Virus record (IMG/VR): IMGVR_UViG_3300025096_000008
Location: 23,183-87,182 of that record
Length of the DNA stretch: 64,000 nucleotides
Strand: one strand, 5' to 3'
Source of the DNA: a virus
Shown here: positions 1 to 64,000 of the stretch, one piece after another
How positions within the stretch are numbered: position 1 is the stretch's first letter
Layout of the letters: the number at the start of each line of letters is the position of its first letter
The notes under the pieces: generated by a model
Seen by the model: only the letters and a program-made list of their open reading frames with translations
Told to the model about the DNA's origin: nothing
Databases searched by the model: none
Position numbers and translations under genes: made by a program

Positions 1-1
1 C

Positions 2-172
2 AAAAAACAGGTAGATAATGATTCTGATCTCCTCTTTAGGGTAAAGAAGAGAGTAACACAAAAAGACGAGGACATAAAAGTAGGTTTTGGAGTATACTCA
101 ACGGAATATGACAAGAACTACATCTATATTGTTTCTCAAACAAAGATAATTCAAGGAGTAAACTATGGTTAA
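2..172 (+). CDS. 3' end of a hypothetical protein running in from the left edge
   Basis: Open frame 2..172 (KKQVDND...QGVNYG*) overlapping the next start codon. Confidence 0.6.
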   Translation, partial: KKQVDNDSDLLFRVKKRVTQKDEDIKVGFGVYSTEYDKNYIYIVSQTKIIQGVNYG

Positions 173-440
173 AATTTTTACAGGCTCTTTTAAGAAGAAG
201 AACGACGACATTCGGACTATGATTTTTGTAAAGCTGGAAGATCTCCCTTCCAGCTTTTTAAGTTCCAAGATCAAGGATGGATCATCTCAGCGAAAAGTAC
301 CAGAAGGGCAAGAGCTCGTATGGGATGTTTCCGAGTCTGCTTTCCGGACATTCAACTGGAACTCAGCACTGGGAGAAGTAGATGTGAAACTACTGGAAGG
401 AAAGGAAAAAGAAAATTTTGAGAAAAAGCACTTGACATAA
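165..440 (+). CDS. SH3 beta-barrel (WYL_2/DUF2693-like) phage protein
   Basis: FKKKNDDIRTM...VWDVSESAFRTFNW pattern; AGGAG RBS. Confidence 0.6.
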   Translation: MVKIFTGSFKKKNDDIRTMIFVKLEDLPSSFLSSKIKDGSSQRKVPEGQELVWDVSESAFRTFNWNSALGEVDVKLLEGKEKENFEKKHLT

Positions 441-460
441 GAAAAGTGATCTGATATAAT
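432..460 (+). promoter_or_regulatory. sigma70-type promoter with TGATCT in the spacer
   Basis: TTGACA-17bp-TATAAT upstream of the SSB gene. Confidence 0.85.
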
Positions 461-491
461 AGTGTCTAACAAAAAGTAAAAGGAGTCATAA

Positions 492-1244
492 ATGACAATT
501 GATATGAAAAAAATGAGAGAAAAGTACAGCACCCTCAAAAACCGAGGTCAGGGTGGTGGTAGTCAGTTCTGGAAACCTTCCGAGGGTTCACAGACTGTAC
601 GGATTGTTCCGACTGAAGACGGAGATCCTTTCAAGAGCTTTTCTTTCCATTATGGTGTCGGCAAAGAGGGAGGCTTCCTATGTCCAAAGAATAATTTTGG
701 AGAGGACTGCCCAGTATGTGGCTTTGTTCGTGGTCTTTACCAAGAAGGCGATGAAGAGAGCAAAGCTATGGCACGACAGCTCGGTGTTAAATCTCGATTC
801 TTCTCTCCCGTCCTTGTTCGAGGGGAAGAGGAGCTTGGAGTCCGTCTATGGGGTTTTTCCAAGACGGTATATGAAACTCTCCTGGGTCTTGTGCTGAATC
901 CGGACTACGGGGATATTACGGATATTGAAACTGGTATCGATCTGGATCTACATTACGGTAAGCCACCTGGAGGTCAATTTCCTATGACCAAGGTGACACC
1001 AAAGCGACGTTCTAGCCGCCTTTGCAGCGATAAGATTAGCGAAGAGCAGTGTGAAGGTCTTTTGGGTACTGTACCAGATTTTGAATCTCTCTTTGAGAAA
1101 AAGACGACTGTCGAAGTCCAAGGATTCTTGGACACTCACTTGACAGCCGACAATCCAGAGGAGTTTTCCAGTGAAGTGGAAAAATATCCTGGAAAAAGTG
1201 TGAACAAGGTTGATAGTGCCCTTGACGAATTGATGACTCGTTAG
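492..1244 (+). CDS. T4 gp32-like single-stranded DNA-binding protein
   Basis: FWKP..G...VRIVP, H..C..CPVC zinc site, DITD...G.D, acidic tail; lies next to the recombinase. Confidence 0.85.
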   Translation: MTIDMKKMREKYSTLKNRGQGGGSQFWKPSEGSQTVRIVPTEDGDPFKSFSFHYGVGKEGGFLCPKNNFGEDCPVCGFVRGLYQEGDEESKAMARQLGVKSRFFSPVLVRGEEELGVRLWGFSKTVYETLLGLVLNPDYGDITDIETGIDLDLHYGKPPGGQFPMTKVTPKRRSSRLCSDKISEEQCEGLLGTVPDFESLFEKKTTVEVQGFLDTHLTADNPEEFSSEVEKYPGKSVNKVDSALDELMTR

Positions 1245-1262
1245 ACATCACACACCCACGGG

Positions 1263-1293
1263 GAGGCACAGGGTTAACGGGTGCCTCTTTTTT
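1263..1293 (+). terminator. Rho-independent terminator
   Basis: GAGGCAC-loop-GTGCCTC followed by a T run. Confidence 0.75.
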
Positions 1294-1316
1294 TACTTTA
1301 TTTACGGAGTTGTGCT

Positions 1317-2441
1317 ATGGCGAGAAGTTTGAAACATAAAAAAGGTTCTTTGAACATCGATGAACTTAGGAAAAAGATCAATAAAAAGGCTGGCATGAAT
1401 GTAGCACACGATCTTACGACAGATAATCCAACTGAAGTCAAAGACTGGATTCCCACAGGCTCCACATGGCTAAATAGTGTCATTTGCCGAGGAAAGACTG
1501 CTGGTATCCCGGTAGGAAAGATATCAGAGATAGCAGGATTAGAAGCCTCCGGAAAGAGCTACATGGCAGCCCAGACAGCAGCCAATGCCCAGAAAATGGG
1601 AATCAATGTGGTATACTTCGACTCAGAATCATCCATCGATCCTACTTTTCTTAGCAAAAGCGGTCTGAATGTCGATGAAGTTCTGTATGTCCAGGCAAGC
1701 TCTGTTGAGTTTGTGCTGGAGACGATTGAGGAGCTCTTGAATTCGACGGAAGATAAGATGCTGTTTATTTGGGACAGTCTCGCCTTGACACCAGCGGTAA
1801 GTGATGTAGAGGGAACATTTAACCCTAACGAATCGGTAGCTGTCAAGGCTCGTGTATTGGCTAAGGGAATGTCCAAACTAATAGTATCGCTAGCCAACTC
1901 ACAGTCTACCCTTTTGGTATTAAATCAGCTCAAGACAAATCTCCAAGTAGCGAACCCGAAGTACGCGACGGATAGTGAAAAATATACCACTCCTGGAGGC
2001 AAGTCGATGATGTATGCCTACAGTTTGAGAATTTGGCTGACTGGCAAGCGAGGCAAGAAGAGCATCATTGCCGACGACAAGGGTTTTGTCGTCGGCAATG
2101 AAGTCAAGGCTCGATTGGAAAAGTCTCGATTTGGAACAGCCGGCAGAATATGTAATTTCAAGATTATGTGGGGTAATGACATCGGGGTGAGGGATGACGA
2201 GAGTTTATTTGAGGCTATACAGTCTTCGGACCAGTTGATAAACTCGGGTCCATGGTGGACTCTCAAATATGGTGATGGATCTGAACAGAAATTCCAAGCC
2301 GCCAAGTGGGGCGAATTCATGCTGGATTCAAAATTCCGAGATAGAGTCTTGCGGCTTGTGGACGAAGAGGTCGTCCTGAAGTTTGATAATAGGGATGTAG
2401 ATGCCCAACACTTTTACGATGAAGCAGAAGCAGAGGTATAG
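1317..2441 (+). CDS. uvsX: RecA/UvsX-like recombinase
   Basis: IPTGS, Walker A GLEASGKS, YFDSE, IWDS, NQL, TTPGGK; ATG 1317 follows GGAG. Confidence 0.92.
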   Translation: MARSLKHKKGSLNIDELRKKINKKAGMNVAHDLTTDNPTEVKDWIPTGSTWLNSVICRGKTAGIPVGKISEIAGLEASGKSYMAAQTAANAQKMGINVVYFDSESSIDPTFLSKSGLNVDEVLYVQASSVEFVLETIEELLNSTEDKMLFIWDSLALTPAVSDVEGTFNPNESVAVKARVLAKGMSKLIVSLANSQSTLLVLNQLKTNLQVANPKYATDSEKYTTPGGKSMMYAYSLRIWLTGKRGKKSIIADDKGFVVGNEVKARLEKSRFGTAGRICNFKIMWGNDIGVRDDESLFEAIQSSDQLINSGPWWTLKYGDGSEQKFQAAKWGEFMLDSKFRDRVLRLVDEEVVLKFDNRDVDAQHFYDEAEAEV

Positions 2442-2443
2442 AA

Positions 2444-3052
2444 ATGAAAATGTTAAAGCAAGATAAATACTGGGGGAGCACTAGTGATATCCGCCTAGAC
2501 GACAGCAGCTCGAACGAGAATGAGGTATCTTCCTTAAACAACAGGATCTATTTCTACTCAGAAGTAACTCGACCGGAATGTCTGGCACTAAACAAAAACA
2601 TCCAGACCCTATCTGATGCTATGTGCACAAATGGTCATAACTACAATATTCCAGTTCCCCCAATCCGGTTACATATCAGTTCCTATGGAGGCTCTGTCTT
2701 CGCCGGACTTTCATCGGTGGATTATATAATGGCTTCCAAGGCACCGATCCACTCGGTAGTAGAGGGATGTGCAGCATCAGCAGCAACACTGATGAGTGTC
2801 GTGGCTGAAAAGCGATACATCCATAAGAATTCATTTATGCTCATTCATCAGCTATCTTCTGGTATGTGGGGCAAATTTGAAGAGCTCAAGGACAGCATGG
2901 AGAATTGTGAGATTTTGATGCAGACCATCAGGGAGATCTACAACAAACACACTAACATTCCAAAAAAGAAGCTTGACGAGATTCTCAAGCACGATTTGTG
3001 GTTCGATGCTGACACTTGTCTAAAGTATGGCTTAGTTGACGAAATTATTTGA
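2444..3052 (+). CDS. clpP: ClpP-like protease
   Basis: ISSYGGSV, AASAAT (Ser), MLIHQ (His), HDLWF, YGLVDEI. Confidence 0.88.
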   Translation: MKMLKQDKYWGSTSDIRLDDSSSNENEVSSLNNRIYFYSEVTRPECLALNKNIQTLSDAMCTNGHNYNIPVPPIRLHISSYGGSVFAGLSSVDYIMASKAPIHSVVEGCAASAATLMSVVAEKRYIHKNSFMLIHQLSSGMWGKFEELKDSMENCEILMQTIREIYNKHTNIPKKKLDEILKHDLWFDADTCLKYGLVDEII

Positions 3053-3064
3053 GCTGATTCGTAG

Positions 3065-3241
3065 ATGAAAAAACCGAAAATAGAAACTCTCAAAGAAACA
3101 GTCAAGATATCTATAGATGCGATAGAGAACCTTCTTGACGAAATATTTCTCCTGAGAGAAGAGAATGAAAAGATAAAGAAGAAGCTGAAGTCTGTTAGGG
3201 CGAAGCTTAAGCGATTGGTATCTGAGAATGGGCGAAAATAA
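3065..3241 (+). CDS. small coiled-coil protein (58 aa, absent from the ORF track)
   Basis: MKKPKIETLKE...LREENEKIKKKLK fills the gap and overlaps the next start. Confidence 0.6.
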   Translation: MKKPKIETLKETVKISIDAIENLLDEIFLLREENEKIKKKLKSVRAKLKRLVSENGRK

Positions 3242-4214
3242 GAAAAGAATAATGATAGTTGATGGTCACAATGCTTTTATTAGGCACTATATTGTGAACC
3301 CAACTATCTCCTCCAACGGTCAGCCCATCGGAGGTTTAGTAGGCTTCCTCCAGGGACTACAGAAGCTAGCAAGAACGATAAAACCAGATCTGATATCTGT
3401 TGTGTGGGACGGAGAAAACGGCAGCCGCCGCCGTCGAAGCATCGTCAAGGGGTACAAGGAAGGCAGGAAGCCAGTTCGGCTCAATCGATTTATAAGAAAC
3501 CTGCCTGAGAATGAAGAGTCAAAAAATCTCATCTGGCAGCAGGTCAGAGTGCTTGAATACCTAAATGAGACCCCCGTGATTCAGTTTATGTTCCCAGAAA
3601 CAGAGGCAGATGACACCGTAGCATATGTGAGTCAACTCCCTCAGCTTAGTGACTGGCACAAAGTGATAGTATCCAGCGACAAGGATTTCTTCCAACTATG
3701 TGGTGATTCGACAATCTTATATCGTCCCATACAGGACGAGGTTGTGAACAAGAATTCTATTTTGGAAAAATTCAGCATCCACCCCGATAACTTTGCCCTC
3801 GCTAGGGCAATCTCTGGGGATAAATCAGACAACCTTCCTGGTGTGCCGAGAGTTGGAATTCCGACTGTGGCAAAACGACTCCCATTCCTGTCGGAGGACA
3901 AGGAATATCTGGTAGCTGATATAGAGAAATATTGTGAAGAGAGAGAGGAAGAAAAGGTTAAGTTTTATAGAGATGTTTTGGAGAATATTGATATCGTAAA
4001 AATCAATTACAAGATGATGCAACTCTATTCACCATCCCTCTCAACTCAGACAACTAGAAAAATAAGGGAAACATTTGACGAGTACATTCCCCTGTTTAAT
4101 AAGACGGGAATGGTAAAGCTTCTGTTTGAAGACGGCTGCCCTCAAATCAACCTCGACAATCTCTTTGCCCTATTTCAGAGAACTGTTTATGAACTAAAGA
4201 AACAAACCTCTTGA
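3228..4214 (+). CDS. 5'-3' exonuclease / flap endonuclease (PolI N-terminal, T4 RNase H-like)
   Basis: IVDGHN, WDG, YKEGR, EADD, SSDKDF, GDKSDNLPGV. Confidence 0.92.
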   Translation: MGENKKRIMIVDGHNAFIRHYIVNPTISSNGQPIGGLVGFLQGLQKLARTIKPDLISVVWDGENGSRRRRSIVKGYKEGRKPVRLNRFIRNLPENEESKNLIWQQVRVLEYLNETPVIQFMFPETEADDTVAYVSQLPQLSDWHKVIVSSDKDFFQLCGDSTILYRPIQDEVVNKNSILEKFSIHPDNFALARAISGDKSDNLPGVPRVGIPTVAKRLPFLSEDKEYLVADIEKYCEEREEEKVKFYRDVLENIDIVKINYKMMQLYSPSLSTQTTRKIRETFDEYIPLFNKTGMVKLLFEDGCPQINLDNLFALFQRTVYELKKQTS

Positions 4215-4239
4215 CTTTCGAAAGAAAAAAAGGTATACT
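4211..4239 (+). promoter_or_regulatory. sigma70-type promoter
   Basis: TTGACT-17-TATACT. Confidence 0.75.
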
Positions 4240-4260
4240 ATATACCTGGGAGAAAAATAC

Positions 4261-5616
4261 ATGGAATTAGACAACGATTCGACTTTTGGCTCTTTCGGAA
4301 AAGGATTCCAAGAATCCCTAGCAAAGATGATTCTAGATGATTCTCGCTTTTCGACACAGATTGGCGAAGTGCTTAACATAAATTTCTTTGAATTAAAGTA
4401 TCTTCAAAATTTTGTAGATAAAGTTTATCTGTATAAAGAGAAATACAAGAAGCACCCATCGAGAGACACGTTCGAGAGCATTCTCAAAAGCGAAACTTCC
4501 TCTGGGAACGAAGCCGTTAGAAAGCAGGTTCGGGATTTTTATGTCCGAATCGCCAGCGGAAACTTCTCTAATGTTGATGAAGAGTATGTCCAGGATAAAT
4601 CCCTTGACTTCTGTCGGAAGCAAAAGCTCCAAGAAGCTATGCTCAAAAGTGTGAAGCTCATGCAAAAGTCTTCCTTCGACGAAGTTAGCAAGATCATCAA
4701 TGATGCTCTCAAGCTAGGTGTCGATAACGATACTGGGTATGATTTCATAAAAGATTTTGAGGCAAGGTACGAACTCAGATCCAGGCATCCAATTGCAACT
4801 GGCTGGGGAGAACTAGATAGAATCACTGGCGGAGGTATGGGAAAGGGAGAACTCGGAGTCGTTATAGCTCCCACTGGTGTAGGTAAAAGCATGGTGCTAG
4901 CTCACTTGGGCGCCATGGCACTGAAGAACGGAGTAAATGTTGTCCACTATACACTAGAGCTTCAGGACATGACAATTGGGAATAGATATGATAGTTGCCT
5001 GACTGGAATCCCCATCAACGAACTTCGTCACAGTAAAGAAGATGTATTCGAGGAGATCAAGGAACTGCCAGGAAAGCTTTTGATCAAAGAATACCCAACG
5101 AAGTCGGCTACCACCCAGACTCTCAGGACTCACCTGGAGAAGCTCCGAAACCGAGATTTCAAGCCTGGAATGATCGTTGTTGACTATGGCGACATTTTGA
5201 AGCCTATTTCACACTCGAAGGAGAAAAGGGAAGAGCTCGAAACTATTTATGAAGAGTTGAGGGCAATCGCTCATGAATTCGAGTGCCCCGTCTGGACAGC
5301 GTCTCAAACGAACAGGAGTGGGATAAATGCTGAAGTCATTACAATGGAATCTATTAGTGAAGCATTCTCGAAATGTTTCGTGGCTGATTTTATTTTCTCA
5401 GTATCAAGAACTGGTGCTGACAAGATGAACAATACGGGGAGGGTTTATATAGCCAAAAATAGGAATGGTATTGACGGTGTAGTGTTTCCAATTTTTATGG
5501 ACCCAGGAAATGTCTCGATAAAGGTATTTCCACAAGACGAGCACTCGGCAGAGGTTTTGTCGGGTCCACAGAAGGTATATAAGATGCTCAGGGATGAAAC
5601 AAGAAAAGAAGATTAG
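4261..5616 (+). CDS. DnaB/gp41-like replicative helicase
   Basis: APTGVGKS, YTLE, IVVDYGD, WTASQTNR, IAKNRNG. Confidence 0.92.
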   Translation: MELDNDSTFGSFGKGFQESLAKMILDDSRFSTQIGEVLNINFFELKYLQNFVDKVYLYKEKYKKHPSRDTFESILKSETSSGNEAVRKQVRDFYVRIASGNFSNVDEEYVQDKSLDFCRKQKLQEAMLKSVKLMQKSSFDEVSKIINDALKLGVDNDTGYDFIKDFEARYELRSRHPIATGWGELDRITGGGMGKGELGVVIAPTGVGKSMVLAHLGAMALKNGVNVVHYTLELQDMTIGNRYDSCLTGIPINELRHSKEDVFEEIKELPGKLLIKEYPTKSATTQTLRTHLEKLRNRDFKPGMIVVDYGDILKPISHSKEKREELETIYEELRAIAHEFECPVWTASQTNRSGINAEVITMESISEAFSKCFVADFIFSVSRTGADKMNNTGRVYIAKNRNGIDGVVFPIFMDPGNVSIKVFPQDEHSAEVLSGPQKVYKMLRDETRKED

Positions 5617-5647
5617 TAAATAAAGACCAACAAATAGGAGAGAGAAA

Positions 5648-7504
5648 ATGGAATTAGCAAGTGAGATTTTGAGCAATATTACCGTTCACATGAAATATGC
5701 TCGGTACTTAGAGGATAAAAAGAGAAGGGAAACTTGGGATGAGCTAGTCACTAGGAACAAGCATATGCACCAGAAAAAGTATCCTCACCTCTATGATGAT
5801 ATAGAAGAAGCTTACAAGCTAGTTCACGACAAGAAGGTGTTGCCTTCTATGAGGTCGCTACAGTTCAGCGGCAAGCCTATTGAGATTTCGCCTAACCGAA
5901 TCTATAACTGTGCTTATTTACCGGTAGATGATTGGCGAGCATTTGGGGAGATCTTGTTTCTCCTCCTCGGCGGAACGGGAGTAGGGTATAGTGTACAATC
6001 CCATCATGTAGAAGAGCTCCCAGAGATTAAAAAGCCAAATCCAGGCAAAATAAAGAGATACCTAGTTAGCGATAGCATTGAGGGCTGGGCTGACTCCGTG
6101 AAAGTTCTTATGAAGTCTTACTTTCGAGGAACTGCCACCTTAGATTTCGATTTCAGTGACATTCGCCCCAAAGGCTCCCAACTGATTACCAGTGGCGGCA
6201 AGGCACCTGGACCAGAGCCACTCAAAAACTGCTTGAGACACATCAAAAGTATCTTGAATGAAAAGTCTGACGGAGATCAGCTTCGACCGATTGAGGTTCA
6301 CGATATCGTTTGCTATATTGCTGATGCCGTATTGGCAGGCGGCATCCGTCGAGCAGCTTTGATATCCCTGTTCTCTGCAGATGATGACGAGATGATAGCT
6401 AGCAAATACGGCAACTGGTATGAGCTCAATCCACAACGAGGGAGAGCAAACAATAGTGCTGTTCTTTTACGACACAAGGTGGACGAAGAGTTCTTTTTCC
6501 AGTTGTGGGAGAAGATAAAGTTAAGCAACTCGGGCGAGCCGGGGATATACTTTTCTAACGATAAAGATTATGGCACCAACCCGTGCTGTGAAATTGCACT
6601 AAGACCGTTTCAGTTCTGTAACTTGTGTGAGGTTAATGCTTCAACGGTAGAGGGGCAGGAAGACTTGGAAGCTAGGATTCGTGCTGCTACCCTTATCGGC
6701 ACCCTACAGGCAGGATATACTAACTTTCATTATTTAAGATCTGTATGGCAACGAACCACCGAGAGAGAGGCTCTTCTGGGCATTAGTCTGACCGGCATTG
6801 CTTCGAATAAGATACAAGACTTGGATGTGAAGGCAGCAGCAAAAGCGGCACGACAAAAGAACAAAGAGGTGTCGTCATTGATTGGAATCAAGAGTGCCGC
6901 CAGGGTCACCACCATCAAGCCAGCGGGAACAACTTCGCTAGCACTTGGTTGTAGTTCTGGGATCCATGCTTGGCATAGCCAGCATTATATTCGCCGGATA
7001 AGAGTAGGAAAAAACGAGCCAATATATGGATATCTACTAAAGAACCATCCAGAGCTTGTTGAGGATGAGTATTTTCGACCTCACGACACAGCCGTCATCT
7101 CAGTCCCACAGAAGGCACCAGAAGGAGCAACATTGAGGGACGAGAGTGCCCTAGATCTCCTCCAGAGGATCAAGTGGTTTTCCAAAAATTGGATAAAGCC
7201 GGGACACTCTAAAGGACAAAACACCCATAATATCTCTGCTACAATATCGATCAAAGATAACGAATGGGAAACCGTCGGTCGCTGGATGTGGGACAACCGA
7301 GGATGCTACAACGGGATTTCTTGCTTGCCGTATGATGGAGGTTCTTATGTTCAAGAGCCGTTCGAAGAATGTTCGGAGGAAACCTACGAGGAGATGATGA
7401 AGCATCTTAAGGATGTTGATCTCACTCAGATCAGTGAAACGGAAGACAATACTGATCTCAAAGGTGAGCTAGCATGTGCCGGCGGAAGCTGTGAGATAAA
7501 ATAA
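5648..7504 (+). CDS. nrdJ: class II (adenosylcobalamin-dependent) ribonucleotide reductase
   Basis: YNC, GTGVG, RRAALI, TNPCCEI, FCNL, TIKPAGT, C-terminal CAGGSCEI; no beta subunit nearby. Confidence 0.9.
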   Translation: MELASEILSNITVHMKYARYLEDKKRRETWDELVTRNKHMHQKKYPHLYDDIEEAYKLVHDKKVLPSMRSLQFSGKPIEISPNRIYNCAYLPVDDWRAFGEILFLLLGGTGVGYSVQSHHVEELPEIKKPNPGKIKRYLVSDSIEGWADSVKVLMKSYFRGTATLDFDFSDIRPKGSQLITSGGKAPGPEPLKNCLRHIKSILNEKSDGDQLRPIEVHDIVCYIADAVLAGGIRRAALISLFSADDDEMIASKYGNWYELNPQRGRANNSAVLLRHKVDEEFFFQLWEKIKLSNSGEPGIYFSNDKDYGTNPCCEIALRPFQFCNLCEVNASTVEGQEDLEARIRAATLIGTLQAGYTNFHYLRSVWQRTTEREALLGISLTGIASNKIQDLDVKAAAKAARQKNKEVSSLIGIKSAARVTTIKPAGTTSLALGCSSGIHAWHSQHYIRRIRVGKNEPIYGYLLKNHPELVEDEYFRPHDTAVISVPQKAPEGATLRDESALDLLQRIKWFSKNWIKPGHSKGQNTHNISATISIKDNEWETVGRWMWDNRGCYNGISCLPYDGGSYVQEPFEECSEETYEEMMKHLKDVDLTQISETEDNTDLKGELACAGGSCEIK

Positions 7505-7507
7505 AGC

Positions 7508-7536
7508 TTGACACGGCAAAAAGAGTATGCTATACT
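7508..7536 (+). promoter_or_regulatory. sigma70-type promoter
   Basis: TTGACA-17-TATACT with extended TG. Confidence 0.85.
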
Positions 7537-7562
7537 TAGACAATAAACAAAAAGGAGGCTAT

Positions 7563-7841
7563 ATGTCTAATGGTAATTTGAAGGTAGTTGATGGTGGAAA
7601 TGACGTGGAGAAGGAGAACAGAATTGTCGATTACATTAAATCACTTTCTGCCTTGGAAACCGAAATGGAGCCATATAAGGAACAGAAGCGAGATCTAAAA
7701 CAAAACTATGTGGAGAACGGATGGCTCTCCAAGGAAGAGATCTCTGCCGCTGTTAAAGCTTATCGACTGATGAAGTCGGAAGTTGATCTTGAGCAAATGA
7801 GAGATTTCTTTGAGCTCTATTCTAAGACGAAGGTGTGCTGA
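7563..7841 (+). CDS. small helical DNA-binding protein (T4 DsbA/GapR-like)
   Basis: YIKSLSALETEM...KRDLK....G....I..AVK pattern; AGGAGG RBS. Confidence 0.5.
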   Translation: MSNGNLKVVDGGNDVEKENRIVDYIKSLSALETEMEPYKEQKRDLKQNYVENGWLSKEEISAAVKAYRLMKSEVDLEQMRDFFELYSKTKVC

Positions 7842-8116
7842 TGAAATATTCCCCCTTCAATAGGCATTTGATGCTAGAGGAGTGTGAAGTCAATGAGGAG
7901 ACTCCTATTTCGAAGGTACTGGTACCGGACGACTATAAAGCTGTTAAAGATTTTGGCACTTATAGGGTTGTGGGCAAGTCTATGGACAGCTCTCCAGTAT
8001 TTGCCGTTAATTCTAGAGTTATTGTAGAAGAGTCTATGGTAAGGTCAGTAAGTTTAGGCGACAAAAAGATATTCATAATCCCAGAGAACTTTGTTGTTCT
8101 TTATGAAAATGAATGA
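7841..8116 (+). CDS. GroES-like co-chaperonin 1
   Basis: SPFNRHLML, mobile-loop-like KVLVPD, C-terminal FIIPENFVV; about 91 aa. Confidence 0.7.
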   Translation: MKYSPFNRHLMLEECEVNEETPISKVLVPDDYKAVKDFGTYRVVGKSMDSSPVFAVNSRVIVEESMVRSVSLGDKKIFIIPENFVVLYENE

Positions 8117-8913
8117 AGAATAAAATATACCAATATGATAGAATAATAATTGGGGGATCCTTGGCATCGTTGTTATGTGGGTATTGTTATAATATTCCCG
8201 TAATCTATACGATGCCGAGGATACCTTTATTTTTTGAGACTGATGAGCGACTAGGCAGCAAGAGTCAGCTATGGAGAGAGTTGTCCGCAACCATGTCTCT
8301 GTCTGGCTTGCTCCCGATGGAAAACAAGACTCAAAGCATCCGAATTGAGGACGGCACCCTCAAAGCCTTTACAGAAGATCCGGTATACGGTCATTTCGCC
8401 TTTGATGATATCATTGTCTTTGACGACACCGAGATTCATGGCTGGGATGGGAAGATTGAAAAAGAAAAGAAGCTTATGGTGCTTGACTGGATGAACGATA
8501 GAGGGAGCTCCCCTCACGATATAGACTTCCTCGAAACTCCAGATGACTTTGTGAGAGATGTTCACTTTTATTTGTCTGATAGGATTTTCGGAAACCCACA
8601 GAAGAAGAAAGACATTCTTTCTATCTCGTGGCTAACAGAGCAGCAGATCAGGAGTGTGGAATACACCGACACTTATGCCAGGTTCAAGGTATTGGAAATG
8701 ATGACGGATGCTGGAATCAAAGGAAGAAAGAACGGCATAGATAAGAAGACTGGCAGAGAAAAGAACCTCTCTATAAAGTTAGAGACAGCCAGCAGAGATG
8801 TCCTTCCTGTATTTAGAGAGCCATTCTCCGAGGAGCAGCTTTTGAGGCTATACGAGAAAGAACCCTCCCAGAACAAATATATCAGGACACTAAGAAAGTA
8901 TCTGAATGGATGA
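8113..8913 (+). CDS. hypothetical protein with a degenerate Rossmann-type N-terminus
   Basis: YDRIIIGGSLASL resembles a dinucleotide-binding beta-alpha start. Confidence 0.45.
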   Translation: MKNKIYQYDRIIIGGSLASLLCGYCYNIPVIYTMPRIPLFFETDERLGSKSQLWRELSATMSLSGLLPMENKTQSIRIEDGTLKAFTEDPVYGHFAFDDIIVFDDTEIHGWDGKIEKEKKLMVLDWMNDRGSSPHDIDFLETPDDFVRDVHFYLSDRIFGNPQKKKDILSISWLTEQQIRSVEYTDTYARFKVLEMMTDAGIKGRKNGIDKKTGREKNLSIKLETASRDVLPVFREPFSEEQLLRLYEKEPSQNKYIRTLRKYLNG

Positions 8914-9850
8914 GATCAAGCCAATTGGCGACACAACATACTTTACCTTAGCGGGGATCATTCCCGTCGCTGGGGAGAAGCTGGATTTTGGCTTCCCGTG
9001 GCACGACTCCTTGATGCCCATTGGAAAGGATTATCTTGCTGTAGAACGAAGTGTCTATGAGTGTGCCATGGCTGGCTGTGAGAGTATCTGGATAGTGTGC
9101 CATCGAGAGATGCAGCCCCTAATAAGACATCGGATAGGAGATTGGATTGTTGATCCGGTTTGGACAGCAGCAAACAGAAGGAAGTTTTCATTCTTTGGCG
9201 GAGGCAAGCAGCACGAAAAGACGATACCCATCTTCTATGTCCCCATCCACCCAAAGGACAGAGACAAGCGAGACTGCTTGGCTTGGAGCGTCATCTACGG
9301 TTCGATGAGAGCATTCTCCGTATCTAAGATCATAAGTAAGTGGACTGTCCCAGACAAATACTATGTTTCTTTTCCGTATGGAGTTCACAGTGTCCGAAGC
9401 CTTAGAAAACATAGGAAGGCTATATCCGACCAGAAGAAGAAGTTTTACATCTCTCACAACGGCAAGACGGTCAAGGATGGAGAGTATCTGTCTTTCACAT
9501 TTGATGTGGAGGACTGGAAGAATTTCCGGAGGATAATAAGAAGCGAAGGCACCGGCATCTATGAGCCAGGATCTTATTTTGATGATGAGGAGAAGACTCT
9601 CAAGGGAGACAAGCTTCCGCCAGAGGAACGATACAGTGCCCGCCACTTCCCGCTAGAGAAAGTATTTGGGCAGCTAGACACGACAGGTCACACCATTATG
9701 GAAACAGACAGGTATTTCAACATCGGGAGTTGGGAGAACTATTGTACATATATGGCTGACGAATATTCAAAATATGTAATAAAACCAAAAATGATACTTA
9801 AATATCACGAACACAATCCTTTCGGCGAGGATACAAAAGAAGAAGTTTAG
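8906..9850 (+). CDS. sugar-phosphate nucleotidyltransferase-like (GT-A fold) protein
   Basis: GIIPVAG...SLMPIG, AGCESIWIV, YFNIGSWENY. Confidence 0.55.
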   Translation: MDEIKPIGDTTYFTLAGIIPVAGEKLDFGFPWHDSLMPIGKDYLAVERSVYECAMAGCESIWIVCHREMQPLIRHRIGDWIVDPVWTAANRRKFSFFGGGKQHEKTIPIFYVPIHPKDRDKRDCLAWSVIYGSMRAFSVSKIISKWTVPDKYYVSFPYGVHSVRSLRKHRKAISDQKKKFYISHNGKTVKDGEYLSFTFDVEDWKNFRRIIRSEGTGIYEPGSYFDDEEKTLKGDKLPPEERYSARHFPLEKVFGQLDTTGHTIMETDRYFNIGSWENYCTYMADEYSKYVIKPKMILKYHEHNPFGEDTKEEV

Positions 9851-9851
9851 G

Positions 9852-9860
9852 ACTACTTAT
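9852..9860 (+). promoter_or_regulatory. ACTA(T/C)TTAT putative late promoter
   Basis: Recurs at more than 12 intergenic sites; here upstream of the tagged 9880 gene. Confidence 0.6.
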
Positions 9861-9879
9861 TAGGACTAAGGGAGAGAAA

Positions 9880-10527
9880 ATGAAAAAGATTATCAATGAA
9901 TGGCGACAATACTTGAACGAGTCATCTCTGTCTCGTGTATACCAGCATATTGGAGAGCATGACACGGCTATACTCACGGGCTTCCGTGGAGATCCATCTG
10001 ATACCTCCAGGTGTGTAGAAGGCTCAGCAGAGTATGAGGAAGAGGTAGAGGAAGTGAAGAAGGGTAGGGCGAAAAGCTCGAACATGCTTCGGAACCGAGA
10101 TGTGAAGGCTTCCTTATTGGCTAGCGGCTACGGAGTTACCAAAGTGGACGGCTCTTACATCGAAGACTTTGATACACCCTCGGCAATGGAAGTGTCGGAA
10201 GATAGCTTTTTCGTAGTCAACCTCAAAGATGATCCTTCTTTCGCTTCCAGAGTTGAGGAGATTGGTAAGAAGTTCTGCCAAGACTCCGTGTTAGTAATAC
10301 CAAAAGGCGGCAAGGGAGCATACTTGCTTGGCACTAACAACAGCGAATTCCCTGGGCTCGGACAACAAATATCCGTAGGGGATATAAAAATGGGCAAAGA
10401 GTCGGAATTTATGACCCGAGTCGGCAAACGTCCATTTACTTTCGCTGAAGGGCTGGAGACATATAGTGATCTCTCCAAGAACGAGCGAATGGCTGTAAAG
10501 AACATCGCCAAGAAAATTCTCTCGTAA
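9880..10527 (+). CDS. putative SAM lyase (T3 gp0.3-like) with an N-terminal capsid-targeting-like tag
   Basis: AILTGFR / NMLRNRDV / GSYIE / SEDSFFV / KFCQDSVLV match, in order, the T3 SAMase blocks as recalled; N-terminus MKKIINEWRQYLNE. Confidence 0.6.
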   Translation: MKKIINEWRQYLNESSLSRVYQHIGEHDTAILTGFRGDPSDTSRCVEGSAEYEEEVEEVKKGRAKSSNMLRNRDVKASLLASGYGVTKVDGSYIEDFDTPSAMEVSEDSFFVVNLKDDPSFASRVEEIGKKFCQDSVLVIPKGGKGAYLLGTNNSEFPGLGQQISVGDIKMGKESEFMTRVGKRPFTFAEGLETYSDLSKNERMAVKNIAKKILS

Positions 10528-10588
10528 AATCAACAACTTACAAATACTCAACAAATCTCTTGACAAGAGATTTGTGATATGATATACT
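10528..10588 (+). promoter_or_regulatory. IHF-consensus site plus sigma70 promoter of the polymerase gene
   Basis: AATCAACAACTTA (WATCAANNNNTTR) at 10528-10540; TTGACA 10560-10565, 17 bp, TATACT. Confidence 0.75.
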
Positions 10589-10622
10589 CCTATAACTAAC
10601 CCATTCCCAGGAGCTTTTTGAT

Positions 10623-13600
10623 ATGGAAAGAAAAGAATCAACGATTCCGTTCGTAGGATTACATGCCCACAGTGTCGCCAGTGTGTTTGATGGTCTTGGA
10701 TACCCGCAAGAACACATGGACTTTGCTTATGAGAACGGTATGGATGCCCTAGCTCTAACTGATCACGGCAATATGAACGGGCTGGCATATCAAGTGCTTC
10801 ATGCTAAAAAGATGAAAGAACAAGGTAAAGACTTTAAGCCAATTTTTGGTGTTGAGGCATACTTTATTCCGTCCGTATCGGAATGGCGAGATGACTATGA
10901 TCGAATCAAGAAAGAGCGAGCCGAGAGCAAAAAGCGGCAATCCAAGTTGAACGATGATGTATCCGGTGCGACTGTCGAAGATGAGGAAGAGACAAAGAAG
11001 GCTATCAAGAGCATCCTGAATAGGCGACGCCACTTGATTCTATTAGCCCAGAACCAAAAAGGGCTAAATAATATTTTTCAACTAATCAGCAAGAGCTACA
11101 AGGAAGAGAATTATTATCGCTTTCCTCGCCTAGATTTTGATATGCTACAGGAACACAACGAGGGGGTCATTGCTGCCTCCGCTTGCCTAGGTGGTGTATA
11201 TGCCGGAGACTTCTGGGAGAACCGAGAGGAAGGCTCTGAGGCAGTCAGAGAGGCAATGAGAAAGACAACATCGAGGATGGTGGACATCTTCGGCGACAGA
11301 TGGTATGCCGAGCTCCAATGGAACAGAATTGATGAACAGCATCAGCTAAACAAACATATTATCGAGGTAGCAAAAGAGTTTGATGTGAGCCTAATTAGTA
11401 CCGCTGATAGTCACTATCCAAGCCCCGATGTGTGGAAGCAGCGAGAGGTATACAAAAAGATCGGATGGCTAAAAAAAGGCGATGATGGCTCGGGAATCCC
11501 CGAGACAATCGACGAAATGGATTACCAGCTTTATCCCAAGAATGGTGATGAAATGTGGGCATCTTACAAGGGGTACTCAAAGGATTGTGGATATGAATAC
11601 AATGATAATCTGGTACGCGACTCTATTGCCGAGACATATAACATTGCCCATGAGAGAATATCTAGGTTTTTACCAGATAACCAGGTACGGCTTCCAAGTT
11701 TTGTGGTCCCCGAAGGTAAAACGCCAGCAGATACTCTCATTGAGTGTTCCACTGAGGGGCTCCGAGAAGCCGGTCTTGATAAGAAAGATGTTTATGTAAA
11801 TCGCCTAAACGAAGAGCTTGAGGTAATCAACACTAACGAGTTCTCTCAATACTTTCTTACGATGAAAGCAATTGCAGATATCGCCTCATCCAAGCAGCTC
11901 GTAGGTCCAGCCCGTGGTAGTGCGGCAGGCTCTCTTGTCGCTTATGTTCTGGGTATAACCCAAGTGGATCCGATAAAGTATGATCTTCTGTTCGAGCGTT
12001 TTATGACGAGGAACCAGAAGGATGTAGGCTTTCCCGACATCGACTATGATGTTTCAGATCCTTTTGAACTGAAAGAGGCTCTGATAGAAGAGTGGGGCGA
12101 CGATAAAGTTGTGCCCATCTCAAACTGGAACACCCTTCAACTAAAATCTCTGATAAAAGACATCAGCAAGATGCAGGGCATTCCCTTCAAGGAAGTGAAC
12201 TTAGTTACCAGTGTGATGATGAGAGAGGCAACCCCTTTGGCTAAAAAGGCGAAGGGCATGACGGCAGGCATGTATATTCCAGGCTTCGAGGAAGTGAAAG
12301 AATACAGCCCTACATTACAGGAGTTCTTTCGAAAGTATCCCGATGTAGAGACTAATGTTGATGTACTGTACGGTCAAGTGAGAAGCTGCTCTCGTCATGC
12401 TGGCGGAGTAGTTGTTGGAGACAATCTAGACCAGCATATGCCGATCATCAATAGTGGTGGTGTGAAACAGACTCCATGGAGCGAAGGGCAGAATGTCCGG
12501 CATCTAGAGCCCATGGGCTTCATTAAGTTTGATATCTTGGGACTAGCATCGCTTCGAATGATGGAGTCAGCAATCGTCCATGTTCTCAAGCGACACAAGG
12601 GTAATCCTGAACCCACTTTTGATGATGTGAAAGAATTCTACGACAAGAATCTTCACCCAACAGTTATCAACTTGGATGACCAGAATGTATACAAGAACAT
12701 CTTCGGGAGAGGAAAATGGGCAGGCATCTTCCAGTTTACTGAAGACGGAGCCCAAAGGTTTTGTAAGCATGTCAAGCCAAACAACATCGTTGATCTCTCT
12801 GCTATCACGAGTATCTATCGACCTGGACCTCTCTCCGCCAAAGTGGACAAGCATTACATCCAAGCAAAGAACAATCCTGATGAGATTGAATATGCTCACG
12901 AGATTGTCGAGGAAGTAACCAAGGAGACTTACGGGTTTCTTATCTTCCAGGAGCAAATAGCATTGCTAGCCCATCGCCTTGGTCACGACATCAGTCTAGA
13001 CGAAGGGAATATGCTTCGTAAGATTTTGACCAAGCGAGGCTCTGGGAAAGACAAACTCAAAGAGGATATCCACAATCGGTTCATCACGGGATGTTTAGAG
13101 AAAGACATGAGAGCAGACAAGGCTCAAAGACTATGGGATACATTTGAGTTCTTCTCAGGGTATGGATTCAACAAGTCTCATGCCTTGAGCTACAGCATCC
13201 TATCGTTTCAGTGTGCTTGGCTGCTGAACTACTATCCTTCCGAGTGGATGGCAGCATTCCTAGACAAGGAGCCAGAAGCACGAAAAGAGAAGGCTATCAA
13301 CATAGCACGAAGTATGGGATTCGATATTGAGAAGCTCAATGTAAATACTAGCGGCTTCACTTGGGAAATCAACGAAGATGGCAACACACTAATCCAGCCG
13401 CTTTCGAGCATCAAGGGCTTGGGGAGTACAGCCATCAAAGAGATAATGACCCACCGACCATTCAATACGGTGGAGGATTTCCTCTTCAACGATAGGATGC
13501 TCTACTCAAAGGTAAACAAGAAGAGCATCGATGCACTTGCTCGTTCTCAGGCGATGAACGAACTTATTGACGATAGGTTTAGTGGGATGAGGCACTTCTG

Positions 13601-14057
13601 GATGGCGATAGCCAATGATCGTCCGAGAAAAGAGAAGAATCTTGTAGAGAACATAGAGAAGTATGTTAGTGAAGGAGACTTCACCCCAGAGGAGAAGCTT
13701 GACTACCTTATCGACTTGACTGGGTTATTCCCATTCGAGCTTGTTATGACCAAGGAAGTAGAGCGACGATTGGAAGAGGTTGCTGTCCCTCCCATCAGCG
13801 AGTATGATCCGGGGCTAGGAATTGTGTGGTTTATTCCCAGGAAAGTAGTGGAGAAAAAGACGAAGCACGGCAAGGATTGGTGGCTCATAGAAGCCATAGA
13901 CAAGAACAGCACTGTGACAGCAATAAAGTGCTGGGGAGTCAGGAAGGGCTCTGACAGTGTACAGCTAAACCGCCCCTACATGGCACGACTAGATCACGAT
14001 CCGGTATGGGGATTTAGCACAAGAAGCATCAGGCATTCTTTTAGAATGCTAGGGTAA
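10623..14057 (+). CDS. dnaE: family C DNA polymerase (Pol III alpha-like)
   Basis: PHP domain HAHS..DG, TDHGNM; RGSAAGSLVAY; FPDIDYD; HAGGVV; KFDILGL; YGFNKSH. Confidence 0.97.
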   Translation: MERKESTIPFVGLHAHSVASVFDGLGYPQEHMDFAYENGMDALALTDHGNMNGLAYQVLHAKKMKEQGKDFKPIFGVEAYFIPSVSEWRDDYDRIKKERAESKKRQSKLNDDVSGATVEDEEETKKAIKSILNRRRHLILLAQNQKGLNNIFQLISKSYKEENYYRFPRLDFDMLQEHNEGVIAASACLGGVYAGDFWENREEGSEAVREAMRKTTSRMVDIFGDRWYAELQWNRIDEQHQLNKHIIEVAKEFDVSLISTADSHYPSPDVWKQREVYKKIGWLKKGDDGSGIPETIDEMDYQLYPKNGDEMWASYKGYSKDCGYEYNDNLVRDSIAETYNIAHERISRFLPDNQVRLPSFVVPEGKTPADTLIECSTEGLREAGLDKKDVYVNRLNEELEVINTNEFSQYFLTMKAIADIASSKQLVGPARGSAAGSLVAYVLGITQVDPIKYDLLFERFMTRNQKDVGFPDIDYDVSDPFELKEALIEEWGDDKVVPISNWNTLQLKSLIKDISKMQGIPFKEVNLVTSVMMREATPLAKKAKGMTAGMYIPGFEEVKEYSPTLQEFFRKYPDVETNVDVLYGQVRSCSRHAGGVVVGDNLDQHMPIINSGGVKQTPWSEGQNVRHLEPMGFIKFDILGLASLRMMESAIVHVLKRHKGNPEPTFDDVKEFYDKNLHPTVINLDDQNVYKNIFGRGKWAGIFQFTEDGAQRFCKHVKPNNIVDLSAITSIYRPGPLSAKVDKHYIQAKNNPDEIEYAHEIVEEVTKETYGFLIFQEQIALLAHRLGHDISLDEGNMLRKILTKRGSGKDKLKEDIHNRFITGCLEKDMRADKAQRLWDTFEFFSGYGFNKSHALSYSILSFQCAWLLNYYPSEWMAAFLDKEPEARKEKAINIARSMGFDIEKLNVNTSGFTWEINEDGNTLIQPLSSIKGLGSTAIKEIMTHRPFNTVEDFLFNDRMLYSKVNKKSIDALARSQAMNELIDDRFSGMRHFWMAIANDRPRKEKNLVENIEKYVSEGDFTPEEKLDYLIDLTGLFPFELVMTKEVERRLEEVAVPPISEYDPGLGIVWFIPRKVVEKKTKHGKDWWLIEAIDKNSTVTAIKCWGVRKGSDSVQLNRPYMARLDHDPVWGFSTRSIRHSFRMLG

Positions 14058-14117
14058 AAAAACATTAATATTGTTTCTCTCCCGTATTTTATACTTGAGA
14101 GATAAAAGGAGTAAATT

Positions 14118-14294
14118 ATGAAAAAAATTATAGTAGCAGGCATTTTGTCCTTGACAGGATGTATCGAAGATGATAGAGTAAGATGTACCGACTTGGACGG
14201 TGGATTGCCCGATGCTGGAGCCGCCAGCGACGCTGGTTGTGTAGATGAAGAAATCATCGCATTTCCAGATATGGTAGTCCACATGGAGCGATAG
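14118..14294 (+). CDS. small lipoprotein (58 aa, absent from the ORF track)
   Basis: MKKIIVAGILSLTGC lipobox; DGGLPDAG..SDAG motifs; AGGAG RBS. Confidence 0.7.
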   Translation: MKKIIVAGILSLTGCIEDDRVRCTDLDGGLPDAGAASDAGCVDEEIIAFPDMVVHMER

Positions 14295-14304
14295 GAGAAA
14301 GAAA

Positions 14305-14478
14305 ATGATTAGAATGGAATTAGTAAGCGACCCGAACAACTATGAGGATAAATTTGTCCGGGTAGAAGTTGATAATGAAGTTTCCGTATACCGACAGATC
14401 GAGTTTGAGCTTGATGTCGAAGGCAGCAAGAAGATTGTCGTGCCTCGCCAAACACCCTTCTATCAAGTAAAGGATTAG
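14305..14478 (+). CDS. hypothetical protein (57 aa)
   Basis: AGGAG RBS; fills the gap before dUTPase. Confidence 0.55.
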   Translation: MIRMELVSDPNNYEDKFVRVEVDNEVSVYRQIEFELDVEGSKKIVVPRQTPFYQVKD

Positions 14479-14486
14479 GGGAAAAA

Positions 14487-15017
14487 ATGATACTAGAATA
14501 TGTAAGAGTAAGAGAAGATGCTTTGCCCCCCGAACGGGCAAACCCGAGTGATGCAGGGCTCGATTTGTTTTTCAATCCAGAAAACAAAGAGTCGATTTCA
14601 ATCGAGCCCGGTCAAAGCAAGCTGTTTCAGACAGGCTACAAGTTTGGTATTCCTCACGGATACTGCTTGGAGGTGAAGAACCGCTCTGGCAATGCTTCCA
14701 AGAAGAATCTGCTGGTCGGAGCCTGTGTTATCGACCCAGGCTACGATGGCGAAGTCTTTGTCAACCTACACAATGTTGGCACAGAACAGAGGCAAATCAG
14801 CCCAGGTGATAAAATTGCCCAGGTGGTGATGTATCCGATTGTCCACTTCAAGGCATTCGAGAAGCATGACCAAGATTTGTATAACTACTATCCAATAGCG
14901 ATGAGTGATCGTAAGGATGGCGCACTTGGGAGCACCGACAACAAGAAGCAGGATCTGCTTTCGAAGCTTCCTGTGTATGCTGATATGTGCTTCGACTTCG
15001 AAGGGGAGCGGTCTTGA
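14487..15017 (+). CDS. dut: trimeric dUTPase
   Basis: AGLDL, RSG, IDPGYDGE, KIAQ, RKDGALGST. Confidence 0.95.
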   Translation: MILEYVRVREDALPPERANPSDAGLDLFFNPENKESISIEPGQSKLFQTGYKFGIPHGYCLEVKNRSGNASKKNLLVGACVIDPGYDGEVFVNLHNVGTEQRQISPGDKIAQVVMYPIVHFKAFEKHDQDLYNYYPIAMSDRKDGALGSTDNKKQDLLSKLPVYADMCFDFEGERS

Positions 15018-15290
15018 GCGACAAAAAACATTATGATGGCATCTTTTTGATAATAATAGCATCATTAGCAGGCTTCATTATCACAGCCCTCCTTTTTTCA
15101 GCTTTCACGGCTCCAATGGGGCTTGAGCGAATGTGTGAGGAGTTCAATGATGCCGGAGAATGATTGGCTGGGAGTAGACTTTCTACTCTTAGCAGCGGAG
15201 ACACTGATGCCCTGGGCATTTGTTGGAATCTTCATATGGACTATAGCCAAATATTATAGAAAATAATAGTCACAAGAAAAGGGATAGAAA

Positions 15291-15770
15291 ATGGATAAGA
15301 ATACAAAAAAGGTTATGTTTAGCAGTAAAGATATGAGTTGGGAAACTCCTCAAAAGTTGTTCGATAAGCTAGACGAGGAGTTCAGCTTTGATTTGGATCC
15401 CTGTGCCTCCAACGACAATGCTAAATGTAAGAACTTCTTTACGGAGGACGACGACGGACTAGCACAGTCTTGGGGACCGAACAAGTCAATATTTGTCAAC
15501 CCACCATATGGCAAGGCGATAAAGAGCTGGGTAAAAAAGGCTTACGACGAGAGTCGAAAAGAAAAAACTACTGTCGTAATGCTAATACCTTCTCGAACTG
15601 ATACATCGTATTGGCACGAGTATTGTATGAAAGCCGCCGAGATCTACTTCATAAAAGGGCGAATCAAATTTAGCGATAGCAGTATGTCAGCCCCATTTCC
15701 GTCTGCAGTTGTTGTTTTTCGGGACCACTGGAAGCAACAAAACCCGCTGATGGGAGCGATCACCAGGTAA
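15291..15770 (+). CDS. phage N6-adenine DNA methyltransferase (phage Dam family)
   Basis: WETPQ, FDLDPCA, DGL..SW, FVNPPY, LIPSRTDT.YWH, GRIKF, APFPS. Confidence 0.9.
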   Translation: MDKNTKKVMFSSKDMSWETPQKLFDKLDEEFSFDLDPCASNDNAKCKNFFTEDDDGLAQSWGPNKSIFVNPPYGKAIKSWVKKAYDESRKEKTTVVMLIPSRTDTSYWHEYCMKAAEIYFIKGRIKFSDSSMSAPFPSAVVVFRDHWKQQNPLMGAITR

Positions 15771-15785
15771 AAATACTACTTATTT

Positions 15786-16466
15786 ATGGTGTCTAGAGTT
15801 TTTACCCTCCCCATCGTGTTATTAGCAGCCATATTTTTCCTGGGTGCTGGGTGTGTATCTCTTGGCGAAGATGTTAAAGTTCGACCTGCTTCCTGTGAGG
15901 AAAAGAGCGAGATAACGAGGATACCAGGATGGGATATGTCCTATCAGATAGAACCATCCTGTAGCCTCCCGGATCCAGCCGACACATCGCTAGCATTACA
16001 TGTTTTCTACATGGAGTGGTATAAAAGATTCGGAGATAAGTCGAACATCGTGCTCAAGAACTTGAACAGGATGACTATTGAGTGGCGACTAGAAAAGATG
16101 GTATTCAACAATGGCTACCGGATGGACGGCACTTTCATAGAGCAAGGGACAGCAATTGGACTTACATTAGATAAAGATTATGTCGTTGTTTATTTAGGTC
16201 CAGGAGAAAAAGTACCAGACACATCTCTGATTCACGAACTTGTCCATGCCTCGATAAGGGTTCTCTCTCCAGATAATCGAGGAGACCCAGACCACGAAGG
16301 TGGCATATACCCTGGATGGACAGAAAACCATACACGACTCATAAAAGAAGCAAACGAAATTTTAAAATTGATGGATTTAAGAAATGCCGAAAAAGATAAA
16401 AAAGACTACGAAGTCTTCCAAACGAGCGAAAAAAGACCTACAACAAAAAATGAACATGTTCGATAG
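15786..16466 (+). CDS. lipoprotein with a zincin HExxH motif
   Basis: LGAGC lipobox; SLIHELVH...GDPDH; late motif at 15775. Confidence 0.6.
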   Translation: MVSRVFTLPIVLLAAIFFLGAGCVSLGEDVKVRPASCEEKSEITRIPGWDMSYQIEPSCSLPDPADTSLALHVFYMEWYKRFGDKSNIVLKNLNRMTIEWRLEKMVFNNGYRMDGTFIEQGTAIGLTLDKDYVVVYLGPGEKVPDTSLIHELVHASIRVLSPDNRGDPDHEGGIYPGWTENHTRLIKEANEILKLMDLRNAEKDKKDYEVFQTSEKRPTTKNEHVR

Positions 16467-16641
16467 ATTACCAGACGAGTGTAGTGCTTGTTTGAAATCG
16501 TTCGACAAAAAAGACAAGGAGATGGTGAAGTCCTGGCATGTAGTGGTAAAGAATGACGAGAATGTGGTCAGGCTTTATTGTACAAGTTGCTGGAAGGCAG
16601 CCACCTCGGTTGTTGAAGATTTCGAATCGGGCATAAAGTGA
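16384..16641 (+). CDS. zinc-finger hypothetical protein
   Basis: CSAC...CTSC; overlaps the previous ORF by 83 nt. Confidence 0.6.
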   Translation: MPKKIKKTTKSSKRAKKDLQQKMNMFDRLPDECSACLKSFDKKDKEMVKSWHVVVKNDENVVRLYCTSCWKAATSVVEDFESGIK

Positions 16642-16940
16642 TCATCGGGTTCGAGGACGAAGACACCACTTATGCTAAGCTACTTACCAAGCTTAAGCAT
16701 GAGGGCATCACAAAGAGACAGTTTTTCAGAGGAGTTGTATCTTCTTTCCTGGAAGATGACCCGAAGTTTGCCGACTACATAATAGAGTTCAAAAAAAAGA
16801 AGCATCTTTTTGTAAAAAGTAAGCAGAAAATACTTGACAAAGAGAAACAAATATCCGATAATACAAAGAGAAAGTTTAGACTATCAGAAGATGAGATAGA
16901 AGGCTTGTTCGACATGTTTGAAGAGGAAATGGACATATGA
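16638..16940 (+). CDS. hypothetical protein
   Basis: Translationally coupled overlaps on both sides. Confidence 0.6.
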   Translation: MIIGFEDEDTTYAKLLTKLKHEGITKRQFFRGVVSSFLEDDPKFADYIIEFKKKKHLFVKSKQKILDKEKQISDNTKRKFRLSEDEIEGLFDMFEEEMDI

Positions 16941-17173
16941 AGGACTGCGCTAAGAAATGCTACACATCGGGCGACATGTGTCTGAAAGAGGATTGTAGGC
17001 TGTGGATAGAGCACAAAGAGGATAACAACTGTGTAGCGATATCCATAGAGAAGAACGGAGAAATGACTCTCCACCAGATTTCTGAAAGGCTGGGAGTTAG
17101 TTATGTGAGAGTGAAGCAAATACAAGATAAGGCACTAAACAAGCTTAATAAAAGATTGCTTGTTATAGAGTGA
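16937..17173 (+). CDS. stand-alone sigma70 region-4 HTH protein with a Cys-rich N-terminus
   Basis: MTLHQISERLGVSYVRVKQIQDKALNKL resembles region 4.2. Confidence 0.75.
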   Translation: MKDCAKKCYTSGDMCLKEDCRLWIEHKEDNNCVAISIEKNGEMTLHQISERLGVSYVRVKQIQDKALNKLNKRLLVIE

Positions 17174-17271
17174 TAAAAAGGGATTTTTGCCTTTCTGAAC
17201 ACTATTTATAGATGATTTAAAGTTTCTTTATCGCCACAAAGGCGAATTAATATTCATAGGGAGAGAGAGTT

Positions 17272-17826
17272 ATGTCTAAGAAAACGTTGCTAGAAGAAGG
17301 TTCAGTCCGTCATTTTATGAAACTGGCTAGCCTACAACCACTAGCTGAAGAGTTCGTATCGGATTTGTACAAGGAAGAAGTAGTCGAAGAGGCTGCTGAC
17401 GAAACAGAGGAAGTCGCCGAAGCAGTTGAAGCTGATACGGCAGAAGTTGTTGACGAAGATGTGACCGAAGAAGTCGTTAGTGAAGAAGAGCCAGCCCCTG
17501 AGATGGACATGGAAGCAGAAGAGCCAGCCCCTGAGATGGACATGGAAGCAGAAGAGCTCTCCATCACTCCAGAAGAGGCTGAAATTCTTGTGAAGCTCGG
17601 GCAAAAGATTGCTGCCGCCGGCACCGAAGAGGCTCCTGCCGAAGACGAGATGGAAATGGATTCCGAGCTAGAGGCACCCGCTGACGACATGGGCGGAGAA
17701 GAGATGGAAATGGCTTCCGAGGAAGAGGAAGAAGCTCCTGCCATGAGAGATATGTATGAGAACCTAGATGACTTGGTAGCCGAGGTTAGCAAGCGAGTAA
17801 AAGAACGACTAGCCGCTAAACAATAA
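17272..17826 (+). CDS. highly acidic protein, prohead scaffold/core-like
   Basis: Glu-rich low-complexity body with amphipathic ends; ACTATTTAT at 17201; own terminator. Confidence 0.55.
   Translation: MSKKTLLEEGSVRHFMKLASLQPLAEEFVSDLYKEEVVEEAADETEEVAEAVEADTAEVVDEDVTEEVVSEEEPAPEMDMEAEEPAPEMDMEAEELSITPEEAEILVKLGQKIAAAGTEEAPAEDEMEMDSELEAPADDMGGEEMEMASEEEEEAPAMRDMYENLDDLVAEVSKRVKERLAAKQ
17485..17556 (+). repeat. 33-bp in-frame tandem duplication (EEPAPEMDMEA x2)
   Basis: gaagagccagcccctgagatggacatggaagca occurs twice exactly. Confidence 0.95.
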
Positions 17827-17849
17827 GCTATACATCTAGAAGAAGATGG

Positions 17850-17888
17850 AAAAAACCACCTGCATCCCTTTGAGCAGGTGGTTTTTTT
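17850..17888. terminator. bidirectional intrinsic terminator
   Basis: AAAAACCACCTGC-loop-GCAGGTGGTTTTT. Confidence 0.85.
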
Positions 17889-17960
17889 GCTTGACAAGCT
17901 TGAAAAGAAGTTTTATAATCTTTCTGAACTATTTATTTTGAATATGGGAAGTTATTTATC

Positions 17961-18149
17961 ATGGTCGAGTTTTCTAGAAAGTTATGGTACAAGACAGTGC
18001 TACACACCCTACAGAAGAAATATGATCGGCAGTGGAACAGATGTCTTAAACTGAGAGGCTCCGGTCAGATCGGCAAGATGGCAACTGAATTTTTGAAAAG
18101 CGAGGAAATACGGACCAGAATTGAGTCCGAAAGGAAGAAGATGAAATGA
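17961..18149 (+). CDS. hypothetical protein
   Basis: Follows a sigma70 promoter (17891-17919) and a late motif (17928). Confidence 0.55.
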   Translation: MVEFSRKLWYKTVLHTLQKKYDRQWNRCLKLRGSGQIGKMATEFLKSEEIRTRIESERKKMK

Positions 18150-19420
18150 AGAAAGAATCTAAGCTATTGTTGGAATTTATCGACGAAGAGATGGAGGCAA
18201 TCGCCCCTTCAAAGGCTCGCCTTTTGAGAGAGGCTACTGAGGGCATGGGACTACACGATCTAGCGAGCTCGGGGCAGACCAAAGCATCGGCAGATGGATA
18301 TGATTGTAGGCAGGATAAAGTAAACAGAGGAGACATCGTTGAGGGCATTGTGGCTGCAGCCATCGCTGCTTCTTTTTATAACAAAGGTGAGCCAGTTAAG
18401 GCAGGGCAGATCTTCTGGTGGCTCAAAGAAGGGGCAGGAGTTTTCGAGCTTCCAGGGCACCCCCACATCTCGATTGATTTCACTTCCAAGGTGGCTGGTG
18501 GTGGAGACTCTCACTTAGAAGATGTTAGATTTGTCCCGTGCCTAATCGGAGAATACGAGGGGGCACTAAGTTATGTGAACGATTATGCTGCTGGCATAGT
18601 TAAAGAGACAATAGAAGGGATTAATCGAGCTAAGAGTAAGTCGCCCCATACGATTTATATCGGAGCGGACGGAACTTCTGACCAAAAAGGGTCAAAGGCT
18701 GATGTAAAAGTGCTTCTGGATGATGAGCCTATAGCTGGCTTGAAGCCTCTGAGCCTGAAAGTAAAGGGTGGCGAGCAATTTTTTCAAGTGGCAGTCACCA
18801 ATCCTGTTGCCGGCATTGACAAAATGTTTAACGATACCCTAAAGCTAGGTATTAGTGTTCCAGGCTTCAAAAAATACTATGACAATGAGCCAGGCTGGAA
18901 AACTCAATATTCTGCTAGAATTTCCCAGGAAAATGCTGAGAAAGATCCTAGGATGAAACGTTTTCTAGAGAAAGCAATCTCCGAGTATAAGAATGTTTAT
19001 AAAAAAGCAGAAGAAGAGCTCAGCCAGCTTCTGAAGGTTCCAGAGTACATAAAAACGACATTAGCTAGTGCGATTGTAGAGGGAATGGTTGGAAAAGAGG
19101 ACATAGTTATGCTAAAGATTGATAACCGAGCGGGACGATACTTTGTGAGGAATAGGGAGGCGATATCTAAGCTGGCTGAAAAAGATGTTTTCGACTTTAA
19201 AACTGAGCTTGTCGGTGAAAAAGGCTGGCCAGAGATAAAGGTTAATGTCGTCAACAAAACGACAGGCAAAGAGTATGAACTTCTCAAGATCAGACCCAGA
19301 GCAGACAGTGCTAAGAGCAGTTCAGGCAAATATTCTCCTTGGTTCCGACATCTAATGTCAACGGGATCTGGATTTTTCGATTTCGACGAAGATGTTGAAA
19401 GGCAAATTTCCGCTTCCTGA
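18146..19420 (+). CDS. PD-(D/E)xK nuclease-like protein with a tag-like N-terminus
   Basis: RGDIVEG...KADVKV...LSLK; N-terminus MKKESKLLLEFIDEEM. Confidence 0.5.
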   Translation: MKKESKLLLEFIDEEMEAIAPSKARLLREATEGMGLHDLASSGQTKASADGYDCRQDKVNRGDIVEGIVAAAIAASFYNKGEPVKAGQIFWWLKEGAGVFELPGHPHISIDFTSKVAGGGDSHLEDVRFVPCLIGEYEGALSYVNDYAAGIVKETIEGINRAKSKSPHTIYIGADGTSDQKGSKADVKVLLDDEPIAGLKPLSLKVKGGEQFFQVAVTNPVAGIDKMFNDTLKLGISVPGFKKYYDNEPGWKTQYSARISQENAEKDPRMKRFLEKAISEYKNVYKKAEEELSQLLKVPEYIKTTLASAIVEGMVGKEDIVMLKIDNRAGRYFVRNREAISKLAEKDVFDFKTELVGEKGWPEIKVNVVNKTTGKEYELLKIRPRADSAKSSSGKYSPWFRHLMSTGSGFFDFDEDVERQISAS

Positions 19421-19494
19421 CGAAAAATAATCCTTGACTTTCTAAATAATACGGTTATAATACTAAGAGAGATTTTTCTTTTCTCGGAGGATAC

Positions 19495-21060
19495 ATGAAA
19501 AATTATGATGACGGCAGCTCTTTATCACAAAAAATTCTAGACGGAGTTAACAAGTTGGCGGACAATGTTGCCGCCACAATGGGACCAAGGGGCAGGAATG
19601 TTGTTATCCAGCCTAAGAATGGAAATCCGATCATAACCAAAGACGGGGTAACAGTAGCACGGTTCATAGACTTTACTGACCCATTCGAAAATGTCGGTGC
19701 CCAAGTAATCAAACAGGCAAGCGAAGAGACGAACACCAGTGCTGGTGACGGCACCACCACAGCCATCGTCCTCTCTCGGGCAATCTTCATTGAGGCACAG
19801 AAATACATCGCTGCTGGAGCATCTCCAGTTGAGCTCAAACGAGGCATCGACAAGGCATCAGCCGTTATCGTAAATAACCTCCGAGCCAGTGCCAAGAGGG
19901 TGACGAAGCTGGACGACATTGAAGACATCGCCACCATCTCGGCTAACGGTGATCGGACAATAGGAAAGCTCATCTCCACAGCCATCGACATGATCGGCAA
20001 AGACGGTTCAATAACCATCGAGGACGGCAAGTCGCTAGAGACTAGCCTAGATGTAGTTGAGGGCTTTCGCTTCGACAGCGGCTATGCCGCCAGTGCCTTT
20101 ATCACTGATGAGCGGAGAGGAGTTCTAAAATATAACGATCCTCTCTTCCTAATCACAGACGAAAAGATTGAGTTCGTGGAAGACATCCTCCCAGCACTAG
20201 AACTGGCGGCACGAGATGGTCGCCCCATCGTCGTCGTAGCAGAAGAGATTGAGGGTCAAGCTTTAGCGGCAATGATTATGAATACGGTGAGGGGAACGAT
20301 GAAGGTCGCCGCCATCAAGGCACCTCGCTACGGAGACGAGCGAAGGAACATCCTCCAAGACTTGGCTACCAGTGTCGGTGCCACTTTTGTAACCAGGGAG
20401 TCAGGGCTCAGTCTTCGTGATATCAAATTGACTCACCTCGGAAACGCTAAAACGATTGAGGCATCAAAAATAGCCACAACCATCGTTGGCGGCAACGGGG
20501 ATACTGCCCAGGTAGAACAAAGGATTGAATCTCTTAAATCACTCTTTGAGCAGACAGACAACATGCAGGCTTGTGAGAGGATCCAAGAGAGGATTACTAG
20601 ATTGGCTAGCGGCATTGCTATCATTAGTGTGGGGGGCAACACTGAAATAGAGATGACGGAAAAGAAGCATCGCATCGAAGATGCTCTTGAGGCAGTGAAG
20701 TCAGCTCAGCAAGAGGGGATGGTATGTGGCGGAGGCATGGCACTCCTGTCGGCAGCCCGAGGTGTGGAGATACAGGCAGATAACTCTGACCAGGAATATG
20801 GTGCTCAGATTGTGCTCAAGGCGATTCAGGAGCCCTTGCGGCAAATGGCGGCTAATGCCGGCAAGAAGCCAGATGTCTTGTTAGATGGAGCTCTAGGGCT
20901 TGACGAGGGCTATGGCTTCGATATGTCAACAGGTAATACGGTGGATCTGCTGGGTAGCGGGATCATAGATCCAGCAAAAGTAACCAGGTGTGCTCTTCAG
21001 AATGCTGTATCGGCAATAGGGACACTTATTACTACGAGTCACGCCATTATCGAGGACTAG
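19495..21060 (+). CDS. groEL: GroEL chaperonin
   Basis: TMGPRGRNV, ITKDGVTVA, AGDGTTT, IATISANGD, GIIDPAKV; no GGM tail; promoter at 19434-19461. Confidence 0.97.
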   Translation: MKNYDDGSSLSQKILDGVNKLADNVAATMGPRGRNVVIQPKNGNPIITKDGVTVARFIDFTDPFENVGAQVIKQASEETNTSAGDGTTTAIVLSRAIFIEAQKYIAAGASPVELKRGIDKASAVIVNNLRASAKRVTKLDDIEDIATISANGDRTIGKLISTAIDMIGKDGSITIEDGKSLETSLDVVEGFRFDSGYAASAFITDERRGVLKYNDPLFLITDEKIEFVEDILPALELAARDGRPIVVVAEEIEGQALAAMIMNTVRGTMKVAAIKAPRYGDERRNILQDLATSVGATFVTRESGLSLRDIKLTHLGNAKTIEASKIATTIVGGNGDTAQVEQRIESLKSLFEQTDNMQACERIQERITRLASGIAIISVGGNTEIEMTEKKHRIEDALEAVKSAQQEGMVCGGGMALLSAARGVEIQADNSDQEYGAQIVLKAIQEPLRQMAANAGKKPDVLLDGALGLDEGYGFDMSTGNTVDLLGSGIIDPAKVTRCALQNAVSAIGTLITTSHAIIED

Positions 21061-21096
21061 CATACTATTTATGGTATCTAGCCAAGAGGATTTTCC

Positions 21097-21378
21097 ATGT
21101 CGCCCACGGACTCTGACGAAACAGTAAAACAACTAGTTGAGCTTAATTCTAAGCTGGATATGCTAGAGATGAAAATTGACGAAGTAAAAGAAAGGCAAGA
21201 AGGCATGGCTGAAGACATGGCGAAAGTCCGAGAATCGGTATACCACCCCGATCAAGGATTGTATGCTCGACTTAGAGAGCTGGAGGCTTGGCAGAAGACA
21301 TCCTCCAAGATCATTTGGATGGTTGTATCGACAATGATAGGTATTGTTGCATACACCATCACAAAAACCCTAGGCTAA
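21097..21378 (+). CDS. coiled-coil protein with a C-terminal TM helix
   Basis: Heptads followed by IIWMVVSTMIGIVAY; late motif at 21064. Confidence 0.6.
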   Translation: MSPTDSDETVKQLVELNSKLDMLEMKIDEVKERQEGMAEDMAKVRESVYHPDQGLYARLRELEAWQKTSSKIIWMVVSTMIGIVAYTITKTLG

Positions 21379-21439
21379 ACAAAAAACACTTGACTTATTT
21401 ATATTAAGGTGCTATGATTATGACTAGCATTGGACAAGT

Positions 21440-21745
21440 ATGGAGGTATTTGTGAGCGAAGTAAAGATTTCTTTCCGAACATCCCTTAAGGATTTACCGG
21501 GAGATATAAAATTATTGATTTCCGACATAGCTAATAACTTACAGTTGGAAGCCAACAACAGCAGAGCGGCTTCTGACTCTCTATCTCAAGGTAGATGTAG
21601 TCGAACCATCTCATCTCTGGAGGATATGAAGAAAGACATGAAAAAGATAGAATCCAGAATAGAGGACTGTATTTCTATTTTACGGCAATACGAGAGTTAT
21701 ATGACACTTGACACCTCAGAGGCAGAGCCCGATGAAGAGCGGTGA
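21440..21745 (+). CDS. hypothetical protein
   Basis: Downstream of the promoter at 21390-21418; start uncertain. Confidence 0.55.
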   Translation: MEVFVSEVKISFRTSLKDLPGDIKLLISDIANNLQLEANNSRAASDSLSQGRCSRTISSLEDMKKDMKKIESRIEDCISILRQYESYMTLDTSEAEPDEER

Positions 21746-21950
21746 TCTAGTTCATGTACCGTCAAATGTCCTTCTTCTTTCTGATGCCGAAGGTGGTTCG
21801 TTTAAGTTTACCACCGAGCCCACATTGGGAATCGTGACTCGGGAAAGCCTTAGTGACGGAAAGTATTATAAGATTTATTGCCTAGGAAGGGAGTGGACGA
21901 TTCGCCAAGAGTGTGCCTACCCTTTTAGCAAGAAGGAGACGAGATGTTAA
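21732..21950 (+). CDS. GDLV SH3/KOW-like small protein
   Basis: MKSGDLVHV...LGIVT. Confidence 0.6.
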   Translation: MKSGDLVHVPSNVLLLSDAEGGSFKFTTEPTLGIVTRESLSDGKYYKIYCLGREWTIRQECAYPFSKKETRC

Positions 21951-22222
21951 TTGAGCTTGTAGAAGTAGTGGACAGAGGAAAGGGAGTCTACGAAATAAAA
22001 GAGGTCTTTGTAAATCCAGATAGCATAGTGAGTGTCAAGAGGGATGACAATACCAAGAGGCTCCTAGATGAAGGTAAGCTTCCGTGGGATCTCCACAAGC
22101 AGCAATCATTTTCTAGGATCGTGCTTGGAGCTACGGCAGAAGAGACTCTGGTAGTAGTGGGAACCCCAGCACAGGTTATGGAAAAGTGTTATGTTGCAAC
22201 CTCTCGCCTCTTGAAAGGATAG
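21944..22222 (+). CDS. FlbD-like small protein
   Basis: MLIEL...VFVNPDSIVSV...VVGTPAQV. Confidence 0.4.
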   Translation: MLIELVEVVDRGKGVYEIKEVFVNPDSIVSVKRDDNTKRLLDEGKLPWDLHKQQSFSRIVLGATAEETLVVVGTPAQVMEKCYVATSRLLKG

Positions 22223-22225
22223 AAA

Positions 22226-22480
22226 ATGTTTTCATTCTACCATCTGTTTATAAAAGTGGATTGCCCATACTGCCGAGAAGCCATAGAGCTGCTGGAAGAA
22301 CATCAAGAAAGCTATGTGGTATCTGTTGTCGATAAGTGCCAGGGATATCTCAACATGGTGAAAAAGCAATTCGGACACGAGACAGTTCCTGTCATCTTAT
22401 ATTGTAAGAGCGACGGAGCAATGGACTTAGTTGGCGGTGCCCGAGAACTCATTGAATTTCTTGAGACACAGAAAAAATAG
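22226..22480 (+). CDS. glutaredoxin
   Basis: CPYC, TVP, VGG. Confidence 0.88.
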   Translation: MFSFYHLFIKVDCPYCREAIELLEEHQESYVVSVVDKCQGYLNMVKKQFGHETVPVILYCKSDGAMDLVGGARELIEFLETQKK

Positions 22481-22488
22481 GAGCAGCT

Positions 22489-22872
22489 ATGGAAATCCCC
22501 TGTAAATGGAAACCAATCGAGGAGTTCTCATTTAGGAACGAAGAGAAGAAATACGGTAGGTATCACGGCTCTATGTTTTGGAACGTCAAAGGATTCGGCT
22601 TAAAGCGCTGGGTTGTCGGAGGATACCTAGAGGTTGATTATGAGGAGCTAAAGGCAGATGGGCTTACAGAGAGAGAAATAGTCGAGGGATGCTTGGTATA
22701 CTTGAATAGGCCACCACCAAGACAAAAGTTCCAGAGGAAAGAAGGCAAGCCACTTTATGGGTGCCTAGAATACTACAAGCATAAGATCACACCAGCCGGC
22801 ATTGAAGTTCTGGTGATCACAAACGAAAGAAAGAATAAGCGTTTTTGGTCAGAAGGTGCCGTAGTTTCATAG
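22489..22872 (+). CDS. hypothetical protein
   Basis: AGGAG RBS; same operon. Confidence 0.6.
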   Translation: MEIPCKWKPIEEFSFRNEEKKYGRYHGSMFWNVKGFGLKRWVVGGYLEVDYEELKADGLTEREIVEGCLVYLNRPPPRQKFQRKEGKPLYGCLEYYKHKITPAGIEVLVITNERKNKRFWSEGAVVS

Positions 22873-22936
22873 AGAACAGAAATATTGAGAAATAGCTTGA
22901 CAGATTAGAGGCAATATGTTATGATCTAATCTGCTT

Positions 22937-23011
22937 GGACTTGTAGCTCAGCGGTAGAGCGACCCGCTCATAACGGGTTGGTCGTAGGTTCAAATCCTAC
23001 CGGGTCCACCA
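22937..23011 (+). tRNA. tRNA with CAU anticodon, probably Ile2 (lysidine type), otherwise elongator Met
   Basis: Acceptor GGACTTG/CGGGTCC, anticodon arm ACCCG-CTCATAA-CGGGT, TTC loop, encoded CCA; lacks initiator features; promoter at 22897-22925. Confidence 0.92.
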
Positions 23012-23083
23012 CTTGACAGCCACTCTGTGGTGTTTATATTATATCTGTGTCGCCTTCTAGGGGCACACTAACTAAGTCATAAG

Positions 23084-23099
23084 CTTGCTTATAAAGGAG
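23084..23099 (+). promoter_or_regulatory. ROSE-like RNA thermometer hairpin
   Basis: CUUGCUU pairs with the SD AAGGAG with a bulged G, just before the hsp20 ATG. Confidence 0.55.
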
Positions 23100-23104
23100 A
23101 ACAG

Positions 23105-23545
23105 ATGACTAAACTAACTAGAAACCATTACTTTCCGTCCATCATGGGGCAATCGGTGCTGGACTCGATCTTCGAACAGTTGATCGTTCGCTCGCCAGAT
23201 TGGTCCGGCGAGGTCACCAAGAAATCCACAGAAGGATATCCTCTTACGGACATCTACAAGGACGAGGAAAACAATCAGGTAATCGAGGTAGCTCTCGCTG
23301 GCTTCTCCAGGGAAGACTTGAAGGTGGAAGTGAGGGATAACTACATTACGATTTCTTGTGAATCCATCTCAAAAGGAGATACAACCTCACGACGAATTGC
23401 TAGGAGGTCTTTCTCGAAGTCGTTCGTTGATTATGAGAATCAGCTTGATTTGAATAAGTCCGACGCATCCTTCGAGAATGGATTACTGAGGGTTACTATC
23501 CCCCCTACCGAAGAGGCGAAACCAACTGTTATTTCGATTGGGTAA
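23105..23545 (+). CDS. Hsp20/IbpA-like small heat-shock protein
   Basis: YP.TDI, IEVALAGF, IARRSF, ASFENGLLRV. Confidence 0.92.
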   Translation: MTKLTRNHYFPSIMGQSVLDSIFEQLIVRSPDWSGEVTKKSTEGYPLTDIYKDEENNQVIEVALAGFSREDLKVEVRDNYITISCESISKGDTTSRRIARRSFSKSFVDYENQLDLNKSDASFENGLLRVTIPPTEEAKPTVISIG

Positions 23546-23560
23546 AATTTGGTATGTATA

Positions 23561-23593
23561 GAAAAACACACTTCGGTGTGTTTTTTCTTTTTT
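23561..23593 (+). terminator. intrinsic terminator with a cUUCGg tetraloop
   Basis: AAAAACACAC-TTCG-GTGTGTTTTT. Confidence 0.9.
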
Positions 23594-23656
23594 AGCTTTT
23601 TAGGAACTAGTTATTTTAGGGAGAGTAAGCGGAAACAGTGCCTGAAACGAACAAAA

Positions 23657-23863
23657 ATGCCTGAAAACGAACATAGCAAGCTCTACGTGAAGACGGGATG
23701 CCTAGTATGCTTAAATAAATCGTATGCGTGTTCGTATTGTGACGGTGTTGGTAGTGTTTTTGTTGAAGCATCAGATAAAACTGTCTCAAAATGGCTCAGT
23801 CAGTTGACAGATGACAGAAGGCAAGATATAATAAATATGGCAGCAATAAAGGAAGGCGATTAG
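23657..23863 (+). CDS. zinc-ribbon small protein
   Basis: CLVC...CSYCDGVG. Confidence 0.6.
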   Translation: MPENEHSKLYVKTGCLVCLNKSYACSYCDGVGSVFVEASDKTVSKWLSQLTDDRRQDIINMAAIKEGD

Positions 23864-23880
23864 CAAAAAAAGGTGAATCT

Positions 23881-25836
23881 ATGATAATCAGAAAGATATG
23901 GATGTTTCTTATAACGATGATGGCACTTACGAGTGCATGTAATTGTGACGATGACCTTCTCTCTTTTTCATGTCCAGAGCCTATTCCGTGCCTAAATCTT
24001 TCTGACGGTGGTATATATGTTTTCGATGACGACATCATTTCCCGAGCAAAGGGTGAGTGCGAACTCGGCAATACCACCTGTGATGCCCTAAACCGACAAA
24101 TCTGCGTCAACGAGATAAAGCCCGTTGATGAAGTGTGTGACGGTCTGGATAACGACTGTGACGGCACCATAGACAATGGGCTATCCACTGATGCCGACGG
24201 TGATTTGTTCAATGACTATTGGTCATGCCTAAAACCTGTTGATTGTGACGACAGCGACCCATACATCCACCCGAATGCCTCTGAGACTTGTGATGGCATT
24301 GACAATGACTGCAACGGTGAGATAGACGAGCTTGGTCCTTATGAGTGCTGGACTGGCGAATCTGACTCCGTTTTCGAAGGAACCCCATGCCAGACTGGGA
24401 TAGTTTCATGTGTCGCTGGAGCCTGGACCGGATGTGAAGAACAGGTGTTACCAGCACACGAATTGTGTGATCTTGTTGATAATGATTGTGACGGGGAAGT
24501 AGACGAAGACTCTTGGCTAGAGGGATTTCCTTGCGGTCCAGACACTACTGTCGGGCAATGCTCTTACGGCAGAAATTCGTGTGTTGACGGAGAGCTCCTC
24601 TGTATTGATGCCCAGTATTCCCAGAACGAAGTATGTGATGATATCGACAATGATTGTGACGGCATCATTGATAACGATTTGGAAAGACTCTGTGAGTCTG
24701 AGTGTGGAATGGGCATAGAGTTCTGCTCCTATGGCTCTTGGGGCGGCTGTACGGCACCATCACCAGGGATAGAATATTGTGATGGTGTTGATAATGACTG
24801 TGACGGAGAGGTGGACGAGAACTGTCCCTGTGTAGAGGGTGATGCCCAGACATGTCAAGAGGATCCTATGATGGATCAATACACGGGTGTTATGATGAGT
24901 TGCGGCATCGGAATCCAAGTATGTGACAACTTCGGAGTGTGGGGAGAGTGCTTTTGGTTTGGTCCATCTGTCGAGGTATGTAACAATTGGGATGACGACT
25001 GTGACAACATCATAGACGGAATGGAAGTCATATGTGGTGTCCAGCCAGAGGAGAATATGGGAGTTGGAGAGTGCAAAGCCGGAGTTACTATTTGTACAGC
25101 CGGTGAGTTTGGCGAATGTGTTGGAGAGATAGTGCCAACAGAGGAAGTGTGTGATGGCTTAGACAACGACTGTGACGGAGAAGTAGACGAAGATCTAAAT
25201 ATCCACGACAGAGTAGATATGGTATTCGCCATTGATATTTCCGGCTCTATGACTTCATACATTATTGCTCTCGCCCAGGGCATCTCGAACTATGTAGCAG
25301 ACTTCGAAGACACAGAGCATCGCTTCGCTCTTGTTCTATTTCCAGACTATCCAGACGGCTTGGGCGGAAATGGGGATCCCTACATTGTTGCAACGGCGCC
25401 CCCTCTGGTTGATGTAAATACCTTCCTTAATACACTGACATCTATAAGTGCCCAAGGTGGAGGGTACGAACCATCCATAGATGTGATGTATGACCTGGCG
25501 GATCCCACCGACCCTGCTGGTATCGGCTGGAGAGAAGATGCCTACCCTTACATAATCTTGATCAGTGACGAGCCGGCACAGAGCTGGTCCTCACTCCAAG
25601 CATCTTCGGTGTATCCGAGTGCTCACAACTGCCAGATTGGTTCTTGTGAGCCCGGCGACGAGATAGAGACATTTATCATAAACAAGACACAGTTCTTTTT
25701 CGGCTTCCATGAGATAATTTATGGAGATCCAGACAGATATTATGAAATTTCCCCACCTGACGGAAATCGCTATACCGAAGTCCTAAACGACATATTCGCC
25801 AATATCTGTTTATACGAAGCAGATGGTGGTGCATGA
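23881..25836 (+). CDS. lipoprotein with MopE-related Cys/Asp repeats and a C-terminal vWA domain
   Basis: LTSAC lipobox; seven E.CD..DNDCDG..D-type repeats; MIDAS DISGS, LISDE. Confidence 0.85.
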   Translation: MIIRKIWMFLITMMALTSACNCDDDLLSFSCPEPIPCLNLSDGGIYVFDDDIISRAKGECELGNTTCDALNRQICVNEIKPVDEVCDGLDNDCDGTIDNGLSTDADGDLFNDYWSCLKPVDCDDSDPYIHPNASETCDGIDNDCNGEIDELGPYECWTGESDSVFEGTPCQTGIVSCVAGAWTGCEEQVLPAHELCDLVDNDCDGEVDEDSWLEGFPCGPDTTVGQCSYGRNSCVDGELLCIDAQYSQNEVCDDIDNDCDGIIDNDLERLCESECGMGIEFCSYGSWGGCTAPSPGIEYCDGVDNDCDGEVDENCPCVEGDAQTCQEDPMMDQYTGVMMSCGIGIQVCDNFGVWGECFWFGPSVEVCNNWDDDCDNIIDGMEVICGVQPEENMGVGECKAGVTICTAGEFGECVGEIVPTEEVCDGLDNDCDGEVDEDLNIHDRVDMVFAIDISGSMTSYIIALAQGISNYVADFEDTEHRFALVLFPDYPDGLGGNGDPYIVATAPPLVDVNTFLNTLTSISAQGGGYEPSIDVMYDLADPTDPAGIGWREDAYPYIILISDEPAQSWSSLQASSVYPSAHNCQIGSCEPGDEIETFIINKTQFFFGFHEIIYGDPDRYYEISPPDGNRYTEVLNDIFANICLYEADGGA

Positions 25837-25863
25837 CTCTCGAAGGAGGCACTACTTACTGGT

Positions 25864-26142
25864 ATGATGACGGACTTTAAAGATTCGAACATGCGACAGA
25901 AAAAAGTGCTTGACTTTCATGCGGGAGATCTGGTATACTTAAAAAGTGATCTCTCTCTGAGATCGGGAGTTGGGTTGATTTTATCAACAGAATTCAGGAG
26001 TTTTGATATACACGACTTGAGAGATCATAAGGCAGGAAAGTCGTTTTCTGTGCTGCTACCAAAGGTGTATGTTTGGTGGACCCAAGGAGATAAGAAGCTT
26101 TGGATGGACGAGCAAGATCTTTGCTTGTTAGAAAAGAGCTGA
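25864..26142 (+). CDS. GDLV SH3/KOW-like small protein
   Basis: FHAGDLVYL..GVGLIL..VWW. Confidence 0.6.
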   Translation: MMTDFKDSNMRQKKVLDFHAGDLVYLKSDLSLRSGVGLILSTEFRSFDIHDLRDHKAGKSFSVLLPKVYVWWTQGDKKLWMDEQDLCLLEKS

Positions 26143-26153
26143 GCGGAGATAAG

Positions 26154-26693
26154 ATGATAGTTTCTAATATTTTACTCATGTTTTTCATTAGCTCTGGCGA
26201 TGTCAGTGCTACCAATTTTTCTATGAAAGTTAGGGGGTATGAAAACGGAGAGCCTAAGCCTCTCTATGTATCTTCCATCCTACAGAAGAGAAAGGCGAAG
26301 ACACTCCTTCTGTCACGAGATGCTTCTGATAATTTTAGAGAGATGGTTGTACAGGCAGCGAAGGATGGATTCCACCTAGATGTACTCAGTGCCTTCCGTA
26401 CCCACGGCGAACAGCATCGGATGAAGAGGCAGAGAGGTGATTTAGCAGCTCCGCCCGGCTGGAGCAATCACCAAATGGGACTGTCCATCGATGTGGGCGG
26501 CACAACTAGAATCATGCAAGGGAAGAGATATAGGACAATCTTGTATTGGTGGATGAAGCGAAATGCCAAGCGGTATGGATTCTACAATGATGTGGAAGCG
26601 GAACCATGGCACTGGACATTCTACGGAGATAATCCGCCACCCCCCAAAAAGAAGGTGAGAGAATCACCAAAGGAGAAAAGTGATAATGTCTGA
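26154..26693 (+). CDS. M15 (VanY-like) peptidoglycan peptidase
   Basis: SAFRT...Q, SNHQMGLSID, EPWHW; hydrophobic N-terminus. Confidence 0.85.
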   Translation: MIVSNILLMFFISSGDVSATNFSMKVRGYENGEPKPLYVSSILQKRKAKTLLLSRDASDNFREMVVQAAKDGFHLDVLSAFRTHGEQHRMKRQRGDLAAPPGWSNHQMGLSIDVGGTTRIMQGKRYRTILYWWMKRNAKRYGFYNDVEAEPWHWTFYGDNPPPPKKKVRESPKEKSDNV

Positions 26694-26967
26694 AGAAAAA
26701 CAAGAAGAAACAAACAAAGAGAAGGAAGAACAAGTTCCCAGCCCTGATAGGTACGGTCTTTTGTGTATCCTAGCTTTCGCAATGCTTATTTCGTCCTTAT
26801 TTACGGCAAGCACATTCATGGTTAAGGTGTGCCTAATCTGGATGTTCGTTCTTCGTAGCTATGGACTTTTGGTCAAGAAAATGAATAGAGAGTGGTTAGC
26901 AGTTATTTTATATGGTTCGTGCTATGTATATTATGCTACTCAGGTTTATCCCACTGGGATACTATAA
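26680..26967 (+). CDS. small membrane protein (possible holin)
   Basis: 2-3 hydrophobic segments directly after the peptidase. Confidence 0.45.
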   Translation: MIMSEEKQEETNKEKEEQVPSPDRYGLLCILAFAMLISSLFTASTFMVKVCLIWMFVLRSYGLLVKKMNREWLAVILYGSCYVYYATQVYPTGIL

Positions 26968-26985
26968 AAGAAAAGGAGCGAGAAA

Positions 26986-27342
26986 ATGTCTAACAAACAA
27001 AGCCGAATTTCACCGGCACAACAACTGGCACAGGCGATGAGAGAAAACGGCAATGTGCATGTTATACCCACCAAGGCGGCAAAAATCGTAAAAGAAATGG
27101 AAAAGCAAATTGAGAATTTATTTGCCGAACTGGTCAAATCTAAATCGGAGGTGTCCAAGTTAAGTGATCTCGTGGAATACCAGAGAGATCGCATTCGAGC
27201 CTTGGAAGAGGCTAACCAGTCGAAAAATAAGACGGAAACACCTAAAGTGAGTAAAAACAGTGACTTGGCGAAACCAAAGAAATCGAGGGCAAAAAAGCCC
27301 AAGAAAACCAGCCGAGTAAAAAAATCCTCACAAAAGACTTGA
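26986..27342 (+). CDS. coiled-coil protein with a Lys-rich tail
   Basis: Heptads; KPKKSRAKKPKK tail; RBS. Confidence 0.6.
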   Translation: MSNKQSRISPAQQLAQAMRENGNVHVIPTKAAKIVKEMEKQIENLFAELVKSKSEVSKLSDLVEYQRDRIRALEEANQSKNKTETPKVSKNSDLAKPKKSRAKKPKKTSRVKKSSQKT

Positions 27343-27403
27343 CATGATCTCTGCTTTGTGTAATAATATGTAAATCAGCATTACTCACAAAGGAGCAACA
27401 AGA

Positions 27404-27670
27404 ATGGTTTCCGTTAAGATTTATCAGAAAAGCAAAGATGGGCTCAGTGTACCAACCGTGACGAAAGAATTTACAATGGATTCTTTCGAAAAGAAGACTA
27501 TAATGGATATTATCTCCCTTTACGATCCAGATGAGTACATGGTTGTCGCGACCTACGGTAAGATTTCGCCCCGAGGCAAAAACTGGGTTCGTCTTTCTTC
27601 TGCTTTCGATGAGATACATATAAAATACGGCAATACTGATATGACAGATCATCTTATCGGAAAGGCATAA
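27404..27670 (+). CDS. hypothetical protein
   Basis: Promoter TTGACA at 27339 with TGATCT; AGGAG RBS. Confidence 0.6.
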   Translation: MVSVKIYQKSKDGLSVPTVTKEFTMDSFEKKTIMDIISLYDPDEYMVVATYGKISPRGKNWVRLSSAFDEIHIKYGNTDMTDHLIGKA

Positions 27671-27673
27671 GAA

Positions 27674-28339
27674 GTGGTTACGAAACAGAGGAAGCCAAGA
27701 AGATGTTCCTACTGTCGAGAGGAAGGTCACGACAGAAGGACATGTGCCCCTCTTAGGCGAGATAAGTCTAAGGCAGCCGAGGTAAACAGAAGGTTTATTG
27801 ATCTTGTGGTAGACGACATGGTAGAGCGAGGGATCGGTCCAGGTGCTCTTATCGAGTTTACTATCCCAAATAAGGAGACTGCAGATAGAGAGCCCACACC
27901 ACTGGCGATGGTTACTGGTCTTCATTGGGAACAGCTCTTTTATAGAAAGCCAGGTCGGCGATGGGTATCAATAAAGATGATGAACGGAGTGACCGTCTAT
28001 CACATCGGGAACACTATCCGGAGAGTTAAATTCCCCCAACATGAGCTTGATAGAACTTACGATAGCAAGAAGGGGACATATATTTATTCTGAAGTTTTGA
28101 GACCACATCGCACACGGTCACCCGACCGAGCCGCTGACTATAGTTCATACCCGCTCCTTTCATCTGGCGAGTGGAATGTAATCTCCCCAGTGACCATTAA
28201 CAAGGAGGCTCTAGTTCAGAGCCAACCTCTTGGTTTCTATCTTGGGTGGAATGGGATTGATGACTATTTTTTGGATTTAAATATTGAGAGTTGCCATCAA
28301 GGCAGTTACTACTTAGAGAAAAGAAGAAAAAGACTTTAG
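27674..28339 (+). CDS. zinc-knuckle protein
   Basis: CSYCREEGHDRRTC (CCHC). Confidence 0.65.
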   Translation: MVTKQRKPRRCSYCREEGHDRRTCAPLRRDKSKAAEVNRRFIDLVVDDMVERGIGPGALIEFTIPNKETADREPTPLAMVTGLHWEQLFYRKPGRRWVSIKMMNGVTVYHIGNTIRRVKFPQHELDRTYDSKKGTYIYSEVLRPHRTRSPDRAADYSSYPLLSSGEWNVISPVTINKEALVQSQPLGFYLGWNGIDDYFLDLNIESCHQGSYYLEKRRKRL

Positions 28340-28398
28340 CCGCCAGTGTTTTTAGGTTGGCTTACTTATAAGATTAAAAGAGAAGAGGAAAAGCTATT

Positions 28399-29499
28399 AT
28401 GGCATCAGTAGATTTTAAAACGTTTCTTTCAGCAGCCCCCGTCGTCCTTGGGGCTCGATACCCTGTTATCCTTCGAGGTCGCCACGGCATCGGCAAGTCA
28501 GAAATAGTCTACCAGATTGAGGAAATGCTGGGATACACTGATGGTGTTATCGAGAGACGAGCATCACAGATGACGGAGGGTGATTTGATTGGCTTGCCGT
28601 CAATCTCCTCAGATTCTTCATCAACCCGATGGAATCCACCAGATTGGTTCACGGAAGCATGTTCCCGTGGAGTGCTGCTCTTTCTAGACGAGATAGACAG
28701 AGCAATCCCAGAAGTGAGGCAGGGAATTTTCGAGCTCACCGATAGTCGGAAGATCAATGGGTACTCTCTACACGAGAATACTGTCATCGTTGCAGCCGTC
28801 AATGGCGGAGAGCACGGTTCGGAGTATCAAGTGGGAGAGATGGATCCAGCAGAACTGGATCGATACACTGTTTTTGATGTGGAGCCCACAGTCGAAGATT
28901 GGCTAACATGGTCGAAGGGGGAAGTTTCGGAAGTGGTATGGGATTTCATCAACCAGAATCGAAGCCATCTTGAGCACCTGGATAACTTCGAGCCGAACAA
29001 AGTATACCCCAGCCGACGATCCTGGGTCCGGCTCGACAAGACACTCAAGACATGTCCAGACCAGCTAGCTCAGATGCACGAGCCTCTACTCTTCACTCTC
29101 TCTCAGGGTTTCGTCGGCTTCGAAGCTGCAATCGCTCTCAGAGATTTCGCCATCAATTATGGCAAACAGGTTACTGTTGAGGATGTTATCCATGAAGGCA
29201 ATGTTTCGATGACGAAAGACTTCGACATCAATGAGCATGGTGCCTTGATTGAGAAGATGGAAGCTTCTGGAATATTCAACACTCTCTTGTCTGAAAGCAA
29301 TCTCTCGAATCTCGCTGGATATTTTGTATCGGTCCCAGGCGAAATGGCAATGAAGCTGTTTAGCATCATAGGAAAGTCTCCATTGAGAGAGAATATTCTC
29401 AGCTTTCACGGCACAGAAGTGGAAGGAAAGCGGATCGGCGATCATGTTGTGTCCTTGGTCTCGAATATGGCAGATCAGGAAGCCGTAGAGCAGCCGTAA
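28399..29499 (+). CDS. MoxR-type AAA+ ATPase
   Basis: GRHGIGKS, LLFLDEIDRA, AAVN, MDPAELDRY, PSRRSW. Confidence 0.88.
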   Translation: MASVDFKTFLSAAPVVLGARYPVILRGRHGIGKSEIVYQIEEMLGYTDGVIERRASQMTEGDLIGLPSISSDSSSTRWNPPDWFTEACSRGVLLFLDEIDRAIPEVRQGIFELTDSRKINGYSLHENTVIVAAVNGGEHGSEYQVGEMDPAELDRYTVFDVEPTVEDWLTWSKGEVSEVVWDFINQNRSHLEHLDNFEPNKVYPSRRSWVRLDKTLKTCPDQLAQMHEPLLFTLSQGFVGFEAAIALRDFAINYGKQVTVEDVIHEGNVSMTKDFDINEHGALIEKMEASGIFNTLLSESNLSNLAGYFVSVPGEMAMKLFSIIGKSPLRENILSFHGTEVEGKRIGDHVVSLVSNMADQEAVEQP

Positions 29500-29601
29500 G
29501 TGCTTGATTAATAAGGGACAAAAAAACACTAAAAAAGAGCTTGACAGAGTTGATCTCCTGTGATATGGTATTATATTCACAGGCAAAGAAGGAGCACTAA
29601 T

Positions 29602-30063
29602 ATGCCATATAAGAGCAAATACAGCAAGAACATCAATAAGTTAGTAAAATGGGCGAAAGAAGTCAAGCAGATCACTGTTGTTTTTGCCACAGGTCAGGTA
29701 GATAGATACATGCCAGAAGATAGGCTAATCATAATCAACGAAACTCAGAACGGTGAAAATCAGCTCTACACTCTCCTGCACGAAGTGGGTCACTCAATGA
29801 ATAGAGAGACCGGTAATCTCGCCTATCGCTATGGCAAATATAAACTGTTAGCTAAATCAGATGAGACAGGCAAGCCCATCAAGTCATATGCCTACAGAGT
29901 CCAACTTCTTGATGAGGAGATGCAGGCATGGAAGAACGGCAAAGAAATTGCCGAAGGTCTTGGAATGAAGCTAGATGAACGGGCATACGAGAACTGTGCC
30001 GCCAAGTGTATTATGTCGTATATCGACTGGGCTGCCGAAAGAGAGTGGAATGCGCCGGCATGA
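29602..30063 (+). CDS. ImmA/IrrE-like HExxH metallopeptidase
   Basis: TLLHEVGH...EEMQAW; own promoter 29541-29569 with an IHF site at 29497-29509. Confidence 0.7.
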   Translation: MPYKSKYSKNINKLVKWAKEVKQITVVFATGQVDRYMPEDRLIIINETQNGENQLYTLLHEVGHSMNRETGNLAYRYGKYKLLAKSDETGKPIKSYAYRVQLLDEEMQAWKNGKEIAEGLGMKLDERAYENCAAKCIMSYIDWAAEREWNAPA

Positions 30064-30295
30064 TTTCCATCCAGGAGATCTGATCGAGGACCGGAAAACC
30101 GGGCTAATCGGTCTTGTCTATGGAGTCCATCAGGATCCGTACAACATCACCAAGGGACGAGGATATTTCTATGTCTGGTGGATGGATAACTCCAGAGGAT
30201 ACAGAAAGAGCCTGGTCTCACCCACAGATAAGCGAGTGAGACAACTGGGTAAGAAGCTTAAAGAGAAGAAAGTGGTGAGGAACAATGTCGTTTGA
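30050..30295 (+). CDS. GDLV SH3/KOW-like small protein
   Basis: FHPGDLIED..IGLV..VWW. Confidence 0.6.
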   Translation: MRRHDFHPGDLIEDRKTGLIGLVYGVHQDPYNITKGRGYFYVWWMDNSRGYRKSLVSPTDKRVRQLGKKLKEKKVVRNNVV

Positions 30296-31460
30296 TTTGA
30301 ACAAACATATATTCAGGCTCCTACAGGATGAGCCGTTTTTTGCTGCTCTTTCTCGGCGAATTGATAAGAGAGAAACTCTAGGGGTACCCACGGCTGGAAT
30401 AGGAATCAACCCAGACTCCGGTCAGTTCGAGATGTTTTATAACCCCCAGTATTTCGACACCCTCACTGATCAACAGAAAGCTGGTGTCATCAAGCACGAG
30501 TTCTACCACCTTGTTTTCGAACATGTTACCGAAAGACTTCCAGAAGAGGGAATGTCTCCGATGTGGAACATTGCTACAGATCTTGCTATCAACGGATTTT
30601 TAAAGAGTGAGCTACCTCCAAAGTGCTGTATTCCAGGAGTTGACGATTTCAGCGAGATGATCCCACTCCAAACAGCGGAATGGTACTTCGAAGAGCTTAA
30701 GAAGAGGAAGGAGAAGGATCCAAGTTTTATGTCTCCTCAGTCGGGCTCAGAAGTGGGCTCCGGAAGCCCAGAGGGTCAGTTCGATAGCCACGAATCTTGG
30801 GGCAAAAGTGATTCTCAGACCAAAGAAATAGCCAAAGAGAGATTCAAAGACATGGCTAAGAAGGCTGTCGAGGAGTGTGATAAGGGGCGAGGCTGGGGCT
30901 CTCTATCTCACAGCATCAGAGAGCAGATTCGGACAAAGGTGAACTCTGCCACGATTGACTGGCGAAAGATGCTTAGATACTTCGTGAGGACATCTCAGGC
31001 ATCATCTAAGAAGTCTTCTATCAAGCGAATTAACCGCCGATACCCATACATACATGCCGGCAAGAAGTCAGAGCGACAGGCAAGGATAGCTATTAGTATT
31101 GACCAGTCTGGCTCGGTAAGCGATAGCCTTCTTGAGCTTTTCTTCTCAGAGCTTGAGGCTCTCGCCAAGATTGCAGAGTTTGTAGTGGTTCCATTCGATG
31201 ACTTGGTTTATACTGACGAAGTATTTGTCTGGAAAAAGGGTGAGCGCAGAGAACTGAATAGGGTTCTAAGAGGGGGAACCAATTTTGATGCCCCAACAGA
31301 GTATGTGAATCAACATAAGTTTGATGGTCATCTGATATTGACAGACATGTATGCTCCGATGCCAAAGGCTTCTAAATGCCAGAGAGCTTGGATAACGGAC
31401 TCGAACGGAGCATCGATGCCTTACTTTAAGACCAAAGAGAGGGTGTTGGTACTAAAATAA
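30285..31460 (+). CDS. DUF2201-type metallopeptidase-vWA protein (MoxR partner)
   Basis: PTAGI, KHEFYH, WNIATDLAIN, IDQSGS, GGTNF, ILTD. Confidence 0.85.
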   Translation: MSFDLNKHIFRLLQDEPFFAALSRRIDKRETLGVPTAGIGINPDSGQFEMFYNPQYFDTLTDQQKAGVIKHEFYHLVFEHVTERLPEEGMSPMWNIATDLAINGFLKSELPPKCCIPGVDDFSEMIPLQTAEWYFEELKKRKEKDPSFMSPQSGSEVGSGSPEGQFDSHESWGKSDSQTKEIAKERFKDMAKKAVEECDKGRGWGSLSHSIREQIRTKVNSATIDWRKMLRYFVRTSQASSKKSSIKRINRRYPYIHAGKKSERQARIAISIDQSGSVSDSLLELFFSELEALAKIAEFVVVPFDDLVYTDEVFVWKKGERRELNRVLRGGTNFDAPTEYVNQHKFDGHLILTDMYAPMPKASKCQRAWITDSNGASMPYFKTKERVLVLK

Positions 31461-31541
31461 TACTACTTACTTATAGGGGCAAAATTTACTATAGGAGAAA
31501 TATAAAATGTTATCTTTATTAAATTCAGGAAAGTCACAGTT

Positions 31542-33601
31542 ATGACAGGCGAGTTCAGCGGATCAGTTGATGTGGGCGACGAATTTGCCAGCGATAAGAT
31601 GGAAGATTTGGCTTCTCTCATTGCTGACCTCCAAACTGAAGAAGGTGGATTACCACCCCTAACGGAAGCCTCAACAATCTTACAGGACTATATGGATGCC
31701 TGGGTGATGTGGAGCCAGCAAGCAGGACAGCCAGGCTCTCGAACATATTATGAATATCTTTTTCAAGCGGTGGCAACCCGTGCCATCTTTATAACGAGGA
31801 ACACACAATGAAAGGAAAGTATTATGATGACTAACGATTGGACAGAGTTCGATATTTATTTCGAGGAAGAGGAAGCAAAGAGCGAAGAAGAAAAGCAGAA
31901 GGAACTCGACGCTCTCTATGAAACTCCGCCAGAAGATATTACACTGGACAAAGAAAAGCTAATGAACATCACGAAGAGGGCTCTCGCGAAAGAGGAAAGC
32001 AAGAAGAGCTTTGTATCCCCAGAACAACAGGAAGAGGTAAACGCTCACGCCCGCCAAGTTGCTTATAATATTTTAGAATGGGTTTATTTATCCGCCGAAG
32101 CCGGCGAGTGGAGCTATAGACATGATATGACGAAGCTCCCTCGGGCATACCTGATGCCAACTGTACAAGAGGTGAAGAGGAATCTTTTAAATACCTTTGT
32201 TCGTTACTCAGATTCGGAATCCAATCGATGGATCGAAGTAAGTTGGATAAAATCAAATGAAGTGTGAGCGGAGGGGAGGAGCCATAGGCTTTGAGAAAGT
32301 TTATAACAACGATCTACTGGTCGAATGTCGTAAAGAACTTTTGGCAGTCGGTGTTAAGGTAGAGACAGAAATCATCAGAGAGAGGTATTTTGTTACATCG
32401 AGGATCGTTGGGTCCAGCCGACGCTATACCATACGAGCAATTGAGTCTGCCACTCAAAGCATATCTATTTTTGGTATGAGTGATGGGTTCTCAACAAGGA
32501 GATCGGCACTAAAATGGTTGATAGGAGACAAGCAAAAATAGGTCCGGTGATATATTGTTACTCGATACTGGCACTCGGTGCCACCTTTATTGTACTAAGA
32601 GCCATTAAGGAGCTTGGAAGATGTCAAAGAAGAAGAGAGAAATGGTAATTTATACCAGCCCCACTGAAGTGATTGTTGGACCGCTGTCCGCAGAGCTAGA
32701 CTTAATAGAAAATTGCTTTACTTTGCCAGGCAGGAAGATAAAAGATTTTAAGAGAGAGATACATCCCATGAGTGATATGGGCGACATGTTCAAGAAAGCG
32801 AATGAAGCAAGGCGAGCACAAGGAGGTATCGATGAATAGTGTTACTGTGGTATTAGAACATCCAGCCTATTCAGATCTGAGCTCTGTAATACTACAAGAG
32901 CATTTTGAGCTTAGATATTTAGCACTAAGGTGCTATCACGAATTATCAAACATATATACAGAAGGACACTATAGTGTGGTTATCACTGAAGACGGCAAGC
33001 AATTTAGTCTGGATTCACATAACGACATACTTTGCCGAATGAGAGAAGAGGTGAAATGATTCAGCAATGGAGGGAATTATAAGATGGCAGGAATAGAAAA
33101 TGTATAATCTTTACACATGCAACTCTGAACTAATTTTACAAGAGCTTGGCAGTTCTATTGAGGCTATCGATAGGAAACTACGATTCGACAGAGACCCAGA
33201 ACTTATTGGGCAGCGAGAAGAATTGTATGATTTGAGAGAATGGGTTGAGTCGTACATGACACCTCGAAAGAGAGAGTCATCAAGTATGATCTATTATGAT
33301 GCCAGATATCACAAAACCTGGCGAGCATTAAATGGGAGGAAATCAGATGAAAATTTTTGAAAAAATGATCGGTATGAAAAAGAGATGTGAGGTGGGAATA
33401 TCAGTCCTTCTTCTTGCTGTTAGCCTTTTTTGTTTATTCATTTGTCTTGAGGGTGTGGCTATGATAGTCAGGCATGATGTCGCTACAGCGATAAATGTCC
33501 TTTTTCTAGGGCTATTGCTCTCGATAAATGGTGCAGCAGTGTTTTTCAATCTTACGAGGCTATCGAATGCCATCCGAGAGAGACTCAAGAGCTATGACTA
33601 G
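31542..33601 (+). other. run of about 7 small hypothetical ORFs
   Basis: Abutting or overlapping + strand ORFs, including 31542-31811, 31824-32267, 32257-32541, 32621-32839, 33100-33360 and 33332-33601 (2 TM). Confidence 0.55.
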
Positions 33602-33791
33602 TGGTGATTGGCACCCGGCAGTTGGCGATATGGTTCAAGTAACCCTCCAGAAGATTCCAAGTGTAGGAATGATCATTGACTTACGAGGTGAAGAGATCAT
33701 TGTGAAGGGTGCCTGGTGGCAAGAAGTTTTTAGGAAGGAAGAGGTGACTTACATCCACCCAGAATCTGAAAAGGGAGAAGAAGAATGTTGA
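33594..33791 (+). CDS. GDLV SH3/KOW-like small protein
   Basis: PAVGDMVQV..VGMII. Confidence 0.6.
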   Translation: MTSGDWHPAVGDMVQVTLQKIPSVGMIIDLRGEEIIVKGAWWQEVFRKEEVTYIHPESEKGEEEC

Positions 33792-34012
33792 AGAAATTAT
33801 TTACAAAACACCCAAACGAAGTTGGCGAAACTTACTGGCAGCACTTTCGAGTGGCTTCAAAAATATCGTGGAGAAGCTTTCTTGCTTCGACGACTCAATT
33901 GATTCATGCTATTTTTCCATTCTTCAAGCCTCCTCTCGGAACGGATGTGAATTCTATGAAAAATTTCCTCCAAGAAGTATCTCCTGATACTCGAAAAAAA
34001 AATAACCTATAA
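33785..34012 (+). CDS. DUF6356-like small protein
   Basis: FTKHPNEVGETYWQH...IHAIFPF. Confidence 0.7.
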   Translation: MLKKLFTKHPNEVGETYWQHFRVASKISWRSFLASTTQLIHAIFPFFKPPLGTDVNSMKNFLQEVSPDTRKKNNL

Positions 34013-34307
34013 GCGGGGCGACTTGGTTCAATACTGTCGGCTAACAGCCTACCCAAGAACGCCATGGGTAAAGGTGGGCATTGTGCTAGATAGCTTTGAT
34101 GGAATGTATTCGGAGATCGTAGAAGTCTATTGGTTCGAAGAGCAGAACATAGAGATCATTTCATCACCATGGCTTGAAAAAACAGCCGAAGTGCCTGATA
34201 TTGCTGATGAAAACATAAGTAGCTGAAAAGGTTATACTTTTTTTGGGACGAGATCTGGCTCTTGTAAGTGCCCGATATGTCTGTGTAAAAAAACTGTTAT
34301 TATGTTC

Positions 34308-34336
34308 TTGACAGAGTGATCTCTCTGTGTTACGAT
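34308..34336 (+). promoter_or_regulatory. sigma70-type promoter with GTGATCT in the spacer
   Basis: TTGACA-17-TACGAT; upstream flank resembles that of the 53407 promoter. Confidence 0.75.
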
Positions 34337-34370
34337 GGTCCTACAACATCAAGCGAAAGGGATCACCACT

Positions 34371-35832
34371 ATGTCACTCAAACTTACAACACTCGGATCA
34401 AACCAAACTGAGATCAAAACAAGCAAACACACTGTCCTGTTTTCATATGAAACCCCAGTAGTGGCTCATACTCACTATGGCAACGGGCATAAGCCTGTGG
34501 TGTTCATCACTAACGGAGCAAATGAGGAAGGCAAGAAGATCCGGACTCGAACCACCTACGGACACATCAATTCTTATGTGAAAGATCTGCCTTCCAACTG
34601 GGAAAGGTTCGATGTCGATCAGGAAGAACTAGAAAACATTTTGGCGAACGGATAAAGCACAATGAAACTGAAACATATGAGCGGCAAGCTTAAGGCATTA
34701 GTTATTCTAGACTTCTTCTTCTGGACTCTCTTCATTCTCGTTTTATTGATAGGAATAAAGGGACTCCACCTCTCGGGCATCCTGGGAATTGATGTGGTCT
34801 GGTGGAACTGGCTAGTGCTTCCTCCATGTGGCGGAGCAACAACAACCTTAGCGGGATTATATCTCGCGAGAAAAGAAGGGATACGATGATGAAACAGGAC
34901 TTCAAAAAAAAGCTAAAAGCACACGACTGGTATTATAGCTATAGTGATGATCACAATGTGTGGGAGCGAGGAAGGCGCCAGCTTCAGAACATTGTGGCAC
35001 TGTACGACAGCACCAACTGCCCTTTTGATCTTGTGGAGCTTCGAAGGTGGGCTACGGGCATGGTCATAGGTCCATTTGCTGAAGAAGGACCAGACGAGTG
35101 GTACCTTCAGCCTCGAAAGTATAAGTGTACTGCCTCTGTCAAGAAAGCAGAGCTACTTACCACCGAGAGGAACCAGGAGATCGAAGTATGGTTCGAATAA
35201 AGGACGACACCATTCCAGAGAGAATCAAAGAATGTCTGACCGTATTTGAGCGGCAAGGGAACTGGAACAGTATCAATATAGCCAAGTCGCTGCTAAGGCA
35301 ACATGCCCAAAAGGGCGAATTGAGCACCAAGCAGACTGCCATGGTTGAGATATGGGAAAGGGATTATACCCTCCCAGACGACAACTGGAAAGACGAATAT
35401 TCAGCTTCGGAACAAGAGAGGAAATTGTTTGAAAAGGCAGTTAGCTATTTTGATAGCACCAACTCGCTTTACTATTACAGGCAACGAATCGCCTACTGTA
35501 AAGACCGAGAGGGGTACATCCCAACCCGCCGAGACTTCAATAGGATGACCCAGAATAAGTATTTTGTTCGATGGCTGGAAGCTTCTGATGCAGAGCCCAA
35601 GTTTAGTCTGGGCGACTTGGTTGAGTCGCGCCAAGGCAGCGGCTCTCGTTGGAATCTAAGGGGGCTGCAATTTGTGATCACCAAAGTGATGGACGAGGTT
35701 GACCCTTGTAAAGGGGGAAGGTGGTATGCCGGGTATTCCATAACGGGAGAGGTGAAATACGGAAATCGGCTTTTCGAAAGCCGACGATTCACGAAGTTCA
35801 GAGAGAAAGAAGTAAAGACTTTTAGAAAGTGA
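34371..35832 (+). other. operon of hypothetical ORFs, the last with a C-terminal GDLV domain
   Basis: 34371-34655 (LFSYETPV), 34662-34889 (TM), ORF ending 35200 (AHDWYYSYSDD), 35188-35832 (FSLGDLV). Confidence 0.6.
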
Positions 35833-35838
35833 GATAAT

Positions 35839-36114
35839 ATGAAGCCGATAAAGAAAAGTAAACTAAAGAAATATAAGGGAAGAATCTTAGACCTCCACAA
35901 GGTTAGCCATGCTGATGTTCCGGAGGTGCTATCTGCCTTCCTGTACAAGAGCATAGACAAAAAAAGAATGCCTGTGGAAGTCATTACGGGCAACAGCAGT
36001 GCTATGAGGGATGTTGTGAATAGTGTGGTAGACTACATGGGCTTTATGTCTATTAGACAGCCAGCTACGGACGAGGCGGGCAAGCTTGTCATTGACATAG
36101 AAGAGCTGGACTGA
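35839..36114 (+). CDS. stand-alone Smr domain protein
   Basis: LDLH....V....L...VEVITG. Confidence 0.7.
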   Translation: MKPIKKSKLKKYKGRILDLHKVSHADVPEVLSAFLYKSIDKKRMPVEVITGNSSAMRDVVNSVVDYMGFMSIRQPATDEAGKLVIDIEELD

Positions 36115-36237
36115 TGGTAGTAGAAACATTCGGAATCGTTTTCTTTGTAGGCTATCTGATTCTAGCAGGCTGTGTTGCCTACTATTTGTGGTAGATATAA
36201 ATCGGGGTTTTGCTGCTTGAAAGACTATTTATATATT

Positions 36238-36561
36238 ATGAGAATAATAATTGAAGGTAACGGCTCTTTATCAAAGCAGCAGTTACAGAAAATGTCTCCC
36301 GAGGAAGTGAAGGCTTACTTCTCGTCTATAGAATCAGAGGAAGAGCCCAGGGTAGGTCCACCGCTTAAAGGCTCTCCCGACTTCAAGAACTCCGGCAAAA
36401 CCGTCCCCAGCAATGAAGATGATCGTATCCGCCAAGCCGTCCAGTATGTACTCCAGGATCCATCCGTCATGGACATGATAAAGAAGCACCTTTCTGGTGT
36501 GGCTGGAGCATCCCCCTTGGAACCAACGAAGCCAGGCAGGAAGAAGCCTGCTAGCGAGTAA
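36238..36561 (+). CDS. hypothetical late protein
   Basis: ACTATTTAT at 36224 just before the ATG; no SD. Confidence 0.55.
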   Translation: MRIIIEGNGSLSKQQLQKMSPEEVKAYFSSIESEEEPRVGPPLKGSPDFKNSGKTVPSNEDDRIRQAVQYVLQDPSVMDMIKKHLSGVAGASPLEPTKPGRKKPASE

Positions 36562-36566
36562 GAGCT

Positions 36567-37766
36567 ATGAAGCTATTGTTTGAGAACTGGCGAAGCCACC
36601 TAGAAGAAGGAATAAGCGATATCGTCTATCACGGCACCAGCCTAGGTAGACTATCGGATATCGCCAAAGGCAACCGACTTATGACATCTGGTGTCTTCGG
36701 TGCTGATGCTGAAGAGATCATCGGCAAGGGAAAGTTCTACTTTCTCTCTACGGCACGGTCCCCATCAGCCTTCAAGCATGGATATCCTTTGGTCAAGGAC
36801 GGCAAAACTCGTATCACTCTAGACGGCAAGAAGATCGGACAGAAGTATTCGGGTGGACCAATAGATTACTGGCGGGATCGAACTAAAGGCGGCAAGTCAG
36901 AGATGGAAGATAGGATCATAACAGACGATCCTTGGATAGAGAATGCTGCTGATTACATTACAGAGATAGTCGTCTACCTTCCGATCCTCAGAGGAAAGGC
37001 AACTGATTCAGACAGCATCCTAGGATCAATTGCATCGGACAAGCCGACAAAATATGAATACATTCCCAACCGAGATATTGGATTTGCCGATATCAAAGCT
37101 CTAAAAGAGGTAAGCGATTTTGCTCAATCCCACGGGATCCCTCTAAAGATAATACCGACAGAAGAAAAAGAAAGTGAGTTCTATATGAACAACCAGCCCT
37201 CAGCAGTATCCCACGACGAATTCGATAAAATGAGAAAAGAGTTAGACATAGACCCAGAGGAAAAAACACATCGTGGGAAGGAGCGAGATGCCTTCCACAT
37301 AAAGCTAAGGAATGCGTCATCCTATTCTCTTCTTCCTCCACTAATGGAACTGACCAAGATGCTGGATGCCGGCAACTTTAACTCATCCTCATCCGAGAAA
37401 TGGTTTCCAACGAAAGAGGACATGCTGGAGGTCAAAACAGATTTGTACGAGTGGTCCAAGAAGCCAGACTTTGAGGAGTATCCACTACCAGAGTATGATG
37501 AGCCCGAAAAGCGAGAGCTACGAAGGAAGTTCCTGGAAGGGCAAGTGATAGTTACCAAGGAAGACATCGATGATGTTGAGGAAAGGCTCACTCGGTTTAA
37601 AAACGAGGCAGCCAGTGTGTTCGGTACCGACTTTCTAAGTGCTAGGACAGATCCTCGCCGAAGACCCTTCATTCAATTCTTTACGAAATACATGAGAAGC
37701 AAAAAGCTTGAGAATGTCACTGAACTAGTCAAGCATCTAGAGCAAGAGCTCAGAAAAACTATTTAG
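36567..37766 (+). CDS. ADP-ribosyltransferase-like protein with a capsid-targeting-like tag
   Basis: MKLLFENWRSHLEE, then YHGTS...FLSTARS...EMEDRI. Confidence 0.5.
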   Translation: MKLLFENWRSHLEEGISDIVYHGTSLGRLSDIAKGNRLMTSGVFGADAEEIIGKGKFYFLSTARSPSAFKHGYPLVKDGKTRITLDGKKIGQKYSGGPIDYWRDRTKGGKSEMEDRIITDDPWIENAADYITEIVVYLPILRGKATDSDSILGSIASDKPTKYEYIPNRDIGFADIKALKEVSDFAQSHGIPLKIIPTEEKESEFYMNNQPSAVSHDEFDKMRKELDIDPEEKTHRGKERDAFHIKLRNASSYSLLPPLMELTKMLDAGNFNSSSSEKWFPTKEDMLEVKTDLYEWSKKPDFEEYPLPEYDEPEKRELRRKFLEGQVIVTKEDIDDVEERLTRFKNEAASVFGTDFLSARTDPRRRPFIQFFTKYMRSKKLENVTELVKHLEQELRKTI

Positions 37767-37776
37767 GGGGAGCAAG

Positions 37777-37968
37777 ATGAAGGTGGACCTAAAAACACTA
37801 GCAACCATCCTAGGTTTGATAGCCCTAGTCGGCGGCTCTGTCGCTCACTTTGGAGGCTTCTATTACACCACCCAGCTAAGACTGGAAAGCCTAGAAGAGA
37901 AAACATCTAAGCTAGAAAAGAAGATCCAGAAGCAGGATCGGAAAAAGAACAAAGGGAAGAACAAATGA
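37777..37968 (+). CDS. small TM plus coiled-coil protein
   Basis: N-terminal TM helix; ACTATTTAG upstream. Confidence 0.55.
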   Translation: MKVDLKTLATILGLIALVGGSVAHFGGFYYTTQLRLESLEEKTSKLEKKIQKQDRKKNKGKNK

Positions 37969-38558
37969 AAAACTTACTTACACTGATCGTATCACTATCA
38001 TTCCTCTCCGGATGTATGCTAGAGAGGCAATACGATGTAGTATCAGAGCAATCTATGGTAGCAAGCGGAGGCGACTACTATGACTTCCTTTCTAACTCCA
38101 GCGATACTTTTGTTGATATTGTGGGCAGCAGTCTCCACGGTGTGGTGGGGCAGGTAGAGGATATAGAGACAGACCTCAGCTCTGTCTCTGGCTTCGACGA
38201 AGGAGACCATACTTATGTCGAGGTATTGATGACTGGTGTCCACGGATCCGCCATGGTCGCCTTTACTTTCTATGGAGGCATCACCCACCCAGATGTGGCA
38301 CCAGGACATGTCCATCGATTCGTGCCTTCTTCTGCCGAGAGATATAAAGATGATTTGCATGTAGAGGCTATTGTTTGTTCGGGAGCATTCCCTCACGAGT
38401 GGTCGTATGACGACATAGTGAACATAGTTGGTATCGAAGTAGAGCAACTCGTGGTGCCCAACGACGAACCACCAGCAGTTCGAATCAATTTTACCACAAC
38501 GACTGAAGGCGACATTGTTACAGGTCATCTCGATGTTGTCGCCACCTCACAAGAATAG
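37965..38558 (+). CDS. lipoprotein
   Basis: MKNLLTLIVSLSFLSGC lipobox. Confidence 0.7.
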   Translation: MKNLLTLIVSLSFLSGCMLERQYDVVSEQSMVASGGDYYDFLSNSSDTFVDIVGSSLHGVVGQVEDIETDLSSVSGFDEGDHTYVEVLMTGVHGSAMVAFTFYGGITHPDVAPGHVHRFVPSSAERYKDDLHVEAIVCSGAFPHEWSYDDIVNIVGIEVEQLVVPNDEPPAVRINFTTTTEGDIVTGHLDVVATSQE

Positions 38559-38573
38559 AAAGGGGTCGTTCCT

Positions 38574-39470
38574 ATGTCTATCGAAGAATACAGAAATAGC
38601 AATAGAATAGAGCAACTTTACCACAAGGGGCAGAAAAACATCTGGGATGGTAGAGAATATCTCCAGGCATGTATCGAAAAGAACAACGGAATAAGCCTTA
38701 CCCCAGAGAAAAAGAATGCCCTTGGAAACATTTTTAGCACCATCTTGTGGGGCGAACTGGCAGCCTGGAAGATATCTTCCATCCTGGCAGCCCGGCTCGA
38801 AGACGAGCCAGCCAGGATGGCAGCGACATCACAAGCACATGACGAAGCCAGACACTTTTATGTGATGAGAGACTACCTCCGTTTCCTAGGAATAGAGACA
38901 GCCGATGTCCAAGGAATGAAGAGTCACTCCCAAGACTTTCTCCAGTCGATAATGGAAGCAGACACGACACCCAAAATGATACTAGGTATGCAAATGATGG
39001 TTGAGCCGATGGCTCTTACTCTGTTCAAGGTAGTGAGAGAGAGGAACATCGAGCCTGTGCTATCGGACTTGCTTCTGATGTATGAAAAGGACGAGGCAAG
39101 ACATGTGGCACTCGGAACATTATACCTTCCCAAGATGATGTCTGAAATGGGACCAATAGCCAAGGCAGATCTGCTCGTATGGCAATTCTTTAGGTATATG
39201 AAGCAGTTCGAGATGCTAAAGGAGCTAAAAGACGACTTCAGAGCTCTTGACACCCCTCCCAGAGAAGTCTTCCTTCTCGCCCGTAAGAAGCAAGCCAAGA
39301 CTATGGAGCTCCTCTCAGAGGAGATGGGAGAGCGCTACCCGCTGATGGATACGATGCTGAAATTCATCGATTTCCGTAACGAGATAGACTTTCCAGAAGA
39401 AGAGTCGAAATACCTAGATAGACTTCGAGCAGCGGCTCGGAAGACATACCTCAAACAACCATCCAAATAA
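38574..39470 (+). CDS. ferritin-like di-iron protein (AurF/MiaE-like)
   Basis: GELAA, DEARH, VEPMA and a second DEARH: paired ExxH di-iron ligands. Confidence 0.8.
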   Translation: MSIEEYRNSNRIEQLYHKGQKNIWDGREYLQACIEKNNGISLTPEKKNALGNIFSTILWGELAAWKISSILAARLEDEPARMAATSQAHDEARHFYVMRDYLRFLGIETADVQGMKSHSQDFLQSIMEADTTPKMILGMQMMVEPMALTLFKVVRERNIEPVLSDLLLMYEKDEARHVALGTLYLPKMMSEMGPIAKADLLVWQFFRYMKQFEMLKELKDDFRALDTPPREVFLLARKKQAKTMELLSEEMGERYPLMDTMLKFIDFRNEIDFPEEESKYLDRLRAAARKTYLKQPSK

Positions 39471-39484
39471 AACGAAAATACTGC

Positions 39485-39513
39485 TTGACATAGTGAAAAT
39501 GATCTGCTATAAT
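39485..39513 (+). promoter_or_regulatory. sigma70 promoter, AAATGATC subtype
   Basis: TTGACA-tagtgaaaatgatctgc-TATAAT; near copies at 43152 and 44528. Confidence 0.85.
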
Positions 39514-39568
39514 GGCTTATGAGACTTGGTTAGCTAATTGAGTACCACTCAAAGAAAGGGCAAAGAAG

Positions 39569-40420
39569 ATGGGATACAATACTACGGGAGAGAGTCACAC
39601 TAATGGTATTAGTGGAGAAAAGCTGGTATTAAAGTTGATTCGCGAAAACCGAGATCTTCAACTTGATCTGGATCCAGGCAGCACGTCAAAGACAAAAATA
39701 TGTGAACTTGGAGGCACCAAGCAAACTGCCGATCTGGGATATGGTGAATCTCGAATTACCGTCAAGTCTAAGAAGGACAAAAAAAGCGGCACTACAGACT
39801 GGCTAAATACTAGCAGGGTGGGCGATCACCTCCCGAACACCATCGAGCTCTTAGCCTTGCAGGAAACAATCAAAAGCCTCAAAGGCAGCTTTGATTCTAG
39901 AACAAAAAGAGATTCACCCGAAGGAAAAGAAGCATGTGCCTCCGCTAAGAAAATGATAGAAGAAGATACCGATTCAGTCTTAGAATCTTTCCCCGAGTCA
40001 TCACTCCGAGATTTTATCAAGCAGGTATACGAAAAACAAATCGAACAGCTTCACGTTATATACAACCTGGCTTATGACTCTAAGGTTTTGCTTTTCCATG
40101 GTAGTAGCCACCCAATCGGAAGGTACATATCCGATGGCGGCTGCTTTTTTCTAAAGAATACAAAGCGAAACGGAGACATATCGAATTCTCGAAAGATAAT
40201 GTATAAAAAAGATAATCTTTCAGAAGAACAATATACGGGGTGGCGATTACGCATGGTACTAAATAACGGGACAGGAGCATTGCTAGCAGGAAAGCACTGG
40301 TCATCAAATCCAAGTTCCGTACTCACTTTAAAGATTCAGGAAGAGGGCTTCTCTAACATGGTAGCCCAATTGAAAGAAAGAAATTGTCTTAAGGAATATT
40401 CCCATTGTGAGGAGTATTGA
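39569..40420 (+). CDS. restriction-endonuclease-like PD-(D/E)xK protein
   Basis: GISGEK..., GGTKQTADL, ITVKSK. Confidence 0.5.
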   Translation: MGYNTTGESHTNGISGEKLVLKLIRENRDLQLDLDPGSTSKTKICELGGTKQTADLGYGESRITVKSKKDKKSGTTDWLNTSRVGDHLPNTIELLALQETIKSLKGSFDSRTKRDSPEGKEACASAKKMIEEDTDSVLESFPESSLRDFIKQVYEKQIEQLHVIYNLAYDSKVLLFHGSSHPIGRYISDGGCFFLKNTKRNGDISNSRKIMYKKDNLSEEQYTGWRLRMVLNNGTGALLAGKHWSSNPSSVLTLKIQEEGFSNMVAQLKERNCLKEYSHCEEY

Positions 40421-40528
40421 CTTAAGTTGTCATTGTGAGGAGACTCTCTTCATGGCGACAATATGTGTGAGCATTGAGCTCATCACTTATAACCGTAGGC
40501 ATTGAGTCCTACAAAGAAGGAAAATAAC

Positions 40529-41860
40529 ATGGATACACGATATCGAACAAACTGGAAAACACTTTATTCGCTAGCTAAAGGTAGTAAAAAAATAGGCTCC
40601 GCAGATGCGAATCTACAGAGAAAAAAAGGCTGCTGGTCCTCAAAGAGGTCCGTAGAGTGGCTTCTAACTGCTGTAGGGGGGAGAAACTATGCCCCTATTT
40701 ACACTGTCGATCTCTCTAGCTGTCTGGAGTATTCCACACGTCTCGAAGAGCAGCTCGCAGACGAGTTGACTCGTCTTCAATTAGAAGACAAGCTTGGGGC
40801 TCGGATTAAGAGCCAAGCCAAGCTTAGAGCTCAGGCTAAAGAGCTTTCTCTAGGTATTGGGGAATTCAAGAAAAGAATGGAGCGAGGACAAACTCATCTC
40901 ATTCTTGAGGGAGGAAACCGGCACAGAACAATGCTCGATTTTTTTAATGGAGAGTTACAACTCCCGAAGGGTACAGAGATTCCACTAGCAACGGGGTCCG
41001 TATTCTTGCCTAAAGCTATGAGTTACGACGAGATTACTGATTCAAAGTTTGAATTCGAAGGGAGATTGGTGGGTTCAGCATGTGAGCAATATCTTAGCCA
41101 GCTTAATTGCCTGGATATTGAAATTCAGTCGGAAACCTGGGCGGATCTGGAGAAAGACTTTGTTAATATCAATGACGGTGTGCCTTTGAATTCCATGGAG
41201 AAGCTGTGGGTGAAGACAACACCGTTTTCGTCTGTTCTCAGACCAATGCTGACATCAGTATCAAAGGAGTGGCTACAAAACTATGGAAAATCAGCCAACA
41301 TAGACATTTCTCGCCGCGACGAAGCACTACTTATGAGCCAGTTGGCTATGTTGCTGAAATACGGCTTAGGCTGTGATACCAAGAAAGCAGATGTTAGATT
41401 ATTTTGGCAAAAGGATGAAGAGGTGACAGAGAAAGAGAAGCACTTGTTGGAGCGTCTACAGGAGAATATTTTACATGCCAATTTTGATAAAATAATCTCA
41501 GAGTCAAACTTGGGCGGCAAACAGCTTCCAAAGTGGCTGTCCACCTCCTTTCTCTATTCGATACTACACTTAACTGATCTCGGGCTTAGTATTCGCTTTG
41601 ACAACAGAGATGAGTGTTGTGAGCTAATCTACGGTACCGCCACTAAGCTATATAGCGATAGCAAGGCTCGGTATGCTAAAGATTTAAATGATTTCTCTTC
41701 AGGCGATGTGGAAGTAGAGCCCAGAGAATCTCAGTATCCACATTGGCTCATCACTAATAGTGATGTCGGCTCAGCTAGGAAGAAGTTTCTTGATGAGTTC
41801 CTCCCACTGCTCGATGAAAAGGTGCAGGAGAGGAAGCACCTCTTCTCCAAGGCAGCATAA
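40529..41860 (+). CDS. DUF262/ParB-like (GmrSD-N) domain protein
   Basis: NLQR..CW, ILEGGNR (DGQQR variant), FVNINDGVPLN; AAGGA RBS before ATG 40529. Confidence 0.65.
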   Translation: MDTRYRTNWKTLYSLAKGSKKIGSADANLQRKKGCWSSKRSVEWLLTAVGGRNYAPIYTVDLSSCLEYSTRLEEQLADELTRLQLEDKLGARIKSQAKLRAQAKELSLGIGEFKKRMERGQTHLILEGGNRHRTMLDFFNGELQLPKGTEIPLATGSVFLPKAMSYDEITDSKFEFEGRLVGSACEQYLSQLNCLDIEIQSETWADLEKDFVNINDGVPLNSMEKLWVKTTPFSSVLRPMLTSVSKEWLQNYGKSANIDISRRDEALLMSQLAMLLKYGLGCDTKKADVRLFWQKDEEVTEKEKHLLERLQENILHANFDKIISESNLGGKQLPKWLSTSFLYSILHLTDLGLSIRFDNRDECCELIYGTATKLYSDSKARYAKDLNDFSSGDVEVEPRESQYPHWLITNSDVGSARKKFLDEFLPLLDEKVQERKHLFSKAA

Positions 41861-41918
41861 AGCTGTTTATTGAAGATATGTCGAAGTAAAAATAGAAATA
41901 GAAAGAGAGGCAAAAGGT

Positions 41919-42908
41919 ATGATTAAACAAGGAGACTCACTGGAGTTGCTAAAGGAGATCGAAAGTGATACTGTATCAACAGCTTATTTCGATCCACCCT
42001 TCAACACTGGTCGAAACTTTGAGCTAGATTCTTCGTCTGAAGGAAAAAAGGTAAAATTTTCAGACAAGTGGTCTAGCGACGAAGCTTATCAGAATTTCAT
42101 AAGCCCGGTTGTAGAACAAATCAAACGAGTTTTGAAGCCAGAAGGATCTTTGTTTTTTCATATCTCTGCTGCAGAGATGTATATTCCAGAGAAGGTATGC
42201 CGAGCTCACTTTGACAATGTTAAGCCTATATTTTGGAAAAAGTCACGCTCCAAAAACAATGTAAAGAAAAAGCTTGGTGCAACGATTGATATTATATTTC
42301 AGTGCTCGAAGACGAAAAATCCAAAATTTAACCCCGTGTATCAACCACTCGATGCTTATTATCTAGAGCACTCCTACCGGAACAAGGACGATGTTGGGTA
42401 TTATGCACTTGGTCATTTAGTTAACGACAGGACGAGGAAGGTGAACCTGGAAGAAGATGCCAATAAGCCGGAGGCTAATAGGAGGATATATTCTTACACT
42501 GCTAACGGCAGAACATGGATGCCCGATAATGGATGGCGCCTTTCAGAGCCTGACTTGCTTAAATTAATCGACCAAGGTCGTGTCCATTTCCCGGCTAGCG
42601 AAAAGAGAGGAAATCTCTATCGAAAGATCTACAAGCATGAATCCAAAGGGAAGCCCTGTACAGATCTGTGGGACGATATTCACTCCATTGCACAGGGAAC
42701 TGAGAGATATTATCCGACACAAAAGCCAGATAAGCTTCTGGAGAGAATCATAGAAATGTCTTCTGATTTGGGCGAAGTAGTTTTAGATCCAATGGCTGGA
42801 TCGGGAACGACGCCAGCGATGGCTAAAAAGCTTGGAAGGAAGTATATTGCCTTCGACATAAGCGAAGAAGCAGTTCATATAATGAGGACGAAGAGACAAC
42901 TCGCTTAA
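41919..42908 (+). CDS. beta-class N4/N6 DNA methyltransferase
   Basis: GDSLE, DPPF, DLWDDI, YPTQKP, VLDPMAGSGTT. Confidence 0.92.
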   Translation: MIKQGDSLELLKEIESDTVSTAYFDPPFNTGRNFELDSSSEGKKVKFSDKWSSDEAYQNFISPVVEQIKRVLKPEGSLFFHISAAEMYIPEKVCRAHFDNVKPIFWKKSRSKNNVKKKLGATIDIIFQCSKTKNPKFNPVYQPLDAYYLEHSYRNKDDVGYYALGHLVNDRTRKVNLEEDANKPEANRRIYSYTANGRTWMPDNGWRLSEPDLLKLIDQGRVHFPASEKRGNLYRKIYKHESKGKPCTDLWDDIHSIAQGTERYYPTQKPDKLLERIIEMSSDLGEVVLDPMAGSGTTPAMAKKLGRKYIAFDISEEAVHIMRTKRQLA

Positions 42909-43223
42909 CGAGTCTAGAAGTAGAGTCCCCATGCCTATCCGTGGTAGGCAGATACGACAAGCCATTATGTTCTAGGAAAAAGCCAATAGATCCGAGCACT
43001 TACGGTCAGGCTCCTATGCTACTATAAAGTAACGACTTTTTCTGATCTGTGGCGATGGATGCCCTAAGCAGATCCGATCCAGATCTGGAGAAATAAAACC
43101 TGTTATAAATCAAGAGGTTATAAAAAAAGTAAAAAAACATCTCTCAAAAGCTTGACAGATTGAAAATGATCTGTTATAATGACCTATGCTCAGCAACAGA
43201 GCAGGAGCGAAAGGAAACAGAGA

Positions 43224-44360
43224 ATGAAGAAAGTTTTAAAGTTCAACGAATACGAGAAAGAGAAAGTAATAGCTTTGCCAGAAGATGAAGAAACTGGCGA
43301 GCCAGGACGAGAATACGGATTTAAGCTAAAGTGGAAGGATCCTAACGACGTAGCCAAGGTTCCAAGGAGTAAGCAAATACGAGCCCTCGGCACTAAAGCA
43401 AAGGGAGTGGTGGAAAAGAGGAACGCCATGGCTGATGATGGATTGGAGCAACCTCTTATTAGTTATGATGGTCTTAACGGAACAGATGAGCTTATTGATG
43501 CCTACACTAGGCGCGCCGCTATTGAGCAATATTTTATCGTGCCTGGCGAGGGCAAGCTTCCATTTTGGGAACTACAAGGGCAACACACGGTAGAGCAAAT
43601 AGAGGATTTACAATTATTCCTGAACCAAGATAAGGACACCACTCAAGGCAACGATATGCCAACAATAAGAAGCCGACTGCTAGCAAGGTTAGCTAACAAC
43701 AATGACATGTCGCCAGCCGAGAAGTTGAAAGAATGTCAAAGGGTGGTAAGATTGTCGGCACCGGCAAGATGGAGCCCCCAACAGAGAAACAATGAAGCCA
43801 AGGGGATTTTTAATGAAATAAATGGCGGCGACACATCTATCCTTGCTGCCATAGAAGGCTTTAATACTGCTCTAGTAAAAGAGCAGTTGGTTCGGGGAGT
43901 CAATAGGGGGCTATACCCTCAGTTGGATATGAGCGACTTTATCTTGAAAAACAACAGTTTCCATTCGGGAGGTTTCCACGGCAACAAGTCTGTTCGAGTT
44001 TTGCCGACCAGCGATGTCGCCAATAACATTGGAAAAGAAGGAAAGTTGAGGTATATCAACCGAGAACAGACTAGCTCACCTGGTGATGAGGTTCATTGGA
44101 TCTTCTTTGTACAGGATTCCAAAGGGGCTGACGACGTTCTAAGGAAGCGAAAAGAAGCAGAACAGAAGGCTCAAAAGCTCATGAGCTTGATGATGCCAGA
44201 CGTGAAATTCTACGCTTGGTTCTTCCCACAAATCTTAGATTCCGTTGGCAATATTGAAGCGGAACCCCCTGGCGTTCTGATAAGGGGCAAGAGCAATACA
44301 TATGGTAATGTGAAGAAAGCGCCACCATCGACGGTTGTCAAGTTCAGGGCTAAGAAATAG
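43224..44360 (+). CDS. ParB/Srx-like domain protein
   Basis: GLEQPLI...LIDAYTRRAA; promoter at 43152-43180 with an IHF site at 43108-43120. Confidence 0.45.
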   Translation: MKKVLKFNEYEKEKVIALPEDEETGEPGREYGFKLKWKDPNDVAKVPRSKQIRALGTKAKGVVEKRNAMADDGLEQPLISYDGLNGTDELIDAYTRRAAIEQYFIVPGEGKLPFWELQGQHTVEQIEDLQLFLNQDKDTTQGNDMPTIRSRLLARLANNNDMSPAEKLKECQRVVRLSAPARWSPQQRNNEAKGIFNEINGGDTSILAAIEGFNTALVKEQLVRGVNRGLYPQLDMSDFILKNNSFHSGGFHGNKSVRVLPTSDVANNIGKEGKLRYINREQTSSPGDEVHWIFFVQDSKGADDVLRKRKEAEQKAQKLMSLMMPDVKFYAWFFPQILDSVGNIEAEPPGVLIRGKSNTYGNVKKAPPSTVVKFRAKK

Positions 44361-44575
44361 CACACTTCTCATTTCAAAGCTTTCCCTTAGAGTTTCTTTT
44401 CCTTTCGCCAAGGGAAAGCTTTGGAAGTGTTGATGGTATCAAAACCATAAGATATAGACATTGGTAGACAGATGCGACAATAAAAGATCGCCCCGATTTT
44501 TTCACACACCAAACACTTACTTTTAGCTTGACATACTGGAAATGATCCGCTATAATGAATAGAAAGGCAACAGAG

Positions 44576-44740
44576 ATGAGTAAGCACCATATAGGCGAGA
44601 AGATTTGTGATGTTATATGGGGAGGCAAGGTGGAAGTGTTAGAAATAATTGACCACTTGGAGCCCACAGTGTATAAAGTAAAAGACGAGGACGGTAATGA
44701 ATACCTCCTCCCAGAAGACGATGTAGACACCCTCCAATAG
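44576..44740 (+). CDS. small SH3-like protein
   Basis: HHIGEKI...VYKV...LLPEDDV; promoter at 44528-44556. Confidence 0.5.
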   Translation: MSKHHIGEKICDVIWGGKVEVLEIIDHLEPTVYKVKDEDGNEYLLPEDDVDTLQ

Positions 44741-44762
44741 GGAACGAAAGGAGAAAAGAACA

Positions 44763-45218
44763 ATGAAAAATCCAGAAGTTGATATCAATACAAGAAAAGT
44801 TCACGAGCTTGAAATGGAAGGTCGAGGCGGAAAGGAGGATGAATACTTGAAGATCTTGGGAGATGATTGGAAAAAGGTGAATGGTGTTTTACACGACTTT
44901 GTAAATGTGGTCACGGGGCAGTGCATTGAGCTTAAAAAACAGCAAAATCAACAATGGTTGGATCCATCAAAATACACTTCAATGTCAGAGTCAGAACTAG
45001 ATATTCCAATGCACTGGGTATGTTGGAAAAAAGGTAATGGTGTTGATCTGATTCTAGAATCAAGCACGAGGCAGATGATGAGTGTGATGGGATGGGATAG
45101 ATCTTACCTCGACGATCTAGTCAAATTCAAGTCTAAACATAATGTACCAACACAGTGGAAACAGCCCATAAGAGTGAGAAGTTTCAAAGATAAATTTAAG
45201 GTGATATATGAACGATAA
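44763..45218 (+). CDS. PD-(D/E)xK nuclease-like protein
   Basis: KE...HDFV...IELKK. Confidence 0.55.
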   Translation: MKNPEVDINTRKVHELEMEGRGGKEDEYLKILGDDWKKVNGVLHDFVNVVTGQCIELKKQQNQQWLDPSKYTSMSESELDIPMHWVCWKKGNGVDLILESSTRQMMSVMGWDRSYLDDLVKFKSKHNVPTQWKQPIRVRSFKDKFKVIYER

Positions 45219-45395
45219 AATTCTCCCTGATATGAAGCTGTTTGATATCTTACAGCAGGAAACTGTTACAGTCATAGCTGTTAATGAAGAGGTGTGTCCG
45301 AAGATATTCACTGTCATAGATTCAGCCGGTTGCCGATACAATTTATCTGAGGATGATTCTCACGGATTACAGGCAACAACGAAAGGATACACAAG

Positions 45396-45662
45396 ATGAT
45401 TATCAAGCCAGCCGAAGGATACATAAAGGTAGATCAGGTCCAGCCCACAGAGGTGGGACAGACTGTGAATCCCCCATATGCCTTCTTCCGAGTTACTGAC
45501 CATAACAAGTCTCGCTATCACTCGGGTGACATCGTGGTTGCTCTGGGCAATCAAGTCGCTTGCCTACAAGGTATTTCCGGCGAAGTAGAAAACCGAGATA
45601 AAGCTCTTCTCCTCAGAGAGGAGAACGTAGTCTGCCAGGTACTTCCTGTCAGCAACAAATAA
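45396..45662 (+). CDS. GroES-like co-chaperonin 2
   Basis: IKPAEGYIKV, SGDIVV, LLLREENVV. Confidence 0.5.
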   Translation: MIIKPAEGYIKVDQVQPTEVGQTVNPPYAFFRVTDHNKSRYHSGDIVVALGNQVACLQGISGEVENRDKALLLREENVVCQVLPVSNK

Positions 45663-45704
45663 GCATAACCCCGCCCATGATATTCTTAATAATGATTTTA
45701 TTGT

Positions 45705-47807
45705 GTGTGTTGGTTGCAGCGGATAGAAATAGATAAAGAAAAAAAAGGAAAGAAGGATCCGAGAATGAAAGAAAATAATAGTAATAATTTGCTAGCAGTA
45801 GCAGAGGGTTCTCTTGTCGGTAAGAAGATTGATGATTGTGATATCATCATCGATAAAATCAACGAGATTGAGGCACGATGCTTGGACCGCTTAGAATCAG
45901 TCGAACAGCTCCTCAACTCCCTGAAGCGGGAGATTGATTACATCCAACCCAGAGACATAAGCTAAGCTTATGAGCGATGGCACAAGAAGGATAACTTGGA
46001 AACAGGTAGAGAAATATCTTGATTTGTGTAAGAGGTATAATCTTGAGCCGGGCTTGGAGAAGCTGAACTACTCTTTGGTTAACGAAGATTCAGCTTCTCC
46101 GCTGTCCGGCTGGTATCCTAACGATCCCAATTGTAGGACTGAAGATTATATAATCATAATGCCAGATGGAGAGCACTACCATCACGACATATACTTAGCC
46201 AACAGCAAGAGCATGAGAGACTGGCTGTACGGCATTACCTGGTAAAAGAGAAAGAGAGAGAGACAACATGGCTTCAAGAGCTAGAAAAAAAGAACTGTTC
46301 GATGCCGTAGCCAGTCGCTACGAAGCAGAGATAGCCCGCCACCGGGTAACATTACATATGTATATTAGCGAGCCAATAGCTGTGGCTGATCATTCAACCA
46401 TTGTGGAGGAGATCGCCGGTCTGGTAGATAAGCTTGCCTCGGCAAAAGACTCCCTCACAACCCTCCAGTCACTGAACGAGTACCTTTTCCTTGACGATGA
46501 CGAAGAAGAGTAAGCCACCCGAAGAGACGACATTCGTCAATTGGTACCCATCAGAGTCCAGTTCGTATGATCGCTCAATGGCACCAGTACCAGTTGATGA
46601 AGACTGTCGAGCCTGGGCTAGTCCAAGAACACCCACCCTCAAGAAGGGAGATCTCATCCAGGATAAAGAGCATCCGGATGACTTCGGCTTGATAGTGGCT
46701 GTGGATGAAAGCAGGGAAGACCCATACAGGGTGTATGTGTTCAACCACATTGGTGAGGAAAACAGATGTTATTGGATGTTACAGTGGTATGTGGAGGAGG
46801 GCTGTGTTGTTGTATCCGAAGAGCAGCCGAGTAAAGGAGATGTTTCATAGTGGCGAAGAAGGAGGTAGAGAATAATGGCGGACATGATAATGAACATTGG
46901 CTTCGTAATGATGATGGTAACTGTAATATTGGCAGGAATTGTCGCTCTTTGTAACCTATAGGAAAGAGAGGCTGATGGAACTGTTTGTAACCGCGATAGG
47001 GATAGGTTATGTGGTAGTGATAGTAGCCTGTATCGTTGGTATTTTTAGATTGTTTTAGAAAAGACTTGACAAAGAGTATTGTGTTATGGTAGTGTTATAA
47101 GATGTATAAAAGATCGCCCCGATTTTTTCGCGGTAATTTTTTCCACAAACAACGAGCCTGCTTACTGCCTGCCTGCTTAGCTGCTCAAAGCTCAAAATGC
47201 TTAGGATGCTAACTCAGGAGATGTTTTGAAGAAAGAACCACTATTAGAGCTTGACCTAGGGACCATAATCTACGACAGAGAGTGGCCAGACGACGTAGGC
47301 TTGATTTGTGCCAAGGACGAGGGTCGCTCTCTGTATCTGATCCGTTGGTGGAATTGGGGAAACTTTAGCCCCATATGGATTAAGGCTAGTTATGTGGAAC
47401 ACTCCTGCAGTGAGTTGACAATGGAAGATCTGCCCCTCTATTACGAGCGACTACAGAAATGCCACGAAAATGCCGAGAAGGGTAAGGAATATTATGATAT
47501 TGCCGAGGCAGAGCTAGATGCTGATCTCTATGCAGCAGGCATGTTGGGGCTGCCCTACGACAGCGAGGAGGAAGAATGAGCCGAGAGAGTAAAAGAAATA
47601 AATATTATGAATATCCAGAAGCTAAAGAGAAAGATATTACAGATAGCATATAGAATGCTTATGGTAGAGATAGACTTCCAGAACAAATGTGATCACTGCT
47701 TTGAGAAGAAAGAGTGGCAAGGAAAAGACGGAAGCTCATTGTGTGATAAGCACTATAAAGAAACATTAGGTAGGTTAGGTAAGAAAGGAGTTGATAATGC
47801 CATATAA
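45705..47807 (+). other. small hypothetical ORFs, including GDLV-type 46491-46850 and 47226-47579
   Basis: LKKGDLIQD..DDFGLI and LGTIIYD..DDVGLI...YVE..C look like mutual paralogues. Confidence 0.55.
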
Positions 47808-48348
47808 GCAGAGAGAGTGTACGAGGTGTGAAGCTTCTTATATTCCGAATTCGAATAGCCAAAAATATTGCAAAGAATGTGCCCCAAAGGCATATAAAGA
47901 AGGCAATAAACGATACCGCCAGGATAACCCAGGGAAGGTCAAAGCCATCTATGCGCAAGTCTACCAAGAAAAGAAAGAGCAGGATATTGCTTGCCTGTAC
48001 TCAATATTAAACAAGATGACTGATCGGGGCTATATCGGCGAGACGGTAGGATTTGAAAGGAGAGTATATGAACACAAAAAGAACCTCCAGGGAGGACGGC
48101 ACCCCAACTCACTCATCCAAAAAGACTACGACAAGTATGGTGCTGATGCTTTTGAATTCTCGATGGTAAAAGAAATAAATAAAGAAGACTTCCAGAGCGA
48201 GAAGGAGCTGAAAGAGTGCCTAAAAGTAGAGGAAGCAATGCTGGTATTAGAGGAAGTAGAGGAAGGCAAAGAGTTGTATAACTTGGCATTAAATCTACCC
48301 ATAACATCCATACCGGCTGTCCTTAGAGGTAGAGAAACATTTAGGTAA
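47797..48348 (+). CDS. GIY-YIG endonuclease with an N-terminal zinc ribbon
   Basis: CTRC..CKEC; LYSI.N....RGYIGET..FERR, H.N..IQ.DY.KYG, LYN. Confidence 0.85.
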   Translation: MPYKQRECTRCEASYIPNSNSQKYCKECAPKAYKEGNKRYRQDNPGKVKAIYAQVYQEKKEQDIACLYSILNKMTDRGYIGETVGFERRVYEHKKNLQGGRHPNSLIQKDYDKYGADAFEFSMVKEINKEDFQSEKELKECLKVEEAMLVLEEVEEGKELYNLALNLPITSIPAVLRGRETFR

Positions 48349-48520
48349 GAAGGAATAGAATGATTCATATATGTCCAATTGAGATAGCAGCAGTATTGGG
48401 AATGGTCCCGGTAATACCATACTTGATGGCAAGACTTCGAACGCTAGCCATGAGGCAAGGCGAGCAAGCCAGCAACCACAAGTAAAGATAATAAGCATCA
48501 GCAAGGAGAAATAATAAGCG

Positions 48521-48862
48521 ATGATACAAAAAATAAAAAACATATTAGGTAGTATAGCAAACAAGATAGACAATAACCTAATGAAGACAGAGCTAGCAAA
48601 AGAGAAGTATCATATAGCATACCCAGTAATGTTATGTGTATTGTCTTATGGATTGTTTATAGTAGCTACATTGTTAGCTGTAGAAGTATTGATGATGAAG
48701 AAAGCTGATCCATTAGAACTACTAGTTGTAATACACTCAGTAATCTTAGGAGCAATATGCTTGTTCGCTATGTTCAAGAGTTCCTTCTCTGTAGGAGTGC
48801 ATGTACATAGATACCAAGCAAAGAAGGAAGAGCAAGCCAAACAGCAGCCAAAACAAGCCTAA
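48521..48862 (+). CDS. 2-TM membrane protein
   Basis: Two hydrophobic segments; AGGAG RBS. Confidence 0.6.
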   Translation: MIQKIKNILGSIANKIDNNLMKTELAKEKYHIAYPVMLCVLSYGLFIVATLLAVEVLMMKKADPLELLVVIHSVILGAICLFAMFKSSFSVGVHVHRYQAKKEEQAKQQPKQA

Positions 48863-49125
48863 TTTTATTATTATATAAGGGGGAAAAGGAGTAGTTGGAG
48901 CTACAAAGCTCTAACAGTAGAAGTGGTGGTGCCTGTATAGTATAATAAGGTTATATAAATATAAGGGATAAGGATAAGCAAGGGATACTAATGAGGTACT
49001 GGGATATAGTGAAAAAGCTAGTAGTATCTACTCACAATATAAGTAGTCAGTCAATACCCCTTCGTTCTTTTATATAATAAATAGCTCCCCCTTGTAAGGG
49101 TACGGAATTGCTAAGCATTTTAGGG

Positions 49126-49242
49126 TGTGATTTATATCACAGATCTAGTGCTTTTTCTTGATTAAAAGCTTGACAGATAGAGATCACTCTGCTACAGTAG
49201 ATCATATAGAGAGATCACTTTTAGGAAAGGCAGATCACCATG
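49126..49242 (+). promoter_or_regulatory. promoter with a CRP-type box and four AGATCA elements
   Basis: TGTGA-N6-TCACA at 49126-49141; TTGACA 49170, 17 bp, TACAGT; AGATCA at 49181, 49199, 49212 and 49232. Confidence 0.75.
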
Positions 49243-51561
49243 ACCAAGCACCTCACCAGCACCCAGCTCAGTGTTCAAGAGCTCCTTGTACTACGATTCG
49301 CGGCACGAGATGTAACCCGATTTGTTGAACACCTCGACGACGAGATGCTAGGCGAGTTGTATGCTGCCGTCAAGGCGGAGCGAGATGAGCGCTCATGCTT
49401 CAACGACGACGACATATGTTATGCTCCCCTCTTCGAGGAGTCTAGCTATTACGACACCAACGAGGAGAGCAACTTGGATTGGAACCAGAAGCGAGGAGAC
49501 CTATAATGGATATCAAAGTAGGATCATTAGTGAAGAACAAGAACACCCAAGAGATTGGTCTAGTAACTAAGCTTGGCGATTTGGTAGCAATAGTTAACTA
49601 TTGGGATATCGTCGATGGCAGGATTCAACGGCAAGACCAATCTGGGCATGAGCTCATTGCTAGCCTAGAACACTTTCACGATTACGACTTAACTGTTTAA
49701 CTTAAGAAGAAGGATATAAGATTATGAAACACTACACAGAAAACACTAGCATTATGGGAACACCTTTACCTCCGAGCAAAGACGAGAATGAATGGGTACT
49801 ATCTAATCCAGAGTATAATATGGGTGATGATACTAACCTACTTAAATTTGCCGTCCATCTAGAACAGCTAGCTAGCCTAGGATTATAAGAACATGCTTAA
49901 GCCAGGCGATATCGTAAGACATGTATATAAGAACTGGACCGGCATTGTGGAGAGTGTGATAGATACATACTGGTACCATGTCAAGTGGACACGAGCCGAC
50001 GGGCGCGAGCTAGGTCGAGCACACTGGAGCACTTCACACCTAGCACAATCACTTAGTCTTATCACAAAGGAAGACTTTATCTAGCTATGAACGACAGTTC
50101 GCCCAGTAACCATCGCCCACTAAACCCTAGGATCAATCCAATGACTAACTATGAACGACATCAGGGAATCTATACATACAAAGCTATTGAGAAAGGCACC
50201 GACGTGCTTGTTCTGGATCCCCAGTCAGACAGATACCAGTGGCTAGGCAAAGCAGCAGAGTCATGGATACCCATGACCCGATGGGAGAGTGTTAGCGTTA
50301 AGCTAGCATTCGAAGACGGGACCACCGAGGAGTATCAACGGCGAACTGTTCGCCCAGTAACCATCACCCACTAAACCCTAGGATCAATACAATGACAAAG
50401 CTGACCGAAGCAATGAAAGCAAAATGGCAAGAACAACGAGCAGAGCGAGCGGCTGAGATAGCAGCATGGAAGCGACCTATCCCATGGCGGCTAGCTAACG
50501 TTGCCGAAATGGAGCGGTATGATCGAGAAGATGAACAAGGTCGCCCAGTACGAAAGGTAGCAACAACAATATGATTAATGACGAAACACTAGAGAGCATC
50601 AAGCCGCACCAATTGGTGGTATCTACCGATGGTGCACCCGCCAAGATAGGCGTTGTATTGGAAGTCGGCGAAGACGGGTGCTGCCAAGTATGGTGGGCAT
50701 GGACCAAAGACTGGTCCTTCTCCGTGGAAGATACAGCCAACTTGGCTCGATTCTAGAAAGGATAAATAATGTCTTACTTCAGTAACTATGATACAACAAC
50801 AAAGCGGACCATTATCAATTGTGCCGCTAAGGATATTATCAATAATGAGGTCCACCTCAGAACAGAGATGTTAGACCAGCTACTCGAAGCACTCTTACAC
50901 GAGAGAAACCATAGAGATAGAGAAGAGCGAGAGGCTCGGGACTTCGAACGGCATGCCTACCTCTACAAGTGGATCAACGAAACTCCCGAGGAGAAATAAA
51001 ACAATGTTACAAGTAACACTAAGAATGTTGTACACCCCAGAGAATCATACCTTTCCTGCTGATCTTAAGATTCTTATCGAGGCATATAAAAAGGATTTAG
51101 AGCATGCCGTATCTCATAGGGATCAGCATGGCGGCAAAGGCAAAACCTATGACCGCTACAAGCAGAACATCTTAGATGCAAACAATGCCATCTATAACTT
51201 AGAGAAGCAGTTAGCTCTCTACCAACCTTATGTAACACCCGATGGTGAAATTTACCAAGAACCCACCCAACAAGGAGAATAACATATGCCCTGGTCTTAT
51301 AATGCAATCGATTATCAAGGAAACAAGATTGGATCCATTTTTGGACTACTCACTTTTATGAGCGAGTATAGAAATTTAAATGATGAACAAAAGGAAGAGT
51401 TAGGTAAGCTCAAGCAACGATACTACCTACACAAGTACATCACACCATCAGACATCAAGATGGTATTCAGTATGATTGAGGATACCAAGCAGCTTAAGAA
51501 GAAGCAAGCTAAGACAAAGAAGAAGCCAGCAACTAAACCCAAGGAAGCTAGCAAGTCATGA
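49240..51561 (+). other. cluster of very small ORFs, including SH3-like 49506-49700, 49893-50084 and 50571-50756
   Basis: Tightly packed 60-100 aa ORFs with RBSs. Confidence 0.6.
50097..50396 (+). repeat. 49-bp direct repeat pair flanking one ORF
   Basis: 50097-50145 and 50348-50396, 2 mismatches. Confidence 0.92.
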
Positions 51562-52165
51562 CACCAATCGATATCATAGTAGGCGGATCCCTGGGTGTTA
51601 TGGGCATCGTCAGCATAATCATCATCGCAATGAACAATGTTTAATCGCGATATATAAAGAAAATAAAAAAGGATACCCAGATGGAAGACAATTGTTACAA
51701 GTGTAAAGCAAGTGAGTATGAGAGTACAGTCATTGAAGACGAGAAGGGTAAGCTAATATGCACAGACTGCTATGATAAGAAGAGCAGCAAACAGAAGAGC
51801 CGTGAAGCAAATAAATTATTTATCTAAAGCAGGGGAAGAGCAAGAGGGGGGGTACTACCCCCCTACCCCGAATCTATGTCCCAATGTAGGCTAAACAGGC
51901 AACCGGCGCCTAAGTACGTTTGAAATAGCGGAGAAAATTTTACCAGATTTGAAGGGTGCTAAAAAATGCCCAGAAAAAAAAGAGAGAGTTGTAAGATGAA
52001 AGAAAAGTTGTATAATATTGTAAGGTTCCATTTCAAAGGACCAGAAGAAGTCATTGATTACGGTTACACACTAGAAGAAGCACAAGAGCATTGCGAGCGT
52101 GAAGACACAAACGGCGAAGGCTGGTTCGATGCTTACAGAGAACAATAAATTGAGGAAGGTATAAT

Positions 52166-52447
52166 ATGGGAACACCAGCACCGATTAATGTAGGCGACTT
52201 AGTGGTTCATGTTCGGATGGATGTGAATGGTGTCGTGCTAAGCAAGAAGAATCAAACATTAACAGTGTATAGAATGTATTGGCTTACCGATACGGGTTGG
52301 ATGAAACAGGCACCCATGTATGTAACGAGAGATGAGATAATATTAGCCGAAGAGCTAACACTTAAAGAGAAAAATGATTGCTTTAACAAGGGGCTCTGTG
52401 GAAGATGCCTTCAGTTAGGCGGAGGATGTAGAAATGAAACAAGATAA
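52166..52447 (+). CDS. GDLV SH3/KOW-like small protein
   Basis: INVGDLVVH..GVVL..MYW. Confidence 0.6.
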   Translation: MGTPAPINVGDLVVHVRMDVNGVVLSKKNQTLTVYRMYWLTDTGWMKQAPMYVTRDEIILAEELTLKEKNDCFNKGLCGRCLQLGGGCRNETR

Positions 52448-52871
52448 AGTGGTAATAACATCGATGTATGCTAATCCTATCCATCCAGGGCACATTGAGT
52501 GCCTACAGGCAGCAAAGGCTTTGGGGGATTACTTAATTGTGATTGTGAATAACGACAAGCAACAGAAGCTTAAGACAGGCACAATGTTTCAGGACCAGTT
52601 CTTTAGGAAGACTGTTGTAGGAGCACTCAAGCCGGTGGACGAGACATTCATGTCAATTGATGAGGATGGGTCTGTCTGTGAGAGCATACGATCTGTTGTG
52701 GAGCGGTGTAGCCCGCATAGTGAGGTTATCTTCGCCAAGGGTGGTGACAGGTTCGCAGATAACATTCCAGAGGTTGATGTCTGTAAAGAGTTGGGTGTGG
52801 AAATTGTAGATGGCTTAGGGAAAAAGATACACAATAGCTCCAAGTACCGCATTGCCGCCATACTTAGATAA
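52434..52871 (+). CDS. cytidylyltransferase-family protein (TagD/RfaE-II-like)
   Basis: PIHPGHI (HxGH), GDYLIVIVNND, FAKGGDR, NSS. Confidence 0.88.
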   Translation: MKQDKVVITSMYANPIHPGHIECLQAAKALGDYLIVIVNNDKQQKLKTGTMFQDQFFRKTVVGALKPVDETFMSIDEDGSVCESIRSVVERCSPHSEVIFAKGGDRFADNIPEVDVCKELGVEIVDGLGKKIHNSSKYRIAAILR

Positions 52872-53283
52872 GTGGAAGTCGGTGACTTAGTAATATTTCA
52901 GCATGGGTCGTATACAAAGCGACACCTAGGTGTGGGTATAATCTTCAAGAAGAGGGAAATGGAGAAAGGCGAGAACCTGTATTTCAAGGAAGGTGTGTTA
53001 GAGGTGTATTGGTCAGCCACTGGCGCCAAGATGGTCTTTCCCGTCAACTCAAGCATGCTAGAACCATGTTTCGTTGTGGAGGGCTCTACGGATGCCGAAG
53101 CCGATTGATGTAGGTTCACTGGTAAAGTTCAAGAATGATTACAACATTCGGTGTGGCTATGGCATTGTCGTAGTTTCCGGAAGCCTTAACTCGGAAATTT
53201 ATTGGCTTAGTGATAACAAAACAGAGACTACATTTACCATGGTATTAGAGGAAGTGAAGTGGATTGACTTACCAGAGCTGTAA
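52872..53283 (+). other. two tandem GDLV SH3-like ORFs (52872-53108 and 53092-53283)
   Basis: MEVGDLV..GVGII..VYW; IDVGSLV..GYGIV..IYW. Confidence 0.6.
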
Positions 53284-53406
53284 GTAGCCGAAAAATAAGC
53301 ACTTTGTAAGTAGTTAGAAAATAAGCAGAATAAAGTGTGGATCTGCTGACTGTAAGTGCCTAAAAAAATTGGCGAAAAAAAATGTCGTTTTTCGTTGATT
53401 ATGTTC

Positions 53407-53480
53407 TTGACAGGGAGAGATCACTATGCTACAGTGATCTATATACAGAGAGATCACTTTAAGAAAGGGCAGATCACATG
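53407..53480 (+). promoter_or_regulatory. promoter homologous to the 49170 promoter, with four GATC elements
   Basis: TTGACA-gggagagatcactatgc-TACAGT...gagagatcacttt...gcagatcac-ATG. Confidence 0.8.
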
Positions 53481-56400
53481 AAAGATCGCATGAAAATCAA
53501 ACCAATACTTGATTACTACTGGACTGGCGAACACACTCTAGATAGTGATAAAGTTTATGATGTCGAGCTAGCAACAAACCAACCGGGTTGGGAGAAGCAT
53601 GGTCTAGTCTTTGTTGAGGGCTATTTGTTAACTTCAGAAGAATATGAGGTGGTAGGATGAAGGAAGTTTTCAAAAGTCTTTTTGAAGAAGAATGTTACAC
53701 ATTTTTAGATAACAATTCCCATATCAATGGGGTTGTTGAAAAAGATGTTTTTTCGGGTTATTTCAAAGTTTTAGACTTAGGCTAGGAAAAGAATAATGGA
53801 AAATCTAGAAGTTGGTGATTTAGTATTCTTTCACCGTGAGGTAGATGGTGAGCCTGGTGCCGGCATTAAGAACGGTAGAGCCTGGAAAGGTATTATCACT
53901 GGTCCGGTATCAGAAGAAAAGAAGGACTGTGCTGACTGGGAAGTTAAGTGGCTATTCGATACCGATGGTAACAACTCTGAACACAATTGTGCTCATTGGA
54001 GTTGGGAACTTGTAAAGGCAGAGGATCAAGGCAAGCCATGGGAACGGCTAGACACATATGTTGCCAATGGTGGTTTAATGAAAGAACTAGAAGCACAGTT
54101 ATTTGGCGATAACCCAATAGAAGGAGAATAATGCTAGCAACCCATAGAGCAAAGAAGGATGCCTCAAGGCGGACCAAGAACCGGTTTAGAGAACATACCC
54201 TAGTGTTTGTTAAGAAACTACCAGTATGGTCAGACACTTGGATCAAGAACGAAATCGATAGTGTATTTAGAGGCACCAGCATTTTGTTCGAGAGTGTAGA
54301 GAAGGATGAAAAAGGTAAGTTTGCTAAGTGGTGTGGATGGATTCCCGCTAGTGAAGTTGAGAGGATAGAAGAATGACCGTATTGAACTACCATAAACAAC
54401 CTGGGACAGTCTTCCCCATAGAAGAGGCTAAGAGTTTAGTGTTGGAAAACATCCGATGGGAAACAGATGGCTGGGATTATAGAATCGAAACAGTCAACAC
54501 TGATTCCAGAGGAAACAACACCACGGCTAAAGTGAGAGTATACGATGACGAAAATATATTCGTTGGATACCTATAGGCGAATCAAGGTCCGTACAGTGGA
54601 CCTCACAGAGATGCCGGATGATTTGCTGATGCTGCTTCTGAATGGATCCATGTCCTATAGTGACGCAGCTAAGGCATACCCCGGTCCCATCTGTACCATC
54701 ATAGAGGAGCCAGCCGATAAAGCAGCACCTCCTCCATTGCCGGAAGATGCCGACTGTGATGAGTAGCTGAAACATGCTATTAGCCGCCAAAGTGATTGTT
54801 GTATTTTGTTTAACATACGATTTGCTAACACTATTTGATATTTACCAGAAAAGAGAACGATAATGATCAACACCAAGAAGAAGAAGCCCGATATGGTGAC
54901 AGTGCTGCTAACACAGCAAGAGATCCAAGCATTATATTTTACCCTAGAAGCGGCAATGAATAAGAGCGGCGTTGTGAGAGAAGAACACCATATGCCCATT
55001 AACTGGATCCTTAATTGTATCGAGGAAGAAGTGTCCCAATGAGAATCCGAGTTAACACAATCATCTTACTAGCACTCCTGGCTCTCTCAATTGGACTCTG
55101 TAGCTCTTGTGTTGTCGTTGTGGATGATACACCGGCTGAAAGCCGGGAGGGCACACAGGTCATCGTGAAGCATTCTGATACTGATGAAAGCTGTGACGAA
55201 GTACCTCACGAGCACCGAGCTCAGCGGTGTGATGTATATGAGGGAAGAGATTGTTGTGAGTGGTATATTGGTGATGGATGTTTTGAGAAGTATTGCTTCT
55301 ATTATCACAATTGCGAATGGCATTGGTACGGCACGACTTGTGAGGTTCAAGAATGACAAACAAATGGAAGCATCCTGCACCACCACATGATTTTGAAATT
55401 GGTGATCTCGTGGTTGAGTCTGGGTATGATTTTGGCAAAGGCTGTGGTGTAGTGGTAGACTTAGCTAATACTAGCCCACACTTTGCCGGCGGAACCTATC
55501 GAATGGGCACAATACAAATCTTTTGGACTGGTGACGAGTACGAGGCTGCTGGTATGGACGGCAAAGATCCTGGTGTCTATTGGGCTCTCCCTCATAAGAT
55601 AAAGAAACTAATCAAAGCAGAGGAACAAAATGATGGATGAGAATAAACTAAACCGTGGTCGCTGGCCAATAGAACATCTTATAACTAGCGGTGTTGAGGC
55701 GAAGCGGAAGCGAGCCGAAGAAGAAATAGCTGGCTATGACATGTCTAAAGCAAGAAAAAATCTTGCCGATTTTGACAATGTGCTTTGGTGCATACGAAAC
55801 CTGAAAAAAAATTATGCCGACGAAAAAAATATCGTCGAGGCTTGTCGTCTAATTTCTATCGTCTATCGATGGAATCTAACACACTGGCGAGCCGGAACTC
55901 AACACTGGAGGTTGATCTAATGGAAGAGCATAATAGAAAAAATGATAAGTTCTGGGTGGTGAGCAAGCCGAGCAAGACATGGGATTTAGATTTCTTATCA
56001 AACTATCTCACTATCGAAGACATATGTTTTTGTACTTGTTATCGAGGGCTTATGACCCAAACTTTGGGTGGACTCACTCCGTCAGATATAGTTGGTGTTT
56101 TTGTGAGCGAAAAACCGGCTAAAGTATGTGCAGAACAGATTCTAAAACAATGTATTATCGAAAAAACCTTAGAAGAAAGCAAGAGCAAGTTATGATTATG
56201 AAAGTTGGAGATTTGGTAGAAGTTTCTATTGACTGGAGAGATGAGATTGGTGTTATCGTTGGCTTCGACTCTGAAAAGGATCCTGTAATTAAAGTTGATG
56301 ATGGCTGCATTGTTGATTACCGAGAGAATGTAAGGGTGTTAAATGAAAAAAGGCAATATCTATAAGTTCAGTTATATCTCGGAAAACTCAGAGCTAAATT

Positions 56401-57019
56401 ACAAGAATATCATGTTCCTTGGTGAAGAGTGGAGCTATCCCGAAGGTGGCTTCGCTGTAAGAAATTATAAAGTTTTAATACTTGGAGAAATTTCGCCTGT
56501 CACAATAGACAAGAGCCTAGTTAGGTATATGACACCTGTGTAGGTGTGTAAGAAGAACAGGGAGCACCATGGCACAATGGGAAATGAAGAAGATACATAT
56601 ATTACTATAAATGATGTGAGACCTGGTGATTTCGTATGTATTGTTCCACGAACATGGTGGTCTGCTCTTCGTGGAGAATATAAGATCGAATTCGGTACCA
56701 TAGTATCAAAGCCGGAAGATCTAAGGGGTGGTGTAAGAGTGTATTCATCTTCCAGAGGAACATGGATTGTTTTCCCACACCAGTGGTATTTTAGGAAGTT
56801 AGACACATGAAAACAGGCGATTTAGTGGAGTGGGATGGTTTATTTACTGAGTATGGTAAGACATATATGTCTAAACAATATCTCGGGCTTGGAATCATAA
56901 TTGACGATACTAGCTATCGAGAAACTGTCATTGTCCAGTGGCTTAATTCTGGGTGGAAGCTTCGCTGCGTAAAGGAGTCTCTCAGGATAGCGACTAAAGA
57001 ACAGCAAGACTTCCTGTAG
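53478..57019 (+). other. operon of small ORFs, including GDLV-type 53796-54131, 55353-55640, 56192-56365, 56343-56543, 56544-56810, 56807-57019 and a Cys-rich lipoprotein 55039-55356
   Basis: Repeated [KE]xGD[LF]V starts; LCSSC lipobox-like end of a signal peptide. Confidence 0.6.
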
Positions 57020-57073
57020 AAAGATAGTTGATTTATTTTTTGACTTTTCTCGAACATTCTGATAATATAACAT

Positions 57074-58003
57074 ATGGAGGATTCCTTGACAGATGTGAGC
57101 CAAAGATTTAAGGACTATGGTGAAGAGCATTGCTGGCAGTATGAAATCCGTCTTCGGAATCTAGAAGAGGATATATCGCTAGCTGGGCTTAAGCCAGGAG
57201 ATGCTGAGTCTCTTCATGTTTCCGATTTCAAATTTGAATATGTTGATAAGTCGGAAAAAGATAAGTGTGCAGAGATAAGTGACTTCATAAAGAAGCACGA
57301 ATGGCTCGGCAAGCTTCCGAACCGTCCTACACAACGATTTACAGCCCGGCTCAAGGAAGGTAATGTCCTTGCTGGGGTTATCATTATGGCTGTTCCAAAT
57401 ACCTTCTCTCACCTCCTTGGGAAAGAGAATATCGGCATCGAAAAGTTAATCTCTCGTGGCGCCTGTATATCATGGTCGCCTAAGAGCCTAGGTTCTTGGC
57501 TCGTAACGAAGTCTATCAAGTGGATGGTACAGAATACTGATTTTCGATACTTCACAGCATACTCCGATCCGGAAGCAAAAGAATTAGGGACAATCTATCA
57601 AGCTTGTAACTTTATTTATCTTGGCAAAGGCTCCGGAGTAGCAAAGCAGTATTTCGATCCGGAGAATCCCAAGCAGGGGTGGTTCAGCGGCAGAGAATTC
57701 AGGAAGAAATCAAAGTATTATAGATATGCCAAGGAGGTGGGTATCAGCAAAGAACAATGGGCACTATGGATGAAGAAGTATAGCCCAGACTGGACATTGG
57801 TTCCTCCAGCGGTAAAGACTATGGTAAAGGAAAGAGAGAGAGTGTATCGAGACAGTTGCCATGTTCGAGAGGTAGTTTCGAAGCATAAATATTGTTATAT
57901 CCTCGGGAAAACAAAAGCCGAGACAAAGAGCTTGAGAAAATTATTTATCGAGAAAAATCCAGATAAAATTAACCTTCCTTATCCTAAGAATCGTGGAGAG
58001 TGA
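57074..58003 (+). CDS. Mom-family (GNAT fold) DNA modification protein
   Basis: FIKKHEW, LAGVI, LISR, SWLV..SIK, AYSDP...GTIYQACNFIYLG. Confidence 0.75.
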   Translation: MEDSLTDVSQRFKDYGEEHCWQYEIRLRNLEEDISLAGLKPGDAESLHVSDFKFEYVDKSEKDKCAEISDFIKKHEWLGKLPNRPTQRFTARLKEGNVLAGVIIMAVPNTFSHLLGKENIGIEKLISRGACISWSPKSLGSWLVTKSIKWMVQNTDFRYFTAYSDPEAKELGTIYQACNFIYLGKGSGVAKQYFDPENPKQGWFSGREFRKKSKYYRYAKEVGISKEQWALWMKKYSPDWTLVPPAVKTMVKERERVYRDSCHVREVVSKHKYCYILGKTKAETKSLRKLFIEKNPDKINLPYPKNRGE

Positions 58004-58194
58004 GAATGAAAAGCGGTGATTTAGTAAAGTGTAGAGATGACGAAAACTACCTTTTTGGAATGGGCTTGGTTGTCAAAGAAGAGACAAGAATGGTTAAGGT
58101 GCTATGGCTCTCTGGGTTCGCCGATGATGGCTTCGGCAGAATTGATGATCCGGCTGACTGGAACTGGAAATGCAACCTGGAGCTAGCGAAATGA
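58000..58194 (+). CDS. GDLV SH3/KOW-like small protein
   Basis: MKSGDLVKC..GMGLVV..VLW..LEL. Confidence 0.65.
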   Translation: MRMKSGDLVKCRDDENYLFGMGLVVKEETRMVKVLWLSGFADDGFGRIDDPADWNWKCNLELAK

Positions 58195-58385
58195 AAAAGC
58201 AGAAAAAGAAAAAGCAGAAAAAGAAAAAGCGGAAGAAAAGGAAGAGGAAAATGAAAAACAGAAATCTCCTTGTTAAGAATATGATCTGTAAACCAAAGAA
58301 CAGTGGAGCACATAAAGATAAGAAGAAAGAGGCTAGCAAAAAGGAGTGTCGTAGTAAACCTACGAGCCATAGCCAGGGAGAATAA
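58191..58385 (+). CDS. very basic small protein
   Basis: Poly-Lys N-terminus from a 15-bp tandem repeat; SGAHKDKKK. Confidence 0.5.
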   Translation: MKKQKKKKQKKKKRKKRKRKMKNRNLLVKNMICKPKNSGAHKDKKKEASKKECRSKPTSHSQGE

Positions 58386-58413
58386 GCTATTGCCCATCTA
58401 TTTATATGTGTAT

Positions 58414-58489
58414 GGGGCTATAGCTCAGTTGGGAGAGCACTTGCATGGCATGCAAGAGGTCATCGGTTCGAACCCGATTAGCTCCACCA
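58414..58489 (+). tRNA. tRNA-Ala(GGC)
   Basis: GGGGCTA/TAGCTCC acceptor with G3:U70, CTTGC-ATGGCAT-GCAAG anticodon arm, encoded CCA. Confidence 0.96.
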
Positions 58490-58504
58490 TACGGAGCTCT
58501 AAAG

Positions 58505-59155
58505 ATGAAAAAAATCCTACTGATATTATCTATGTTAATACTGCCGGCGACTGCCCATGCTTACGAAGGCTCATCGCTTGTAATTTCTGCTGAGGAAGCC
58601 TTTGATTCATTGTCCTCAACAGGAGAAGCAACACCAGAAGATACCGAAGATAAACTTAACTATTTCGGGCTGGGACTGACAGCGGGCTCGACTTCGGGGA
58701 TTGGGATCACAAACAAGTTCCATTCAAACTATGGACTCGGCTACCAACTAACTGGTGGTATCTTTGGCACTCCCGGCGACTTCATCTTCGCCTCTGTTGG
58801 AACTCAGCTTACCTACACTTTCGGCAGTATCAAGAATGCGAGGATATATGGCATTACTGGTATCGGAAGCTTCTTGAACCGGACTGTTGAAGGGGAATGG
58901 GATAGGTGTGACTGGAACGAAGAAACTCAGATGGAAGAGAACTGTATTCACATACCAGAGGTAGTTTCCTATGGCGCCATCTTCAACTTTGGTGCTGGAC
59001 TTGGTATAGAATTGATTCTATGGGATACTATTGGACTTTCTTTCGACTTACCATTATCAACTTCCATTTCAATTGATAGCGGAATGTCCGGAGGATATGT
59101 AAATCTTCTCGGCTTCTTTCCGATACCAAATGCTTCTTTAGTGTACTATTTCTAA
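58505..59155 (+). CDS. secreted outer-membrane beta-barrel-like protein
   Basis: Signal peptide ending AHA; Gly/aromatic beta strands; C-terminal YYF. Confidence 0.6.
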   Translation: MKKILLILSMLILPATAHAYEGSSLVISAEEAFDSLSSTGEATPEDTEDKLNYFGLGLTAGSTSGIGITNKFHSNYGLGYQLTGGIFGTPGDFIFASVGTQLTYTFGSIKNARIYGITGIGSFLNRTVEGEWDRCDWNEETQMEENCIHIPEVVSYGAIFNFGAGLGIELILWDTIGLSFDLPLSTSISIDSGMSGGYVNLLGFFPIPNASLVYYF

Positions 59156-59484
59156 CACAATCTATTTATAAAAATGGTAAAGAAAAGAATCAACAGACTA
59201 ATATCTAAAGTTCTCTCGATCAACTGGTCGCATGGGGAGGTGAAGACAATGTATTTTCAAATAAAAGTGCAGGATACTACAGAAGAAGTGTCTGTAAAGG
59301 TAGGAGGTACCAGTTACGGTCCAATGAGTGTTACGGCTCAATCTGTGCCTAACAGTGTAAATTTCGTGGATATGGATGCCTAAAAGCAAAATAGCAAATT
59401 AATATACTATTTATAGTTGTAGTTGGAATAAGTAACACTAAAACGATCTCTTAAAAAGAGTATTTACAGTTAAAGGAGCTAAAG

Positions 59485-59814
59485 ATGAAAATAACAAAAA
59501 GCCAATTGAAGCAAATTGTCAAAGAAGAAATATCCCGAGTGTTTGATGAGAGCGATGTTCGAATCGATGAATTCGGCTTGGGAAGGTCTATCAAAGGTGC
59601 CGCAGCCTCGCTCAAGGCGAAAGGCATGGATATGGTCAAGGGAACCGGTAAGTTGGCTCAGACAACCCAGGCACAAAAACAGATTAAGATGATGGTTAAG
59701 GATATTATAAAATCCGGAGATACCCAAGAAGCAAAGTCGATGGCTAATCATTTGAAAGCATTGACAGACGAGCTGGCGGCTTTCGCTGGAAAAGACGACA
59801 TGCCTTATCAGTAG
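59485..59814 (+). CDS. putative internal head protein
   Basis: MKITKSQLKQIVKEEI N-terminus; late motif at 59406. Confidence 0.55.
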   Translation: MKITKSQLKQIVKEEISRVFDESDVRIDEFGLGRSIKGAAASLKAKGMDMVKGTGKLAQTTQAQKQIKMMVKDIIKSGDTQEAKSMANHLKALTDELAAFAGKDDMPYQ

Positions 59815-59823
59815 GAGAAAAAA

Positions 59824-60297
59824 ATGAAAATAACAGAAAAAGTACTTCGTAAGATGATTAGAGAAGAAGTAGAGGTCGGCGAAACGGCTGAAGAAGCATA
59901 TGAAGCCAACTTGAACGATGAGAAAATCATCCGTTTTTTCGAAGAAGGTATTAACCAAGAAGAGCAGCTTGCAGAAATTAGCTCGCTGGATGAGGCGGCA
60001 TTACTAGCTCAGATCCCTAGGCTCGTTTCCGCTCTTAAGAGCAACAAAATGATTCAAGCTTTGATAGGTAAGATCGCAGAAGATCCTAAAGCTGCTGCTC
60101 AGTTTCTTTCCACTATGGCACAAATGGTCGGCATCGATACTGATAAGACTTTTACCGGTAGACAGAAATCAGTAGCTAAGAGCCTTGACAATACCACTCC
60201 CCAATCCGAGCCGGCGGCAGACGATAAAGACGGATTAGTTGAAGGCTTAATTAGAGAAGTGCTGAATGAAATATTCGGTAATAAAGATAAAAAATAA
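59824..60297 (+). CDS. putative internal head protein
   Basis: MKITEKVLRKMIREEV N-terminus; LIREVLNE near the C-terminus. Confidence 0.55.
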   Translation: MKITEKVLRKMIREEVEVGETAEEAYEANLNDEKIIRFFEEGINQEEQLAEISSLDEAALLAQIPRLVSALKSNKMIQALIGKIAEDPKAAAQFLSTMAQMVGIDTDKTFTGRQKSVAKSLDNTTPQSEPAADDKDGLVEGLIREVLNEIFGNKDKK

Positions 60298-60324
60298 TAT
60301 TGTATAATGGAATAAATAATAGAT

Positions 60325-60358
60325 AAAAGAAAGGGTTTCGTCCGAAACCCTTTCTTTT
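60325..60358. terminator. perfect 16-bp hairpin terminator
   Basis: AAAAGAAAGGGTTTCG-TC-CGAAACCCTTTCTTTT. Confidence 0.9.
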
Positions 60359-60554
60359 TATAATTAAGATTGGAGGTGATATTATGGAAAAACATACTAC
60401 CGCTTTGGCAATCTCTTTCGGAGGTGCTCTGGTCGTAACTCTTGTTTGTGCATTCTTTTTTGGGGCGATTAATCATCCTGGACACTGTGGAGCTAGCAAT
60501 CCTAATGATTTAGACTACGATGCCTTGTTTTCTGATGCTGGGTATGAATAATCG

Positions 60555-61124
60555 ATGAGTGTGCTGGACGAGAAGGTTCTTGTGTTAGATAAGGGGTATC
60601 AGCCCGTACATGTCGTCAGTGCTAAAAATGCTATCTATCTGCTTTTCCGAGAGGTAGGCAAAGTTATCGATGAAGACTGGAATGTACACTCCCTAGAGGA
60701 GTGGATAGAGAAGAATAACGGCATTGAATGTGAGAAGCCGGTAAGAACTCCAAGATATAGTTTTCCAGTACCAAACATAGTTTTATTAAGATTTTATGTG
60801 AAAAAAAACCTTCCCATGCTTAAGTGCAATAAGAGCAACATTTGTCTGAGAGATAACTGGCGATGTGGATATTGCGATAAGAAAATGAGGGAGAGGGATT
60901 GTACAATTGATCACATTGTCCCTGTCTCACTCGGAGGTATAACGGAGTGGACAAATGTCGTAATCTCCTGTTCGAAATGCAACAATAGGAAAGGCAATCG
61001 GACAATAGAGGAATCTGGTTTGGAGCTTAAGACAGACATATATATCCCTAGTTGGTCAAAGCAAATTCTAAAAAGATACATTGGTAATGATAGCTATCAT
61101 CCATGGAAATCTTTCTTGAGGTAG
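60555..61124 (+). CDS. HNH endonuclease
   Basis: VLVLD..YQPV, RDNWRCGYC, TIDHIVP.S.GG, W.NVV.SC..CN.RKG. Confidence 0.92.
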   Translation: MSVLDEKVLVLDKGYQPVHVVSAKNAIYLLFREVGKVIDEDWNVHSLEEWIEKNNGIECEKPVRTPRYSFPVPNIVLLRFYVKKNLPMLKCNKSNICLRDNWRCGYCDKKMRERDCTIDHIVPVSLGGITEWTNVVISCSKCNNRKGNRTIEESGLELKTDIYIPSWSKQILKRYIGNDSYHPWKSFLR

Positions 61125-61153
61125 TTAGCTGCTGATTAGCCTACTTATTTTTG

Positions 61154-62184
61154 ATGAGAAACGGAGATTTAGTTGTTTTCAAGTATTTCAAAAATAGCTA
61201 TAAAAATGAAAACTATTTAGGTATAATAGTAAGCACCCAAACTGATATCTTGATTCCCACTGAATGGGGATATGATAAGGTGGATCTAGTTCTCGTTAAC
61301 TGGTTCGATCCAGAAGGCGCCGAGGATCTACCTTACCACACTATCGGGCTTAATGGAGAGAGGTGGTATCATAAGGGTCAATTTTACCTCGTAGGAGAAT
61401 AGTATGGCAGCATTTAAAGTAGGAGATTGGGTAATGGTAACTCCGTCTGCAGACTACCATTGGGAGTATTGGACAATTACCCACACAGAATTTGCCGGTG
61501 AGTATGCTGAGATTTTGGCTATTCAGCCAGATCAAGTAGATCCAAGTGTCGAGTATTATTATCTCAGGCTCAATGCACTTGGCACGGAGCAACCACTTGA
61601 AGCATGGTTCTTGCCTCGTCATGTAATTCTCGCCAAGAAGGCAGATGTCTATTCGAGCAATAACCTCAAGAAAGCCTGTGATGAACTACAGGAGTGGGAG
61701 ACCAAGAAGAGGAAGTTGGTCGATGATGCACTGAGACATGTCTTTGGAAATCCGAAGAAGGAAGTTCGACCACTACGGAAAAGGGTAGGATTGGCTAGCA
61801 GTGACGAGAGGAGTGCCGCCACACTTTTTGACGATGAGTGGGAAGAAGAAACAATAGAGATAGATATAAATCATATTGTGCCGGCAGACTACGAAGGCTG
61901 GGATTGAGATGGAACTCAGTAAGGATACATCATATAAATCTGGCGACCTAGTTTATTGTGATGTCTTGGAAGTTGCCAAGCACGAATGGGAGTTTGGCAC
62001 AACTTATGGTAGGTTAAGAGGCATAGAATCTATCACAGATATGTGGCCGTGGATTATGTGTATTGTTATAGAGGTTCGAAAAACATTAAAGGTAGCAAAG
62101 CTCTATATTCCATTCCTCGGCATTACGATAAGGGCACCGTTTTCTGGTATTAGAGCTTACGAAGGGAGAGGTACAAAGGAATGA
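61154..62184 (+). other. three tandem GDLV-type ORFs (61154-61402, 61404-61907, 61909-62184)
   Basis: MRNGDLV, FKVGDWV, YKSGDLV. Confidence 0.6.
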
Positions 62185-62804
62185 CAACAATTAAAAATGT
62201 AATGGCTGACTTGTTTGTAGAGCAGTTTAAAACAGCTATGAAAAAGAAGAAACATGCTTTCTTCGATTCTTACTTATCTTATAATCTGAACATTATTGGA
62301 GTAAGAAAGAAAAACAATTTATCTAATCAGTTCGACGATAACATAAATGTTATTTATCGAAACTCGGATAAAGAGTGGGAGGTATTTTCGGCGGCTGCTA
62401 CGACAGATCCAGGCAGGACGGCACTATTCAAGCCTCTAAGCAGAAAAGGGACCGCTATTTTGGTGCCTGGACAATACCGTGGCTCTCACAAGATAGACTT
62501 ACATGCCGGCAAATATACCGCCTTAAGGCAAAGCGGAGGAACGGTGAAGGTATGGCGAGACAATGATAAGGATAGTATATTAGATATGGACGACTCCAAG
62601 ATAGAAGAGGGTTATTTCGGGATAAACATCCATAGAGCGTCAAGGTATGGCGAAACAAGCTTGGTGAACTCTTACAGTGCTGGGTGTCAGGTATTTCAAA
62701 GTATTACTGACTTCAGAGAATTTATGGAGCTATGTGAGATGAGTGCTTCAAAGTTTTCGAACAAGTTTACATACACACTGTTAGAAGAAGGAGATTTTTC
62801 GTGA
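62181..62804 (+). CDS. L,D-transpeptidase-like (YkuD fold) cell-wall enzyme
   Basis: TTDPG, PGQY, GINIH...SAGCQV (H...SxGC). Confidence 0.6.
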   Translation: MTTIKNVMADLFVEQFKTAMKKKKHAFFDSYLSYNLNIIGVRKKNNLSNQFDDNINVIYRNSDKEWEVFSAAATTDPGRTALFKPLSRKGTAILVPGQYRGSHKIDLHAGKYTALRQSGGTVKVWRDNDKDSILDMDDSKIEEGYFGINIHRASRYGETSLVNSYSAGCQVFQSITDFREFMELCEMSASKFSNKFTYTLLEEGDFS

Positions 62805-63047
62805 AAGAAATAAATACAAATCTATTAACACTTGAGAACATAGAATATCAAATTGCACTACAAGAATACACTGAAGCAAAGCAAGATATGGATAGAGAGA
62901 TTCCCACCAAGGACAGGCTAAAGAGAATTATAGTAGCAGCATCGAATTTGGCTAAAATTCGTAAAAAAATGCAAGATAACTCGCCACAAGCATAAAAACT
63001 TCGTTTTTCAGCTTAAAATAGGCACTCTCAAGACTATTTATTTTCGT

Positions 63048-63833
63048 ATGTCATATTTTTTTAAAGAATGGAAGAAACTCATCACTGAAAAGGCGGATCC
63101 GAAAGATATCGACCTTTCAAGCTTCGAAGTAAAGGACATTCTAAGTCCAGATGTCTGGGAAGATGATGATTTTATAAAATCCGAAGTAAAAAACAACCTT
63201 AAAACGATAGCAGAGGACTTTTTGGATGGCTTAGACATCAAAAAGAGCCTTATTGATGATATTGTCATTACTGGAAGTGGCGCCAACTACAATTGGAGCA
63301 AGTTTTCCGATGTTGACTTACATATTCTCTTAGATTTCTCGAAAATTGATGAAAATACCGATCTTGTGAAGAAAATGTTTGATAAAGCAAGAATAAATTG
63401 GAATAGAACCCACGATATCAATATTGGGAAGCACGAAGTCGAAATATATGCCCAAGACACGAATGAGCCACATGTTTCGACTGGTGTTTACTCTGTTTTA
63501 GACGATAAATGGGTAGTAAAGCCAAATAAGCTCCAAGTGACCCTACAAAAAGACGATATAAAGAAGAAAGCGGCACAACTAATGGAAGAAATCGACGAAA
63601 TAGAGAAAGAGGCTGCCAGTAGCCCAGGAAAAACATACGATTCTATCATTTCTTTGAAGAAGAAAATACAAAAAATGCGAAGATGTGGACTCGAAAAGGG
63701 AGGTGAGTTTTCGGTCGAGAACCTTGCTTTTAAAGTTCTTCGAAGAAATGGTTATTTACAAAAATTGAGTGATATGAAACTAACTGCTTACGATAGCCTG
63801 CTTAGTTTAGAGGAATTAGAGAAAGATGATTAA
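63048..63833 (+). CDS. Pol-beta superfamily nucleotidyltransferase with a capsid-targeting-like tag
   Basis: ITGSGANYNW...SDVDLH, VEIY; N-terminus MSYFFKEWKKLITE; ACTATTTAT at 63033. Confidence 0.75.
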   Translation: MSYFFKEWKKLITEKADPKDIDLSSFEVKDILSPDVWEDDDFIKSEVKNNLKTIAEDFLDGLDIKKSLIDDIVITGSGANYNWSKFSDVDLHILLDFSKIDENTDLVKKMFDKARINWNRTHDINIGKHEVEIYAQDTNEPHVSTGVYSVLDDKWVVKPNKLQVTLQKDDIKKKAAQLMEEIDEIEKEAASSPGKTYDSIISLKKKIQKMRRCGLEKGGEFSVENLAFKVLRRNGYLQKLSDMKLTAYDSLLSLEELEKDD

Positions 63834-64000
63834 AATAAAGATAAAACCCGAGTATTCCGGCTGCCTAGAAGAGGCGATGGCGGATCTAAAAGCAATGAAG
63901 GCAAAATACAAGGACGATCCCATCCTATCTAAGATAGTTGATGCTCTAGAAGACAGAGATCCATCCGGCAATCACAAATATATCAACTGGGCAATGAAAC
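63826..64000 (+). CDS. 5' part of a hypothetical protein (truncated at the edge)
   Basis: MIKIKIKPEYSGCLEEA... open to the window end. Confidence 0.6.
   Translation, partial: MIKIKIKPEYSGCLEEAMADLKAMKAKYKDDPILSKIVDALEDRDPSGNHKYINWAMK

Follow-up and report, generated by a model that had tools for sequence, protein, structure and literature searches.

A SAM-lyase-family protein with a candidate T4-style capsid-targeting leader in a T4-type phage genome fragment

SAM lyases are so far known as an early counter-defence of T3-like phages, while the internal proteins of T4-type phages are known to be injected and to inhibit type IV restriction without catalysis. The locus described here raises the question of whether one gene can join the two: does a marine phage with a T4-type head make a SAM lyase in advance and deliver it with its DNA? 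The window, i.e., the whole stretch of 64,000 nucleotides that was analysed, comprises bases 23183-87182 of an 87-kb viral record with a completeness estimate of 48%, and all of its genes lie on the + strand. Marine DNA sequencing runs from several studies contain the window stretch, and megablast of positions 8000-14100 against phage records gave no match. The features of the locus are as follows.

7508-7536, + strand: sigma70-like promoter, TTGACA-17-TATACT, heading the gene string 7527-10527
9852-9860, + strand: ACTACTTAT, a CTAYTTAT copy and candidate late promoter element, 19 nt 5' of the ATG at 9880
9870-9876, + strand: Shine-Dalgarno sequence GGGAGAG, read from the sequence
9880-10527, + strand: SAM-lyase-family ORF of 215 aa, ATG start, N-terminus MKKIINEWRQYLNE
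9880-9921, + strand: leader (MKKIINEWRQYLNE, residues 1-14) with L-N-E at its end, a candidate capsid-targeting propeptide
9922-10524, + strand: predicted mature SAM-lyase-family protein, residues 15-215, 22.0 kDa, pI 5.26
9988-10065, + strand: acidic insertion, residues 37-62, at the strand 1/helix 1 boundary, opposite a gap in T3 gp0.3 (hhalign)
10150-10284, + strand: core ligand-binding residues G91, Y93, E107, Q134 and D135, from homolog conservation
10560-10588, + strand: sigma70-like promoter of the downstream DnaE-type DNA polymerase gene (10623-14057)

The gene is located mid-genome in the replication module, with a ribonucleotide reductase gene on one side and a DNA polymerase gene on the other. 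Its 5' neighbours encode gp32-like and RecA-like proteins, a 5'-3' exonuclease, a DnaB-like helicase and a class II ribonucleotide reductase; its 3' neighbours encode the DnaE-type polymerase, a dUTPase and a Dam methylase.

Family, predicted fold and substrate

Our analysis revealed that ORF 9880-10527 matches the Pfam family S-AdoMet_lyase (PF23780) over residues 61-166 with 43.5 bits (E 3.8e-11), above the curated cut-off of 28 bits, as well as phrog_2226, the T3 gp0.3 family. PF23780 was present in 120/120 homologs among the matches listed. The sequence-only reading of this DNA had proposed a T3-like SAM lyase from five ordered motif blocks and the T3 counterparts it set beside them. All five blocks are present, and hhalign of a profile of 118 homologs against T3 gp0.3 (probability 78.8%, E 1.7e-5) paired them with exactly these counterparts: AILTGFR with VLVSAFR, NMLRNRDV with NMSRHRHM, GSYIE with GCYRE, SEDSFFV with EEKTVRV, and CQDSVLV with EQDCVLV. 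Sequence identity to T3 gp0.3 is 15-19%. A search of PDB sequences with the family alignment returned zero matches even at E 1, so the link to T3 rests on Pfam, the 78.8% hhalign probability and the predicted fold.

An AlphaFold2 model built on the homolog alignment (mean pLDDT 89.3) had the T3 SAM lyase (8bb1/7ock) as its top Foldseek matches with probability 1.0. The Z scores against the T3 enzyme were 13.7 and 13.6, and the best superposition gave an rmsd of 3.0 A for 132/147 residues, covering model residues 21-190. Svi3-3 followed with Z scores of 7.0 and 6.5, and the next unrelated fold scored 5.5. The structural comparison with T3 SAMase and Svi3-3, which had been named as a check on the assignment, came out in its favour, and judging from the model, the fold is almost certainly that of a SAM lyase. 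Three parts have no T3 counterpart: an N-terminal helix (residues 15-26), the 26-aa acidic insertion and a C-terminal helix (residues 200-214). The insertion has a pI of 4.1 and is poorly conserved, with a top-residue frequency of 0.30.

The SAM-binding residues of Svi3-3 are Gly56, Tyr58, Glu69, Gln104 and Glu105 (PMC7877911), and they correspond to G91, Y93, E107, Q134 and D135 here; the active-site residues mutated in the T3 SAM lyase, E68, Q94 and D95 (T3 preprint), correspond to E107, Q134 and D135. In the 118 homologs, G91 and Q134 are conserved at 100%, E107 at 99% and D135 at 97%, and position 93 is Tyr in 76% and aromatic in 97%. T3 gp0.3 (8BB1, 7OCK) and Svi3-3 (6ZM9) have PF23780, the predicted fold, the block order and the Gly, Tyr, Glu and Gln-Asp residues in common with the protein. 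With a Pfam score above the cut-off, a predicted T3-like fold and conserved ligand-binding residues, membership of the SAM-lyase family is established as far as sequence and predicted fold allow, and from this we infer the activity.

The same fold could act on a SAM derivative, such as SAM-AMP, the second messenger of type III CRISPR, or on another sulfonium compound, in which case the enzyme, whether or not it is packaged, would act against CRISPR or signalling. The SAM-AMP lyases of type III CRISPR loci and the candidate AcrIIIB4 share the superfamily and the catalytic Glu and Gln with the protein; these two residues alone are structurally common to both activities, and both are present here. 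Furthermore, the subfamily has the N-terminal helix, acidic insertion and C-terminal helix that are absent from T3. However, SAM-AMP lyases differ in substrate and in the T-loop, whereas the G-x-Y motif and overall structure here follow the T3 SAM lyase. In Svi3-3 this motif packs on the ribose and sulfonium, and it is kept (G91 in 100%, an aromatic residue 93 in 97%). The closest structure is a proven SAM lyase, that of T3, at Z 13.7 compared with at most 7.0 for others, and among the matches listed there was no SAM-AMP lyase chain. We therefore regard another substrate as improbable. A SAM-AMP-specific relative does exist in another phage, which leaves some uncertainty about the substrate.

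The conserved ligand-binding residues also bear on whether catalysis matters at all. As a head-internal protein, the product might serve as inert filler or act by stoichiometric inhibition, e.g., of the host's SAM synthetase in the way that T3 SAMase acts on MetK. T3 SAMase retains part of its anti-BREX effect without catalysis through MetK binding, and the T3 enzyme bound to MetK is a monomeric barrel (T3 preprint). The known T4 internal proteins, moreover, are small, basic binding inhibitors of GmrSD nucleases and not enzymes (PMC12373910). In contrast, more than 100 diverse homologs keep the ligand-binding residues found here invariant or nearly so, a pattern that speaks for selection on catalysis, and the N-terminal MetK-contacting residues of T3 have no counterpart. 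A role independent of catalysis is thus very unlikely.

The family is essentially viral: homologs occurred in 3/185,579 prokaryote genomes, all of them short MAG contigs. Ocean metagenome homologs are abundant (528 clusters at 90% identity and 1067 at 50%), and four cultured phages carry a homolog, namely PANV1 (gp48), Slicko01, CP220 (gp189) and Mel-JY01.

The leader, its junction and the head context

Residues 1-14 lie outside the T3-like fold, as the superposition on T3 begins at residue 21. Leader statistics were taken from 115 homologs drawn from clusters at 90% and 50% identity. Ahead of the conserved S-S-L-S-R, these homologs have a stretch of 3-63 aa (median 16), whose conservation is 0.37 compared with about 0.6 in the domain. 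In contrast to this variable stretch, the junction is nearly invariant:

P3: L, I, V or M in 96% of the 115 homologs
P1: E in 97% of the 115 homologs
P1': S, T or A in 96% of the 115 homologs

Proteins inside the T4 head are recruited via a capsid targeting sequence (CTS) located N-terminally and later cut off, and gp21-type proteases cut after Glu (PMC5694885). The T4 CTS is MKTYQEFIAE (PMC8442874). Several homologs start with near-copies of it. The N-termini of individual homologs are as follows (a slash marks the junction):

Paraglaciecola phage PANV1 homolog: MKTFSEFLGE/SGLSRI
Marine virus AG-345 homolog: MKTFKEFLEE/SSLSRI
Microcystis phage Mel-JY01 homolog: MQFKQYILGE/SSLSRI
Campylobacter phage CP220, Alishewanella phage Slicko01 and Lak-C1 homologs: longer leaders, junction unchanged

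The leader of the window is of another class, I-I-N-E-W-R-x-x-L-x-E, which differs from MKTYQEFIAE and appears to resemble the L-L-N-K-W-K-x-L-L-E at the N-terminus of T4-type capsid propeptides. T4 gp23 carries ELLNKWKPLLEG, and the N-terminus of T4 gp24 is MAKINELLRE/STT. In the phage's own capsid protein, AIVNKWEKTGLLEG lies close to the N-terminus, and the probable maturation site, ELLRE/SSS, parallels ELLRE/STT of T4 gp24. From its sequence, IINEWRQYLNE appears to resemble the capsid-propeptide motif.

The same leader class heads two further proteins of the window:

36567-37766, + strand: second cargo, leader MKLLFENWRSHLEE/G, body with an ADP-ribosyltransferase-like fold
63048-63833, + strand: third cargo, leader MSYFFKEWKKLITE/K, preceded by CTATTTAT

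The bodies of ORFs 9880, 36567 and 63048 are unrelated to each other, and the leader class is common to all three. E14 is invariant across the family of ORF 36567, whose members in other lineages have leaders of the T4-like kind instead, such as MKTFQELVDLVTE/N and MKKFEELFELINE/A. In both cargo families, i.e., the SAM lyase and ORF 36567, the leader class switches with the lineage, indicating that the leader tracks the phage and not the cargo. In the model of ORF 36567, the leader has a pLDDT below 50. The best fold matches of this protein are all ADP-ribosyltransferases of the Tpt1/KptA and DarT types, although they are weak (E 0.03-0.1, probability up to 0.98), and the modelled likeness to T4 Alt is no more than suggestive. 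In PANV1, at least three genes begin with a T4-CTS-like sequence, one of them encoding a 2H-phosphoesterase-like protein.

The head context is of the T4 type. The first 23 kb of the record form a T4-type structural module, in which an acidic, scaffold-like coiled-coil protein and a capsid protein are encoded along with the tail sheath and tail tube; the capsid protein matches Pfam Gp23 (E 1.6e-75), and its gene adjoins that of the scaffold-like protein. The S77 protease (PF03420) was not found in the phage's own record, which is 48% complete. It was found in 5/5 complete isolate genomes with a homolog, in contig G006 (87% complete), in 2/3 AG-345 records, and in the same-lineage contig G004, whose capsid protein is 57-71% and polymerase 62% identical to those of the phage and which shares the leader and the upstream motif. 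In eight relatives of 14-43% completeness and in the 66-kb AG-345-E15 record it was not found, but these are fragments and prove nothing. A ClpP-like protein (2444-3052) was considered as the head protease and rejected, since its gene is set among replication genes and the lineage already has an S77 protease.

These observations have to be weighed against a simpler account, in which the product is a plain cytoplasmic SAM lyase, unpackaged and uncleaved, that acts in the middle or late stage in the infected cell, e.g., against host methylation or a SAM-dependent defence during replication, while the N-terminal helix and L-x-E-S-S-L-S-R serve stability, oligomerisation or partner binding. Homologs with leaders of just 3-7 residues still keep [LI]-x-E, and the motif is conserved as strongly as the core residues. 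Residues 2-13 are a predicted helix, modelled with lower confidence but with pLDDT above 70, and the N-terminal tail of the T3 enzyme has a function of its own, namely MetK binding (T3 preprint). On the other hand, a leader that varies freely in length and sequence before a conserved domain, that is in several cases a near-copy of the T4 CTS, and whose classes head unrelated proteins and switch with lineage rather than cargo is not what this account would predict. Wherever the genome is complete, moreover, the family is found only with phages that have a gp21-type protease. We therefore consider a purely cytoplasmic enzyme rather unlikely, and the leader is probably a cleaved targeting peptide, as the comparison of homologs suggests.

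The sequence-only reading had taken the N-terminus for a capsid tag, and this view gained from the variable leader, the near-invariant [LIV]-x-E/S junction and the near-T4-CTS starts of homologs, all of them comparative evidence, and further from the leader class on unrelated cargo and the co-occurrence of the family with a T4-type capsid protein and gp21-type protease. Several observations weigh against packaging, among them the S77 protease not found in the phage's own, half-complete record. The mature protein is acidic (pI 5.26), which is in keeping with a cytoplasmic enzyme, and the L-x-E kept by the shortest leaders means that the junction could belong to the enzyme structure.

The CTAYTTAT motif and the timing of expression

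A motif upstream of the gene had also been pointed out, and it is present: ACTACTTAT at 9852-9860 lies directly 3' of the stop codon that ends the gene before. When one mismatch is allowed, the 9-mer ACTACTTAT is only weakly enriched (24 found vs 15.2 expected). Its shorter form, CTA[CT]TTAT, occurs in the 87-kb record in 21 copies on the + strand compared with 3 on the - strand, and 16/21 of the + strand copies are intergenic, while intergenic sequence makes up 8.8% of the total (binomial P 1.8e-13). Copies lie 1-70 nt before the starts at record positions 943, 2006 (scaffold), 4881 (neck), 10791 (tube), 12516 and 15839, which belong to structural and neighbouring genes. The same distance separates copies from the tagged genes at window positions 9880, 59485 and 63048, and from a small gene at 36238 that itself precedes the tagged gene at 36567. 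In contrast, the replication genes carry TTGACA-N17-TATAAT promoters (13 on the + strand vs 1 on the - strand).

The motif is kept 5' of the homolog in eight related loci, among them relatives of 49-62% identity and a MAG contig, and it also precedes the homolog in a variant contig from one metagenome run with a different upstream flank. This distribution fits a late promoter. A search of the phage's own record for a late sigma factor with the PANV1 sigma factor gp56 found none.

The gene is also the last one behind the sigma70-like promoter at 7508-7536, and no terminator-like site was found on the + strand from this promoter to 10560. Expression therefore need not be late only, and early or middle expression is possible. 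The earlier claim of late expression thus stands in part: the position of the motif before scaffold, neck and tube genes favours it, whereas exclusively late expression does not follow, given the 7508-7536 promoter without a terminator. The same arrangement, a gene between those for ribonucleotide reductase and DNA polymerase that can be read from a sigma70-like promoter, is what a cytoplasmic lyase would be expected to show. A single RNA run, whose contigs cover only 7421-7732 and a scrap near 9058-9093, is uninformative on timing.

The setting differs clearly from that of T3 gp0.3, which is the first early gene, has E. coli promoters, lies at the genome end and has no leader; here, the gene is placed mid-genome behind CTAYTTAT and has a 14-aa leader.

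Proposed route of delivery and relation to known systems

On the present evidence, we slightly favour a complete chain in which a precursor of a T3-type SAM lyase with a 14-residue T4-style capsid-targeting leader is packaged, trimmed and injected. The gene would be transcribed from its own CTAYTTAT element alongside the structural genes, possibly with read-through from the sigma70-like promoter. The leader would dock the precursor on the scaffolding core of the gp23-type prohead, where a gp21-type prohead protease would cut after Glu14 (L-N-E/S-S-L), leaving a 22-kDa enzyme inside the head. At the next infection, the enzyme would exit the head with the DNA and convert SAM to methylthioadenosine and homoserine lactone, and SAM-dependent defences such as type I restriction and BREX would be weakened ahead of phage gene expression. 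That SAM would be destroyed before any phage gene is expressed, as the sequence-only reading had it, is a part of this chain that we infer.

The proposed route resembles that of T4 IPI, IPII, IPIII and Alt in the short leader on unrelated proteins, the hydrophobic-x-Glu end and the gp21-type cut site. As with the T4 internal proteins, the capsid protein is of the gp23 type and accompanied by a scaffold-like protein, and the genes for the cargo vary and lie dispersed; as with T4 Alt, the second tagged protein (36567) looks ADP-ribosyltransferase-like. In contrast to the T4 internal proteins, which are basic GmrSD inhibitors, the protein here is acidic and a predicted metabolite-degrading enzyme whose packaging is likewise predicted.

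The Dar proteins of phage P1 and other virion-delivered anti-restriction proteins follow the same concept, being carried in the head and acting before transcription (PMC9024508, PMC12810830). However, Dar has no sequence or fold relation to the protein, and it uses other means against type I restriction and a different incorporation pathway.

In our search of the literature, neither a virion-packaged SAM lyase nor a virion proteome that covers a homolog came up. The enzyme family and the T4 internal-protein delivery are each known; a SAM-degrading cargo on a capsid-targeting leader is unreported in the literature searched. If true, a pre-made, injected SAM lyase would join both ideas as a catalytic effector that lowers the SAM pool before phage transcription. 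The turnover of Svi3-3 is approximately 9.5 per second (PMC7877911), and at such a rate a small marine cell might be affected by some tens of copies.

A broader reading, which we put forward tentatively and hold to be somewhat less likely than the chain proposed for this gene, is that marine and other T4-type phages, from those of Campylobacter to the Lak megaphages, share a modular system of enzymatic internal proteins with interchangeable, lineage-matched leaders. Each leader would match the scaffold and gp21-type protease of its lineage and would load catalytic anti-defence enzymes for co-delivery with the DNA, and the class x-I-N-E-W-R-x-x-L-x-E would mimic the N-K-W motif of the capsid propeptide. 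The cargo would include the SAM lyase and ADP-ribosyltransferase-like, 2H-phosphoesterase-like and nucleotidyltransferase-like proteins. The chain proposed for this gene, if true, would also provide a sequence rule for the injected effectors of uncultured phages: a variable leader, [LIV]-x-E and a conserved domain in a genome with S77.

The phage encodes two SAM-dependent DNA methyltransferases of its own, Dam (15291-15770) and an N6_N4 MTase (41919-42908), which would starve under a free SAM lyase in the producing cell. A Mom-like protein is encoded as well, and these proteins require SAM or compete with its depletion. This clash tells against an unpackaged cytoplasmic enzyme, and it also weighs on a packaged one while the precursor is being made. 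We speculate that the conflict would be eased if the lyase were sequestered in proheads or if its precursor were inactive.

Leader-bearing proteins in the window

The class of leader carried by the predicted SAM lyase (ORF 9880-10527, + strand) was found on two other proteins of the window, and a second class on two small ones. In the N-termini given here, a slash marks the candidate cut after Glu by a gp21-type prohead protease.

36567-37766: leader-bearing protein of 399 aa, leader MKLLFENWRSHLEE/G
63048-63833: leader-bearing protein of 261 aa, N-terminus MSYFFKEWKKLITE/K, CTATTTAT upstream
59485-59814: small protein, second leader class, N-terminus MKITKSQLKQIVKEE...
59824-60297: small protein, second leader class, N-terminus MKITEKVLRKMIREE...

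The 399-aa protein contains the invariant motifs YH[GY]T, STAR and SEMEDR, and its top fold matches, although weak (E 0.03-0.1), were all Tpt1/KptA and DarT ADP-ribosyltransferases. The protein may be an Alt-like packaged enzyme. The 261-aa protein matched phrog_36119, and its nucleotidyltransferase matches were weak. The second leader class was also present on four SAM-lyase homologs from other lineages (P0082, P0112, P0128 and P0148).

Leaders in cultured phages and in longer homologs

In the Paraglaciecola phage PANV1, two proteins have leaders that closely copy MKTYQEFIAE, the capsid targeting sequence of T4.

L040 1037-1501: PANV1 protein of 154 aa, N-terminus MKTYNQFILE/K
L004 4216-4488: PANV1 gp45, N-terminus MKTFSEYLTE/D

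Judging from its HATIV...HISLA motifs, the 154-aa protein looks like a 2H phosphoesterase. The homolog of the Microcystis phage Mel-JY01 (L005 5010-6296) is a 428-aa fusion; its C-terminal residues, MKITREQLKEKIRIIVKRVLNE-AMK, resemble the second-class leader, here placed at the C-terminus.

Nine other homologs (P0136, P0164, P0216, P0231, P0255, P0260, P0264, P0253 and P0230) comprised some tandem duplications, others with 160-220 aa before the domain, and others with several hundred aa after it. The L-x-E/S-S-L-S-R junction was retained internally in longer homologs, which in this respect resemble cleaved polyproteins.

Promoter classes, methylases and a ClpP-like protease

Two promoter classes are apparent in the whole 87-kb record, that is, the window together with the further parts L001 and L002. 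TTGACA-N17-TATAAT (13 on the + strand and 1 on the - strand) precedes replication and accessory genes, and CTAYTTAT precedes structural and tagged genes. Besides the predicted SAM lyase, the phage encodes the following proteins.

15291-15770: Dam methylase
41919-42908: N6_N4 DNA methylase
57074-58003: Mom-like protein

A conflict over SAM between these proteins and the lyase of the same phage is possible. A ClpP-like protease (2444-3052), located among replication genes, matched head-maturation-protease PHROGs; the lineage of this phage has a gp21-type protease.

Sequence variants and matches in prokaryote genomes

In the metagenome run X4, one contig differed in the flank upstream of the SAM-lyase ATG (window 9880) and kept CTATTTAT 22 nt before it. 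A second joint, weak with 26 letters on its short side, skips 9905-10623 and may represent a variant without the SAM-lyase gene. Among prokaryote genomes, the family was found only in L048, L049 and L050, all short MAG contigs labelled Deltaproteobacteria, Methanosarcinales and Chloroflexi, which are probably mis-binned phage DNA. In L048, ACTATTTAT lies upstream of the homolog gene.

Follow-up and report, generated by a model that had tools for sequence, protein, structure and literature searches.

Two N-terminal peptide tags on unrelated proteins of uncultured marine T4-superfamily myoviruses, and their likeness to a capsid-targeting signal

Two short peptides, here called type 1 and type 2, recur at the N-termini of otherwise unrelated proteins in a 64,000-nucleotide stretch of viral DNA (the window), and comparison with related contigs identifies both as clade-wide tags among marine myoviruses of the T4 superfamily, which are uncultured and about 180-200 kb in size. 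We favour, with moderate confidence, the reading that both are capsid (prohead-core) targeting propeptides of the kind represented in phage T4 by the capsid targeting sequence (CTS), a view that draws on sequence comparison and on analogy. As the tags look and behave like the T4 head-loading signal, the tagged enzymes are probably injected with the DNA, and we infer for the tagged proteins a possible role in host takeover or anti-defence.

The type-1 tag is a 14-residue peptide common to three unrelated proteins of the window, encoded by genes starting at 9880, 36567 and 63048 (Table 1). Its pattern occurs exactly three times in the six frames of the 87-kb contig, each time at residues 4-14 of the open reading frame, and gave no matches in shuffled sequence. 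With a PSSM derived from the tags of relatives, these three N-termini occupy the top three of about 26,000 positions in the proteome, the next-best position scoring 7.3 bits. Most codons differ between the three copies, so that conservation lies at the level of the peptide. The first nine residues of the 36567 tag recur unchanged on other bodies in L103 and L104, and the 9880 tag is retained in orthologues down to 49% identity; in these orthologues the residues directly past the tag are conserved as well, and the tag boundary is therefore less sharp there.

The type-2 tag is a 22-residue N-terminal peptide common to the adjacent genes at 59485 and 59824, which hold the two occurrences of its pattern on the contig (none in shuffles) and rank top in the proteome by type-2 PSSM. 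For these five genes the sequence-only reading of this DNA, which had proposed both tags, is borne out by these pattern counts, shuffles and ranks, and the peptides that it quoted are all present where it placed them. Its supposed weaker versions of type 2 did not hold up at 18146, 17272 and 63826, which fail the type-2 PSSM (ranks 34, 3367 and 525 among 23,149 positions), and at 36238 they reduce to a marginal, displaced match. As a separate observation, made by eye only, the product of the truncated gene at 63826 has a DPSGNxKY segment in common with a family that bears the type-1 tag in L206.

Table 1. Features of the window bearing on the two N-terminal tags
Feature	Coordinates	Strand	Score or basis
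Late-promoter-like motif ACTACTTAT, 19 nt upstream of the 9880 start	9852..9860	+	
Type-1 tag, 14 residues, MKKIINEWRQYLNE	9880..9921	+	PSSM 26.6 bits
Tagged cargo 1, S-adenosylmethionine lyase family protein, 215 aa	9880..10527	+	Pfam PF23780
Late-promoter-like motif ACTATTTAT, 5 nt before the ATG at 36238	36224..36232	+	
107-aa ORF, first in operon with 36567; marginal, displaced type-2-like segment only	36238..36561	+	8.7 bits at residue 9
Type-1 tag, MKLLFENWRSHLEE	36567..36608	+	PSSM 33.5 bits
Tagged cargo 2, 399 aa; predicted N-terminal ADP-ribosyltransferase-fold domain (about residues 12-210), helical C-terminal half	36567..37766	+	AF2 model
Late-promoter-like motif ACTATTTAT, 70 nt upstream of 59485	59406..59414	+	
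Type-2-tagged protein, 109 aa, basic, pI 9.3; tag is first ~22 residues (59485-59550)	59485..59814	+	51.8 bits
Type-2-tagged protein, 157 aa, acidic, pI 4.7; tag 59824-59889	59824..60297	+	22.0 bits
Untagged 207-aa gene; seems homologous to a gene in the G001 tagged cluster (26060-26692)	62181..62804	+	Resemblance of the N-termini by inspection
Late-promoter-like motif ACTATTTAT, 6 nt before the 63048 ATG, leaderless-like	63033..63041	+	
Type-1 tag, divergent, MSYFFKEWKKLITE	63048..63089	+	PSSM 14.6 bits
Tagged cargo 3, nucleotidyltransferase-like protein, 261 aa, phrog_36119	63048..63833	+	PHROGs, Pfam
5' portion of a gene truncated at the contig end; N-terminus differs from type 1	63826..64000	+	

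In related viral contigs totalling about 3 Mb, 171 distinct proteins carry type 1 and 82 carry type 2, their bodies falling into 94 and 69 unrelated clusters respectively. This modularity over about 160 unrelated bodies strongly supports, for the clade as a whole, the proposal that a tag can be swapped between enzymes that are otherwise unrelated; further tagged types include kinases, NUDIX, GNAT and an amidase. The N-terminal position is strict, with 169 of 178 high-scoring type-1 matches and 121 of 124 for type 2 beginning exactly at the start codon (95-98%) and a few copies lying internally or C-terminally. The type-1 consensus, M-K-L-L-F-E-N-W-R-K-Y/F-L-N-E, has Trp at residue 8 in 147 of 171 proteins and Glu at residue 14 in 163, and ends in a sharp boundary at Glu14, beyond which conservation is lost and Glu/Asp are as frequent in the next position as Ser/Gly/Ala; the L/I/V/M/F found at residue 12 in 171 of 171 is imposed by the search pattern. 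For type 2 the consensus, about 22 residues long, is M-K-I/L-T-K-x-Q-L-K-Q-I-I-K-E-E-L-x-x-h-h-x-E. Synonymous codons vary at the conserved tag positions, with up to six in use: Arg9 draws on all six and each Leu on five or six. Selection acts at the peptide level. Tagged genes are located within head operons of relatives, directly after the prohead protease gene in L047 and G004 and apparently between the terminase and sheath genes in L325; those of G001 form part of a variable cluster. No cultured phage carrying either tag was found.

The product of 9880 belongs to the S-adenosylmethionine lyase family by its match to PF23780 (E 3.8e-11, 43.5 bits for a cut-off of 28, residues 61-166), its activity being predicted, and the earlier description of this cargo as SAM-lyase-like stands. 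The 36567 protein has no match in Pfam; its AF2 model (alignment A2, pLDDT 75.5) assigns the N-terminal domain to the ADP-ribosyltransferase (ART) fold, in the Tpt1/KptA-DarT branch, so that the label 'ART-like' is supported at the level of fold. Structure matches to this model include Tpt1 (Z 10.4, rmsd 2.2 Å over 112 residues) and DarT (Z 7.9-8.1), ART-fold proteins account for nearly all of the top 50, and the leading Foldseek matches, to Tpt1/KptA and DarT, have probabilities of 0.84-0.99 and E values of 0.02-0.1. Residues 1-14, the tag, have pLDDT below 50 and are modelled as a low-confidence helix detached from the body. H22, T24, Y101, E112, E114 and Y130 are invariant in alignment A2 and are candidate NAD-binding and catalytic residues. 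The 63048 protein matches phrog_36119 strongly (4.3e-48; family function unknown) and Pfam NTP_transf_2 (Pol-beta-like, PF01909) weakly, at 17.1 bits and below the 21-bit cut-off, and two cyanophage records carry the annotation nucleotidyltransferase; the enzymatic label it had been given is tentative. The PD-(D/E)xK-like cargo that had also been proposed is not supported, the lead being a weak Atlas match on the 18146 protein, which has no tag.

Homologues of the 36567 protein carry, according to lineage, the W-type tag, MKTFQELVDLVTE (close to the T4 CTS) or the short MKVTDILVE, and all three end in hydrophobic-x-Glu at one invariant Glu column; the near-T4-CTS tag (MKTFQELV..) is confined to homologues of this body in another lineage. 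That the tag ends in hydrophobic-x-Glu at the junction with the body is upheld by this arrangement. Homologues of 63048 likewise bear a W-type, type-2-like or MKLFFKKNIIIEN-type tag, or none.

The motif ACTAYTTAT is found on the contig (G000) 16 times in the forward and once in the reverse orientation, 13 of the 16 being intergenic, and shows a similar strand bias in G001 (14:1). It lies, as the sequence-only reading had noted, upstream of each of the five tagged genes of the window or of its operon (9880, 36238 with 36567, 63048, and 59485 with 59824), and also of 17272 and of 17961, in operon with 18146. Scaffold, sheath, tail tube and other structural genes stand behind it both here and in G001, and from such gene positions we take it for a putative late promoter. 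Ahead of tagged genes the motif is enriched 2.4-2.9-fold (p about 0.001); of the tagged genes that lie within arrays, most have no motif of their own. The 6-nt spacing between motif and ATG at 63048 recurs in the orthologue L105.

The contig encodes a Gp23-family capsid protein (PF07068, 1.6e-75) that aligns with T4 gp23* structures and has a scaffold-like gene directly upstream, and by this homology the phage head is of T4 type. The capsid propeptide contains four clade-conserved h-x-E sites, of which the last, LLRE, falls right ahead of the mature, T4 gp23*-aligned domain. A prohead protease was not found on the 87-kb contig, which is estimated to be 48% complete; in the close relative G004 the gene lies about 15 kb upstream of that for the capsid, a position beyond the start of our contig. 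Peptidase_S77 (T4 gp21) is present in four of five relatives; of the 14 large contigs that bear tags, 13 have it, including all nine of at least 98% completeness.

In the mechanism that we favour, the tagged genes would be transcribed alongside the structural genes from ACTAYTTAT promoters, and the amphipathic helix of the tag would dock each protein on the scaffolding core while the Gp23 shell is still open. A gp21-type prohead protease would then cut after the hydrophobic-x-Glu at the end of the tag, and the freed enzymes would be kept inside the head until they pass into the host along with the DNA; the cargo of the window so delivered would comprise a SAM lyase, an ART-fold protein, a nucleotidyltransferase-like protein and two small proteins. 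The proposal that the tag loads cargo into heads gains indirect support from the Gp23 capsid, the protease in relatives, the hydrophobic-x-Glu end at an invariant Glu, the late-promoter-like motif, positions in head operons of relatives and the near-T4 CTS on the ART body of another lineage. More tentatively, we envisage as a possibility a two-address loading system, in which each genome would have two cleavable tags, exchangeable between lineages on one cargo, and dozens of unrelated enzymes (SAM lyase, ADP-ribosyltransferases, kinases, NUDIX, acetyltransferases and a cell-wall amidase) would be pre-packaged for co-injection, to serve at once in host takeover and anti-defence. The tags may differ in the fate that they confer, type 2 leading to embedding in the core and type 1 to injection, and a copy that is internal may signal a polyprotein to be split by the head protease.

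The modularity of the tags, their place at the N-terminus and the selection on their peptide sequence imply a common partner whose identity they leave unspecified, and it is conceivable, if unlikely, that the tags are docking helices for another late-made structure outside the capsid interior, such as the neck, tail, baseplate, a phage-encoded chaperonin or a cytoplasmic assembly, the hydrophobic-x-Glu end then being incidental. A GroEL-like chaperonin is indeed encoded in an ACTAYTTAT-driven operon, and by PSSM the window tags have no significant similarity to the T4 CTS, to the phage's own capsid propeptide or to the scaffold N-terminus. However, the Glu at the junction of tag and body is invariant even where the tag type is swapped, including for the near-T4-CTS tag, tagged genes adjoin prohead protease and core genes in relatives, a gp21-type protease occurs in all near-complete tag-bearing genomes tested, and the enzyme repertoire resembles injected proteins such as T4 Alt.

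We consider it improbable, to a greater degree, that the tags do reach the prohead core but on proteins serving there as assembly-only core or scaffold accessories, to be degraded or expelled at maturation without reaching the next host. Such a role suits the small type-2 proteins best: bodies behind type 2 are in many cases short, with no recognisable enzyme domain, and type-2-like starts are found on small genes adjoining the protease in G004, G001 and L047, the position that core genes 67 and 68 occupy in T4. In T4 the core proteins are fragmented by cleavage and lost from the head (PMC9026906), whereas the CTS proteins of T4 (the internal proteins and Alt) are retained there and then injected (PMC9026906, PMC8442874). 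Type-1 bodies, moreover, include full-size enzymes (SAM lyase, ART fold, kinases, NUDIX, GNAT) with no obvious role in assembly. A nucleic-acid-level origin of the shared starts, as a translation-initiation or mRNA element or as a recombination cassette moving promoter and first codons, would accord with the promoter-like motif that often precedes tagged genes (two almost without 5' leader) and with Lys at residue 2, which is common in highly expressed genes, but is very hard to credit, being largely refuted by the diversity of synonymous codons, within the window as across the clade, and opposed by array-internal tagged genes that mostly lack the motif and by a near-invariant Trp8 and Glu14 that have no RNA-level rationale.

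If the tags do load heads, the list of tagged genes is a sequence-only read-out of what abundant uncultured ocean phages inject, and would amount to an inventory of effectors for the first minutes of infection and of enzymes that counter host defence, most without a known family. A pre-packaged SAM lyase would deploy a known anti-restriction activity in a new manner, ready on entry, as against one made from an early gene. The T4 CTS principle would then be ancient and evolvable, with one cargo bearing differing tags in different lineages and a conserved Glu end, the rules of tag recognition would become testable by comparison, and new tags would be available for packaging foreign proteins in non-model phages.

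The nearest precedent is the capsid targeting sequence of T4, reportedly described by Mullaney and Black in 1996. This sequence, MKTYQEFIAE (PMC8442874), is carried by IPI, IPII and IPIII, which are internal proteins, and Alt has an N-terminal propeptide (PMC9026906, PMC8442874). Both systems place a short N-terminal peptide, portable between bodies and ending in hydrophobic-x-Glu, on unrelated proteins of phages with a Gp23 capsid and a gp21-type protease (here in relatives), with an ART-fold protein among the cargo, as is Alt in T4 (PMC9026906), and with variable gene clusters, here as in G001; the tag on the ART body of one lineage, MKTFQELVDLVTE, nearly matches that of T4. Unlike the T4 sequence of about 10 residues, the present tags are of 14 and about 22, with an invariant Trp8 in type 1 and a K-E-E-L core in type 2, two types occur in one genome, and the cargo is far larger and enzyme-rich (at least 94 + 69 body clusters in a sample of small size), whereas that of T4 is a handful of mostly small basic proteins; the present system is, furthermore, known from sequences alone.

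In the giant phages phiKZ, 201phi2-1 and SPN3US, ejection or inner-head proteins have long N-terminal propeptides that are cut by a gp21-related protease (PMC5694885, PMC10052503). Here too head-internal proteins are matured by a T4-related prohead protease at x-x-Glu, and conserved N-termini of paralogues are thought to be targeting signals, but those propeptides are mostly of 80-160 residues with the cleavage motif [A/S/G]-x-E, and are common to paralogues rather than to scores of unrelated families. The polyvalent proteins of phages and conjugative elements, reportedly described by Iyer, Burroughs, Anand, de Souza and Aravind in 2017, offer a similar effector-like repertoire (ARTs, nucleotidyltransferases, kinases, peptidases) proposed to be delivered with DNA into a new host, although there the domains are fused in one giant protein, whereas here separate genes each bear their own address tag. 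Because the window tags differ from the T4 CTS in length and sequence, we class them as working like it and not as members of the same sequence family; they are best read as new tag types of a probable T4-style system.

The peptides from which the sequence-only reading had proposed shared, capsid-targeting-like N-terminal tags on otherwise unrelated enzymes are all present where it placed them: a 14-residue type-1 tag at 9880, 36567 and 63048, and a type-2 tag of about 22 residues at 59485 and 59824. A six-frame search of the 87-kb contig with a type-1 pattern (two hydrophobics, x, [ENDQ], W, [RK], x, x, [LIVM], x, E) returned exactly three matches, each forming residues 4-14 of one of the three type-1 ORFs, whilst the type-2 pattern returned two, heading the adjacent genes 59485 and 59824; shuffled sequence gave no match to either pattern. 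Different codons encode the three type-1 tags of the window, so the similarity lies in the peptide and not in the DNA. The "weaker" type-2 copies proposed in the same reading had to be rejected, as with a type-2 PSSM 18146, 17272 and 63826 rank 34, 3367 and 525, respectively, of 23,149 positions, and the match at 36238 is marginal and displaced.

The IMG/VR viral contig (87,182 bp, estimated completeness 48%), of which the window is the last 64 kb, carries every gene on the + strand. The 23 kb upstream of the window contain a T4-type structural module, with a Gp23-family major capsid protein (capsid Pfam, 1.6e-75), a scaffold-like acidic protein, a T4 baseplate protein and two genes that, from their N-terminal sequences, appear to encode the tail sheath and the tail tube. 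Cultured relatives are only distantly similar, the nearest being Flavobacterium phage 'immuto' (~48% over part of the capsid protein), followed by Microcystis phage Mel-JY01 and Rhodothermus phage RM378 (34-37%). A window gene had no megablast match among phage records, and when the tag regions were compared with cultured phages by tblastn, all matches had E values of 2 or more; the tags occur in no cultured phage searched. Largely matching DNA is found in seawater and marine-sediment metagenomes from many studies, and the tag-bearing clade is uncultured.

Within this clade, orthologues of the 9880 protein retain the type-1 tag down to 49% identity, and the first nine residues of the 36567 tag recur identically on 168-169-aa proteins of two other phages, which resemble the 36567 protein only over the first ~59 residues. 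The genome of one of the two phages, G001, is complete (185,278 bp); in it, at least 10 type-1 and two type-2 genes lie consecutively in a single cluster (~22.4-34 kb). An exact back-translated search of IMG/VR for M-K-x-L-F-E-N-W gave more than 120 stretches among the matches listed, many of them on contigs of 180-200 kb, for a chance expectation that we estimate at ~1 match. In ~3 Mb of sequence from relatives, type 1 heads 171 distinct proteins, whose bodies form 94 clusters without BLAST similarity to one another; Trp8 is conserved in 147/171 and Glu14 in 163/171, with no conservation from residue 15 onward. For type 2, the same loci yield 82 distinct proteins, whose bodies form 69 clusters. 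When the PSSM thresholds are set stringently, 169 of 178 type-1 matches and 121 of 124 type-2 matches fall exactly at the start codon, and up to six synonymous codons are used for conserved tag residues. Because of these counts, the start-codon position and the codon diversity, the shared-tag observation is judged to be genuine, well outside what chance would give, and under selection at the peptide level. A second full-scoring type-1 copy also lies inside a long ORF at ~11144 of locus L104 (G001 ORF 22410-24602; residue ~476 of 731) and, in the same ORF family, at residue ~492 of 731 in L214, and L222 has a further copy close to a C-terminus; such ORFs may be polyproteins split by the head protease, or fused genes.

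The strongest single result for a link to the head is an alignment of 36567 homologues (A2), in which one body bears the type-1 tag, MKTFQELVDLVTE / MKKFEELFELINE, or MKVTDILVE; the T4 capsid targeting sequence (CTS) is MKTYQEFIAE (PMC8442874). Every tag in this alignment ends in h-x-E (hydrophobic-x-Glu), the Glu forming an invariant column directly ahead of the conserved body, and the homologue with the T4-like tag sits between a terminase-like gene and tail sheath/tube genes, as judged from N-terminal sequences. Members of the 63048 family have, depending on lineage, type-1, type-2-like or MKLFFKKNIIIEN-type tags, no tag, or a position behind large fusions. A gene near a nucleotidyltransferase homologue in Synechococcus phage S-CRM01 (L185, 1183-2040) starts MKLFNQFFKEAE, with a T4-CTS-like look, and CTS-like starts may also occur in cultured freshwater cyanophages.

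The capsid is of T4 type, with a propeptide that is highly conserved in the clade and contains four h-x-E sites, the last of which (LLRE) lies just ahead of the part aligning with mature T4 gp23*. Peptidase_S77, the family of the T4 prohead protease gp21, was not found on the 87-kb fragment, itself an estimated 48% of a genome; 4/5 relatives have it, as do 13/14 large tag-bearing contigs (9/9 of those with a completeness of 98% or more). The close relative G004 has the protease gene ~15 kb 5' of its capsid gene, a spacing that would place the protease beyond the start of our contig, and which in this sub-clade is due to insertion of a very long ORF (Table). The prohead protease of relatives itself starts MSK[QV]LLRE. 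Directly 3' of the protease, type-2-like peptides head three small genes in G004, and in locus L047 the following gene starts M-T-E-N-W-R-E-F-I-Q-E-E and precedes a small core-like gene, the scaffold and the capsid gene, in that order. The neighbours of T4 gene 21 include the small core genes 67 and 68. The composition of the T4 core has been described (PMC9026906). A ParB-like assignment of the L047 gene body, made by eye, was dropped as Pfam gave nothing. Mimicry by the tags of the capsid propeptide (..KWE.TGLLEG, LLENQAKELLRE) or of the scaffold N-terminus was likewise dropped as evidence, because ungapped PSSM scans gave no support to either.

On the contig, 16 copies of the promoter-like motif ACTAYTTAT run forward (13 of them intergenic) and a single one in reverse; the motif stands upstream of the scaffold/capsid operon, the gene for a 421-aa protein of the structural module, the tail tube gene and other genes of that module. 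Within the window it lies ahead of 9880, 36238 (then 36567), 59485 (then 59824) and 63048, as well as 17272, 17961 (then 18146 and a GroEL-like chaperonin), 21097 and 15786. In G001 it is strand-biased 14:1, stands ahead of scaffold, sheath and fibre-like genes, and lies 20-21 nt upstream of three type-2 genes. Taking all loci together, the 60 nt upstream of tagged genes show a 2.4-2.9-fold enrichment of the motif (p ~0.001), a conservative value since tagged genes form arrays behind one promoter. At 36238 and 63048 the short interval between motif and ATG (Table), together with the lack of a Shine-Dalgarno sequence at either gene, suggests that their putatively late mRNAs are leaderless or near-leaderless; spacing is similarly short (5-9 nt) for the 63048 homologues in loci L105, L177 and L150.

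With regard to cargo, the SAM-lyase-like reading of the 9880 protein agrees with its assignment to the SAM lyase family (PF23780, 43.5 bits). The 36567 protein, thought to be ART-like, is indeed predicted to have an N-terminal ADP-ribosyltransferase (ART) fold: an AF2 model built with a 16-sequence alignment (pLDDT 75.5; single-sequence AF2 gave only 34) matches Tpt1 with Z 10.4 and rmsd 2.2 Å over 112 residues and DarT with Z ~8, ART-fold proteins making up nearly all of the top 50 rows. In this model the fold begins directly after the tag, which is the least confident segment. The 63048 protein, proposed as a nucleotidyltransferase, falls in phrog_36119 and is nucleotidyltransferase-like. 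When the SAM-lyase-like and nucleotidyltransferase-like bodies were searched by sequence against the PDB, only spurious low-complexity matches came up. A Pfam census of 80 tagged representatives identified protein kinases, NUDIX, guanylate-kinase-like, GNAT, Amidase_2, 2H-phosphoesterase-like and papain-like toxin domains, with no Pfam family for ~4/5 of the representatives.

Several neighbouring genes were also noted (Table). The Mom-family domain suggests phage DNA modification, the HNH endonuclease possibly represents a mobile element within the cargo region, and the acidic protein could serve as an additional scaffold or core-like protein. The 424-aa protein of the chaperonin operon belongs to phrog_33928, and Atlas points weakly to a HaeIII-type restriction enzyme family for it; in G001, a long gene is similarly followed by a chaperonin-like one. 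Arrays of more than 12 small ORFs starting MKVGDLV.. (G001, 15000-19600) and similar small ORFs containing GDLV (window, ~49000-58400) represent a large expansion of one small-protein family.

Table. Coordinates of genes and promoter-like sites in the window and in the relative G004
Feature	Position	Strand	Evidence or setting
309-aa protein, Mom-family domain	57074-58003	+	PF25680, 4.5e-10
HNH endonuclease between type-2 genes and 63048 gene	60555-61124	+	PF14279, 2.2e-15
Motif-driven operon: 62-aa ORF, 424-aa protein, GroEL-like chaperonin	17928-21060	+	Chaperonin PF00118, 8e-61
184-aa extremely acidic protein (pI 4.1), repeats, no tag	17272-17826	+	Directly behind promoter-like motif
Motif-ATG spacing	36224-36240 and 63033-63050	+	Motif ends only 5-6 nt before ATG of 36238 and 63048
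3,227-aa ORF	G004 (L201) 2983-12666		Behind promoter-like motif, between protease/core and scaffold/capsid genes

In T4, N-terminal CTS propeptides of 10-19 residues give internal proteins affinity for the scaffolding core, CTS residues 4 and 7 being important for targeting and 8 and 10 for gp21 cleavage; the ADP-ribosyltransferase Alt is packaged and processed likewise, and fusing the CTS to foreign proteins leads to their packaging and injection (PMC9026906, PMC5694885, PMC8442874). The tag system of the clade is consistent with the sequence-level expectations of this mechanism. We consider a T4-style account reasonably probable, by analogy, in which tagged genes would be transcribed late, an amphipathic tag helix would dock on the scaffolding core, cleavage would follow Glu14 (type 1) or the h-x-E near residue 22 (type 2), and the enzyme would be retained in the head and then co-injected. 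The main rival, that the tags address a different shared partner, appears unlikely; a predicted complex of tag residues 1-40 with two scaffold copies (score 0.00, without controls) counts neither way. Less probable again is a role that is head-targeted yet does not involve injection, which would concern mainly the small type-2 proteins. An RNA-level or cassette explanation is largely excluded because of the codon diversity of the conserved tag residues.

The principle is already known from the T4 CTS, and the open-access literature searched in full text holds no prior description of the motif strings, or of a CTS in marine or T4-like contexts. What appears to be new, compared with T4, is the coexistence of two distinct and longer tags within one genome, an enzyme-rich cargo, and a range of at least ~160 protein families unrelated to one another, counted in only a small sample of this abundant marine clade. 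The comparative evidence that tags have been swapped between lineages on the same body, whilst the junction Glu stays fixed, is likewise new.

Follow-up and report, generated by a model that had tools for sequence, protein, structure and literature searches.

Identification of a paralogous family

Many small genes in this stretch of phage DNA encode proteins that open with a similar strand, which raises the question of whether they form one family and what such a family may do. The source is the 87-kb genome of an uncultured marine tailed phage, and the window analysed is a 64,000-nucleotide part of it; ORFs are named by their start positions in the window. An earlier note had listed ORFs with the pattern [MF]-K-x-G-D-L-V and proposed more than 20 SH3/KOW-like microproteins with one scaffold and hypervariable loops. 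The pattern is present at those ORFs, and far more often than chance would give: G[DS][LIWMF][VI] occurs in 18 of the 100 small plus-strand genes as compared to 2.0 +/- 1.4 (maximum 7) in 500 shuffles, and the strict form GD[LIWMF]V in 15 of these genes versus 0.5 in shuffles.

With the 87-kb genome translated in all six frames (1591 segments), an iterated HMM search at a cut-off of E<0.05 identified 15 members, with no off-frame or minus-strand decoys among the matches. In leave-one-out searches, 11 of the 15 ranked first among ~1577 non-training segments and the remaining four ranked 3-7. When distant external proteins alone were used to build the profile, it matched 14 ORFs of the window at E<0.01, one of them 47226. 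The 15 firm members and one probable member (47226) are a true paralogous family (Table 1). Six further ORFs (30050, 33594, 50571, 56544, 61909 and the C-terminal domain of 35188) are possible members, and no support was found for 44576 and 56343. The family has at least 16 firm or probable members; a size above 20, as proposed earlier, is reached only in the upper estimate, which is possibly ~23. Member lengths of 57-119 aa make these small proteins instead of microproteins. No Pfam or PHROG family fits the members; ten of them were scanned against PHROGs, without a match at E<0.05.

Pairwise identity among the paralogs in the window is only 20-35%, and several of the claimed ORFs align to the family in the first strand only, as would be seen if the motif were a chance or compositional artefact of small ORFs that do not form one family. 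For the 15-16 core members this reading is refuted by the shuffles, the decoy-free search, the leave-one-out recovery and the common fold of two structure models (see below), and as an account of the whole set it is highly improbable; chance resemblance is possible for 44576, 56343 and 61909.

Table 1. Family members, candidate members and associated features in the window (all on the plus strand).
Coordinates	Strand	Feature	Evidence	Remarks
21732..21950	+	firm member, 72 aa	HMM E 1e-9; leave-one-out rank 1	positional orthologs in L002, L004, L006, between GroEL module and glutaredoxin gene
25864..26142	+	firm member, 92 aa	leave-one-out rank 1, E 1e-4	long loop joins strands 2 and 3; ortholog L002_19350, HMM E 9e-10
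30050..30295	+	possible member, 81 aa	HMM E 0.38; hhalign 16% over 42 columns	flanked by M78-like peptidase gene and DUF2201/VWA gene; ortholog in G002, HMM E 0.056
33594..33791	+	possible member, 65 aa	HMM E 2.7	ortholog in G002, HMM E 0.0044
33785..34012	+	DUF6356 gene	Pfam PF19883, E 6e-17	
34002..34226	+	firm member	HMM E 3e-12	
35596..35832	+	possible member, C-terminal domain of 35188	family A5 vs A2 hhalign probability 47%, 49 columns in register; HMM E 8	in a 214-235 aa protein (ORF 35125/35188-35832)
46491..46850	+	firm member, 119 aa	external-only HMM E 2.8e-8	domain is C-terminal 70 aa; ortholog in L008 96% identical
47226..47579	+	probable member, 117 aa	external-only HMM E 3.7e-4; large search E 0.0045	strand 1 without GD
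49161..49238	+	promoter cassette, host sigma-70 type	repeat families D3, D4, D6, D9; promoter scan	TTGACA-17-TACAGT with upstream TG
49506..49700	+	firm member, 64 aa	leave-one-out rank 1; HMM E 3.6e-14 as member	
49893..50084	+	firm member, 63 aa, weakest of core	leave-one-out rank 7, E 1.4	E 3e-8 in an enlarged profile that itself includes 49893 and its ortholog P0026
50571..50756	+	possible member, 61 aa	HMM E 0.28-0.55	without GD, yet strands 2-4 match; weak Pfam KOW6_SPT5 match, E 0.014
52166..52447	+	firm member, 93 aa	leave-one-out rank 1; ortholog P0001	Cys-rich C-terminal tail; dN/dS 0.10
52872..53108	+	firm member, 78 aa	leave-one-out rank 1; external HMM E 2.6e-6	gene overlaps 53092 by 17 nt
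53092..53283	+	firm member, 63 aa	leave-one-out rank 1, E 1.7e-7	
53398..53477	+	second promoter cassette copy	repeat and promoter scans, L008 comparison	
53796..54131	+	firm member, 111 aa	leave-one-out rank 3, E 0.033; ortholog P0003	C-terminal extension; indel against ortholog in strand 1-2 loop
55353..55640	+	firm member, 95 aa	leave-one-out rank 3; external HMM E 1.9e-5	dN/dS 0.07
56192..56365	+	firm member, 57 aa	leave-one-out rank 1, E 1.1e-5	opens row of four consecutive small genes
56544..56810	+	possible member, 88 aa	family A4 vs A2 hhalign probability 44%, 45 columns in register	
56807..57019	+	firm member, 70 aa	leave-one-out rank 1; external HMM E 6e-7	
58000..58194	+	firm member, 64 aa	AF2 model pLDDT 83.6, five strands	
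61154..61402	+	firm member, 82 aa	leave-one-out rank 1	
61404..61907	+	167-aa protein, N-terminal SH3-like barrel	AF2 over residues 1-80, pLDDT ~80	
61909..62184	+	possible member, 91 aa	HMM E 1.7-2.2; hhalign 11 columns	match confined to KSGDLV strand

Predicted fold

AF2 models cover two of the roughly 25 ORFs, namely 58000 as a core member and 61404 as the most divergent one claimed. Both are five-stranded SH3-like barrels, in agreement with the single SH3/KOW-like scaffold proposed earlier. For 58000 (pTM 0.71), nearly all of the top PDB matches are SH3-like barrels, including Spt5 KOW (Z 7.3), the N-terminal domain of Hpy99I (7.0), PWWP, UBE2O SH3, NdhS and Tudor; Foldseek returned PsaE, NdhS and KOW, and the BFVD matches were all uncharacterised phage proteins, none better than E 3e-3. 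The 61404 model, built with 9 homologs, places the barrel in the N-terminal 78 aa, and its best fold match is the MIB repeat of Mind bomb (Z 9.2, rmsd 2.0, 65 aligned), with PetP, NdhS and NusG also matched (Z 8-9.2 with Mind bomb included). As hhalign aligns only its first 13 residues with the family, 61404 is modelled as having the family's fold, but no sequence relation to the family was detected. Fold scores of Z 6-9 are ordinary for small barrels and carry no information on function.

The strands that form the barrel carry the conserved residues (K-x-G-D-L-V, G-[ILV]-[IV], V-x-W, W and L). Three loops connect the strands, and their lengths vary by up to ~25 residues from one paralog to another. 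The models predict that family members fold as five-stranded SH3-like beta-barrels.

Selection, gene gain and loss

A 93% identical relative (L008) keeps 12 of the 13 members of the shared region. Pooled dN/dS is 0.205 for the family and 0.225 for other genes, and between close orthologs the change in loops is not significantly above that in strands (9.1% versus 6.7%, p=0.22). Because dN/dS is ~0.2, each copy is kept by selection, and the substitution pattern indicates that the family genes are real, translated and under purifying selection. The loops are variable in that their lengths differ widely among paralogs; ongoing diversification is not seen, with dN/dS (0.21) as in neighbouring genes, and neither dN/dS nor the loop-versus-strand comparison gave a sign of an arms race between close relatives.

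The one member missing from the relative, 58000, is absent in its entirety. The indel is an exact start-codon-to-start-codon unit, bounded by AATGAAAA at 58005 and 58190, i.e. with an 8-nt start-codon repeat at its junctions, and the nearest relatives of 58000 are external proteins (42-57% identity) and not window paralogs. Repeat analysis confirmed the lack of DNA-level repeats among the family genes that had been stated earlier. The comparisons indicate that members are gained and lost as whole-gene units, and the identities of 20-35% without DNA repeats point to old duplicates or imports.

Promoter cassettes

At least eight conserved copies of a promoter cassette head small-gene operons, with GCTTGACA-N17-TATAAT-type cassettes at 22895, 29539, 34307, 39483, 43150, 44526, 49168 and 53406. 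The promoter scan as a whole was not above shuffles (39 found versus 43.5 expected), and the repeated cassettes alone stand out. Because the small-gene region is punctuated by these conserved sigma-70-type promoters, the members are probably made early by the host polymerase, a timing deduced solely from the promoter consensus. Immediately downstream of the second copy listed in Table 1, positions 53478-53787 are replaced by other DNA in the 93% identical relative.

This arrangement resembles the PeSL cassettes and the modular shuffling of hyperplastic T4-type phage regions (PMC2839356, PMC4122927), in which repeated host-type promoter cassettes also head small-gene units, and here too a gene replacement between close relatives starts at a cassette (53398-53477); the comparison concerns the promoter half of PeSL only. 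Unlike PeSL shuffling, the clean single-gene indel of 58000 uses the 8-nt start-codon repeat and not the promoter cassette.

Such exchange directly behind a repeated cassette, together with the whole-gene indel, would fit mostly dispensable passengers, i.e. an easily folding mini-domain that spreads through plastic regions by recombination at gene junctions or promoter cassettes, with little specific function per copy. The fold itself is the commonest among phage-only structural clusters: SH3/Tudor-like folds make up the largest, fourth and fifth largest clusters restricted to bacterial viruses in the Viral AlphaFold Database (PMC12487901). The dN/dS of the copies argues against this reading, as do the positional orthologs of 21732, 25864, 30050, 33594 and 34002 that persist in phages ~65-77% identical in a conserved protein, and we consider the chance that the members are passengers to be slim.

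A member that may be reached by slippage

The member at 34002 has no ATG, GTG or TTG start ahead of its GDLV strand. Its frame, open from 33960, is shifted by +1 from that of the DUF6356 gene upstream, and an A9 run (33994-34002) lies in the 3' end of that gene. The run is retained in three independent runs, the ortholog in a relative (G002) is laid out likewise, with A10 and a -1 frame, and four of the five substitutions among strain variants are synonymous in the 34002 frame. Translation of 34002 appears to require slippage on the conserved A-run, with the DUF6356 protein as its probable N-terminal partner.

Comparison with known systems and possible functions

The Viral AlphaFold Database clusters, as described in that paper, are likewise small stand-alone SH3/Tudor-like barrels, restricted to viruses of bacteria and with function listed as unknown. 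They are structure groups across RefSeq phages, whereas the present family is one sequence family, and PMC12487901 does not describe an expansion of 16-23 copies inside one 87-kb genome. NusG/Spt5 KOW domains (PF00467) share the five-stranded barrel and a G-D-x-V first strand (fold matches: Spt5 KOW as above, NusG C-terminal domains Z 5.8-8.0), but no member reaches the Pfam KOW model, the NGN domain is absent, and the KOW signature lacks the V-x-W and the second W that are conserved in the family. PsaE, NdhS and PetP are, like the members, stand-alone SH3-like proteins (55-70 aa), and their way of working is to dock onto a large complex. Among PDB sequence-profile matches PsaE ranks best (E 0.2), with NdhS and PetP among the top fold matches and E-values that are not significant. 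They are single-copy cellular genes of photosynthetic complexes, and nothing points to a photosynthetic host for this phage. MIB/HERC2, CPH and UBE2O SH3-type repeats of eukaryotes and bacterial YodC/DUF2158 have the same G-D-x-V ... G-x-V ... V-x-W style, and a dinoflagellate repeat protein and a protein named YodC/DUF2158 by IMG are among the matches of the family profile (DUF2158 match in only 1 of 37 family sequences, E 0.11). In contrast to a set of phage paralogs, they occur as repeats within large proteins or as single genes of bacteria.

A parallel in organization is offered by T4 GoF, MotB.1 and Frd.2 (LSm-like, Tevenvirinae; PMC12152347), several very diverged small early proteins of one genome that have largely unexplained functions and a small SH3/Sm-type barrel recognisable mainly by structure. 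T4 has three copies as compared to 16 or more here, its proteins carry additional parts after an N-terminal barrel, unlike the family, and the PHROGs scan, which covered ten members, detected no sequence relation. An RNA role has been suggested for the T4 proteins and for NusG-type KOW domains, and the fold class is common to Spt5/NusG KOW, ribosomal KOW proteins, OapB and Rpp29. By analogy, the members could be LSm/KOW-like RNA-binding regulators whose binding to phage or host transcripts, or to the machinery of transcription and translation, would change elongation or the stability of mRNA; NusG-like binding of RNA or RNAP had also been raised in the earlier note. In PMC12152347 only a mutant GoF has an RNA effect: GoF(D25Y) stabilises an mRNA, while the reporter did not respond to wild-type GoF or MotB.1. 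The median pI of the members is 5.0, with 12 of 16 at pI <=5.2; a few basic ones, 30050 (pI 10.2), 56544 (8.7) and 52166 (8.4), could be nucleic-acid binders. Being mostly acidic, stand-alone, without NGN and below the Pfam KOW threshold (LSM is not reached by any member either) is a weak argument against general nucleic-acid binding, and we regard RNA regulation as an unlikely role for the family.

Members adjoin genes for DNA modification, one coding for an N6/N4 methylase and another for a Mom-like protein, which, with their being small, probably early, accessory and gained or lost between close relatives, would suit a counter-defence repertoire, as suggested in the earlier note, in which every paralog has its own host immune protein to inhibit. 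Inhibitors in counter-defence are typically small and single-domain (see also the discussion in PMC12487901). No member matches a known anti-defence protein, diversifying selection is not seen by dN/dS or loop versus strand, and the near-complete sharing of members between the two strains compared is a sign of stable conservation, so that we also assign a low probability to this role.

We favour, at slightly better than even chance, the explanation that the members are diverged paralogous SH3-like barrels kept by selection, probably early and most likely single-domain binding modules. Host sigma-70-type promoters would have them produced early in infection, each as a stand-alone and mostly acidic module whose own loops may bind a different host or phage partner during cell takeover. 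The expansion is shared beyond this genome: one relative (G004) has at least 11 members within 10.8 kb, another (G002) has 5 or more, and tandem two-domain forms occur in relatives. The family is one that Pfam and PHROG do not catalogue, and related phages bear similar expansions.

Membership of the family

Every position at which the earlier note had placed a small 'GDLV' barrel protein (members are named here by ORF start) opens an ORF with the N-terminal pattern it described or a looser form of it. Among the 100 + strand genes of at most 170 aa, 18 contain G[DS][LIWMF][VI] as compared to 2.0 ± 1.4 (maximum 7) in 500 residue shuffles, which is far above chance, and the strict form of the motif is found in 15 small + strand genes vs 0.5 in shuffles. 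An iterated profile, seeded with ten obvious members and searched against all 1591 six-frame segments of the genome, converged on 15 ORFs (21732, 25864, 34002, 46491, 49506, 49893, 52166, 52872, 53092, 53796, 55353, 56192, 56807, 58000 and 61154) with no minus-strand and no off-frame matches; this carries weight, since non-coding frames make up about 90% of the segments and act as built-in decoys. All 15 are recovered by a profile built without the sequence itself (leave-one-out), 11 of them at rank 1 among about 1577 segments (E 1.7e-7 to 0.024) and the remaining four at ranks 3–7. A profile made from distant external proteins alone found 14 window ORFs at E<0.01, including 47226, and in an enlarged search with relatives the only window segments at E<10 were the 15 core ORFs plus 47226, 30050, 50571, 61909, 33594 and 35188.

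Six candidates (30050, 33594, 50571, 56544, 61909 and the C-terminal domain of 35188) are borderline on the profile tests. Compared at the family level, 56544 aligned with a probability of 44% and the 35188 domain with one of 47%, both in register over 45–49 columns; when doubtful ORFs were aligned singly to the family by hhalign, the probabilities (0.2–23%) were uninformative. No significant match to the family profile was found for 44576, 56343 and 61404, and the family-level alignment of 61404 is limited to its first 13 residues. The family is real, with 15 firm members. The 'more than 20' counted earlier thus become 15 firm, one probable (47226) and six possible members, whereas 61404 shares the fold only and 44576 and 56343 are unsupported. 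Genome-wide profile searches found no members in the structural-gene part upstream of the window, and the members share no DNA-level repeat, as had been noted before.

Of the unsupported ORFs, 44576 has its own small paralog at 45208 (about 39% identity), with which it makes up a mini-family apart from the barrels, and a weak match to Tudor_RapA (E 0.077). The 66-aa ORF 56343 starts with G-N-I-Y-K-F, and its homolog in the related phage G004 (L047 reverse complement 8353–8640) lies directly before four barrel genes in a row; ORF 56343 may represent a sister family or else a conserved partner. The coordinates of the features are collected in the table.

Features of the window. L008 is a metagenome relative, about 93% identical; G002 is a diverged related phage.
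Feature	Position	Remark
GroEL gene	19495–21060	
Promoter cassettes, GCTTGACA-N17-TATAAT/TACAGT	22895, 29539, 34307, 39483, 43150, 44526, 49168, 53406	intergenic
Gene of 651-aa Cys-rich protein	23881–25836	kept in G002
MoxR-type conserved module	28399–31460	order identical in G002
DUF6356 and barrel 34002, joint region	33785–34226	34002 frame open from 33960
A9 run	33994–34002	
Small paralogs of the mini-family	44555–44740, 45208–45399	
Segment missing from L008	44752–45378	holds a 151-aa gene (44763–45218) and most of 45208–45399
Rejected GroES-like candidate	45396–45662	
GIY-YIG endonuclease gene	47791–48348	missing from L008; flanks 97% identical
Promoter cassette copies, ~78 bp	49161–49238, 53398–53477	TTGACA-17-TACAGT and GAGATCAC motifs; 76–89% alike
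55-nt direct repeat (93% identity)	50094–50148, 50345–50399	brackets a 95-aa gene (50087–50374)
Two small genes downstream of a cassette	53478–53785	replaced by unrelated DNA in L008
ORF 56343	56343–56543	
Mom-like gene	57074–58003	
Gene 58000, 185-bp unit	58005–58197	bounded by AATGAAAA at 58005 and 58190
HNH endonuclease gene	60555–61124	

Fold and relation to known families

In the alignments two glycines are invariant and the L and V of the first strand near-invariant; further conserved positions are the hydrophobics of strands 2, 3 and 5 and two tryptophans (Trp makes up 3.4% of the members vs 1.9% of other small genes). Readers of the Tudor/chromo 'royal family' bind methylated Lys or Arg in an aromatic cage.

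The AlphaFold2 model of 58000 (64-aa product; 37-row alignment of paralogs and external relatives) has five strands (residues 8–11, 21–27, 31–36, 53–56 and 60–62) with pLDDT 83.6 and pTM 0.71. The model of the 167-aa protein 61404, the most divergent of the claimed ORFs (nine homologs), has the same five-strand barrel at residues 1–78 (pLDDT about 80), then a long helix and a disordered acidic tail. The 58000 model was compared with 48,161 PDB representatives using VIA-align. Its best matches are almost all SH3-like barrels, including Spt5 KOW (Z 7.3, rmsd 2.9, 55 aligned), KOW6-7 (Z 6.9), NusG (Z 6.1), the Hpy99I N-terminal domain, PWWP, UBE2O SH3, YfhH, NdhS, R67 DHFR and Tudor; Foldseek matched the model to ribosomal KOW proteins, PsaE, NdhS, OapB and Spt5, and PsaE is the best PDB sequence-profile match (E 0.2). 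For 61404 the best match is the Mind bomb MIB repeat (Z 9.2, rmsd 2.0, 65 aligned), followed by PetP, NdhS and NusG. Both modelled ORFs are therefore predicted five-strand SH3-like barrels, as the proposal of a common fold had it, and not unrelated folds; the Z values are ordinary for small barrels, and the models establish the fold class and nothing beyond.

As judged by Pfam thresholds, the family falls outside KOW, SH3 and DUF2158. None of the 37 family sequences matched KOW (PF00467) up to E 5, and the sole KOW-related match, 50571 vs KOW6_SPT5 (E 0.014, 15.3 bits vs a cut-off of 27), is sub-threshold. Pfam SH3 families (SH3_1/2/3/4, bacterial SH3) gave no gathering-score match and matched no window member, the sub-threshold ones (SH3_2 E 0.0055, SH3-B_UBE2O E 0.012–0.021) being confined to external relatives; DUF2158/YodC (PF09926) matched one of the 37 sequences at E 0.11, short of the gathering score. 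Neither Pfam nor PHROGs gave a family for any member (PHROGs scan: ten members, E<0.05). As regards the LSm-like early proteins of Tevenvirinae (GoF, MotB.1 and Frd.2), the observations are this PHROGs outcome and a BFVD list of uncharacterised proteins.

An RNA role of the LSm or KOW kind has to be weighed here. The 58000 model shares its fold class with the Spt5/NusG KOW domains, at middling Z values, and three diverged early T4 proteins are described as having a related LSm-like fold, with wild-type function unknown (PMC12152347). The barrels are mostly acidic (median pI 5.0), which weakly favours protein partners over nucleic acid. The KOW domains of NusG and Spt5 are linked to an NGN domain and bind ribosomal protein S10, Rho or RNA polymerase, whereas the family consists of stand-alone proteins of 57–119 aa without NGN. 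We consider an RNA role unlikely.

Distribution in phages

A HMMER scan of 1.84 billion representative proteins gave only 36 matches at E<1e-3, including about 10 orthologs from close relatives, about 20 proteins of 50–75 aa with the same pattern, five two-domain tandem forms and three large repeat proteins (among them a dinoflagellate protein and P0020, which IMG names YodC/DUF2158). ESM Atlas and BFVD returned unnamed or uncharacterised viral proteins only, and a keyword search of the literature for phage SH3-like paralog families found nothing on target. Related IMG/VR phages, located through the Mom-like gene, carry barrel sets of their own: in G004 at least 11 members are packed into 10.8 kb, with four in direct succession, and G002 has orthologs of 21732, 25864, 30050, 33594 and 34002 and one two-domain form.

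INPHARED contains no close phage (megablast of 13.5 kb matched a tRNA only), and the public runs with DNA of this phage are marine and seawater metagenomes. The window takes up bases 23183–87182 of a virus contig of 87,182 bp, and all long ORFs are on the + strand. Besides GroEL, the window encodes an N6/N4 DNA methylase, a Mom-like protein, a cytidylyltransferase-like protein, a VanY peptidase, GIY-YIG and HNH endonucleases, a MoxR-type AAA/VWA module and two tRNAs. The conserved module consists of a MoxR-type AAA ATPase, an M78-like peptidase, the possible barrel 30050 and a DUF2201 metallopeptidase/VWA protein. The 651-aa Cys-rich protein has at least six MopE-type 'putative metal-binding' repeats (CDGxDNDCDGxxDE, Pfam E 2e-31) and a weak VWA domain; Myxococcota/Bdellovibrionota-like bacteria typically carry this repeat motif, which may be a pointer to the phage host. 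The Mom-like gene adjoins GroEL in all seven related IMG/VR loci (L001–L007) and is 36 kb away from it in the window, which points to a large rearrangement or another genome permutation. One further small gene, guessed to be GroES-like from a GDIVV motif, has no Pfam support and is also outside the barrel family.

Selection and gene turnover

The loops differ widely in length among paralogs, from 8 to 25 residues between strands 1 and 2, about 3 to about 27 between strands 2 and 3, and 2 to about 20 between strands 3 and 4. Orthologs were compared using L008, which is colinear with the window over 44.3–62.7 kb at 87–97% DNA identity and has orthologs of 12 of the 13 members in this span. The family has a pooled dN/dS (Nei-Gojobori) of 0.205, against 0.225 for the remaining genes of the region, and amino acids differ at 6.7% of strand positions and 9.1% of positions elsewhere (Fisher p=0.22), so the members are under purifying selection, like their neighbours, and over this time span their loops are not measurably hypervariable. 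The 'hypervariable loops' reported earlier are thus borne out among paralogs, but there is no significant excess of change between orthologs; the diversity among paralogs is old. The HNH endonuclease gene has an unusually high dS in the same comparison (0.50).

The only member not conserved in the shared span is 58000. Its gene lies between two successive start codons, each within the boundary repeat, and the 93%-identical L008 has one AATGAAAA copy at this site and lacks the gene. The nearest relatives of the protein are external proteins (42–57% identity) rather than window paralogs, and a locus search of IMG/VR with the protein yielded no relative. Here a whole gene has been gained or lost at a repeat that contains a start codon. 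Elsewhere, the 55-nt direct repeat covers the start codon and ribosome-binding region together with the tail of the gene before, so that it has the look of a scar left by an insertion or of a cassette duplicated recently. The GIY-YIG gene is probably a mobile homing endonuclease.

A second mode of turnover is replacement behind a repeated promoter cassette. At least eight near-identical cassettes punctuate the small-gene region that bears the members. They resemble host sigma-70 promoters, so the barrel genes would likely be transcribed early by the host polymerase; the generic promoter scan as a whole was not above shuffles, and the terminator scan listed no + strand site. The divergence between the window and L008 begins directly after 53477, and the two ~78-bp copies cross-match between both genomes; as in PeSL-type shuffling, a repeated promoter, here a putative early one, stands at the border of the differing segment. 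In T4-type phages, promoter cassettes have been described as sites of gene shuffling (PMC2839356, PMC4122927). Such turnover could also mean that the barrels are near-neutral passengers of moving cassettes; set beside the dN/dS of the family, this seems very unlikely to us.

A candidate fusion at an A run

The firm member 34002 has no ATG, GTG or TTG ahead of its GDLV strand and lies in the +1 frame with respect to the DUF6356 gene before it (Pfam E 6e-17), which ends just past the A9 run. In G002 the same gene pair meets at an A10 run with the barrel frame at -1, and in either genome a run of 8 or 11 A would join the pair into one ORF. The A9 is kept exactly in contigs of three independent runs (about 96% identical), where four of the five substitutions in the barrel frame are synonymous and the other changes Phe to Leu; the frame is therefore translated, and the run length is no assembly slip. 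The simplest reading is that transcriptional slippage or ribosomal frameshifting produces a DUF6356-barrel fusion, as a candidate mechanism, the alternative being a non-canonical start.

Possible function and meaning

We propose that the barrel copies would most likely be binding modules, each with a different partner. What has been shown is that the SH3-like domain stands alone, that its core is conserved while the loops are specific to each copy, and that the genes are under purifying selection and turn over like cassettes. A repertoire directed against host defences would fit the gain and loss of genes between close relatives, and the selection found is purifying; we think this reading improbable. 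There is likewise only a small chance for a more far-reaching version, that the barrels are modular, target-specific inhibitors or adaptors of host proteins (possibly of defence), which would gain new specificities as whole genes are swapped between marine phages, with at least one copy (34002) made only as a DUF6356 fusion through programmed slippage on the conserved A9/A10 run.

The family is a real case of a kind of expansion already recognised, and the window does not reveal its function. It adds a statistically tested list of members, evidence that selection is purifying and not diversifying, one exact case of a whole gene gained or lost, and a candidate slippage-dependent fusion; the most useful new handles are the candidate slippage site of 34002 and the clean gene-unit indel at 58000. 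Between 16 and 23 of the about 150 genes (11–15%) of this 87-kb phage encode one fold of unknown function. Because SH3/Tudor-like barrels form the largest, fourth and fifth largest structural clusters specific to bacterial viruses in the Viral AlphaFold Database (PMC12487901), their role is a common, uncharacterised part of phage biology, and slippage at 34002, if true, would be a regulated way of attaching such a barrel to another module.
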